A DNA stretch of 54,578 nucleotides, taken from contig JYFJ02002571.1 of assembly GCA_000934665.2 (NCBI GenBank), positions 1-54,578 of the forward strand. Direction: 5' to 3'. Below are positions 1 through 54,578 of the stretch, piece by piece. The translations under genes and the position numbers were made by a program. The stretch comes from Catajapyx aquilonaris. Lineage: Eukaryota. The notes under the pieces were generated by a model, which was not told where the DNA came from, did not search any database, and saw only the letters and a program-made list of their open reading frames with translations. Each line of letters begins with the position of its first letter. Positions within the stretch are counted from its first letter, which is position 1.

Positions 1-484
1 GTTCCTCGTCTATGAACCCCCTCTAGATGGCGTTTCCGGACACGGTTTCCTATGTCAAAAATGTTTGTCTTGGTCCCCTCTATCACCCCTAGAAGTTGTT
101 GTTGTTGTTGTTGTTGTTTTTTTTGCTTTTACCCCATTTCAGGGACCGAGCCCTTTCAGGGGGGTGGGCTACCACCATCTGGGTGAAACTTGTATACTGT
201 GGACAGTATTGAGTGTGTTTCACGGGTAAGTAGGAGGGGATGTGCAAAGTGCATGTGCAATGTCTCATACGGTCATTTTGTGAACTCCCCCGGGTGGCTT
301 AGTCTATCGGAAATTGCCACCCGAAACGAAACCAGAGATGGCCCAACTCTGCACGAAAGAAGGTGGGAACCCCGGGTGGGGATTGAACCCGGGACCTTAA
401 CTTCCGTGGGCGCACGCGTTACCGCGGCGCCACTCCGTCTCCCTGACCCCTAGAAGTTTGTCGGTTGAATTCATTTACACCCTG
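1..484. mobile_element. Terminal part of a Tc1/mariner-type non-autonomous element (interrupted by a SINE)
   Basis: Ends in ...TTTACACCCTG followed by TA (485-486), i.e. TA-CAGGGTG on the minus strand, a typical mariner-like terminus. The other end lies outside the window. Confidence 0.6.
98..445 (-). mobile_element. Full-length tRNA-derived SINE
   Basis: 13-bp TSD ACCCCTAGAAGTT at 85-97 and 446-458. Minus-strand head has A box TGGCGCCGCGG and B box GGTTCAATCCC. 3' tail is A-rich/(CAA)n. Confidence 0.9.
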
Positions 485-800
485 TATAAAGCTCAAAGTT
501 TGTACATATATTTATCACGCCTAATTAAGCCACTTCCCGGGCACGGAGAGCGCTCAAATTTCTCAGAGCCATGTCTTACATATCACTGACCCCAGGAAAA
601 GTCCCAAACCAGAACTTTTTTGAGTCTAAGGGGGGTTTTCAGCAGATTAAGCAATTGCCTAGCAACCCTGGCTGTCAACAAGCCCAAATGATGGATCTGC
701 CTCTCTCACTCACGTTCTACAATAATCAACATTGCATAATTATTCAACAATGAAAACAATAGAACAACGGGCAGGTTGGCAAGAATAATAATTGCAGTAC

Positions 801-953
801 ACGTAGCAAGGGGGTAATCACTTCGGTACTCCGGTGTACACCTGGGAGTGGTACTCCCTGTCCCTGGTACTCCTCAGGCACCTCACTCTTTATTACTCCG
901 TGGTACTCTCCAGTGTACACTTTTCAGTCGAGTGATTACCCCCCTTGACACGT
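801..953. mobile_element. MITE with imperfect terminal inverted repeats
   Basis: ACGTAGCAAGGGGGTAATCACT ... AGTGATTACCCCCCTTGACACGT, with internal GGTACTCC sub-repeats. Confidence 0.55.
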
Positions 954-1220
954 AGGGTATCGTAACAATTAACGGTTGGAGTACTTCGGGGAGTGCCGAG
1001 ATCAACAATACCGAACAATACAGTACTGTACAGTTCATAATCTTCATATATCGATAGAAGCTGCCACAAGGCACCAGGAAACAGAGGAAAGAAGAGCAGG
1101 TATACGTTCGTGTGTTTTGTCTCAGAAGTGTTGGAGTGATGCCTTCATGTTCGGATTGTGTTATCATCAAATATTTTTTAAAAAAAATCTGATACAGAAT
1201 TTTCAAATGTAATTTTAAAA

Positions 1221-1418
1221 CCGGGGTTAATGCGAAACGGCGTAAAACGGGTACTTCCCGCATGGGAAATCTTTCTTGGCCACTTCACAACCAGCAAGCT
1301 ATCATAATTTCCACGTTATCACAATTTTTCAATTTAAAAATTTTATGATGTCATTTTCAAATCGGCGTTAATGTAGAACGGCGTAAAATGGAGGGGTGTG
1401 AAACGGGCACCTACCGTA
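1221..1418. mobile_element. pogo/Tigger-like transposon end
   Basis: Repeated subterminal motif AACGGCGTAAAA(C/T)GG; terminus ...CGGGCACCTACCG-TA. Confidence 0.45.
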
Positions 1419-1604
1419 TTATTTTGATAATTGGACGGTGTTATGCAAAAATGCGTCAACCCCCGCGAGACCAGTTTTGAGAAAAAGGGCTTTGAAGGTC
1501 ATACCTGTGAAATTAATTCAGTGTTCTTTTCGGTCATTTATGGCAGAAGTATATGCAGATTTCACCTGCGTGATTTTCACTGAATGAAGTAGGATCCTTT
1601 AGGT

Positions 1605-1826
1605 CAGCGGTTCTTAGCCTGGGGTGCCCGCACCTCCAGGGGGTGCGAGGTGGCTTCCCTGGGGGTGCGAGCATCCATATGGACTAAATCTAACCTGATC
1701 TAACCAATAGCTAATAACTGGTCTAACTATGAACGTAATCAATCACCCCTGGTAAAGGGGGTGCGACAAGGACCCACATATCGTCTACAAAGGGGTGCGG
1801 AGGCCCGAAAAGGTTAGGAACCTCTG
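1605..1826. mobile_element. hAT (Charlie-like) MITE
   Basis: TIRs CAGCGGTTCTTAGCCT / AGGTTAGGAACCTCTG; perfect 8-bp TSD CTTTAGGT at 1597-1604 and 1827-1834. Confidence 0.9.
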
Positions 1827-2163
1827 CTTTAGGTGTATGTTCCTGGGCTTGGCTCAATTTTGGCATTTTTGTGGGTTGACCCATTATTGATAACGCGGTC
1901 CTATTATCCCTCCGCTTTCGATCACTTATGTGTACGTTGACTGACACCAAGTTCAACATATGTACCAGACACTACACACGGGTTCGCTGCTATATATAAA
2001 TTAATTAATAACATATTTTGATAATCTACGTATGTAAGGCAAAAAAATTTAAATTGTTTGCCTCTGGCAACAGAATTTTGTTGGTGATTACCATAGAAAC
2101 AGGCCTGTAAATGGTTTCAAATTTTGCACTTCCCCCAATTTTTTTATCCCAATTTTTTTATGT

Positions 2164-2430
2164 CCCCTCTCCCCAATGTGTCTCCACCTTGCCGTGGTGG
2201 TGGGCTTTCGTTTTCCTATGATCCTGAAGAGCTATGCCGGCGGTAGTTTCGTCTACTGGTAGGGCCGCCCAAGTTGGACAGGTCTTTGGGATAGGAGACA
2301 GACTAAGAGAGATACCAGTCTTTCCTCTCTTCTTTTTTCCTCTTCGTTTCTCTCTCCATCTGTCCCACCTTTTGTATTCTGATAACCACATAGCCATAGT
2401 TGCGTGGCTCTTTATTACGCAAACAAACCA
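2164..2430 (+). mobile_element. Non-autonomous retroposon with RTE-5'-like head, diverged copy 1
   Basis: Colinear and highly similar to 11960-12230; ends in AAACAAACCA. Confidence 0.8.
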
Positions 2431-2835
2431 GAATTTTTACACCCTTCCAGTGCCTACATAATTATGCAAGGGAATGAGCAGTTTTGCATTTAATATTGCT
2501 TGAGATCTAGATTTCGGTGTAATTATCCACGCTCTTTTTTTCCCCGTGCGAATAACGGGTACCGCTGCTAGTCATAAATAAGATAGAACCATTGAAGAGC
2601 TGCATCTCTCCCCCTTCCTCCCAATGAAATCTGCGGTAGCATCAGGGCATATCCGGATAACACATCGCGCCACTTTTTGTAACTTTTTACATTGAATTTG
2701 AAATCAGAGCCCTCTAAAGCCGCCGTAAACTAATTTTGACGCTAATACTGTATATCCCTGTCCAATTCATTCCGCTCTATCACAAAAATGCAGTGAAATT
2801 TCGTTTTAATTAATCTTACCTAATTATTGTGTGCA

Positions 2836-2928
2836 AGCGAGTTCATGTGACGTCACTGTTCAGCGCATGGTTAATAAACGGCCCGGTTATTAACCATGCG
2901 CTGAAGAGTGACGTCACATGAACCCGCT
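2836..2928. repeat. Near-perfect ~93-bp palindrome with two TGACGTCA motifs
   Basis: AGCGAGTTCATGTGACGTCACTGTTCAGCGCATGGTTAATAA ... TTATTAACCATGCGCTGAAGAGTGACGTCACATGAACCCGCT. Confidence 0.9.
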
Positions 2929-3699
2929 GATGACGTCCCGTTCAAAGCGGCCCGTTTGGTATTGCACCATAATGCCTCGTAACAGTTATTGGCGTGATTG
3001 GACATTAGCTCCCAGTATTAGCTGCCTGATAATTTCCCCCACGTTCGGATGTACTTTGAGGTGACTTAATCTTGACGGTAATTGGAAAGGAAACGAGTTG
3101 AATATTTTGTGACGGATTACAATTAATAAAAGTCTGCCGGAAGCTGGAATTGGTCGAATGGAAGCTAATATTCCAAGTAGCTGTTATGAGGTGATAGAAA
3201 TAGCCGTGTGCATTCCACCGATCCTTTTCGTATGGAGTGGTGTGATGTCTGCCATGTTGGTTGGTCTCCTCCTCTTGTTTCCTTATGGAGATAGGAGGTT
3301 CTCATCCTTGCCGTTGGGGGCCACTCACCGCCACTCTCAACCGTGCCGGTCGTTGAGGCGTCCCCTTCCCCTCTCCTTTTTCCAGTCCTTCCGACGTTCC
3401 ACTGAGGGGAGGGCACGCCCTGCCTCGTGTCCGCCCAGGGGCCACACCCAGGGCCGCCCGCAGGCTCCAGCCTCACCGGGGGAAGCGACGTGGGTACCTG
3501 CAGCATCACCACGGCACAGTGTTGGGTACAGAAGAGGTCTTGTTGAGAGTCGCCTTATTCTAGGCCTACACTTGCCGCAGTGTTCCACAGTGTACAGGGG
3601 GACAGTTTGATGTTTCATTTTGTAGTAATGTGTATTGTCCAGATCCAGATGGTTTTAATGTGTCGTTGTAGGTTGTAGCAAGTTGTCTCTGTGCAGCAT

Positions 3700-5320
3700 C
3701 TTTGGTACTTTCACTGCCGCCGTGCTTGGCGGAATGATTTGCATAAGCTTGAATATGTGCAATTGGTTAATAGTACTGGTGTAATCCAGTAATTAAGAGT
3801 TATTTGGATGGGTCATGTTAACATTTAGGGCCGGTTTCACCGAGCTTGGTATATGATAAAACCAGGTTTCTTTAGGAAAATCCCATACAAATAGATAGGG
3901 ATTTTGAGAAAGAACCCTGGTTTTATCATATACTGAGCTCGGTGAAACCGGCCCTTAGATGGTAGCAGCAGCAATGATATGTGGATTTACTGGTCTGGCA
4001 TATGCCAAGGGTGTTGCAGTGGTGCGTTGAGGTTTTTTTTTTTTTTTGTCCCATTTCTCGGCGGGGTTGTTGAGCAGATTCTGGTGTCGCAGCAGCAGGA
4101 AAGGGTATGGATAATAATTTCCATGATTGTGTGTCTGAGGAGCAGTTAGGATTTTTCGCAGTCTACTTTCTGGTATTAAAATTGGACTTTGGGCCATTTG
4201 TGCTCTCTCAAAGAGCAGAATAGCACAGAGCATCTGTCAAGTTGATTGGTATACTGTGACCTACATGTAGGTACAACAACGAACATAATTCGGGTTCAGT
4301 TCAAATCCTCGTTTATTGTTACGCCAATTAATGTAAGGTCACCATATACTTTTAATACATATTTAGCAGGAAAGGGTGTTATGTGTATTTATTATCCACG
4401 TTTTTATCTGGTGAGCAGCAGTTAGGATTTTTCTCAGCCTACTTTCTGGTATTGAAATTGGACTTTGTGCCATTTGTGCTCTCTCAAAAAGGAGAATCTT
4501 GAATAGCACAGAGCATCTGTCAAGTTGATTGGTACTAAGCTTAGTGTTGATGTTACCTTTGTTCTACATTTATTATAAGTTCACCATATACTTTTAATAC
4601 ATATTTATTAAATATTGGGAAGAGTAGTTGTGTGAGCAACTTCTCACATTGCAAAATACATCTTAAATTTCATGCTGGTAGAAATGTGGGGATATTGACT
4701 GAGTTTGCTGCTCCTCATTCATAATGGCTATTGCGTGAAGTCATCTACAAATTGTCCACTTCCAGTTAGATGTCATGTCGTCATGGGTTGTGCGTCGTCG
4801 TCGTCATGTTATAGGTTGTCATTGGGTTGATCAGTTTGTTTGGTACTTGCACTGCCTCCGTGGTTGTCAGAAGGATTGGCTGCAGAAATTTCAACTTGAA
4901 TACGTGGAATTGGTTAATAATTCTGTTGTAATCCATTATTAGTGTGATTATTTGAATGGGTCATGTTACGTTTTCATTGTAGCAGCATCAATTATTTTGT
5001 TAAGTGTATGTCTATGGATCTGCTCTGGCATATGCCCAAGGGTCTCGTATATTACAGTTGTGGAGCGAAGGTTTTTTCTCCCATTTCTCATTATGGTTGT
5101 TGCGCAAATTGTGGTGTCACAGCAGCAGGGAAGGGTGTTATGTGTATGGATTGTATTTTCCATGATTGTGTGTCTGAGCAGCAGTTGGGATTTTCCGCAG
5201 TCTACTTTCTGGTATGAAAAATGGACTTTGTGCTATCTGTACTCTCTCAAAAAGGTGCACAATTAATAGCACAGAGCACATGTGGAGTTGTTTGGTACTA
5301 AGCTTGTTGATGTTGCCTTT
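3700..5320 (-). repeat. Three diverged local copies of an unknown decayed coding-like unit (~3700-4251, ~4366-4560, ~4838-5320)
   Basis: Shared blocks such as GAGCAGCAGTT(A/G)GGATTTT, CTACTTTCTGGTAT and AATAGCACAGAGCA in all three. Related sequence near 39870-39975. Confidence 0.8.
3828..3954. mobile_element. PIF/Harbinger (Tourist-like) MITE
   Basis: Long TIRs GGGCCGGTTTCACCGAGCT.../...AGCTCGGTGAAACCGGCCC; TTA TSD at 3825-3827 and 3955-3957. Absent from the paralogous copy near 4965. Confidence 0.92.
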
Positions 5321-6968
5321 GTCCCCCTACATATGTTAATTTTCTGAAGCACAAGTATACAGTTTTTAGAGGACGTGCCACCTATTATGAATAGCATATG
5401 CAGGTCTCGTTTGGCAATGAATAAATTCAAGTCAACAATCACCTGCGGCTGCCTATTATGAAGAGTATTAACAACGCCACCTATTAGAATGATCGGTAGT
5501 TAGTATTTATCTCATTATATATGTGCCTGGCCATATGCCATCTGTCAACACATTGTTATTAATTATATTATATGAGACTGCCCTGCCATCTCTGCCAACG
5601 AATTATTGAATTATTATAGCATATAGTATAGCATTGCCACAACCTAATTCTTAGGCAGTCGGACTATGGTATTTTATTAGCAAGTTCTTGTCATGTTGAT
5701 TTTTGCTTGTCCATCTTGTGTTTTACGTAGCTGGAGTAGCAGTGTCACATTGCAAATAATTGCACATGGTAGGTCGTCCGGAGGTGAGGTATGTTTGCAT
5801 CATGTTAGTTGTAGTTTTGTAGTGTTTTATTGTAATACCTTTTTGGCCCACATGGGCAGAGATACAGATACAGATGTCCATGACCAAAGCAATAATTTTT
5901 GGAATAATTTTAGGTAACCTTGCTCTTTTGGTAACTTCCACTCTGAGTTCCATGGAATTGCACCATGGTAGGCTATATGCTTTCCTTACTAAACGTGTCA
6001 TGACGGTCTCTGCCCTACATCTCTTTGATATTATTGCTGCTCTTAACAATATATTTGTTGGTGTTGGAGAGCTGGTGACATTGCTCATTTACGCCTACAA
6101 CTGAATCCAACAAATGGTGCGAGAATTTGTAATTTTAAATGGGAGTAATCCACTTCATATAGTGACTTGTTGACTATGCTGTCGATCCAGTAAATAGCGT
6201 TTGCTTATAGTGTCAAAACATGGCAGGCCTATAATAATTGCTTGAAAGTTGCTGTGTGTCCATGTTTTTATAGTGGTCAGATTTAGGGTTGCCCAAATTT
6301 TTTGAGGTACATTAACACAAGTCTGCAAAATTTTGCTCATCAAAGTATTTTAATTTTGGATAGTCATATTGAATGGCACTGCGCACTGATGAACATAACG
6401 AAAAATGTAACTAGATGCATAGTGCTCTGTTGGAGGCCACCAATAGGGATGATGACTCGTCTTCATCTTGCTTAGATCTTGTTGTTTGAAATATGTGATT
6501 ATTGCTAATACACTTGTTGGATGAGAAGCTGATTAATTGCACGCGTTCCTTCTGCAAATGAAAATTTCTGCTTAGGATTTTAGATTACTGGAGTAAGTGA
6601 TTTGAGTTGCTTCCCCCTGAGTTTTTGCTGCCTTTCAGGTCAATCAGAAACATTTGGCAAGGCAGGTTGTTTTTGGGGATAGCTTTTGTAAGCTATGCCA
6701 TGGTCTTACTAACTGCATGACAGGTTTCAAGACACTAAGAGATGGTTAATTTGACTGGTCTTCTGATAATATTATAGAGTTGTTTCTTCAAACATGAAGA
6801 GGATGAGTACTGTTGCTATACCAATGACTGTTCAAATGACTAGGATTTATTATTATTATTATTATGATTTACTTTTGTTTAATGCAAGGGCATAAAGGTC
6901 TGATTATTATTAGGGCTTTATTGTTTCTGTTCATGCATGCTTGATTTACTATTGCTGTCCGTATGTTA

Positions 6969-8194
6969 CCGCATGTTACCGTATGTTACCGTATTACCGC
7001 TGTTACCGTATGTTACCGCGTTTACCGCATCCTCTTTGCCCAGCTTAAGAGCACACGATACAAGGACTGGGCCCACGTGTACACCGACGGATCCAAGTCG
7101 GCTGACCACGTGGGGTGCTCTTTCGTCTGCTGCGGTGAGGCTCACTCTGAATCCCTCCCCGCAGCAACTACTGTTTATACGGCTGAGCTCCAGGGCATCT
7201 CCAACGCCCTGGAGCACATCCGCTTTGCCGGACACGCCCGCAGCGTCATCTTCTCGGACTCTCTGAGTTCATTGACGGCGCTGCACTCCTACTCTGACGG
7301 CACCCACCCGGTGCTGTCTTCTGTTATCCAGCGCCTCCAGCAGCTGGCTCTGCTGGGAGTGTCTGTGAGTTTTTGTTGGGTTCCGGGGCACGCGGGCATT
7401 CAGGGCAACGAGTTGGCGGACGAGGCAGCTCGCACCGCCTCCTCCCCCCGTGCCCAGGGCTGCGTGCCCCACCCGGATCTGCGGCAGGTGACGAGGGAAA
7501 GGCTGCTGGGCGAGTGGCAGGTCCTCTGGGACGGGGAGACGGGGAACAAGCTCCACGGGGTGAAGCCGGTCCTCTCCCCCTGGGGGTCCTCCTCCCGTCC
7601 CGACAGGAGGGAGGAGGTCGTTCTGGCCAGGCTCAGGATGGGGCACACCCGCCTCACCCACGGCCACCTCCTCAGGGGCGGGGACGGCCCCCCTCTCTGC
7701 GGCCACTGCCACCAGGCCCCTTCTCTGACGGTCCAGCACATGCTGCTGGACTGTCCTGCATTGCACCAACTCTGCCTAGACACCGGTCTCCTGCGGGCGG
7801 GAGATCCCGCTCCTTCCACCCTCGCTCATCTGCTGCCCGACTCTGCGGACCCCACTGTTATGTTGGCTCTCTTTTCTTTTTTGAAAAGAACCAACATGTA
7901 TAGAGATCTATAACCGTTGCATTTTAAATATATACTCGTAACGTTTTGTTTCACTTGTTACACTCTATTGAAATTTTATAGTCGCTACTGTAATAAATGC
8001 TCAAGTAATATGATAATTAATTAATTAATTATCTCATTTTTTAAAAATAATAAATAATAATAATAAACACATTTTGTTCAGTTAACGTTGGGGTTGGGGT
8101 GGCATTGCCTGCCCTGCCCTACAACGTCACAGGTGCTTGGCGCAGTATAGCCATTGCTGCTGTTGCGCCATTAAACCATTAATCAATCAATCAA
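6969..8194 (+). mobile_element. 5'-truncated, young I-group (I/Nimb-like) LINE
   Basis: 11-bp TSD TCCGTATGTTA (6958-6968, 8195-8205); (TCAA)n tail; 3' GGCGCA...TGCGCC stem; open RNase H frame. Confidence 0.92.
7019..7913 (+). CDS. C-terminal part of LINE ORF2: RNase H plus C-terminal zinc knuckle (truncated, no true start)
   Basis: YTDGS...TAEL..I...IFSDS.S...WVPGH.GI.GNE.AD; RLRMGHTRLTH; C..C.....HMLLDC. Confidence 0.92.
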
Positions 8195-8589
8195 TCCGTA
8201 TGTTAAGAGGGCAATAATCCAGGCTTCTTGTGCTCATAGTCTCTCAGTGCAGAATTGGTCATTTTTAAAGCATGACTGCATATTTCGAGTGTAACCATTG
8301 AAACCTCTGTCTGCATGTGCTGTGGTTTGAGCCTGTGTGGCCTCTTGTCACTCCTACATCATGTGAGGAAAGGGCCAACCCAGGGGCCCAGTCGTCGGAC
8401 GTTTTTAATCTTGGGGGTCACATTAGGGAGGCCAGATCTATTGTTATCTCACAACCATTCCCTGGCTGATTATTATGGTAACTGAGTAATGAAGGTCCAG
8501 GCTGCAGCTGACATGAATGCAACAGATTGATGATATTGTTTATCATAGTTTGACACTTATTAACACAATCCTCAAATTTATTAGCAGTA

Positions 8590-8720
8590 ATATGGATAAA
8601 ATGAAATATATGTTGTTCCCTAATCCGATCCTTTTTCCTCGGTGCTTCTGTATTTCTTCAATTTCTGGAAATTTATCAGAGCATCTAGGCCCTGTCTTCA
8701 TTTAAATATAGCCTTCAACT
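8590..8720 (-). pseudogene. Possible PC4-like ssDNA-binding domain remnant
   Basis: Frameshifted RLYLNED...KFPEIEEIQKHRGKRIGLGNNIYF; weak resemblance to tandem PC4-fold proteins. Confidence 0.2.
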
Positions 8721-10452
8721 TACCACTAGCAATGCAATGCTGCTTGGTCATGCGTTATCCTGATTACTTTCCAGACGATTATTGGCAAGTGTAAGAAATG
8801 CTATTAATAAGAGGGGAGTACACAAGATGGGGTGGCTGAATTTGCCATCATCACTTGTGAAAATGCTGATTCACTTTTCTACCAGGCGAAATGTCAGCCT
8901 AAATTGTCAGGGGAACAATGATGGTAATATTTATTGTAGCATGCTGCACTCTTGATGCGATGTACTGTGTAATTTGAAGCTTCTTATCTTGACAATTACA
9001 CTCGCAATTACATGACTTTTAATGATGTGAATGTCCGCCCTGGTTTGCAGTTTTTGTGTCATTTCCCTGGGAATGCTGGACCCATGATCATCCGTGAGGA
9101 GAAAGTTGGATTGTAGTCAGTCGTACTCATGATGCTGTGAAACATTGTTACAATTTGAATTTTTGGGCACTGGCTACAATTTTTCAAGTGCCTCCGCAAA
9201 TATTTGGTCGGATTCAATTCACGATCCTTGGAAAACCAAATGGCCGGAATTGCTGTTTCTTATGATGCATGAAAATATTGTGCTTATGATATCCACAGGT
9301 TTATTACGACATGACTTTCAATTTCTGTCAGTGTGTGACACTTTGTTTCTTTGTTGACATATTAGTCGCCTGGGGAGATGCATATTGGCGTCGTGAGCCT
9401 CCATGCCAGTTGAAGGTCGTCGTTGGAGCTCAGTGCCTCACGTGTCACGTCTACTCCTGTGGAATAATATTCTGCGAGTAATTGCTATTGTGGTTTGTGG
9501 TTTGATCTCAACAAGCACTGGAGCCAATTGGTCGTCTGTAGATACATCTGGCCAATCTGTCGTTCGGGGCATCGCTCGTGTGCATATGAAATCATCTCGA
9601 TGTTATAAAATTCAATCACTCTGTCTCGATTGCAGTATACATAACTATTCGATATTTATTTAGGAGATTCTGAACGGAATGTAATGTGCTCCTCTTTCTT
9701 GCCAATAAAATGTGCATTAAATGGAAGGCATGCCTACGGTATAGACACTTGACCTTGGTACTTTAAAAGTTTGGCATGAATTTCCTGTAATATTTTGGAA
9801 CCATCAAATGATGCCATGTGAAAAGCCGAGTTGTGGAGGTGGTGGGTAGAAGTGATGTTGATTGGTGTGGTTGGTCTTTTCACACCTGCACATGTCATAT
9901 GGGACTCAAATCATGATAAAATGCCTAGATATTTTGGGTGGAAGTCATGTTTCTAGGGGAGTTGGTAGTTCTGTCAAAAAATTTGTCCTCAGTGCATTGT
10001 TTAGGCATACACAGTTCACTTGCCGGCCACCTGGCTGATTGCAGTCCGGCTGTTTTCTGTTCATGTTGTCTTCCTTGTCATGGAGCAGTTTCGCTCCATG
10101 ATTTCAACGTATAGCACAATCTTGTAGCCCAGTGTAATAAATGCCTTGTCAGAAGCAGGATATCCCGAGTCTGTCCCCCCTTCATCTTCGTGTTTGCCAG
10201 CAGCAACCCTTCATGTTTCGCCTGCATTTCTTATGAGAAACGTTCCAGAATAATACTCTGTAGCAGGTGCTCTTAAAAATGGACAGAGATTTTAAAAATT
10301 ATTAATATGATTCACAATATCACCAGGCGTCCCATGTACTGATGTATTTGGTGTGAATAGTTACTTACCATATGGTTCCGATCAGAGGAGAACCTTCTCC
10401 ATACGAATGAGTGAAAATAACTGATGAATAACTTACTACTTAATTTCGAACA

Positions 10453-10564
10453 GTGGAATTGTCATCGGACTACTAGTTACTGCTAACTTAGTAGTACCAT
10501 TGCACTACACTAGCTGGGTACTGCTAAGTTAGAAGTAACTAGTAGTTCGATGAAAATTCCACCC
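10453..10564. mobile_element. Hairpin MITE (probably Harbinger-type)
   Basis: GTGGAATTGTCATCGGACTACTAGTTACTGCTAACTTAG ... CTAAGTTAGAAGTAACTAGTAGTTCGATGAAAATTCCAC(CC-TAA). Confidence 0.75.
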
Positions 10565-11083
10565 TAACTAACTGCTAACTACGCTACTAACCTTCTGGTA
10601 CAATCTTGAAACCTTGTACGACCATAATTACGTTGCCGCATAGCTCTGCTACATATACGCAAATGTGCAATTAATACCCACGCCCATTACACAATAACAT
10701 TAACATACATAATTGCTGCAGTGGACTATTGGCCACTTTTGATCTCAGACCCATCACTAGCCATTATTGTTACCCAACTTCTGCAGTAGAGTGTATTGTA
10801 AAATATACGCCTGTAAATGAGCTGACTATTGGACCCAATAGGAAGTGATGGCCATCTATTGCACCGAATAAGCTATAATTAACTCAGGGGGCTGGTTGAT
10901 TTTGGGTTAGGAGCAACTGTGCTCATTATTTTGTATTTAGATTTGGTTCATGGCGGGGTGGTACGACGCATTCTTTTCCTACAAAAATTGTGTAACCTAA
11001 TATTTTCGATGACGCCGAAGAGGTAAATAGTTCAGACGTAGCTGCTACGTGAATGGCACAAAATCACTGGTAATTATATATAT

Positions 11084-11328
11084 AAAAAGTTTCATGACAG
11101 GGAAAAAATGTGTCTTCCTGATATAAAATTACAACAATGGGAGGACATGCCATCGGGCAGGGGTCTGACGTCAAATTACCATGTGGCTTTGGGGGATCAC
11201 CGTGGAATATTCTCAAAATAATGTGGCATGTGCCCCTGAGAGGTCTCTACTTGTTTCAAAAAGTTTCATGACCGAGAAAAAAATCTATCTTCCTGATATA
11301 AAAGTGCAACAATAGGAGGACAGCAGCC
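11084..11328. repeat. Diverged ~70-bp direct repeat (~11084-11150 and ~11258-11325)
   Basis: AAAAAGTTTCATGAC...TCTTCCTGATATAAAA...CAACAAT.GGAGGACA occurs twice. Confidence 0.8.
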
Positions 11329-11332
11329 TGGC

Positions 11333-11690
11333 CTGGGATAGCAAATGCTTCAGTCTCGATGAATACTCCATATGCCTTGCTGATCGCACCTGTAGGGTCT
11401 GCCAGCAGTGGGATCTCCAGCTGGCCCACGCCGTGATTATCTAGTGGGAGTTTTGGGGTGTTGCACCACGCCTGATGGATAACGACGTTGTTCGTAGAGC
11501 ATGCCATTACCTCGCATTCGATCTGCTGGAACCAGTTACAATTGTCCGAGAAAGACATGACTTCACTGGCACTAATAGGTAAATCGTGACTTGAACTTGA
11601 GATGACTCCCTGTATATGTAGCCCACCCAATAAAATCACTGTCTTTGCATGCCTGATGTCAATTTATTAGTGGCCTTGAAATGACTTGCT
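11333..11690 (-). pseudogene. Degenerate intronless 2-Cys peroxiredoxin (AhpC/TSA) fragment
   Basis: SEVMSFSD...FQQIECEVMACST...HQAWCNTP...GVGQLEIPLLADPTGAISKAYGVFIETEAFA aligns with the Prx1 core; upstream frameshifted ASHFKAT; FTFVCPTE active-site motif lost. Confidence 0.85.
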
Positions 11691-11959
11691 TGTCTACAGA
11701 GGAAGAACGAGGTCGGCTGCGATCATTTCGAGCGGGTTAAACACGCATTCTTTCCGCAGGCGGTACCGTTACCGGAAGTACAAGTCGCGTCGTCCTATAC
11801 CTCCTATCCGGTCCCGTGGTTGTAGCCGTTGGAATAATCAGTCGCCTAACCGCGGTGGACTGGACTGATCCCGAGGTTCTCACATGTTTCTTATCATATA
11901 GTACACAAAATAAAACTATGCACCTGAAATATGTTTTTATATGGTTTACTGCCCTGAAA

Positions 11960-12230
11960 CCCCCCGATGGTATCTCCACCTTATCGTGGTGGTGGGGTTT
12001 GCGTTTCTCCCATGACCCCAAGAGCTATGCCGGCGGTAGCTTCGTCTACTGGTAGGGCCACCCAAGCCGGACAGGTCTTTGGGATAGGAGACAGACTAAG
12101 AGAGATGCCAGTCTTTCCTCTCTTCTTTTTCCTCTTCGTTTCTCTCTCCATCTGTCCCACCTTTGCTTCTTCTTACAGCCAGATAGCCACAGTTGCTTTG
12201 GCTTCTTCCAAATAAACCAAACCAAACCAA
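11960..12230 (+). mobile_element. Non-autonomous retroposon with RTE-5'-like structured head and (ACCAA)n tail, copy 2
   Basis: 12-bp TSD ACTGCCCTGAAA (11948-11959, 12231-12242); no tRNA A/B boxes seen; head resembles BovB/Expander-type RTE 5' UTR. Confidence 0.85.
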
Positions 12231-12799
12231 ACTGCCCTGAAAAGTGTAGTCAGTTAAACTAACATGACCATATACTGTGTAAATGTTCAGTGTGATACAA
12301 AACCGCCTCTTGTTGTGGCATAAAAAATTGTCGACTCCACGTGAAGATTGACCTCCTTTCTATACCTATAGGATAGGATTTCTAATGGATCTACTACTTG
12401 GCGATTTATTGTTTCAATCTTGCCTCTTGAAACACCTTGCACAGGGTGTCTCGTAATTCCCATCCCTTCTGGGCCTTTCTCTCAGTTTAGTATGATTAAC
12501 TGCCATCTAACTGACCCGTTTTTATTGGCTTTATGTGTTGTTGGTTACACCGTTGGCATGTGAACTCTGAAGTAAGTGCGCGTCACTCGTTAGTCTTTCT
12601 ATTGTTGTCTATGACAATGGCGGCATTCTTGGAAGCATTCCCCTTGGGAATTGTCCTGACTGTACTGCACAGTCCAGTTGTGGGTAGGGTGGAAATGACT
12701 TGCTGTATAATGATCCCAAATTCGTGTGGCTTTTTTTATATTTGGCGTACCGGTACGACAATCAGTTTAGTAAGTATTAATAATAATAATCATAATGGT

Positions 12800-13140
12800 A
12801 TATCAATGACACTCTTAGTAACAATATGGCTCGGACAAGCCAGGTCTCTGCCCCGGGCAGGCCACGAAGAAAGCTTCACGTCTTCGATGTTATTTCGCTT
12901 ACAATGCAACAGCAGCGTTAGTACCAGTAGATCAAAATAGATCTGATCTCGAGTAAATATGAGAAGATAATCGTCTTGCATTATTGCTACGCGGATAAAA
13001 CTTCCGTCTTGTAATTTCAGTGGTGCAACATGACCGAAGATAATGATTCCATATGAATGAAGGCAGGCAGTGGGTGTGTCCCAAGTTGCGAGATGATTGC
13101 GCTTGAAAAGTTGGAAAAAATATTTACAGGAGACAATTTG
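12800..13140 (-). pseudogene. Possible TARG1/OARD1-like macrodomain remnant
   Basis: Open frame FQLFKRNH...GHVAPLKLQDGSFI...YLLIFTR...LHCKRNNIEDVKL..PARGRDL resembles TARG1 (GEVAVLKRDGRYIYYLITK...[20 protein letters not shown]). Confidence 0.4.
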
Positions 13141-13639
13141 ACTTGTAGAGCAAATTAATGTTTTGCATAGGTCTAATGAACACTTCGTTTATTCACCACT
13201 AGTATGGACGTGATATTTTGGTCAGATAGCTAGATTGCATGGATAGACAGTAACTTCAATTTGTCATTTGATATCTTGACATTTTCATAGTTACAGACGC
13301 GAGCCTGAAAAAAAATGTTTTAAAGTGTGCCAACTATATTGCAAAACATTGGGTGCGAGATGGCTTATTTAACTGCAGCTGTCATGTAATTGAACTCTGT
13401 ATGACCACACATTCAGTGCTTGTTTGTATTATGTATTTCTCTGGGTTGTCCCATATCTCAGTTGGTTTAATGTTCCCATGAAGGCAAATATCCAAGCCGA
13501 CACTCGCAATATGAAAAAGGTCAATCACTTGTTGCAGAATCGGCTCTTCACCAGAAGTGTCCTTTTGGCCTCCTGCCGAGGCTCCTGGGACAATATAGTC
13601 AACGTTGAAGGCACTTGAAATATCTCATGCAGAGGGTGC

Positions 13640-13715
13640 TAGGCGTAGCTCCTCTCTTGAGTTTCTTTGGTTAGTCATCTTACAGAAGAAAATGATTTTT
13701 TTCCACAAAAACCTC
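13640..13715 (-). pseudogene. THAP-domain C-terminal remnant
   Basis: VEKNHFLL*DD*PKKLKRGATPS resembles THAP C.xHF...LK.xAVP. Confidence 0.35.
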
Positions 13716-15009
13716 TCCCTGTAATGTAACGTTTTACTTTAAAAGGGGTGTAAAGGGCTGACCAGCCAGTGCGGCTCTACAACCTCTCGTACCCTATTTA
13801 TTAACCGAGATACAAGCAAGGTACAAAATCAAACAAAATACAATATTACAAATAAGATACAATATTACAAAATCTTCTCCAGTTAGCTGTTCATCTCAGC
13901 CAAGATGTAACGTTGTACTGTATAGGTGTTTCTGGGCTAATGCTCTTCGTAGAGGTTAATTGTGTGGGATCCATTTTCCACATATTCATTTTCTGCAAGT
14001 CGGATTTTAATGAGTCGCATGTTTGTGTGACCTTTATCTGACCGCTCCACAAACTATTCAACTTTAACACTGCTTAGGACCAGGTTTCAACCAGTCCTAA
14101 AACGAATAGCTCGCATCCCTTTTCGATGTAGACTTTGCGGAACCTTTTTGAATATGGGTGCGCAGATAGGTGAGAATGGCATTTGACGGTGGACCTCTTA
14201 TTTGACGGATGTCCTTAAAATCTTTGGTTAGGACAAAAACCGCACCGTTCACCACCAGCGTTATATACAGTTTTATGGTGAATTATTTCCGACTCAGTTT
14301 TTCATCTGGGCAGGAACCTTTCCAGACGTTGATCTGACTCTTCAGTAACGTGGTTCTCATCCACTTTGAACTGAGTTAGTACTACTGGATAAGATGTGGC
14401 TGAACAACTTCTTCGGGAATCTGCACATAGTCGTATAAGCATTCATTCTTCCGCAAATCGTGATGACGGGTCCCAGCGACTTCAACATATCCACGAGATA
14501 CTCCGTTGGGCCATGATGTTCTCCAGAGAGTTGGCAAACCCTAATCCATACCCCTCCAACCAATATCTTTGGATGATTAGTCAATTAACACCACTTTACT
14601 GCAGTCATTTTCAGTCTAATCAGTTATTTGAACTATTTGGACACAGCAATTTTTTGTGTCCATGAATAATGTTGATAATCCCATTTCTCCACTGTCCCCC
14701 TCCGCGTTAAGTCCTCGAGGTCACTTTTTCTGAACCTCCAGACTCTAGACGGAGCTGTATCCTCGTGTCCCGATGAGAATCCTGCTCTGGGAATTTCAGT
14801 TGCTTCAGAACAGAATGGTGTACCAGAGACGAATCCAACTTCCCCATTCGAAGTAAATTTTATCGCCACTGACAATGGTAGGATCCCAATGCATTTCAGT
14901 GCAGAATTATTACCACTAACTTACTAATTAATTGATGATTTTGATCTTGTAGGAAAGTGGAGTCTAATTGAGTAATTCTTCAATTTTGGAAGTACTGGTG
15001 CCGTCTGGT

Positions 15010-15230
15010 GGCGGCCCCTATACATGCACTACTTCGTCGTCGCATGAATCCTTTGGCGAGCTGTTCAGATAATTGACTCTTTAATTCTGCCAGTTCAGAT
15101 GTGATGTTGAAGGTGTACACGCCATCAGGGAGCAATTTAATATCTTGCTCTATGCTGCGCGATGGAGGAAGTCCAGATGGTAATATTCCTCAGGAAAAAC
15201 TTTGGCAAACTCAGCAGTATTCTTGAATCA
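15010..15230 (-). mobile_element. Ty3/Gypsy (chromovirus-like) pol fragment, pre-RT region
   Basis: EFAKVFPE/LPSGLPPSRSIEQDIKLLPDG...SELAELKSQLSEQLAKGFMR matches the DVFPEELP.GLPP.R.IEH.I.L...ELAELK.QL.ELL.KGFIR pattern. Confidence 0.75.
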
Positions 15231-15689
15231 ACTAGGCATATCACACGGCACTATTATTTTCATTGTAGTCTGTAGCTGCCGCGCCATGTAACTCTTTCTT
15301 ATTTTGTGACTTGCGATTCAGAAGAGACTAATTTGCCTCCTTACCCTGTAATTTAGCATATCCCCTTTTGCCTAGGTGCCCTTTCAACACTTAATTACGT
15401 CGCAGTGATTAATTTTATTTAACAATAATTTTGGTCATAGTCTCATTGGTAATTGCACCAGGAAATTACTGTATGTGTCCTTGCCAGAGAAGTTCCAGGG
15501 AAGGATTTTGAGTTCCGTGTAGCCCCAATTGGCCTCGTCCAGAAGTTTTGGCCATATCTTTTCTTTCAAGCAATGATGCATGTTTCTTTTTATTGTCCAT
15601 GGTGAAGACCCAGTGTCAACCCCAACCTCCTCATGGTAATGGTATGTCATTTTAGTAATACTATATTGTGTATTATTGTGTATTACCAA

Positions 15690-16310
15690 TGCGTTGACTC
15701 CCATGTGGATCTGACTGATATGAAAATTACGAGCAATTCCAATGCTTTCTCCACTTGTGGGCCTGTTTCTTTTACAGTCCTGTGCAGGTATTTTTTTAAT
15801 AATTTGTGTGGCATCTTCCTTGACTAAACATGAAGATATTAGCTACTTATTGTTGATTGTGCCACTCTCATCGGGAAGGTTCTAGCCCGTGAACTCATGT
15901 GACTATATGAAAGTGCTCCTCTTCTTGGTTTATTTAAAAGCGAAAGAGCGTATGTTTAATGATACTGTATTTTGTCTGCTGCCTTTGAGGCACTTCCTAA
16001 TCAGACTGATCTTCTCTCTCACACACACTCACTATGGATTCTCTCTGAAATTTTGCCCTCACGTGACAGCACAAGTGCTTGACTCTCAGCGAAGCATGAT
16101 TGTTGCTACCTGCAGATTTCTTGGAATGCTCGACCTTCCTGGATGAATTTTTGTTACCTCTTAGGTGATATCAGCACTTGATCGATACAAGGAAGCTTGG
16201 TTGAGGTCATCTCACCATGTCAGATGAATTCCAACATTAAGTTTTCCCTATTTTGTTTTATCCACGTCCGGCACGTAGTTGCAACACAATATTGGCCTAA
16301 TGCTGAATTT
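15690..16310 (-). pseudogene. Crypton-type tyrosine recombinase C-terminal remnant, copy 1
   Basis: Colinear frameshifted motifs LRAGRG...SDMV / YRSSAD / KIHPGR / LQVATI / VPQ / HEFTG*NL, matching the animal YR family pattern IRGKRG..TPDM / YRGSD / LRKxVAT / RLP / EFxGKxL. Confidence 0.5.
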
Positions 16311-16922
16311 TATAAATCGCTGATAGTAGTAATCTGCCATAGGTTGTCAAGGTGTCGTGTCCGTCAGGAACAAATAATGGATTTTCTTTGTTGACACCTC
16401 CTGTACATGTTTTTCTCATGAATCCAAGTCAACTTATTGTCTGATATGACTTCCCATTTTTTTAAATTTTTTTTAAGGACACCATCTTCTGCAAGGATTC
16501 ATTTACTTTGTGCATGTCACTGATGCAGTCGTATGGAGGGTTTGTTATGGGTTGGTCAGGCCTGTTCTTGTTGCATCATACTGCTTAAAAAAACAGTCTC
16601 CATGAATAATGCCAAATGGCAACCCGAAACTGTAACATCTTGTCGCATATAAAATTATTGTACTACACATGTATAATTATTAACAGTGGATAAACTGCAG
16701 TGGTGACTAATGGTATGATTGCGGGGAAAAAGTAACTGGGTGATCTCTGATAAACTTTGAATTGAATTTCACATTCTGCTTTGATACGGATATGCTCTAT
16801 GTTGGTGGATGATTTATTTGTTACTGGTAAGCTATATGCGGAGATTATAATTGGTAGGAATAACATTTCACTCCGGACATTGTTTTGGTAGCGATGTGTT
16901 GATATCATTTCATGCATGTTGT

Positions 16923-17560
16923 TCACCGGAGTTTCTTGCACTTGGACTTTTCCCCCTTCTTTTTAGACTCGAGAGCTGCCTTCTCGGGTGTGTCCGTACT
17001 TATAGCGGTTTTCCTCCTCTTCGGTCCACGTCCGGAATCTCTTCTAGGTCCTGCCTCAGTGTAAGGACTTATAGCCCAGTCTTCACAGCTGATGTTAGGC
17101 CCAATCCTGAGACGGCCCTGGTTGGTCGTTAGATGCTTAAGCATACTGATCCTGAAAGTTCAAGTCCATTTTACAGTTACGATTTTTTTCAATGCCCATG
17201 TTCTATGAGATATAACCTAAAGAGTCTATTGGGCCTAGCTTATCTGTTGAGTCAGCGCGATCCGTTACAAAGGATTGCCCAAAATCGATGTCTCGGAAGA
17301 TGTTGGGAGTTGTGGGGGTATATTCATGTGACTGAATCAACTTACTATGTTTCCCAGGGTCACAGCAAGTGCCCCGGAAGGTCATAGATTGTCATTGTTT
17401 TTCCGGGGCTGTTTCGGAGCCAGCTATCCTATGCAGAGCTCAGGTACGGTTTCACTGGTCCATATACACTTATATCCAAAAGCTGGAGTTTATGGGAACA
17501 ATGGGGTGGAAAGGACAGGAGAACTGCGAGTATTACAACCTGCCCCACGTTCCCCTACTA
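16923..17560 (-). mobile_element. pogo/Tigger (DDE_1) transposon remnant, internally deleted
   Basis: VLLSFPPHCSHKLQLLDISVYGPVK...WLRNSPGKTMTIYDLPG...NIFRDIDFGQSFVTDR...AGPRR...TAISTDTPEK; TIR-like TAGTAGGGGAACGTGGGGCAGGTTGTAA directly upstream. Confidence 0.88.
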
Positions 17561-18579
17561 TAAGGCAAATGAAATCTTCCGTTCGGTCAGCCATCAATGC
17601 CTCTTTTTGAAAGATAAAATGATCCGTTTTCGATATTTTACTACAGACTTAAGAACCATTCTTCGTAACTTGATGCATTATTCCTCCTATGATACACATT
17701 TACCAGGTATACTACATTGTGGGCAAATGAAACGTGACAAATGATGAGTGTTTTCCAAAGCGTAGCGTATTTTTAAATATTTTCCTGCAACATACAGTAT
17801 GCATGGATCTCGTACATGTTGCCATATTTGGGGGTCCATGATATTCTTCGTCACTGCTCCCATGCAGCTAATGTGTGTCTACATGACTTCAGAATTGGTA
17901 CCATGACGTCTTCATCATTATACGAAAATAAATGGAACTTAGGCTGTATTCTTGCCCATACATTTTATGCAATGAGGAAATTACACGCGCTGGTGTCACT
18001 GCCAGTTCATGAGACAATTTTGGGGCCAGGAAGGTATGTAGCGGCAGGCAGCTCAGGGGATGCAGATGCATATGCCAAATATTAATGGCCTTCCCCTCTC
18101 TCATTTAGTTTTTCTCCTCCCGTTCGTCTGGGTACAGGGGGAAAAAATGATGACGCAGCAGGGAACGACAATGAAACAATTGCCATGCAACCAGCCAACA
18201 GCAGCATCCTCATCGAAATATCCCCTTTTGTCTAGGTGCCCTTTCAACACTTAATTACGTCGCAGTGATTAATTTTATTTACTCTATACACAATAATTTT
18301 GGTCATAGAGTCTCATTGTTAATTGTACCAGGAAATTACTGTATGTGTCCTTGCCGGAGAAGTTCTAGGAAAAGATTTTGAGTTCCGTGTAGCCCCAATA
18401 ATTGGCCTCGTCCAGAAGTTTTGGCCATATCTTTTCTTTCAAGCAATGAGGCATATTTTTTTAATTGTACATGGTGAAGACACAGTATCAACCCCAACCT
18501 CCTCATTGGTAATGGTATGTCATTTTAGTAATCCTATATTGTGTACTTTTTACGTGATACGTTTTACCAATGCGTTGAC

Positions 18580-19185
18580 TCCCATGTGGATCTGACTGTT
18601 ATATGAAAATTACGAACAATTTTAATGCTTTCACCACTTTTCTTGTGGGCCTGTTTCTCTTACAGTCCTGTGCGGGCATTTTAAAAATAATTTATGGGGA
18701 ATCTTCCTTGACTAAGCATGAAGATATTAGCTACTAATTTGTTGATTGTGCCACACTCATCATTAAGGTTCTAGCCCGTGAACTCATGTGACTACAGTAT
18801 ATGAAAGCGGTCCTCCTCTTGGCTTATAAAAGCGAAGGAGCTTACGTATTTTTAATGATATTTTGTCTGCTGCCTTTGAGGCACTTGCTAATCAAACTGA
18901 TCTCTCACTCACTCACTATATGCATATTCTCTCTGAAATTATGCACTCGATTGGAAGTACAAGTGTTTGACTTTCAGCGTGGCGTGTGTGATTGTTGCTA
19001 CCTGCAGATTTCTTGGAATGCTGGGAAGGGAGGCCTTCCTGGATGAATTTTTGTTGCCTCTCAGGTGATATCAGTTCTTGATCGATACAATGAAGCTTGA
19101 TTGAGGTCACCATGTCAGATGAATTCAAAAATTTAGTTTTCCCCATTGTTTTATCCACGTCCGGCACGTAGTTGCAACACATTAT
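18580..19185 (-). pseudogene. Crypton-type tyrosine recombinase remnant, copy 2 (duplicate of copy 1)
   Basis: LQVATIT, VPQ, KIRKLL, HEFTG*NLNDE in order. Confidence 0.5.
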
Positions 19186-19232
19186 TGGCCTAATACTGCA
19201 TTTTATAAATCGCTGATAGTAGTAATATGCCA

Positions 19233-19425
19233 TCCGTTAAAGTTCTGCCTTACAGATATCTTGGCTACCTAGCGGCTAGCTCGCAGCATGACCTCGCTGG
19301 CAAGGTAGCAGCCAGCTATCTGCTGACCCAACCGCATACTAGCGGATGTGTCATTTGGCCAGGTCGCCGCTAGGTGGGCAGCGAGGTAGACGCGAGGTAA
19401 TTAGGCGAGGTAGTCGCAACCCATG
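19233..19425. mobile_element. Inserted fragment with GCGAGGTA sub-repeats (DNA-transposon subterminal-like)
   Basis: Absent from duplication unit 1; several GCGAGGTA/ACCTCGC motifs. Confidence 0.45.
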
Positions 19426-19919
19426 TAGATATGACTTCCCATTTTTTTAGGACACCATATCATCTTCTGCAAGAATTCATTTACTTTGTGCATGCCACTG
19501 ATGCAGTCGTATAGAGGGTTTGTTATGGGTTGGTCAGGCCTGTTCTTGTTGCATCATACTGCTTAAAAAAAAACAAGTCTCCATGAATAATGCCAAATGG
19601 CAACCCGAAACTGTAACATCTTGTCGCATATAAAAGTATTGTACTACACATGTATAGTGTATGGATAATTATTAACATGTGGATAAACTGCAGTGGTGAC
19701 TAATGGTATGAATTGTGGGGAAAAAGTAACTGGGTGATCTCTGATGAACTTTGAATTGAAGTTCACGTTCTGCTTTGGTACGAATATGCTCTATGTTGGT
19801 GGATGGTTTATTTGTTACCGGTAAGATTATAATGGGTAGGAATAACATTTCACTCCAGACATTGTTTAAGCAGCTGTGTTTGATATCATTTCATGCAGAT
19901 TGTTCACCGGAGTTTCTTG

Positions 19920-20330
19920 TACTTAGAATTTCCCCCTCCACCTTGTTAGACTCGAGAGCTGCCTTGTCGGGTGTGTCCGTGCTTATAGCGGTATTCCTCC
20001 TCTTCGGTCCACGTCCGGAATCTCTTCTAGGCTTCACAGCTGATGTTAGATGGTCGTTAGATGCTTATGCATATACTGATCCTGAAAGTTCAAGTCCATT
20101 TTACAGTTACGAGTTTTTTCAATGCCCATGTGCTATAAGATATAACCTAAAGAGTTTATTGGGCCTAGCTTATCTGTTGAGTCAGCGCGATCCGTTACGA
20201 AGGATGGCCAAAAATCGATGTCTCGGAAGATGTTGGGAGTTGTAGGGGTATATTCATGTGACTCCTAAGCCACTTACAATGTTTCCCAGGGTCACAGCAA
20301 GTGTCCCGGAAGGTCATAGATTGTCATTGT
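19920..20330 (-). mobile_element. pogo transposase remnant, duplicate copy
   Basis: Near-identical to 16930-17400. Confidence 0.8.
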
Positions 20331-21244
20331 TTTTTGTTTTGGTATCATGTGTGCATTTTACTTTCGACTCTTGTGATAAGAAATGTTAAATCTTTCAGAC
20401 GGACATATGCGGGGGTTTCAGGGGGAAATAATTTTAAATTTCGTTACTCATAGAGCCATTCGGTTTGAATTTTGACAACTATGTAATCTTTTAATGTCTT
20501 GGTACAAATATTCCGTTTCATTCCTTAACAATGTGGAATTATGAAAATTGCTGCCACGCAATCAAGAGATGTGTAATTCCAAAATTATGTTTTACGACTT
20601 TTCGTTCGAGTGACAAATTTCACGCGTTGTAAAGAGTCTTGGTGGTCTGTTATGTCTATGGTATTGTAGAATCATGTGGAATAATATTTTGAATGACTTC
20701 AGAACCATTCTTCGTAACTTGGTGCATTTTCCTACCATGATAAACATTTTCCTACCATGATACACATTTACCAGGTATGCTACATTGTGGGCAAACTTGA
20801 AACGTGACAAGTGATGGGTGTGTTTTCCAAAGCTTTGTGTATTTTAAATATTCTTCTGCATCATAACAGTATGTATGGATCTCATACATGTTGCCATATT
20901 TGGGGGTCCATGATACTCTTCGTCACTGCGGCCATGCAGCTAATGTGTGTCTTCATGACTTCATAATGTGGGTCCAATTTTTTAAGGAGGTACGTTGGAT
21001 CTGAAGAGCAAGTCCGCTGAAGGGCTGTTTAATTCCCTGTGTCTGGACTCTGTTCATCATGTTGGATTTCCTCTAACGCAATGTATTAAAGCCAGTCAAT
21101 GAAATATTCGGTGAGAGAAAGCAAAAGTGTCAGTCTGTCAGATGCTGTATTCATATGGGAAAAATTAGTCAGATGTTGACCAAGTTTGCTGCTCTAACTT
21201 CTATGGTGTGGTATACACCATCGCTACATGCCACATCTACCACA

Positions 21245-21360
21245 TTGGTGGAAGAGCAGGAGTCGGATGTTGCCACCTGCATTTGGATGGTGCCACGTTT
21301 GACATGTCCTGATTGCAGCGGAGTCGTCATGCTTCATCAGAAAGTTTCTCATCAGTTTTG
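21245..21360 (+). mobile_element. Possible hAT C-terminal dimerisation domain remnant
   Basis: WWKSRSRMLP...(frameshift) ASSESFSS resembles WW....P.L...ASSERxFS. Confidence 0.35.
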
Positions 21361-22604
21361 ATTTTATATTTCAATCCCAAGGTTCAAGGGTAAGATGTCA
21401 CCTCCTCTCGGTTCAGTTTGCTGTAATTAAGATCTCTACTCTTTTTTTATATGCATCTTCAAGCTCGATAATTTTGTGGCGCATTGTGGTGTGTCAGGTA
21501 GGCGAGAGCTGTAGGTATTGTACCCTTTATGCTAGGATGCTCGCCTTCTGTCCAGGTTGTTATTTTGGGTGTGAAACCCCTTGCTGATTTGAGGACATAA
21601 ATGTGCGTCTGGATCTTCTTTAATCAATGCGTCTATCTTTTCTTGGGAATCAGCTCCTCCTCGTATTATTTTGAATTACTGTTTCCAAAATGTAGCAAAT
21701 ATGGCTGGAGTAAGAAGTTACACAGTGATTATTGACAGCGTTGGAAACATTGTTGACTTTGAACTAGTTTGTTGATGCAATAAAGTATGAAAGTGAACTT
21801 GAAAGGGTCATTGTCGGTTATGGTTTTTGGTCCTCAAGTCATAGTAGTCCTCAATGCAATGTAGGATGAATGTGCTTGACGTCGCATCGTTTCTCACAGC
21901 TCGGATGGAAGGGAAGGGAGGAGACATCTCTCGGCCCAAAGGCGAGGGTTGTTTTAATGATATTTTTTTCATGGAAGGGCTTGTTGTGAGCCACAAGAGT
22001 GTCTTGCATCCCAAAAGCATTGCATATTAGTTCGAACCGTAAGGGTTTATCATCTTCATCCATCTTCCGGATGTCTGCCATCAGGGCAAGAAAATAGTAA
22101 TGTTATCATGACTGCTGTCATTTTGTGGCATTATTTGTTCGTGATGGATTTAAAATTATTATTATTTGGACATTCAAAGTCTTTGACCAATATTAGTCGT
22201 AAACGAGTGTCGTCTTGAGAGTTCACTCTTGATGACGTTAAGGACACAGGAAATGGCCCATCTGGAAGTGAGCAAAGCAACGGTTTGATTCAATAAGCAT
22301 AATAATGCACCGGAACCTGCAAATAGAAGCTGTTGCTCTTTATCAGCAGCATGAATAGTAACTGCTTACTTCTTGCATCGTATAAATGGGTAGCTCCTTC
22401 CAGTTTTATTTTGCGCAATAAGAGCCCTATAGAGCATAGAGATCTAGGGTTGATCTGGTTTTCCGTCTCGTCCTAATGTGTCCATATGTGACCTTTCTTT
22501 TTGCATTCGTTCCAAGTAGTGCTAGCACTGTTCAAAGTACACGAATGTTCGTAGTATATTCCTGTATGAATCTATGATGTGAATTTTTTGCAAGCCATTG
22601 GAGG

Positions 22605-25560
22605 GTACATGGTCAATATGCTCCAGATATGGGCACCCCCTTTTTCTTTGCAGCAGTTTTTAGTTTGGTAAGGCGATGGATCCAGGTTGGATCGCCGGAA
22701 TCGAAAAGATTAGTTCCATCACTTTTACCGCTACAGCTTATAAATTTTACAGCATTGTACGGTACTAATTAAGGAGGAAATGTCGAAGCACAACTCATCT
22801 TTTGACTTGTTGAGGAAGGGTAAAATATTGTTTTTTCCGTATATGGGTAAGGCAATTATAAATCCTCCAAAATCTTGGTAAATACTGTACATAGAATGGC
22901 TACGTTATGGTATCTGTCAAACCACTTTTTCCCACCTGGAACTTGGCCCAGTACATAATGAAGGCAATTACAGCCGTAGTTTAAAAAAATTCACGTGTTG
23001 AGTCTTTTGGCCATTTTTCTCTATGAAGTTTCTTGATCCTAAATGATCTTGTCACTCATACAATGTGATAACCTGTACTACTGGACCTCTCTCCTTTTGA
23101 GGGCTTCTGCCGCCCTCTTCAGGAGAGTGCATATCCGTGCGGCAATTATTATACGTCTCTCCTTGTCTATTCTATGCATATTACTTGTTACACTGCACTG
23201 TACTTTCTTAATGTGACCTTAGTGACCACATGCACTGAAGCAAATCTGAAATCAATCTCCAGTAGAGGAATGTATATTTTGCTCTGCTGCTTGTACGACC
23301 TCAAAATACTGGATAAGAAATGATTGAGAGTATGATAGGCTGATACCATTTTTCAGCCAGTGGTTTTGGCAACCCTCCCTACAATGGCTGGGAGACTAGG
23401 CCATAATAATTTTCATTTGTAGTACCTGGAAATTACTCTGCCAAAATGGTATGACAACCTTTTGTCTTTGCAAATAACATAAGCCATGATTAGGTTCTTT
23501 GAATATACGCGTACCCGAAATGGAACAATGTATTTCCTGAATGTAATTGCAAGCAACCCCACCTTGAGCAAATAGGTAGTGATGAGTTGCAATAATGTCC
23601 AAAAAATGATCTCTTGTGCTCTCGAGCAAGTCCCTCACTTGTAATTTTGATAGCATGACCCTTTCGCATATATACGAATTGGGTATCCACGTAAATAGTC
23701 TCCCTTGGTGTCGGCATGCTTCTTCAGTTTAGCCTCTGTCAAGTTCAGATCTTTCAGTGTGTTGCATCTTCTGGCAACATTCATGAGTCCTTTGACGCTA
23801 TCACATGTCAGTAAACGGGGACCAACGAAGGTCGTTTTCTGGACGTAAGGACTTGGACGTTATTGAGGTAAATATGAGATGATTTTTCTGTGTCGACATA
23901 CACCGCATTTTACTACTTTTTGACAGCAAGGAGGTTGGAGGTATAGTGGAAGTGCATGGCGAGCTTGGAGTCTTCAAGACGATCCATGGCGCATCCATGA
24001 CAGGATGTTTCTGTGCCTTCTCTCGAACGAAGGTGTCGTAGGTAAGCTTTATTTGTTGTGGGGTGCATGTTGCGCACTTATTTGGGGTGTTGTGTGCCCA
24101 TAGTCCAAGAGGAGAGGAGTGGGAGACGGTGTAGATCAAGTGTAATCCTGCTGTCCATTTGTTTCAAATGATACAGTGGAGGCGAAATTTAATAATCTTC
24201 ATGTGGGAAATATTTCGCCATGCTGACACACCGATTGGTGGTCAGCCACCACGGCAGAAATGATGCCCTGGATGATGCAGACCTATAGAGTACATGGTCA
24301 ATATGCTCCAGATATGGGCACCCCTTTTTTCCTTGCAGCAGTTTTTAGTTTGGTAAGGCGATGGATCCAGGTTGGATCGCCGGAATCGAAAAGATTAGTT
24401 CCATCACTTTTACCACTACAGCTTATAAATTTTACAGTATTGTACGGTAATAATTAAGGAGGAAATGTCGAAGCACAACTCATCTTTTGACTTGTTGAGG
24501 AAGGGTAAAATATTGTTTTTTTCCGTGTATGGGTAACGCAATTAGAAATCCTCCAAAATCTTGGTAAATACTGTACATAGAATGGCGACGTTATGGTATC
24601 TGTCAGACCACTTTTTCCCACCTGGAACTTGACCGACTTGACCCGTACATGATCATGAATGCAATAAGAGCCTTTGTTAAAAAAATTTCACGTGTTGAGT
24701 CTGTTGGCCATTTTTCTCTAAGAAGTTTCTTGATCCTAAGTGATCTTGTCACTCATACAATGTAATAACCTCTAAGGGTGGACCTCTCTCCTTCTGCGTG
24801 CTTCTGCTACCCTCTTCAATTCCGTGCGGCAATTATTATACGTCGCTCCTGTCTATTCTATGCATATTACTTGTTACACTGCACTGTACTTTCTTAATGT
24901 GACCTTAGTGACCGCGTGCACTGAAGCAAATTTGAAATCAGTCTCCAGCAGAAGAATGTCTATTTTGCTCTGCTACTTGTACGACCTCAAAATACTGGAT
25001 AAGAAATGATTGAGAGTATGATAGGCTGATACCATTTTTCAGCCAGTGGTTTTGGCAACCCTCTCTCCAATGGCTGGGAGACTAGGGGATTGTAGTACCT
25101 GGAAATTACTCAGACAAAATGGTATGACAACCTTTTGTATTTGCAAATAAGATAAGCCATGATTTGGTTTTTTGGATATACGTGTACCAGAAATGGAACA
25201 ATGTACAGTATATCCTGAATGTAATCGCAAGAAACCCCACCTTGAGCAAATAGGTAGTGATGAGTTGCAATAATGTCCAAAAAATGATCTCTTGTGCTCT
25301 CGAGCAAGTCTCTCACTTGTAATTTTGATAGCATGACCCTTTCGCATATATATACGAATTGGGTTTCCACGTAAATAGTCTCTTCCTTGGTGTCGACAGG
25401 CTTCTTCAGCTTAGACTCTGTCAGACAGGTTCATGTCGTTCAATGTGTTACAGCTTCTGGAAACATTCAGGAGTCCTTTGACGCTATCACAGGTCAGTAA
25501 TAGGGTCAGTTGGACCAAGGAAGGTCGTTTTCTGGACTTAAGGACTTGGGAGGTATTGAG
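22605..25560. repeat. Second tandem duplication: unit A 22605-23867, unit B 24290-25560
   Basis: Both start GTACATGGTCAATATGCTCCAGATATGGGCACCC and end AAGGACTTGG...TATTGAG; colinear. Confidence 0.95.
22900..23850 (-). pseudogene. Crypton-type tyrosine recombinase remnant with SANT-like tail, copy 3 (second subfamily)
   Basis: RKR..LVPV/LLTCDSVKG...DYLRGYPIRIYAK...RDLLESTR...IIAT..., then EKWPK and VLGQVPGGKK (family pattern KW...LGKVPGK). Confidence 0.6.
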
Positions 25561-25700
25561 ATTGGAAAAATTCGACTGCTTCACCGTCATACTCGGCACT
25601 ACGTCCGGTATGTGGAATGGAATAAAAATGAGTCAAAAATTATGCGCACGTGGTTTCAGTTCTCTGCAATCTGGGTCTTACACTTTGGCTGATATGTGCC
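24590..25700 (-). pseudogene. Crypton-type tyrosine recombinase remnant, copy 4
   Basis: Duplicate of copy 3; extends further 5' (VVPSMTVKQ...LLLTCDSVKG). Confidence 0.55.
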
Positions 25701-26040
25701 CATGCACACGAGTGTATTGTCCACGAAAATGCCATCCTTTAGCAGGTTGTTTCGTACACTTAGTATCAGGTGGAAAATCTTATATATAAGACATGGATTT
25801 TGTTTCCATTAATGACCATAGATACAGTAAGTCGTGTAATTCCCAGGTTCTTCAGGACTGACTCGTTAGCAGGACCCATGTCACATTAAGCTACGAAGAT
25901 CAAGCCCTAAATTCTCCAGGATGGCTGCCACTGTCTTCTCGAATTATGGTGACTGGTAATTTTTTAGACAATTTTCCTGATTCTTTGAGTAACAGCGCTA
26001 CTCCTTCACAATCATGTCTTCATCAAATCTGTAGGTCATA

Positions 26041-26185
26041 GGCCGTTTTCTCGAACAGTGGTTCAAATGTAAACCCGGTCCAAAGCCTGTTTAAACCCTT
26101 GACAACAGCCTAACAACAATCAAATCAGGGATTAAACTGGCTTTGAACCCGGTTTACATTTGAACCACTGTTCGAGAAAATGGCA
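26041..26185. mobile_element. MITE (Harbinger-like TIRs)
   Basis: GGCCGTTTTCTCGAACAGTGGTTCAAATGTAAACC ... GGTTTACATTTGAACCACTGTTCGAGAAAATGGC; CATA on both flanks. Confidence 0.85.
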
Positions 26186-26713
26186 CATAGTCTGTCTGGT
26201 AGGTTCATTTTGTTGACTTGTTGCAAGACCAAATGGCATGGTTACATGCCCTGTTCATGTCGGTACGTGATTATCTCTGACATGTTTCATCTATTCATTC
26301 CAGACCCTGTCATGAGGCTTAAATTACTGACTGGGACATAAATGATGCATTTTCTTTTTGGTACGCTGTATAGGCACTGTTAACTCTACAGTGTAATAAA
26401 CTACTTTAAGATTAATATTATAGCTCGTCATGTGGGTGTCAAGGGGTATGTGGCACAGTGTAACATGTCGGTTCCCATGTAGACTCTAACCTGCAGGCCT
26501 CCCTATACAAAAATGTTTCCAGCAATATGAAGTCAGTGGTGATGGTCATATGATTCCACCCACAACTTTTCTCTCCACTTGGGATGCCTTGGATACTTAG
26601 TCAAAGCTTCATCCAGAATCCTGAAGACGTCTGTGTCGCTTACAATAAAAGGCATTGTCGGTAATATTGACATGGTGCAAGTTCATGACCATTATTGTCT
26701 CTATTTACGTACA

Positions 26714-26858
26714 TTTTCTTGATTCATTACATACCCATCCATCACATTTCCTGGCATCGTTGGATGCGTAGGCGGATGTCACATATCGACGTGTGCCCCT
26801 AAAAATGATGCCACTTCATATTTCAACCGAAAATGGTTACAGCCGTGCTACTACAAGG
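26714..26858 (+). mobile_element. Harbinger/HARBI1-like transposase fragment
   Basis: FPGIVGCVGGCHISTCAPKNDATSYFNRK matches FPGxIGxIDGxHI...P.....YxNRK. Confidence 0.85.
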
Positions 26859-27119
26859 TACAGTATCGCCCGAGCTCAGGATGGTCACCAATAGAAGTAT
26901 GGCTCCCGCTGTGATCTTTGCTAGTGCTCGGGTTGCCTCAAACTGTGCACCACGTACCCAGGGGGTCGTATTGATTAAATAGTTTACGTCTCACCAATAT
27001 ACGCTGGTTAATCCAACTGTTCGGAGTTAGGATAGCAAAAGTGTCCGTAATTTCTCCTGACTTTCAAGTTATTGTTGACTTCCTGTAGCTCTCCACCTAC
27101 TTATGGGCATCTTATCAAT

Positions 27120-27260
27120 GCACATATTTTCGTGCAAGAGTGTGTGATTCCTAAATGGGCAATATCCATGTCTATTTCAAACCTCTCGGCAGCATCTCGA
27201 TCGTCACACACCTGATTGCCCATTATCCAGCACACATTTTTCGAAGCTCGAGGGAATCCT
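27120..27260 (-). mobile_element. Harbinger transposase HTH fragment
   Basis: WIMGNQVCDDRDAAERFEIDMDIAH resembles WYxGNxESxRxVADRF.IS.STAH. Confidence 0.55.
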
Positions 27261-29266
27261 GAGAGAGTTCGGTTTGGCATGTTGACTTTTTATACCAGGT
27301 TCTATTAACCGGCGATATTTCATGGCTCGTCAGCAGCTCCCGCGTCTTCCGTACCAGGGGCTTTCACTTGTTTCCTGACTGACAATAAAACCGAAAGGCG
27401 TAGTCGGTAATGTGACACTATGACCTCGTACTATATATAACAAATTGTGATTGGGAGTTATTCCCTTATTAATTGGGGATTTATAGCTGATTGAACGTAA
27501 TTTCCAGTTGCAACTTCATATTTACACAGATATTTATGTTTGGAGATTTAGGTACGTTTTTGTTCTTTCTCTACCCCCCACTCAATTGATGTAAGCTACG
27601 TATTATTAGAATAAAAGTTTGTATTAGGCATGTGCACAGTTGTACTACAGAGGTAATAATTATGTATTGACCAATGAGGTTTTTTCTTGGGTTGGCGTAG
27701 TGCGTGCTCCGAACTGGAAGGTTATATGAGTGGCCAAATATTAGATTAATTAGACCATTCAGGATGCATGGAATATCTGATGAGGACGAAAGTTGCAACA
27801 TTATGGACGAGAGAGGGATCAAACGAATGATAAAGTGAAAATACCCCCATGAGCATGAAACCTTACGTAAAGCGTGTAGAGGACGTGATGCTGAACCTGC
27901 CAGAAATCTATACAAGTCTCTTGCGTGCAAAGGAGCTTCAAACACTTCGCATTAAAACAGCACTGGTCTGGTCAGTACACAATTCCTTTGAAAGGAAGAA
28001 ACACGCCACCACGAAAGAGATCGCTGACGAGAAACGGACGTGCCCAAGAAAATTCCAGCTTCCCATTTAGAGTGGAGGGAGGCTACCCAACTCCTTTTGC
28101 AGTGTTATGTGCTAAAGGTCTCCTTACATCTGTTGGGTGATTGTCGTTATGTAGCCGCAATGTTCATTGAGAAATTGTTCCCATCCCTATTGCTACGATA
28201 ACTTGTTCCTTTGAAACCTTGAGCAATGGCTTTTGGCGTTGTACTTGATTCAGTACAGGTTGTGCTGGAGTGTGACATGGCTCACATACTCTTGTTTGTC
28301 CTTATTTTGTGTGACTTTGACGATTCCTGGTAAATACTGTTTTCATTCACCCCTTGTCTCATTTTGTCCCTCCAGCAAATTTTGCCCGTGGGATGTCTTT
28401 ACTGTGTGTACAACTCTTTAATGGTCACGCGAATGAGTTGTCCTTCTCGTTGTTCCTGTAGATGGAGTGTATTGTTATTGTAAATGTCACTAGCAACGAC
28501 CTGTATCAGCGGTCGTGGTTGGCTTGATCCTTGATATCTTCATTGTTTCAGCCTTTGTCTAGTACTCTCACCAAAATTTGCTCCAGAGGTATAGTAGTCT
28601 CCCTATACATCACCACTCTGTTTCTTGTATGATATATCGATGTACGCATATTTCAGTCACCTAAAAATGGAATTTCGGAAAGTTTCATGGAAAGATCACA
28701 AATTGTCCAAAATTGGGCAAACTAATAATGAATAATTTCATTTCGTACCTTTTAATTAGTGCTAACTGTAATGAAAGACTGCCTGTCCTTTGTTGGAAAA
28801 AGTTGACTCCTTCTTGGAAGATTTAGTTACGTTTTCTCGAAATAATAGTCATTTAAATCAGGTGAGGGACTGCTGTAAGTGATGAGACAAATCTTCTTAT
28901 TGGTTGGTATCGCACGTGTCATTGGCCTCGTATCTCCAGTTGGTGTCTTCCTTTCTCTCTGGCCTCTACACTTCAATTGTTGCTGCTCAATCGGAAGCGA
29001 GGTCTATAAAGTAGCTGTTGTGCGCTGAATGAGCACCCCTAGTGTGTTCCTTGTCACCTAGAACAAGCAACAGGTTGATGGAAATCATCCACTTTTGTTT
29101 GTGACGTTCAGACACGTTCTCATGTTCTGCTGCTCTGTCTTTGTTCATTAGGGACCATTTTATTATGACATGTAGAGCCATTTGTTGTTGGCGTCCTTTT
29201 ATACCGTGTGTAAGGTACGTGTTACTTTCGTCGCAGTCGTTAGTCGTTCGTCGTTAGTTAGCTGCG

Positions 29267-29620
29267 TTATTTATTGGCGAATATTCGGGCGCGATTGTCC
29301 AGGTCCTCCAGTCGGGCTGTCAGAGTCTGCACTTGACCAAGTAGAGCCACGTTTTCCTCCCTCATCACACTAACCTCCAGCGTTTGGTGTTGAAGTTCTT
29401 GCTTCAGTTCCGCCACGGATTCTGTCCAGGAAGCTTTAAGTTCCGTTGCCTTAGCGTCCATTTTGGCACATAACTGGGCACTGAGTTCATCCAACATCGC
29501 CTTCATACTGTCTATGTTGAAAGATGGTGCCATTTCTGCTCAAGCTCCTTTTGACTTCCAAAAAAAAAGGAATAACTGGCCGGGAGAGCGGAAAACAACA
29601 CGACCTTCCACCCAGCAGCA
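29267..29620 (-). mobile_element. L1/Tx1-type LINE 5' UTR plus ORF1 N-terminal coiled coil, 3'-truncated
   Basis: ORF 29267-29533 with heptads ending LTARLEDLDNRAR (L1 ORF1 LEDLENRSR); short upstream UTR. Confidence 0.7.
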
Positions 29621-29624
29621 TTTA

Positions 29625-29682
29625 TTGCGGCGTCTAGTGTGTTTGTGTGTGTTTGATTCTTTGGTCCTACTCTCCTATCTTA
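29625..29682. repeat. ~57-bp dispersed repeat, second copy at ~33298-33355
   Basis: TTGCGGCGTCTAGTGTGTTTGTG.GT.TTTGATTCTTT(T)GGTCCTA.TCTCCTATCTT at both sites. Confidence 0.85.
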
Positions 29683-29899
29683 TTATTATTTTCGATATCG
29701 TCTGGGCGATATTTCGCACGTTGGGAATTGTAGGGCTGCGCTTGATGGGTTCCAAAAGAGACTGTATCACCAAGTCGTCTGAGATCGAGTCTGAGATGAA
29801 TGTTAGGGCAGAGCCGGCCTGATCGGCGACCCGTGGATGACTCCGGGATAGGTGAGTGTGCCTATATGAGATGATAGAGTGCGCACCTTTGCTGCTGTG

Positions 29900-30300
29900 T
29901 TCACAAACGTATCAATATTCTTCCTTCCAATATCCTCCAAAAAAAATCGCCATTCAGAGTATGTTAATAACAAGTAATATATAAGCCAAAGCAAGCATGA
30001 CTGCTTGAAATGAAACTTGCCAATAAATCATACAAGCTCCCATCATCAACGTAAATATCACCATTATTGACACAGTTACTGGCATGTGTGCACCACTGAT
30101 GAGATGCAGTGTCAGATCTTTTCCGACTTCGAACCTTCTGGTGACCATCTCAGGTCTCACGTCGTATCATATCTTAGATTAAAATCAATTCTGGGTCCTT
30201 TGTTGGGAGTCGCACCTTTTCCGCGGCATCTTTTTTGAACGAATGCGAATGGTGAGTATCCTTCTGTCCTGCTCTGATGTCAACGAGCCTGATTTCATCA
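29900..30300 (-). pseudogene. Possible tandem PC4-like domain remnant
   Basis: RLVDIR...LPTK / RRFEVGKDLTLHL / LLLTYSEWRFFLEDI in order across frames. Confidence 0.3.
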
Positions 30301-32589
30301 TGGTGACGGCATCATTGGAATGTAGCAGTGATCAATACTAATTTGCGTTTTTTTTTTTTTCATTTATAGAATTTATGGCGGGGAATTCCCTTCTTCCAAA
30401 GAGATATAACTGTTCCCAAAAAGTTTCTGTCGTTTTATCAGATACTGGGAGATAAATAGCAAAATTGTGTTCCTGTTACGAAACGTCAAAAATCGACAAC
30501 TGTCACAGGGTAAGGTTGTTACACAGTTGGGAATATTGGGATTTTGCTTCATGGGAAGATGTCCTCCTCTAGGTTCAGTTTGTGGTGTGTCCCCAGGACC
30601 TGTATTCCTTTTTTGAGATGTCCTATTGCATACGCATAATATCTGAAATGTTGTGGTGCTTTGAGAATATTGTTTGTGTGTGTCACATGAGGTGGGTATT
30701 ACAAACACACTTTATGCTAGCATTCATAATCGCACATTATTTGCAGCCATTATGAGGATCAATCCGCACGTCCATAACATAAGTACACAAAATGTATTTG
30801 GGGAACTCAGTTAAGATGCTTATTTCCTTCATTGTTACGGATATGGTACAATTGAAGCTGCGTAGAAAAGAAGCCTCCATGTCGCGGGTGCAATACGCGG
30901 AACTTGAAGGATGAAGCTTGTCTTGAAGCTATGATAACGAAAAGGGCGGAAAGAACACGTTAAGACGTCTCACAAGTAGGAAGCGTACGGAAGCAAACAT
31001 TCGCCTTAAACTTTAATTTTGTGACCGGAATAGCGATATTTTAAATTTTGCGTGTTTTCAATGGAAAAACCAATGATTTGCTTAATTTTTGATGGAAAAA
31101 TATATGAAACAGCTTTAAATGGCTCATTTGTCACGTGATATCTCCATAACACTGTTAGAAATGGCTAGTATGTCGACAATTACGATTATACACGATGTTA
31201 CACTCCCGAATCATTGGATATGAGAGGTTGACTCAAGTGATGCGCGACAGATCTAGTCTTGCCACAAGCATGTAATTATCGTAAATGCAATATTTTCACA
31301 TCTACAATCAGAGTACAATCCTCTCATGTTTCCCAGTGATAGAAATTCAGTTTATACTTTCGGAAGACTGGTGAAGGTAGACGTACCGTACCACTTTGGC
31401 CTTACCTGCTTTGGGATGCCCAATATTGTTTAATCCTATCACTCGCAACAGGCTGATGATGATTGTGATGAGGAGGAGGAGGATGACAGTGCATGTATCC
31501 CACGACGGCTATAGGCGAGGGGTAATAATTACCACCTTGCATGGATTCAGCCTTTTGCGAACCTGATCCGGGAATTGGAATATTCAGGGAGATTTTATTT
31601 TACTGCTGTATTTTACTGCGACGGAATGAGGCCAGGATCCAAAACAAAATACAAAATAATCCCGGTACAAAGGAAATCACCTCAACTTGGTATACCAGAC
31701 GGTATTCTTTTATTGCCTATAAATGTTCTGTTTTTCTAACAGGAAAAATGTTTTGGGTGCTTACTACATGCTCAGTTTGTCGGGCTAGTTGTTATTTCAT
31801 CATGATTTTTTGCAGCTTTCAGTCGTAGTCCATATTTCAATACTTGAGAGTGCATCGTGGGCAATCCAGATCTCTTAAGTATATGCAGCTTCTACACGTT
31901 TTCTCATATGTACATTGAGAAAATGCATGTAATTTTAATATAGGTCAGTGGGTAATAAAATGTTGGCGGTTACAATCATGCCCATCGCAGTCAGTCATTA
32001 CGGAAGGCAATCTCAAAAATGCATCATGAGCATTTTCAATGTAACAATTGTATGTGTGAAGCATGGTGTGAAGCCACTCGGAGGATGCAAGGCTTGAAAC
32101 GGACGGGGCAGCCTTGTGATGGTCGCCAGAAGTAATCAAAAAAGACGGGTATTTTGATGAACATCTACGCGAATGATAATAGCACATAATATTCGTCAGA
32201 AGTTTGCAGCATGGAAACATTTGCCTCAATTCAGTATATGATTCGAGAGTTTGTTCATCATGCTACAGCATCTACTCGACACAGTTCACAATCATGTGAC
32301 TACGTATAGCTTCTTGTGTTGGGCCGAGTGGCGTACGATGTACATTGATTGCACCAGTGATTGTATAAGTTGAAGAACGGATTGTTCCTTCCTCGGCGCA
32401 CTTTAAAACTTTTACTTCGCAAAAGGTGCGTAGCACAATTCATTAATTTAACGTACGATAGTATTTGAAAAGGTTTTCGTTTCTGAATAATTTTGAATGG
32501 GACAAGTGTCTGGGATGGAGCAGAAAATGGTGACGTTACCCATTTTTCTCAGAATTATTGTGTTGTTTTGTGTGACTCCCACTCCTCTC

Positions 32590-32840
32590 CTTTAGTTCAG
32601 TCGCTATACGTTCCCTCTGAAAGAATACTCTCGGCTTGTGCTTCAGGCGATGATATGTCAAGAAGAGGGCCTCCGTCTTTGCTCCATTGTATTCCAGGCC
32701 GAGCGAGGCAGCCCAACCCAGAATCACAGGCTCCAGCCGCAGCCACGTCTTTTGTATGTTGTCCACTTAGGTGCCCGATATCAGCATGGCCTGATCGTCT
32801 GCGTACGCCTGACCATGTATCTGGTCTCCCCCCGTTTCTC
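32590..32840 (-). mobile_element. R1-like LINE reverse transcriptase fragment
   Basis: QAYADDQAMLISGT*VDNIQ...ILGWAASLGLEYNGAKTEALF. Confidence 0.85.
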
Positions 32841-35134
32841 TTATGGCACGAAACCATCCATTCATTACTAGGTCCCAAAGCAGAGGTCCCACACTTACAC
32901 AAACAATTGACATTTAGAATCACCATACAGGCCAGATAGGACACGTTTAAAATGCAGCACGACGCAAAACATCTTAATAATGACATACTCAATTGCAAAC
33001 TTTTGAGGAGACTTACGTTTCAAAAGTACTTTATTATTCCGTCTGGAAACCCCATTTCATATTTCAGACTTCTTCTCAAACCATTGACATTAAAAATCCC
33101 CAATATACCCTTGCTCTTTGGGATCATATGAATTGAATGATTCTCATTTTCTCATGTTTGAATCCCCGGTTAACGTGAACATATACAATAATATGGAGTT
33201 GAGATTAATTGTAATCTGGACCGAATATCACTACTGTAATAACAGTGTAACGCGAAATCTTCTCATGCCAGGAGATGTGACTCGGCTGTGGATCATGTTG
33301 CGGCGTCTAGTGTGTTTGTGAGTCTTTGATTCTTTTGGTCCTATTCTCCTATCTTAGACACATCCGAAATCACGCGGTGCGCCATTCTTGTCCATAGGGT
33401 TCGAAGACACTGGTCTTCAATCATATAATATTATAAATGTCAATAATATTGTTATTCAAAGAATATCTTCTCTGCTCTCAGGCTTGCACATACGGACCTC
33501 CACTTGCTACTTGCAAATGTACGAAGCAACATCCGAAATCACGAGATGCGCCATTCTTGTCCATGCAGCCTTGTGATGGTCGCCAGATATAATCGAGGAG
33601 ATGGATATTCTAATGAACATTTACGTGAATGACAACAGTTCATGATAATTATTAAAATATACAGCGCAGGAATATTTGCCTCATTATTGAGCTTCACAGG
33701 CACGGTAGTCTCATGGTTCTCATTTATGGCTTAAATATATCATTCATGCATATCGTGTCTGATCTTGTCAAAATGAGGGATACTAATGTACTTCCGTTCG
33801 TTATTGGCCTGATCCTTTATCTGCGTGATGTACCGACATTGTGTGAAGTCCTTATGTTTCCTCTCTTCATAGTCCGTGGGTTACCTCGCTGGTGTCAGTC
33901 CAAATGATTAGTGGACCATCATGCTGCTCGGATGACTTTCAGTCTTGAGGAGTACGCATCATGGTCGGTGGTTTGCCTTGTCACGCAACAATCATGCAAG
34001 ACGACAATATTGTGGGTTGATACCAATTGAGAAATGTACTGACCGGCAACTGCATCGTCAACACTCTTGATGTTTTGGTCTTGTTTTTTCCACTCTTTTT
34101 ATATGGTCGAGGCGGACAGCTCTCGGGATTGAGGGATCGGGAATAAATGCATCTCTTCCTTTCCTGATTCTTTAAGCAGCACAGCGGGATCCTTGACCTT
34201 TTTATCCCACGTTGTGAAAGGAAAACCTCCTTACGCATCATCAAAATCGGCACTTGCTCTAAATGATTTTCGCCTGCATATGTTGTGTGTACACTGTACA
34301 TGACGTATGACTGCGGTCCTTCGTCAGTAATAATTATGACTTGGTTGATAATAACTAAGACAAATTATCAGTGGTTTGAGGCAGTTGACTGTTTCCGCTG
34401 TACTTATATGCGGAAGTTTCCTTGGATATTGTCATTTATTTCAATTTGTGATCCTCGTGCCAGTCTCCCTTTTCGGTGGTTAAAGTGTGGTATGTGGGTG
34501 CTTCGTCGCACTGGCCATGCAATATCTTGACATCACACTACAATGATGATGCCCCATCATACGGTTGTAGTGGATGCTGTGGTAGTCTGCTTTGGTGCAA
34601 GGCGTTGACTACTCGTTGCATCAGTGTCTGTTGTGTCTCAATAAGTTATTGAAACCTCTCCTCAGGATCTTGCGTCATCGTGGCGTGATTGGCCTTCAAA
34701 CACCAAAATGATGATGTACCAGTCAAATACGGGGGAAACGGGACCGGGGACAACGGGGTGTGCCTTTGGTCCAGATTGGACCCCGAAAGAATTAAGTCAA
34801 AGTTTAAAGCTCGGAATTATTTGTATTTTGTATTTCTATCATACGTATTTCTTTCTAGTGTTTCATCCCCGATTTTCACCATTTAAGGTCGGGGAAATTA
34901 CACGAACGTACACATTTCACTTTTATTTTATTTTATTGTAATGTTAATTGTAGCAATTACAGTGGATGGAATACATTTTTTGTATTAATGATGAATACTA
35001 ACGAGAGATGACACAACACTACTTGTTGATTTCATTTTCCGTGAGAGGTGGTGGTTCAGGACGTGCCTCAGCATGCCTTCTGGCCTGGAGCCGCAGACTC
35101 CTCCTGAGCGGATATACGTTACTACTTCTGTGTG

Positions 35135-35925
35135 TTAGGAAAATCTGAAATCGGCAGACTCACTTACACTGTAGCACTGGCTCTTAGGCGCTTTGCTTGC
35201 CATCGTGGCATTCAGGCTTTCATTAGCTTGGCTGGAAGCCCCATGAGAAAATTTGTGGGCATTGCCAGCCAGCTTGTAAAATATGCCCTGCAAGGCAGAG
35301 TACAGCTTAGAGTCATGGAAACCTCCCGGTACAGTTCGGTGATCATAATTTTCAGGATCTGTAACATAACCGCACCACTCCCCACAGTTGTCATGCCTAT
35401 TAAAGCAGTGGTCTGGAATATTCATAAGGGAAGCAGCCATTGCCTTACTGTCCCCCTTGTTCTGGCTAAGTGCATAGGTAAAACATCTGTGCAGGTATAA
35501 TGGATGGATTCTCGTGTCACCACCATGGCTTTTTTCCACCCCATACAGTGCTCTATCAACACCTCTGGTTGCGTGATTTCTGTCTGAGAGTTACACAACA
35601 GGGTGGCTGCTTCCTTCATGAACCTTTGCATTGTGGGAGCTGTCATCATCAGCCACAAATACACCAACTTCCAGGTTGCACGACTTCAGAATGGAGCTAT
35701 TATTACATAGCTGTGCTGCACAATGAGCCTCTATGGCCTTGGCACTGCCATTAAACCGCTGCGCTGCCTGCAATCATGAGAATCTGGGGAATGCCCCATA
35801 ATCTAAGACACGCCCTGTGTGGTAACCGATCAGAGAACCGTAGCCATTGAGACTATCGTAACTACGACCATTCCCTCTGCAGCTGAATCCCATATCGTAT
35901 GCAGTCATTACTCTCACCACATCGT
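35135..35925 (-). mobile_element. Kolobok-like ('Mutator-like transposase' family) DDE transposase pseudogene
   Basis: YDMGFSCRGNGRSYDSLNGYGSLIG..TGRVLDY; GSAKAIEA; FVADDDSS; H.F..H.NCGEWC; SSQANESLN...SKAPK; frameshifts and internal deletions. Confidence 0.85.
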
Positions 35926-36689
35926 TGAAGGTAACTGTTATTTTTGAAGGTTCACATTCATGTGCTGGAGTGCTTGTGGCAGTCACACCAGAGTTTGATG
36001 CAGATTCACAGACCACCCTGCGCCTTTTTGGAGTCTCCCATGCATCTGACTGCACACATGTAGGCTCTGGAGTTTCCACAGCAAACTGGTCACTCCTTGC
36101 TGACATAGGCATAATGAAACCACCTTGAAGAGTTTCAGGCCTGCATAAAGATAGAGAGGAGCCTAGTCCATTTTCTGTGAAAGTAAGTGCACATGTGAAC
36201 CATGTGAGAAATGTGAGAAATGTACGGCCCACTGACATGAGCATGATTGCATGACTGAGCTGCCTGATTGTGTACAGGTGAAAATAAACGTAATTGTATT
36301 TTACGCCCCAAAAAAGCAATGCTGAATTTCTCTTCATACAATACATTGATGCATGAAAGTAACAGGTGGAGCTGTGTAATGACCTTTTTCAATATGAGAT
36401 GGCGTGTATGACAGCAATGCTCAATTTACGTTACTCATATGTATTTCAGACATGCCTGGGACTGCGTAACTTCTAATATTTGCAATATTGTTTTCCATTC
36501 ACAATAATACAGACTCAAAGTGAGATGTAATCATTCCATTTCATACGACGAGCACTGCTGTTACACCATGTGCATAAGAAGTAAGCGCACATTTACACTT
36601 CCCCTCACCAACTAAAATTAGGCATGCACAGGAATTTTAACTCACTGAAGACTATGGGGGCATTAGTCGGGTAATATATTCATGGGTAG

Positions 36690-36980
36690 CCTACATCCAT
36701 AGAATAAAAAGGCAGCGGTGATGGCTTACCGCAAAAGGCAAGTCCACTTCACATTCCTTTTGTCGGCTGCTCGGGTATCTGCTGACAAACTGGCCCATGG
36801 TAGCTCCTCTGGCCACCAGAGGGGTCTCCTCGAGATGTCTGCCCAGCATTGGTACTGTATGCCAGTTGAACATTCCAAGAGGTACGTGAGAAGAGTCCTT
36901 AAATGTTGTGTTTTGACACGCGCTACTGGAATCAACAATACAGGAAGCTCAGCAAACGTGCGCAAGGCAGTTGTGATCTG
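36690..36980 (-). pseudogene. NRF1/Erect-wing-like DNA-binding domain exon, divergent
   Basis: ELPVLLIPVARVKTQHLRTLLTYLLECSTG....W....RPLWWPEELPWASLSADTR....NVKWTCLLR*AITAAFLFYG aligns with the NRF1 DBD (ELPPL..IPVSVDKMTQAQLRAFIPEMLKYSTG...PIWWPEDIPWANVRSDVR...VSWTQALR); preceded by a TTTCTCCAG acceptor. Confidence 0.8.
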
Positions 36981-39149
36981 GAGAAAGAGGCAAAATCCAA
37001 TCAGCATAGGTTTCCCAAGGTAACAGAATCAATAGCCACGGTAAAAGCAGCAACTTGAAATTCCTTTCCCTCTCGTTGCTACTGTCTTTAAAAATTTGAA
37101 ACTTGAATTAGCGGACATTTTTTTAAATTTTTTTTTTACATTTGCCTGAACTCTGCACGAGATGAAGGAGGTGTCCCCGGGCGGGATTACGCAGCAACAC
37201 TCTCGTGACCTTTGTGTGACATTTTGTTGGTATTTAAGTTAAATGACAGTCACCTACAGTAGTTCACATTCTCCAAAATGTTAACTTTACAATTTTGATA
37301 GCACTACACAGGCCACAATTTTGTGCGGGAGATGTTTAGATGTATTGTCTGTGTGTCGGTTACCTTTCCACTTAGGTTGTGGATGTTGTCCATCGAGGCA
37401 TCCGTCGATTTAGGTGGGTTCACTGACTGGTTTGCTCTATACACGAATACAAGATGTGTCCTTAACTCCTTATAATATATTTTTTGTGACAATATTGTAA
37501 GTTTGTTTATTACCAAGGGTGGGCCGGTGGCCCTTGGGGGAATTCGTCGAATACGAATTGTGGCTAATTTTAGTCAAGTTTAATTTGCTAGTAATAGACT
37601 GGAAGGCTTCATCAATCCCCTTGATAGTGTCTGATTCGTTCAAAAAGTTCTCTCTAAAATGCTCAGGACATTTTAAGAGCGTTTTCTCTGGTTATTTAAG
37701 AAGTCAATGTTATGTATCCTGAGGTACATAAACAATTTTTCACAGTTTCATGTTGTGATTTAGTTGAATTTGGGAGCGTATTATGAAAATTCACGTTGGG
37801 GAGAGGCACTCGTGTATATTACTGGACCAAAAGTGGGTTTAACATACTTTGAAAAGTCGAAATATTTTCGGAGATCCTGAAAGGTCGAGTTTAGCATAGA
37901 CTCAGTGGGAAAATGGCCTCTGAATGGCGATGCCTGCTTTCATTGCGAGTGGTGTTTGGTGTAGGACACTACGCTGTGCCTACTGTGCATCAGAAGACTG
38001 GCAACCCTGGGCTACACAATCGCATTATTATTGTTATAGTTACGTACTTGCCACTTTGATTTTGCTGCTTAGCCTTTAGGTCATTCTCTTTGGGGCCAAG
38101 TTACATTAACTAATGTCACGCTGTAATAAAGTTGCACATAACAATACTTTGCTAGTAATTGCATGTTTGGTATGAAGCACAAATGAGTGGGTCAGAGAAG
38201 TGTATTTCATGCAATGTTCTAAACTGCAGTTGATTGACGGTGTGGTAGGATATCTGGAGGCACTTCGAACTCTGACGGTATCAGATCTGGTATGGGGAAC
38301 CCTAACGTATAGCCAGGTGTCTTCGTCTGCGTTTTGGCGTTCCCATCCCCAGCACTTGTAGGTGTCAGTTTTTTTTCTCACAGTTGTACTGAACTGGTCA
38401 TTCATTTTATGTAAAGTTCTGGTGTTCTGCAATTACTGCAATCATATGATGAGATGACTACTTTTTAAAACGTATTAAATATAATTTCATGGACAATTTT
38501 ACTATACGCAGAGCTCCGTTGAATGGAAATAAGGCGAAATGTGGTTTCTGCTTTGCCATGTTGTTTGGGAGCCATTGGTGCACCCAAATTTCTTCACCGA
38601 GTCAGTAGTTTCTACAACTAGATTTCGTTAATCCCATGCAAGTGAAGTACTCCCATCTCTTGCATGTAATTGGAAAACCATTTCATAACGAAAAAATATT
38701 TGTCGCTTCTGGTGCACCATGGACCTCTTTAGTCCATACCGTTCTGCAGTGTCTTGTGCTGATGTTCTCCAAGATCTGGAGATGGTGATGAATCATATGT
38801 CGCAGGCTCCTTCAGAATCACGAAGACTGTTTTCTGCTACACTACACACATTTGGTCAGATAGCTGGCGTGCATGGGTAGGAACAGTCACTTTAATTTAT
38901 TGTCAGTTGATATTGGCCATTCGCATTGTTACAGATGAGCTTGAAAAAAGTGTTTTAAAATGTGTAAACTCTATTGTAATACATGGCTGCATATTGACTT
39001 ATTTGATTGAACACTGCCGTGTAACGAGCACACATTCCACTGCTTGGTTGTAGGCATACTGTGGAGTCCATAGACCTATTTGGATTTGCGAAGGCATATC
39101 GTCCGAATCTCGCATGTAAACTGCTAGTTTGTTTCGTTATCTGGTGGTC

Positions 39150-39225
39150 GGGAGAGGGAACTTCATCCCTCTTGATTAGTTCCCCTTTCGTCCACCGAAC
39201 ATCAAAATGGTGACAGCATAATAAA
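39150..39225 (-). pseudogene. THAP-like remnant
   Basis: CCHHFDVRWTKGELIKRDEVPS resembles C..HF...LK.DAVPS. Confidence 0.35.
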
Positions 39226-39579
39226 ACGAGAGCCTATCCTCCTGACCTATGCGGATAGTGTATCATGTGATTTTTATTATTATAGTGTGACTCTTGAGAA
39301 GAAGCCTGCTTTTGAACACCTTCACTTCTTTGTTCGCCTCGACATGCGTTGTGTTATGTGCTATAGAGCCATGTTCCACCTGGAGCATGTTAGCAACAAT
39401 AGGGTACCTTCTGCACATCGAACAAACTAGGGTTTCAATAGCTATTTCTTCCGCCGCCCATCCCGCACCCCTTGTTCAACTCCTCCCTTCTTAAATCCTC
39501 ACGGAATTATTGAATTGAAGGAGACACAGTGCATTATATTGATCAATAATTTATTTACTTGTGTGACCTTCCTCCCCCT

Positions 39580-39730
39580 CATTGTATGACTTCGGAGTGG
39601 GCCTTAGGCTCCAGTGAAGTCATATCATCCATCTTCAATCTCAAGATCATATATTAAAGCTCCACCCCGTTCTCCAGCAACATCTTCACCATTTGTAAAT
39701 GGCCGACAAGTGCTGGGTGTCCTGAACTAG
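39580..39730 (-). pseudogene. Ankyrin-repeat remnant
   Basis: GHLQMVKMLLENGVEL*...MTSLE..AHSEVIQ. Confidence 0.6.
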
Positions 39731-42079
39731 TTAAAGGAGAGCTGCGTCCACAGGGCAGCCAGCGGCAGGTCCTGGAGATACTTAGGTATCAATGACCGTT
39801 GGCTATAGAATGTTCATGGATATACGGTCCTGGAATATGTCCAGTTTGCAGTGGTGTTGTGGCGCTTCATGTCCCTTTTTCCATTAATTATGGTTGTTGC
39901 AAGGTTTTTAGGCAAATATGTCGTTATGTTGTCATTCACAGCAGGACTGTCTCTGAGCAGCAGTTGCGATTATGTGTAGCTTACTGTCTGAAATCTAGCA
40001 ATTACAGTCTGGAGCTGTTCCCATCACAGCAAAATGGGAACACACCCTTCTCCCTTCCTGGCATGTCGCCGTCATCAGCATCATAGAAATGAAACTTATG
40101 CACACTGCCGTTGAAAGGAAGGGGATTACAGGGCTGTTCCCATTTTTTTAAAATGGAATTTGTCTCCTTTGTATACTTTCGCAAGGAGTACAGAATCCTT
40201 AACTGCACATCGTCTGTGAAGTTGATTAGTACCAAACTTGTTGTGTCACCGTTGTTCTCTGGTCCCAATATTTAATGAATATGTATTGTCACCTCATTTT
40301 ATAATTGCAGGAGTTGTGTGAGAGCAATGTGCCACATGTCAAAATGTATTTTAAATTCCAGGATGTTCGGAAGGTGGAGATGTTCCAATAGCTTTTTTCA
40401 TGGAAAGTTGGTGTAATTGCATGTACACGTACACAGTATTCCTTCTGCAGAAACCAGCAGACTTTACATAAGTCATGTAATAATGAAATTAAATGATAAT
40501 GAAATATTCGGCTTCTGAAGCCCAGTTGGCTAAGACACCTTGATCCCGCTTCAGGTGTTCGAGTCTAATTTTCTCGCCAGTTTATATCGCACGTCTAGAT
40601 GTCCTGGCTATTAAATTGAGCGTCTTTAGGAACCCTGGACCAATACTGCATCTATCTTCCAACATCGTGACTGATTTAGCATCCTTTCTGGACTATGCAT
40701 AATCTCTTGAGCCAGTTATTCTCTTAAGTGCTTCCAGTTTCTGATTACAATTTATGAATAACCTGGTCATTGGTGAGTCTGACGACACGCTCGTGCATTC
40801 GAGCATCGCTCCCTTGAAATACCTGACCAAATAAATCGGTCCCCACATCTTTGGTGACTCATTCTGCAGGAAAGACAACTGAAGACTGTCTTTCCGTCCT
40901 GAGCTTGTGGTAACGTTCCAGTTGCCTTTTGCAGCAACCATTGCGAGTAAGCAAATTCCTCGGGTTTCTCTTCATTCCTTCACTTGATCAGGATGTTATT
41001 TTGGTTATCACTATCATCTCGTGAAGACGTGAACCATGAATCTACACCCATGTCTGGTTGTGGGCAGTGGCCAACCTCAACTTTTATGTCCATCATGCTG
41101 TAGTTTCAGGTGTATGTGATGTCGGAATAAGTTGTAGAATTTGGGGATTTTTCTGGTCGAAGTCTCCGTCACTTTACGATTATTCGTAAGTCATACCCTT
41201 TTGTAATGGCACCCTGCGTCATTAATATTAATTAAAAACACAGCTGAAGCACTTAGAGTGAGGTCGAATGAACGAGCACGCGTCGCGTGATTTGGTGATA
41301 CCTTATGCTGTTTCTAGTTTCTTAACCACAATGGCCACTTGGAACGGCTTATCGCTTCCATCAAGAGACATCTCCTATATCCAGATCACTGCAGCATTCT
41401 CAGTTTTTCCAGTGGCATTAAACTCTGGGTCGTGATATCATGGCTTGCTTTGTCCATTATGAAGTTATTATAATGTAGGATGGATCTTATTTCTCAGTAA
41501 GTGCAATTTGTACATTGCATTTTATTGACCTTCACTAATTAAGGTGTGTCCAGAAATAGCTACTAACACATGATTACGGAGGAGTATTTTAAACAGTCGA
41601 TGTTGCATAACAACTGCGGCCATGTTTGGCACAAATGGTCACTATATCATTCAATCATATGCACTGTTGCAGCCCTATCCAGATTTGCGTCAGTGTTACA
41701 TTTACTTGGAAAAATAACTACGGCGATTGTATAACTGCAGCCTGATAAAAGTGCAATGACATCACGTTTTATAGGAGAGTTGTTGCCGAAGATATTCACG
41801 AAATTCCAGTGTGTCGATGTGTGAGTTCGAGATTATGTTGCAGCCTGTCAGTTGGGGGGCTGCCGACACTGTTCTTACTGCAATGGCGAAATGGATCCTG
41901 TGCCCTGCTGTAATGGTGAATTGTAATTTTATAAAGTGCATAAAATGAGTACGTGACATTCATACGTACTAATACATGCTGCAATCTTCTATTTTCCACT
42001 CTTCTCAGTGCCAATAACTTTAGAAGGATACTCTTGACCTGGGGAAGCCTCACTTGAGTTGAGCTACCATCATCCAGTT

Positions 42080-42830
42080 TGGGCTCCACTTGGTAATTAA
42101 TTGAGGTTGGATTGTCCTTGCTTACATATTCTTCTTCCCATAGGTGCTTATTTTGGACATTGGGAAAACAGTGGCCAACTGTACAAACTATACAGTACAA
42201 GTAAACTCTCCACACAACAACTCGAGCACTCTGTGTACTATCAATGTCTCACGGTGCCGTCGTTCATTCTCACAATCCTTTCCTCACTCTTTCACACCGC
42301 TCACCATTTGCAATTCGCTGTGTTTAGCGAAACTTAACGTCAGTGACGCTCTTCACAGGATCCGCTGTCGATTAGACACTTCGCTGGTGTATCCTTTATT
42401 ATACCTGCTAGTTTGATGAAGCCTTGATTTTGTGGTGAACAAATCGTTCCGGAGCGCTTGTTTTGTAGCATGGATATTTGTGCTGGCTTCTTAGCTGGTG
42501 ACCCTGGGTTGCGATTCTTCCACTGTGCCCGCCGTAAGGAGGGGGGTGGATCCTCCACCCCATCAAAATTGACGTCAATGTTTGGTCCGTGAGTTGAAAA
42601 GGGTGAAGTCCAAAGGGCACACGTGACATAGGCTACTTGCGTCGGACCCTATGGCACACACCTGAGTGAACTTGCTGTCTCTTTTGCAGCAAATGCCAGG
42701 CGACGCATTGCCTCAAATGGTCCTCTACTTCAGTGAACATCCCGTGCAAAAAAAATAGGATGACACAACGCCGATGGCTTCGGTGACATCCTGGAGCTTC
42801 TCGGCCCATTTTTGAAGCCAGCAGCCACCA
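42080..42830 (-). mobile_element. Ty3/Gypsy gag-protease remnant
   Basis: FIKLAGIIKDTPAKCLIDSGS (aspartic protease motif), IVRMNDGTV, NPTSIN; upstream gag-like GFKNGP...EAMR. Confidence 0.65.
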
Positions 42831-45419
42831 TACTGAATATAGTAATAATTAGAGATGGCGCTGGAATAATCGTCAGTGGTTTACGATATGTCCACTATCT
42901 TGTCATTCTACGCCATCTTCATCAAGTCCCATGTAGCTTGGAATGCCAGCGAGAATAAGCATTTTAGGCTTCTTCAGCTGTACATAATTGTTCATCCATG
43001 GCCGCACAATGGACTACACAATAGACTACCTGAAACAATAACAGAAATGCTGTTTACTTTCCGTAGTTTTCATTATTACCTATCTTCATTGAATAGCCCG
43101 CTTGATCTTTTACAGCGAATCGTCATTGATATTACGATTGTATACTGTCTGCCGTCCCAATACGATCTCACATGTCCCTGCTGGACATGACATGATCACC
43201 ATAGTCTTTTGCATATTAAAAACATAACCTTGACTAATGTCGTTGCAGTGAGTCGCGTTACATTATAATAAGTACAGGTGTTTCTTGATGAAGGGTTTGC
43301 GAGATGTATTCCATCCGGTTCCATCGCCTCTGCTACATATTCCTTTCGCATTATAGTGAAACGTACACTGACGTGAGAGGCGCAGAATTTGCATGTTGCA
43401 TGGTTTGCATGGTGTTGTCGGAGTCACCTTCAACGCTCTGCAAGAGCTCTGTATGTTTCAGAGGGCACAACAGCCGAGAGATTGTCTGTGAAATGAACAT
43501 AAGGAATTACACAGCGTTCGAAAGGGGCTTTGGCAATAAAGTCAACAACACATTTACCCGTAGCGCATCTTCAGAAACCACTACTTCCACAAAGCTGTCA
43601 ACCATTATTATCGAATTGCTGCAGCCTCTTCGGGAGCTGACGCATCTGATGAGGAAGAGATAAAGCTTCTCGCGATGATACGTATATCATATCATTCTAT
43701 TTGTAACAGCAAGTCACACCAAATGGAGAGTAATTAAAATGTCGGTCTATCCCTGTTTTTCTGTGTTCATTCGTACTGTGAATCCAAGCCACAGCATGAG
43801 ATGGAAATCTGTCTGACTTGGGATCATTGTCAAACTTATCTCATAATTTTTCTTCAGAAATCACTCCGCGGAAGCAGTGCATTAGTTGTGGTCCTCCGGT
43901 ATTTTTTTGTCCTTCAAACACGCCCCCTTAGGCAATTATTTCTGCTTTTCGCGACGGGAGTATTCCCATTCGATGCGTATATGACATGTTAATTTCCTCT
44001 GCCTTCGCCAATCATTGGGAATAGTCTTGCTGCTTACTTCTTCATGGCGTGTATGCTTATATCCCAGTTGTCGCATAAAATATTATGACATTAGTGTTTG
44101 TCGCATTTTTGGACCAATTTCCTTCGGGGACGTTTTTAGCATTCCACTTTTAAAAAGGCGGGACAGTAATTGCACTATTTTTTAAAGCAACAAGATGTCC
44201 GACCTCTCCTCTTTTTTTTTTAAGTAATGAAAATGGTCTTCCAGTGCGGTCGAATTGGTCTCTGCTATTAGAATGGCAAGGCATGATCACCATTTGTTTT
44301 AGCTATCGACGCACTCTTAGGAGAGTGTTGACGACTCGAACTATAACTTCAGTATGTAGAGTTATCATGTAAATGATTTATGTACGCTATTCAACTCAGG
44401 CTGTAAAGTACTGTGAGCGAATGATTGAGCAGGCCTTCAGTATTTTCGGCCCGGTGCAGCGCCCAGGCAGCGCCGTATATTCTTCTCAGAATTATTATAA
44501 TATCACCACCGAGTATTAAGTGACCAGTATGTGTTACATTGTTGTTCCTTGAGTCGCCAAGTTGAAGATCTTCAACCATGTCACTCGTTAAAGGGAAAGT
44601 GTGATGTGTGGGAATAATGCAATGTTTTAGGTGGCGTTAAGATTGCCATATGTACAGGGCTGCCCCCAGTGACAGTGTCAAAAGCACAATTTTTGCCCAC
44701 AAAATTATAGTTGGGAAATTAAGTTGTAATGATGAGATGTTACATGATTATGAATGGATAAGTGATGCTGCTACATTGAATGGTGGTCCGGAGAGGGAAT
44801 CTCATCATTCTGTAAGACTCGTCCTTCTTCCGTCCACCGTTGGCTGCAATGAAGTCGTGTCCAGGCTCGTGTCCGCCCCTGGGCTGCCCTCGCCAGGAGA
44901 AGTGAGTTGCAATATTATCCCAGTCTCCCAAATTTTCTCGCCATTTTGTATCACGTCTAGACTCCTCTATTAAATTGAGCGTCGTGAGCGTGGATAGTTA
45001 CCGCTTCTACCGATTGGCCGTCCGTCTTCCAACATCGCAATTGATTTCATATCCTTTCTGGACTCGATATTTCCTAATGAGCCCCAGTTATTCTCAAAGT
45101 GATTCCAGTGTCTGACTATTGCGATTGACCCAAGGGTGAGATGCAAAATCCTCCAGGGCCTGACCAATGCGATAATGTGATCATTTTATTGCATGTGCTT
45201 GGTTCAAATGGGTTGGTAGCCCTTTGGGTGTACATAACAATAATTTTAAGCCTATGATACAGTACTAGAAAATGTAATGCCACTTTAAAACAACAGGCAC
45301 TTCTCCAGGTAGAGCCACCAACCAGTGTTTACTTGTCAGCCACTAATTAATAAGGATCCGTATAAAGCTATTTAGTCTGCTGAGGATCATCCATTACAAA
45401 TTGCAATAAATTGCGCTTC

Positions 45420-45750
45420 AGATTTGAGAGTGGGCGAATTCTATTGCACCCCAAGTCTGGATGGTGATGTAGGCTATGAATCTGGCATGTGTTGTGAAAG
45501 GAAGAAATGTTTCTTGGCTTCGCACAATCGTCCACGTTCCACAATCTCCGTCTTCACTTTCCTTCACGATTAACTCGAATAATCTTGGGTCGACAACGTC
45601 CCTCCAGAAGCTGGTTAGTCCTCTTTTCCGCTTGCAATATTCCTCCATAAACTCAAATGAGCTGTTGAGTAAGCTTCCATGTTTGGAGGGATTGAACCTG
45701 CTGCATGCTGCTGTAGATAGTGCAAAAGCGGTTATATATGTGTGATTTCC
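45420..45750 (-). mobile_element. Probable C-terminal remnant of the ISL2EU-like transposase
   Basis: AACSRFNP...NQL...W...GAIEFAHS; same strand and downstream of 46190-46520. Confidence 0.35.
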
Positions 45751-46189
45751 AGAAAATAATAGAAAGCTGTTCTGATAGTTGCAGAAATCTGATATTTTAG
45801 TCTGTCGGTGGTCTCAAAATGATTTGCCGCAGCATTAGAACTGGGTCATATAGTGAGACAGTAATAATTCACTGTGTATGGCGCAATAATAAACTGATTA
45901 ACTAGTCATTGAGTCAAAAATATGACTCTACTATTGGGTCAATGTATGATTCATGTCAAGATTGTGGCGACCCGTCACCTCCCGAGAAAGTACTGGGAGC
46001 ATGGGTTGGACGATGCTTGCCTTCTCGTAAATTTGTGTGTTATATCCGAGGGAGACAGTAGATATGTTTCGGCATCTCGACCTTCAGGTCACAAGCTCTC
46101 CAACAACGTTGGCCCTGAATCCGCGGTGAACATCAAGAATTATGGTCAAGTATCCAGGAAGGTAGTCCTTCTGTTGGTAGAAGGATGTG

Positions 46190-46520
46190 CATGATGATGG
46201 GAGCATCATTGGTCTTGCCATCTGCGAGGAAAGGACCGATCACATCCACGATATGTCCAATGGTCGTCGTCACCATCACTGGTTTGACAAGCGACCTGTG
46301 CTTGTGAACCGAGTAGGTCCTCCTGGCAGAGGGATAGTCAGCTGATCGCTCCACATAAATGTATATGTATTGTCCAGGACAAGAATGACAACATCAGTCT
46401 GGCCACCTGCAAAGAGCCTTCGGACAACAGGGTATGTGTGCTTGCTTATTACATCGTTGGGCTTCACAGCGTCCTTTTCCGCACGATATACCAGACATGT
46501 GCTTACATCCTCACCAACAA
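46190..46520 (-). mobile_element. ISL2EU/Harbinger-related (DDE_Tnp_4) transposase fragment
   Basis: ILVLDNTY...RRTYSVHKHRSLVKPVMVTTTIGHIVDVIGPFLADGKTNDAPII. Confidence 0.85.
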
Positions 46521-46589
46521 CATTTGTTGCTGTTGAAACCCTCGTTTATGACATTTTTACTCCACTCATAATCATATCCGGCGTAGACG

Positions 46590-46800
46590 CCATCTTGGAA
46601 ACTCTCCAAGCCTTACCAGTGAATAGAAATAGCCGATTGCAGTCCTATTTCTATTTTGGCCTGTGCCATAGCCTGAGAAAACGACCTTTTCGACATCTTT
46701 GGGAAGTTCTTTCTCAAAAAAGTGGTGCAAACGTGACACCACCTCATCTGCCTCATGTTTTGCAATATTTTCCATACGACAATACATAGATTCCCTCACT
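46590..46800 (-). mobile_element. Sola-like transposase fragment
   Basis: ENIAKHEADEVVSRLHHF...VEKVVFSGYGTGQNRNR resembles E..AKRGxNEVxSCL...FSDxCxGQNKN. Confidence 0.65.
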
Positions 46801-46948
46801 TTCATTTAAGTAATAAGCTGAAAGAGGTGATATTAATTATTCATACACTCGCGTCTCTGATGAATTGTTAACTTTACATCCACTGGTGACCACCATCTTA
46901 GCCATAGTCTGCATCAGCAAAGTGAGATCCTGGAAAAACTTTATAGGA

Positions 46949-47009
46949 TCTGCAGAGTTTGACTGGAAGGTTTCGTTGTCAACGAAACCTTCCAGTCAAA
47001 CTCTGCAGA
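46949..47009. repeat. Perfect 30-bp-arm palindrome with 1-nt centre (micro-MITE)
   Basis: TCTGCAGAGTTTGACTGGAAGGTTTCGTTG-T-CAACGAAACCTTCCAGTCAAACTCTGCAGA. Confidence 0.95.
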
Positions 47010-48179
47010 CCCAGGATTGGTTTCAATAAATAAATCAGGAATCATAGTATATTATTCTCGTTGCAGTACATCTTGTACTTGACTTCGGGGAATGTAGCGA
47101 GTCTCATCTGTCATTACCATTTGAAGTGGTCTTTTAAGTCAGCCCATTGAGGCCATAGTTGAATGTGTTTGGTCGTGCATTGTCAAGTTAAAATGAGAAC
47201 AGTTTTTCTAGGATGATGAGGCGTTGCAATGTCATCCTCATTATGATGCTGCCAAAGCCTTCCAATGTGTCATGCATAATATGTACTGCATAATAATTGC
47301 AACAATTCATATGCAGCATAAATAATATGTGAAACAAATATACCTCTTACATAATAAATGCATAGCAATAATATTAATGGCGTAATAATAATTTTCTGCG
47401 CTTATATAAGAGCTGAATAGAATAACATTGCTGTTGAGTATGCTGTGTGTGTGACCTAGCAGTTTTGTATCCCACATATTTTAAAAAAACAATGATGTCA
47501 TATTGTAGGATCACCCTGTATGGATGGGCTAATGTGGACATATTTTACCTGTGCAGTACGGCCTGCCACTTACTCTTAAACATCTTGGTGCATCTTTATA
47601 ATGTGACTCAACTCCACACCTCATAACTACAAAATTTTAATAAGTGTGCGTCCAAACCAGCTTTCTACCATCCAGTCTACGTTATTTGGGTTACCAACTC
47701 GCTTCGGCCTTCTCCTTGTTATATTTCAGGCACATCACCTTTTGCTCTCCGCACCAGCTTCTCTTTTCTGGGTATAACTGCTTCCTTGTTGGCGATCGGA
47801 ACCAATTCTGTTAGGAACGTGCTCAAGAGAGTCATGACATAAACAAGGGCCAGCATCGCCTCTAATGATTAGCCAGATTTATATGCCTGAGGGTCCATCC
47901 TCATCGACTGGGTTGTAAGTGGTGGTGAACTGCTCGGGAATGGTCGAAATTATCTGCTCTGATATCTCAGACACATGCCCTGTTGGCGCCACCGCCTGTC
48001 TTGAGTCATTAGAATTTCCCATCTCTGTGTTGAGGCAGAAAAAAAGGTGTACAACTCTTGTATGAAGCCGAAATAACTAACAGCGTCAACAGAGCAAGAG
48101 GCTGCATGTCCAACAAGATTCAATGAGTAAGCAGCACAAGGAATGAAAACTGCTGCTGGATTCTTTTCCTTAAGTGTGT

Positions 48180-48430
48180 AATTTTCATGCCAATTTGCAC
48201 ATTGATGTCTCCATGCCTAAGTTTTTGCAGCATTCTTGAAATTGCCTGTGATTCGTGCCTCCACTTGAAGAGGTTATGTTTAGTTTCATATCTTATGCAC
48301 CAAAATCTCACCGTGCATTGGGCCAAATTTTATGATACAACCTGAGTAGTGAAAATAATGGTGATGATTGTTAATCAGATTAATGACTTTGAAGAGTTGT
48401 TTCATGAACTTGGTGGTTTCTGAAGTAGAC
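48180..48430 (-). mobile_element. EnSpm/CACTA-like transposase fragment
   Basis: KQLF...HHHYFHYSGCIIKFGP/ FWCIRYETKHNLFK matches HY...I...GP...FWCMRFEAKH. Confidence 0.7.
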
Positions 48431-48629
48431 AATTTTTATGGTGATGACATGTCGGTGAAGGATCTCTCAAGATAATCCGTGTTGTTTGCAACTAGTTTTG
48501 TCGCAAGACCGATTTCACTTCGCCCCCTTCGTAGTGATGCGATGTCGTGAAACACCACAACCTTTTCCTGCACTTCTTTATATGCAAGTCGTCGATTTCG
48601 GATGAGCACGGTGTCGACGACTGGAAGTA

Positions 48630-49123
48630 CAGTGCTGGCCATATATCGAGGCAACGACTTGCGACATTTCCAAGCTCACAGTCGCCTCCGCACTGTTCGA
48701 GATGAGACTTGCATCTGCAACTTGTACATGACTCGGTCGGATGCCTGAAAGCGATCCTCGTCCGTACAGGTGAGGACGGCTGCATCTTCCTCAGGGGTCG
48801 TCTTTCGTGGCCTCGTGTTCTTCTTCCTCTTGTCTGCCAGTCCAACATATCCATACTGGTTAAATGCGTCAACCCACCGGTGGACAGTGCGTTCCAAAAC
48901 GTCAAGGGCTACGGCAATGTCACCAATGCTTCGGCCACACTCCCACATCCCAACAATGATTCCACGATCAGCAACGGAAATACTGGCCGGCATCTTCAGG
49001 ATCGCACAATATTTGGAGTAATGTTCGGAATTCACCGTACAGTGACACGAGCAGGCAGGAAATGATGACAAGCCGCTTCGGAAAAATGTCGCTAGTCGTT
49101 GCCTCGATATATGGCCAGCATTG
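48630..49123 (-). mobile_element. Internally deleted Tc1-like element retaining the N-terminal HTH coding region
   Basis: ~40-bp TIRs CAGTGCTGGCCATATATCGAGGCAACGACT; TA on both flanks; MPASISVADRGIIVGMWECGRSI..IA...TVHRWV...RPRKTTPEED...VSSRTVRRRL. Confidence 0.93.
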
Positions 49124-50399
49124 TACAATGCTTGGTTCTGGAGACAGCCTCACTCAGTGCCTCCTCTTCAGTGTCAGTGTTGCTTGCTTTTTAATTCCCT
49201 GCTGCTGGAGGGGTTTGGCGAGTAGCCACAGCGTGTCACATACACTGGTGGTTGGCTTCAGCGGCGTCAGTGGCGGGAGAAAGTAAGCGGAGGATGGGAG
49301 GAGGGTGATGAGGATCAGTATTATATCAGTAGGCGGAGGATGATAGGGAAGTGCAGTGCCGACTGCAAATGGAATAAATATGCATCGGAAATTTTTAATC
49401 GTCAGATGGTGAATCGTATTTGTGTGATTGCTGTAAAGGCTGAATTTGCTCTCTCATGAAGTTGTTCATCAGGCTCTTCACACTGGGGAACTTCATCAAA
49501 TACTAAGGTGTACGTACGACATGCATACGGCAGCCGTGGCACGCCACATCATGTTTCAATAAGAGTGTATTAAGAAATTTGAACTATTATCATTTACAAT
49601 ACCGTGCTAATAATTAATTTACTAAAGAGGCGAATAAATTGAACTTAGAGTACATGTACAAATATTCACCTTCACAGTTTACAATCCCCGATAGTGTGAG
49701 GCTGTCCACGTCACAGGGTGCGAAGCAGGGCATCCAAGGCCTCTTCCGGCGAGATGCGCTGCTCCTGAAAAATGGAGAGCAATTTGTGTCAATATTAGCT
49801 CATACGGGATTTTTTGTCGGTAATTCAGGCATGAATGAGGGTCAAAAACTGACTTGACCGGATCAGGTTCCCAAAGCCTGAAGAGGAGATCCGGGAATTT
49901 GCCGCGAGGAATGTGAGACGGGCTGTTGATACCACTCTCCTCTGTTATTTCCTCTGCTCGGGTGGCTTACGAGCACTCTTCATCATCCTGCCAAAGGAGG
50001 AGGACTTTTTACCCTTTCTGACCAAGTCAGAACAAAAAGCGGGCTCAAATGTGCACAAGGCAATAAGCATGCATGTGTGTAATAACCAGCACTTGCTATC
50101 AAGCCGTACACTCCATAAACGTCATTGTAATACTGTAATTTGGTAATGCTTTATGGTTCAACTGGAATTTGATTGTTGTTGTGGCATATAAAGAGAATGA
50201 GGGCAATTTGATATGACTGTAAACATTTCGACTGGTAATGACAAAGTAGTAGTAGTATTTTTATTTCCTTGATGCTTTCGCATATTGGAAATACATCTCT
50301 CCCTTACATAACAATGTCCGCAAATTTCAGTTTTATTACAGCTTGTTTAAAGAATTTGTATAATGCATACACCCTATGCACCGGTATATCCACAAACAA

Positions 50400-51540
50400 T
50401 TGGAAAATTTTATCCGGGGGCACCCTTTGAAAACCTTCAATCTCCATCCTGGCTTCCCCAAAAAAAAGAACATTCAAACATTCGTCACATGAAACAATGA
50501 GCCACCACTCAGACCCGAGCACAGTGTGCAGTTCTCCTCGGCTTCAATTCTTATCTTGTAGTCATTTACCCACAAAAATTTTGAACTATTTCTTAAGTTT
50601 GCAACTGTGACAGGATGGACACATAGACACACGTTTATGACCGGAGCGGGGGGATGCTAAAGCAAATAGAGGCTTACGCATGATCTGAGTATTTATTCAC
50701 TGCGAGGAAGGAGAGAGGGATAAACTTAGGAGAGGGAAAAGTTGTGACCGGAGGCATGCCGACAGTTCGTGGCAGCCCTAGGTCTGGCCAGTGGTTTCCC
50801 CAGCAGGGGCAAACCCAAGGCCCCGACCTCCCTGCCTGGATATTCTCCAGGACCAGAAGAGGTCCTCGACCACCCCAGCCAGGATATTCTCCTGGACCGG
50901 GAGAGGCCCCGAATGACAGGCTCCCGTGGTTTATATAGTCCCCAGACAACCCCACAGCATGGTGGGACTGTCGACAGCAACCAATCAGAGATGGGCACAT
51001 TCAAAGTGTCGTAAGATGAGGGGAGGAGCTTACAGTAATATTATTCAAGGCGGGAAATAAAATATGATTTAGCTGGTACTGTCACACAACCATCCGCACC
51101 AGATTTATTGCCATCCCTGAGTGCAAATACATTTCCTGTGTGTATCCATTTGATATCTCTTTATAGTGTTTATAGTGTTTATAGTGTAGTGTAGCGTTCA
51201 GTGACTTCTCATCACTATCTATAGTATTTTCAATAAAGATCGTTACCAATTCCTCTATATTAATTGTCCTGTACTGTAGCAACCAATCTTTCCACGCCAC
51301 TCCTGCGACCTGCAGGAGTTTATCCACTTGTTGCAACCACCCCACTTTTGGACTCGCGCCATTTCTGCATAAGAACTTATAACCTTGACCCAGCACACTT
51401 TCCACTGGTTCCTCCGGCAATTTCCGTAAAAAGGACATTAGCTTTTTGAATACTTGTACCGATAAAGGCCTCCTACCTGATTCAAACCGAACAAAATAAT
51501 TTGCACTATTTTTTGGTAGTAATGACAAAGTACAACTCGC
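50400..51540 (-). mobile_element. RTE-X-like LINE 3' remnant, interrupted by a solo LTR
   Basis: LLPKNSANYFVRFESGRRPL...GWLQQV...YKHYKEI...EMYL; continues past the LTR toward ENCTLC. Confidence 0.65.
50606..51086 (-). mobile_element. Solo LTR (Gypsy-like)
   Basis: TGTGACAG...CTGTCACA termini; 4-bp TSD CAAC (50602-50605, 51087-51090); TATATAA followed by AATAAA on the minus strand; internal ~28-bp direct repeat. Confidence 0.88.
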
Positions 51541-53534
51541 TTATTACAACTTCTAGCTGGAATTAGTGCTTTGGGAATATAAATATATGCTGACCTCAAG
51601 CATGGTTAATATTTGCTTATTAAATTATTTAATGCCTCCTGGTGCTTGTATGTGTCTTGACAAACTCTCCCTCAACTCAGATGCTGTAAAATTAGGGACA
51701 TTTTATGTCAATGGAATTGTTTCGTTGTAAGAGTAATCAATCACATGTCTCGATATGAATGTTAATAAGGTAGGGTTTTTAAGACTCTAGCTGTATAGAT
51801 ACTGCATCTTATTTCATGGATTACTATTGTTGTACAAAATGTTTTCTACCATGTACCATACAACTCTGTGTACTAAGTAGACGCTGCTGTAGTTGTACAC
51901 TATTTTGGAAATATTGTGATAACCATGTTGTTAAGCATCAAACAGTCAATATTTATGTTATTCTGCAACCATGTACATGGAAGTCGAATTTTACAATCAG
52001 AAACACTTGATCATTTATTATGCATTTCTGAATGGATTGCTGTGGACCCATCCGAGCATCAGCAATCAGGGTATTGTTTACCTAACAGACTGATCTTGCA
52101 ATAGGATGATGCCGCGAGGATAATTCATCATTGCTGGAACAGCCGCTGCATATTATGTTGCCTCTTGTAGTATACCGTTCCCCTATCATTGCATATAATG
52201 TCCTGTAAGCTAAATTTTGCCAAACTTTCCACAGAATTACGACTCCTGACTTCAATAGTTCCATATTTTCCCACTAGATTAGGAGGTAGGTAGTACTTGG
52301 GGATCAGTAATTATTCTTTCAGCTACAGCTCGTAGTTCTCTTTCTACCCCTTCCCCTTTCTCCACAGAAAGGGCAACTTTTATTTAGAGTAATGACAGTG
52401 AAATTATTATTTCCATGGTACTTTCGTACCACTGCACTGTATGTTTATGTACGATGGAGCTTTCCTTTTTGCACCACAGTTCAAAAGTAGTAAAGAGTAA
52501 TGGAAAGGGTGTCAAGAGGGCAATGTGAAGCCATTGCAGCTACTCACCATAGGGCTACATACGACCATGTATATAACCATGGGTGAATTCCATACAGCTT
52601 TGGTACTTTATATCCACTGTAGCAGTATGTTTTGTATCATCGTTCCAACGGAGGCACCGGTGGCACCGGCATGGGTCCAAATTGGACCATTCCCCCACTG
52701 GCCTGCGCAAGTACAAGAATGTACAAATTAAGTTAGTATGCGTTGCAGATGCAAGTCCGAGTGATGACCTGACCAGCATCCCTCTGCTGGGCTGGCTGAT
52801 CCGGAGGGAGCAGCCCCTGACACGGTCTGTTTCGCATCGATGACGAGTGTTTCAAGTATTCCTGCAGAGAGAAAACATTATAGCACCATGTCTAATGCGC
52901 GAGATGCCTCTCTGAAATTTGCAATGAATATCCGATTGCAAGATGTGAATAATATAGAATCAATTTTGCAAACCTGTGCCCCTTTTCGGCCATCAATGAA
53001 AATTCACCAAGCTTCTATCGCTTGCAAGAAATATCAGTTTTCCAACTGCTAAATCCGGGTATACTGGGGAATGTCTCCACACAGTTTGTGCACGACGTGA
53101 AGAGTGGGGTGATGTCCTTCGCGGGTAAACAACTCGGCAGACTTAAAAGGGGAAATATCCAGTCCGAAGATCATCTCCCATCAGCATGCACTCTAGTGAC
53201 CACCAGCCGTCTTTTTCGGACAAAGGACCACCTTAACTAAAGGGGAGGGTATTAAATAGAGATTAATATTACGGAAATTAATAATTAGTGATGTGGTATT
53301 GGTTGACGACACTTATACCGATATTCACTTCCGGGGCACGGTATGGCCTGGACCTGATCGTGTGACCTCGGAACCAGCCCGCTTCTGGTCAGGAAGGACA
53401 ATCCAAAGTGGGTCTAGTAATAATAATTAATAATTTGATACCCCATTATCAGCCTACGGGCTTTCCTAGGGGGGGATTTCTCCCAATTTTTTTGTCTGGA
53501 ACTCTTCCATTTTTTACTATTTTTTCTCATCACC

Positions 53535-53630
53535 GGAATGAAGCAGGGAAAGGGAAGGAAGGAGATGGCTGTGGCCTATATTACGGTAACGACCCCGGAA
53601 TTATCCTGCAAGGACCATGGGAAAAAGTGG
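53535..53630 (-). mobile_element. SINE body fragment
   Basis: Minus strand TTCCGGGGTCGTTACCGTAATATAGGCCACAGCCATCTCCTTCC resembles a widespread arthropod SINE central domain (recalled, not searched). Confidence 0.5.
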
Positions 53631-53950
53631 ATCTAGTACTGTTGGTATGGATTGAAATGAAATCTAAAGTACACTGGAGGTTACCAGAAGCATAATGTTG
53701 CTTTGTTCATATGAGCTATGGCCCGATACATTGAGTTCCGTCAGTCTTTGCCCAATTTTTTGTGTCAAAAGATGATCTGATATTGACTCAATGACCTGAA
53801 GTTATGATCATTACTATCAATTTTCCATATTTGAACAGTTCTGTTGTGGGAAATTTAGGAATATGTCCTATAAACATGCCACTTGTTAAGTCCCTTGCTA
53901 CAATCCAAGGGTTCATTATGAACACGCAGCTTATTGCGGTATCAAACACT

Positions 53951-54273
53951 TGTGACCGTACGGGACGGCAGGAAAAACACGTGGGTGACTTGTACACGAT
54001 CGTTTTATTTCGTAACGCTATGACATAAGCAATAAGGATATGGTAAACAAAAAGGTGTGTGTGCAGGATTTAGGGTGGACACCCGGCGCGTCCCGAAGGA
54101 TACGCCGGAAAGACCTCGAGGAGAAAGTGGGGCTGGTTTATATACCACTGGAGCCCCACTGGTTGATGGGAGTGGAGAGAGGGCTGATGCAACATATGGT
54201 TCCAGGAACATCATGACAAGCAGAGCACTATTAGAGTCTGTATAGTTCCATGCCTCCAACTGGTACGGTCACA
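53951..54273 (-). mobile_element. Solo LTR (Gypsy-like)
   Basis: 11-bp terminal IR TGTGACCGTAC/GTACGGTCACA; 4-bp TSD CACT (53947-53950, 54274-54277); TATATAAA followed by AATAAA on minus. Confidence 0.88.
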
Positions 54274-54578
54274 CACTGTACACATGTAAGGAGTCTGTCC
54301 AGAAGGTGTAAGGGTTTCGGATTAATACAACCAAATTTTCTATGTTACATTCCGCCGACATTAATGTCCCTAGATGTCGGACTACAAACCCTCCTGACCC
54401 GGAGTACTCACCTACGGCCTACAATGCAACAGGGAAGAGACCCCCTTGCCCCAAGGGGACCCCAAGACCCCCTTGCCCCAACACTCCTGCAGCCACCGTG
54501 GGTGGGGCTGCAGGTAGTAACATCAGCCCGTCCGCTTCTGATGGCGAAGTCATGGACACGGACGCCACCAACCCACCA

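Follow-up and report, generated by a model that had tools for sequence, protein, structure and literature searches.

The stretch of Catajapyx aquilonaris DNA that we analysed (contig JYFJ02002571.1, 54,578 nucleotides; hereafter the window) contains a bounded domain of about 43 kb in which T exceeds A on the + strand, holds a few transposon and pseudogene remnants that lie mostly on the minus strand, and shows strand-asymmetric substitutions between duplicates inside the domain. Our preferred reading, which we hold tentatively and with a little less than even confidence, is that this domain may be an ordinary Pol II unit with a long history of germline transcription on the + strand. Such a unit would be either a long non-coding RNA or intronic sequence, from one long intron or several, of a host gene with unrecognised exons. 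Mutation and repair linked to transcription would then leave the non-template (+) strand rich in T and in G+T, and insertions bringing termination or splicing signals of their own would survive chiefly in antisense, on the minus strand. The original prediction had placed the window inside a uni-strand, flamenco-like piRNA cluster transcribed on the + strand, a reading that we consider less likely than ordinary transcription.

Computing the T/A skew bore out the by-eye impression that the + strand is T-rich. Over the whole 54.6 kb this strand has 17099 T and 14231 A, T outnumbers A in 27 of 27 2-kb bins and in all but two of the 54 1-kb bins, and the AT skew is -0.083 with all A/T runs of at least 5 taken out. 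The best three-segment change-point fit places breakpoints at 1800 and 45200, both approximate to within about 1 kb. Between them (T-A)/(T+A) is 0.109, as against 0.018 and 0.023 in the flanks, and none of 200 shuffles of 500-bp blocks matched this contrast between domain and flanks. G+T makes up 53.5% of the + strand within 1800-45200 versus 50.7% outside, an excess over the flanks on what would be the sense strand, and the G-C skew of the domain on the + strand is 0.018. Human values seem to be weaker than the domain's 0.11 for the T-A skew and stronger than its 0.018 for the G-C skew. The T>A skew is carried by the background and not by the inserts (0.113 outside recognised inserts versus 0.063 inside them), and it is 0.116 in a single-copy contig at 37152-44455. 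There are 55 T runs and 26 A runs of at least 6, but we treat homopolymer runs as uninformative because the excess of T runs is no greater than base composition predicts.

Two duplications within the domain, identified by self-blastn and alignment, record substitutions that arose in place. One is a tandem duplication with a unit of about 2.9 kb at 15358-20967 (15358-17895 versus 18218-20967, about 85% identity). The other is a direct repeat of 1.27 kb at 22602-25560 (22602-23867 versus 24287-25560, 89% identity), which could be either a second tandem duplication or two LTRs, and which is the only LTR-pair candidate in the window. The copies differ by A<->G at 144 of 1650 purine sites (8.7%) and by C<->T at 130 of 1913 pyrimidine sites (6.8%), a weak and unpolarised asymmetry (Fisher p = 0.032). 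Its direction suggests that the + strand may be the non-template strand, by rules known from vertebrates; the direction expected of transcription-linked substitution asymmetry comes from the mammalian literature. Polak 2010 deals with an imbalance between A->G and T->C.

To survey the remnants, we scanned 731 stop-to-stop ORFs from both strands (464 of at least 50 aa and 267 of 40-49 aa) against Pfam at E<=0.01, and 148 of the 160 ORFs of at least 75 aa at a looser E<=0.5, the 12 omitted being those with prior matches and the GC-rich LINE block. The looser scan added only a weak DDE_Tnp_4 match on the minus strand. Between 3000 and 54300, these scans and homology searches gave eight oriented remnants, seven on the minus strand and one on the plus strand. 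The single clear + strand element in the window is a 5'-truncated I-like non-LTR retrotransposon at 6966-8068 (RNase_H in the ORF at 6945-7910, Pfam 1.3e-14). It retains the last ~285 aa of ORF2, including RNase H and a C-terminal Cys/His motif, together with its 3' UTR and an (AAT/TAA)n-like tail. By tblastn and HMM it maps to ORF2 positions ~944-1229, and its relatives comprise 270 ORF2 proteins with EN, RT and RNH, the closest at 45% identity.

The first of the seven minus-strand remnants, at 11259-11663, is a decayed fragment of a 2-Cys peroxiredoxin (Pfam AhpC-TSA 1.8e-11; PDB peroxiredoxins ~1e-14), a pseudogene with Ser aligned at the position of the peroxidatic Cys. A weak reverse-transcriptase scrap at 32596-32913 rests on three sub-threshold signals at one place: RVT_1 with E 0.0065 (32770-32913), tblastn with E 0.003 and an ORF2 HMM with i-E 0.0046. 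Three ORFs at 35138-36388 form a Mutator-like (MULE) transposase remnant (PF20700 at 2.4e-11, 1.6e-4 and 3.3e-6), which is present in about two copies (depth in the DNA run 52-61, baseline 28.5). Immediately upstream of it on the same strand is a fragment of an NRF1-type DNA-binding domain at 36729-37028 (Nrf1_DNA-bind 2.3e-10; human NRF1 structure 8k3d 1.3e-11). The remaining four of the seven are a tRNA-derived SINE scrap of 44 bp at 37145-37188, a probable but weak Harbinger/PIF-type DDE scrap at 46136-46393 (DDE_Tnp_4 at E 0.035, over positions 6-58 of a 158-position profile; no match in PDB), a hAT-superfamily transposase scrap at 48004-48174 and a transposase-type helix-turn-helix N-terminus at 48679-49149 (Pfam HTH_32 4.7e-11, HTH_23, HTH_29, HTH_28). 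The minus ORF at 46084-46239, which adjoins the DDE scrap, carries what we take to be a Harbinger-like motif. The hAT scrap, delimited by homology search and tblastn, covers ~56 aa of a protein of ~880 aa and has eight relatives at 51-64% identity that contain PF14291, PF27073 and PF05699. Several weak Pfam hits were set aside as chance matches, among them Apolipoprotein/Filament in a coiled-coil-like minus ORF (29270-29539), DUF5407, zf-Sec23 and HEV_ORF1.

This inventory is considerably poorer than the dozen transposon groups that had been named, which we did not reproduce. Gypsy, L1, R1, RTE, Crypton, EnSpm, Sola, Kolobok and ISL2EU gave no protein signal in the 731 ORFs of at least 40 aa or in homology searches. 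Pfam detected no LTR-type reverse transcriptase, integrase, gag, protease, env, endonuclease, Tc1 DDE or tyrosine recombinase in the same ORFs, nor any further family named in the original prediction. Searches with 120 LINE ORF2 proteins and a profile built from 50 of the 63 among them of at least 1150 aa found no L1-, R1- or RTE-like pieces besides the + strand LINE and the weak minus-strand reverse-transcriptase scrap. Rfam at gathering thresholds and ARAGORN tRNA predictions likewise returned no matches. Of the few plus-strand exceptions that had been listed, the I-like LINE was confirmed; the Harbinger and hAT scraps that we recovered are both on the minus strand. Most of the names given by eye to short transposon fragments in the window could not be recovered by profile and homology searches.

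The predicted minus-strand excess held in direction, with seven of eight remnants on that strand, but not in significance: the two-sided binomial p is 0.07, and 0.375 for the strong matches alone (four minus, one plus). Minus-strand ORFs of at least 100 aa number 33 where dinucleotide shuffles lead one to expect 11.1 (z 6.8), and those on the plus strand 23 where 13.8 are expected (z 2.5). This minus-biased excess depends on no library and agrees in direction with the remnant tally. Among the long minus ORFs, the one at 51085-51540 has no relatives, and that at 45421-45813 had nothing usable in Atlas (best score 0.77). An ankyrin-repeat match to the minus ORF at 41799-42248 was rejected as a single spurious hit among 1.84 billion proteins.

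The case for an ordinary Pol II unit on the + strand is built on the skew contrast with both flanks, the G+T content, the presence of the skew in single-copy background, the asymmetry between duplicates, the antisense position of seven of eight remnants relative to the + strand and the excess of long minus ORFs. It is also favoured by prior expectation, since introns and other transcribed DNA make up a far larger share of animal genomes than piRNA clusters do. Glusman et al. (2006; FEAST, PMC1391917) describe strand asymmetry as general to transcribed regions and use it for transcript prediction, with a G+T equilibrium of 52.7% on human transcribed strands. Like the regions described there, the window combines G+T and T excess, antisense repeats, strand-biased substitutions and a domain with two ends. 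Unlike them, it has no composition-corrected poly(A)-signal bias, is not from a vertebrate and is known from sequence alone. The same paper reports that real transcripts are depleted of poly(A) signals in the sense direction; here the observed-to-expected ratio of AATAAA within the domain is 1.71 on the + strand and 1.36 on the minus strand, so that no composition-corrected depletion on + is seen, which argues against a Pol II unit. Also against it, the 731 ORFs of at least 40 aa, a set in which short or lineage-specific exons would escape, yielded no host exon on the + strand; the RNase H of the LINE is the sole Pfam domain there. Further points against it are the small tally, the fact that three of the minus remnants (Harbinger, hAT and the HTH element) fall outside 1800-45200, and the unpolarised duplicate asymmetry with its p of only 0.03 and its vertebrate-derived rules.

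The kinds of element that lie in antisense are a further difficulty. The literature on intronic elements (Zhang 2011, PMC3088655; Conley and Jordan 2012, PMC3517506) describes an antisense bias that concerns retroelements with termination signals. The insertions in the window resemble these in being mostly antisense to the presumed transcription; they differ in that the one clear LINE reads in the sense direction and that scraps of DNA transposons make up most of the antisense set. DNA transposons should be little affected by read-through, according to Glusman et al. (2006; PMC1391917), so intron-type selection explains the four on the minus strand poorly.

The same observations might arise with no transcription unit at all, which we regard as rather unlikely. 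The T>A domain would then reflect replication direction or some historical asymmetry of composition, such as an old block of strand-biased repeats no longer recognisable, and the minus bias would be chance. This agrees with the non-significant tally, with corrected AATAAA counts that are not depleted on +, and with the lack of any exon among the 731 ORFs; no promoter was found either. The ORF excess, moreover, may not reflect genes or transposons, because two long minus ORFs lack real relatives in very large protein sets. Against this, the skew falls to about zero at both domain ends without changing sign, a drop not expected of replication origins or termini, and it is strongest in single-copy background, and the in-place asymmetry between duplicates points to a continuing strand-specific process. 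The ORF excess is independent of the tally and points the same way.

A uni-strand piRNA cluster, in which a long + strand precursor would be processed into piRNAs and antisense transposon scraps would provide targeting capacity, appears to us improbable, with a prior that is low because clusters are a small share of genomes. Its skew, G+T and substitution signals would be identical to those of + strand transcription: T>A and G+T excess, antisense remnants and asymmetric substitutions are generic for any long-lived + germline transcription, and T-richness with antisense repeats does not suffice to separate such a cluster from ordinary transcribed DNA. What defines a piRNA cluster is dense, uniquely mapping small RNAs of 24-32 nt from one strand, with 1U bias and phasing; for the single promoter and long Pol II precursor that a cluster would have, the start of the skew domain near 1.8 kb is an indirect sign at most. 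In favour of a cluster, all four DNA-transposon remnants (MULE, Harbinger, hAT and the HTH element) and a non-transposon pseudogene are on the minus strand, and selection for antisense piRNAs explains minus-strand DNA transposons better than intron-type selection does. The scraps are short and from many unrelated families, and no + strand exon was found. flamenco proper is packed with Gypsy-type LTR elements, and the 731 ORFs hold no Gypsy/ERV protein domains and show no such enrichment. Recognised transposon and pseudogene sequence sums to only ~7 of the 54.6 kb (~13%), a sum of intervals that would miss old non-coding fragments. Judged from DNA contigs matched at >=90% identity to the 20 kb at 30000-49999, 25 of 30 bins are near single-copy depth and five have clear extra contigs. 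The mostly transposon-derived and often nested composition expected of a flamenco-type cluster is not seen, and the minus bias persists beyond the skew domain.

The Drosophila flamenco locus is described as spanning hundreds of kb (PMC10495008), and unidirectional clusters are recorded outside Drosophila, for example in Aedes aegypti (PMC7161354). Like such clusters, the window covers tens of kb, with one standout strand and unrelated fragments mostly in antisense; unlike flamenco, it is mostly single-copy, with few recognisable remnants and no LTR-retrotransposon protein signal. We give little credence to the most specific form of the idea, that the 43-kb domain would be the trace of one piRNA precursor transcribed on the + strand, from a cluster of mostly unique sequence with sparse antisense DNA-transposon and pseudogene scraps, its extent readable from mutational asymmetry alone. 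If small RNAs confirmed it, the locus would add an example from a little-studied animal to the known unidirectional piRNA sources, and the borders of the cluster could be made out from the skew in base composition.

The SINE scrap belongs to a very high-copy family (its bin has a summed depth of 10367), and in other copies the sequence runs on into a tRNA-like arm. Going by the B-box and an (AAC)n tail, we read its orientation as matching that of a fuller copy at 96-445. The helix-turn-helix N-terminus sits within a high-copy element at ~48.0-49.3 kb, with a summed depth of 745-2728. Four DNA runs, all from one study, contain the window. Within 30000-49999, one sequencing run of uncertain kind, to whose lack of cover elsewhere we give no weight, matched only short pieces of the SINE and of this element.

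On the + strand of the window (14,231 A, 11,449 C, 11,799 G and 17,099 T), AT skew was below zero in 27 of 27 2-kb bins and 52 of 54 1-kb bins. It was still -0.083 when all A or T runs of at least 5 were taken out, indicating that poly-T tracts are not its source. A three-segment fit of T-minus-A placed breakpoints at 1800 and 45200, each approximate to within ~1 kb. (T-A)/(T+A) was 0.109 between them versus 0.018 and 0.023 in the flanks, and 0 of 200 shuffles of 500-bp blocks matched the improvement of this fit. The impression by eye that this strand is T-rich was therefore borne out, and is sharpened to a bounded domain of ~43 kb. G+T was 53.5% within the domain versus 50.7% outside, G-C skew was just 0.018 and CpG o/e was 0.67. 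Within the domain, T-A skew was 0.063 in recognised inserts and 0.113 in the remainder, which excludes A-rich elements on the - strand as its source; it was 0.116 in a single-copy 7.3-kb contig (37152-44455). Because the skew is higher outside inserts, it belongs to the old background sequence, which insertions dilute. Near the left edge of the domain lies a 93-bp near-perfect palindrome (2836-2928, arms 92%). Each arm contains CRE-like TGACGTCA, and TGACGTC occurs a third time a short way downstream; candidate identities for the palindrome are a foldback/MITE and a bidirectional promoter element.

Self-comparison of the window revealed two local direct duplications, 15358-17895 versus 18218-20967 (~85%) and 22602-23867 versus 24287-25560 (89%). 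A few short dispersed direct pairs were found besides, and the inverted matches were five small self-palindromes and one pair inside a high-copy element with helix-turn-helix matches (HTH element, ~48.0-49.3 kb). Between the two in-situ duplicate pairs, A<->G differences occurred at 144 of 1650 purine sites versus C<->T differences at 130 of 1913 pyrimidine sites (Fisher p 0.032). Since these duplicates diverged in place, the imbalance hints that mutation is still acting in a strand-specific way, + resembling a non-template strand. The explanation that we tentatively favour, at a little under an even chance, is an ordinary + strand transcription unit. Glusman et al. 2006 (PMC1391917) describe orientation biases as marking any region transcribed over evolutionary time: forward-strand G+T excess (equilibrium quoted as 52.7%), biased substitutions inside repeats, antisense repeats and poly(A)-signal bias, with DNA transposons expected to be little affected. 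Polak et al. 2010 (PMC2927911) report such asymmetries in mammal and fish introns, differing among taxa, and Zhang 2011 (PMC3088655) and Conley and Jordan 2012 (PMC3517506) report antisense TE bias in introns. Poly(A) hexamers lend transcription on + no support: the domain holds 27 AATAAA on + and 44 on -, and composition-corrected depletion on + was not found there (o/e 1.71 on + versus 1.36 on -).

Pfam was run at E ≤ 0.01 on every stop-to-stop ORF of both strands (464 of at least 50 aa and 267 of 40-49 aa). Its credible matches were RNase_H on + (6945-7910, 1.3e-14) and, on -, AhpC-TSA (11259-11663, 1.8e-11), a Mutator-like transposase (MULE) in three ORFs (35138-36388; 2.4e-11, 1.6e-4 and 3.3e-6), Nrf1_DNA-bind (36729-37028, 2.3e-10), transposase-type HTH families (48679-49149, 4.7e-11) and, weakly, RVT_1 (32770-32913, 0.0065). 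A second pass at a more permissive threshold (E ≤ 0.5) took in 148 of 160 ORFs of at least 75 aa, the other 12 being those matched before and the reading frames that overlap in the GC-rich LINE block. It added a weak Harbinger-like DDE_Tnp_4 scrap (46136-46393, -, E 0.035) and otherwise yielded only weak matches to unrelated families. The ORF at 47953-48216 (-) has 8 hAT-type (DUF4371/Dimer_Tnp_hAT) relatives at 51-64% identity, ~56 aa (48004-48174) being left of a ~880-aa protein. The TE inventory of the original prediction was reproduced only in part. It had listed Harbinger and hAT scraps on +, and the Harbinger-like and hAT scraps identified here are on -; ten other groups that it named (Gypsy, L1, R1, RTE-X, pogo, Kolobok, ISL2EU, Sola, EnSpm and Crypton) were not confirmed by ORF Pfam scans or homology searches. 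The 270 relatives of the RNase H ORF are EN+RT+RNH ORF2 proteins (top identity 45%). Tblastn with 120 listed ORF2 proteins, and a profile from 50 of 63 proteins of at least 1150 aa, showed that the + copy covers ORF2 positions ~944-1229 only; it is a 5'-truncated non-LTR element, closing with an (AAT/TAA)n-like tail near 8043-8068. A 10-bp tandem repeat of CCGCATGTTA (7.6 copies, 6959-7030) adjoins its 5' truncation point. One more ORF2 piece, at 32596-32826 (-; tblastn E 0.003, profile i-E 0.0046), coincides with the weak RVT_1 match. A 90-aa ORF at 29270-29539 (-) has weak coiled-coil-type matches (Apolipoprotein 1.7e-5, Filament 5.6e-4) and could be a coiled-coil protein remnant such as LINE ORF1, or chance.

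Across 3000-54300, oriented remnants numbered 7 minus (peroxiredoxin, MULE with the NRF1-like piece counted once, hAT, HTH element, RT scrap, Harbinger scrap and SINE scrap) versus 1 plus (LINE), a two-sided binomial p of 0.07; strong matches only gave 4 versus 1 (p 0.375). No orientation could be assigned to a ~235-bp repeat (2171-2403 and 11962-12196). The predicted minus-strand bias thus holds in direction and falls short in significance, and we regard it as suggestive. A library-free measure agrees in direction: ORFs of at least 100 aa numbered 33 on - versus 11.1 expected from dinucleotide-preserving shuffles (z 6.8), and 23 versus 13.8 on + (z 2.5). By our own count, the plus excess vanishes without the LINE and shadows of minus remnants, and about ten long minus ORFs above shuffle expectation lack a Pfam family, for example 12793-13188, 15438-15842, 23804-24163, 27574-27951, 33984-34364, 41799-42248 and 51085-51540. 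Two long minus ORFs searched against billions of proteins had no real relatives. A non-transcriptional origin, combining a replication-linked or historical asymmetry with chance orientation, is possible and in our judgement unlikely.

A uni-strand piRNA cluster, as originally predicted, is a special case of the picture common to transcribed regions, and we consider it improbable; no measured feature sets it apart from another + strand transcribed region. Four of four DNA-transposon scraps and the non-TE pseudogene are antisense and no + strand exon was seen, both slightly in its favour, but recognisable TE content is low, no LTR-retrotransposon protein signal was found, the minus bias runs on beyond the skew domain and the prior is low. 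Over 30000-49999, most of 30 bins had a flat depth of ~28.5 in contigs of one DNA run, and 37152-44455 is covered by a single identical contig of 7304 bp with nothing else there. At ≥90% identity, extra contigs piled up at 36670-37336 (SINE scrap bin, summed depth 10367), at 48009-49342 (HTH element, 745-2728), mildly at 33335-34001, 34669-36002 (MULE) and 46008-46674, and nowhere else in that interval. This stretch, mostly flat with few pile-ups, is unlike the TE-packed flamenco. Uni-strand clusters are on record in several animals, for example Drosophila (PMC10495008) and Aedes aegypti (PMC7161354), so a cluster here, if true, would add one more such locus and not a new type. Other causes take the small remainder.

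In its alignment to 2-Cys peroxiredoxins of known structure, the peroxiredoxin piece (11259-11663, -) no longer has the peroxidatic Cys. The NRF1-like piece aligns to the human NRF1 DNA-binding domain (1.3e-11) and lies immediately upstream of the MULE remnant, both on -; 35138-37028 may hold either two remnants with no relation to each other or one transposase whose N-terminal DNA-binding domain is NRF1-like. The tRNA-derived SINE, which is very high-copy, has an (AAC)n tail and occurs at 96-445 (-, orientation read by eye from B-box and tail) and as a 44-bp scrap at 37145-37188. A ~200-bp unit is present in three direct copies, ~80% alike (4042-4251, 4365-4562 and 5072-5322), the first of which begins at a run of 15 T (4033-4047); candidate readings are a local tandem repeat and a SINE on the minus strand.
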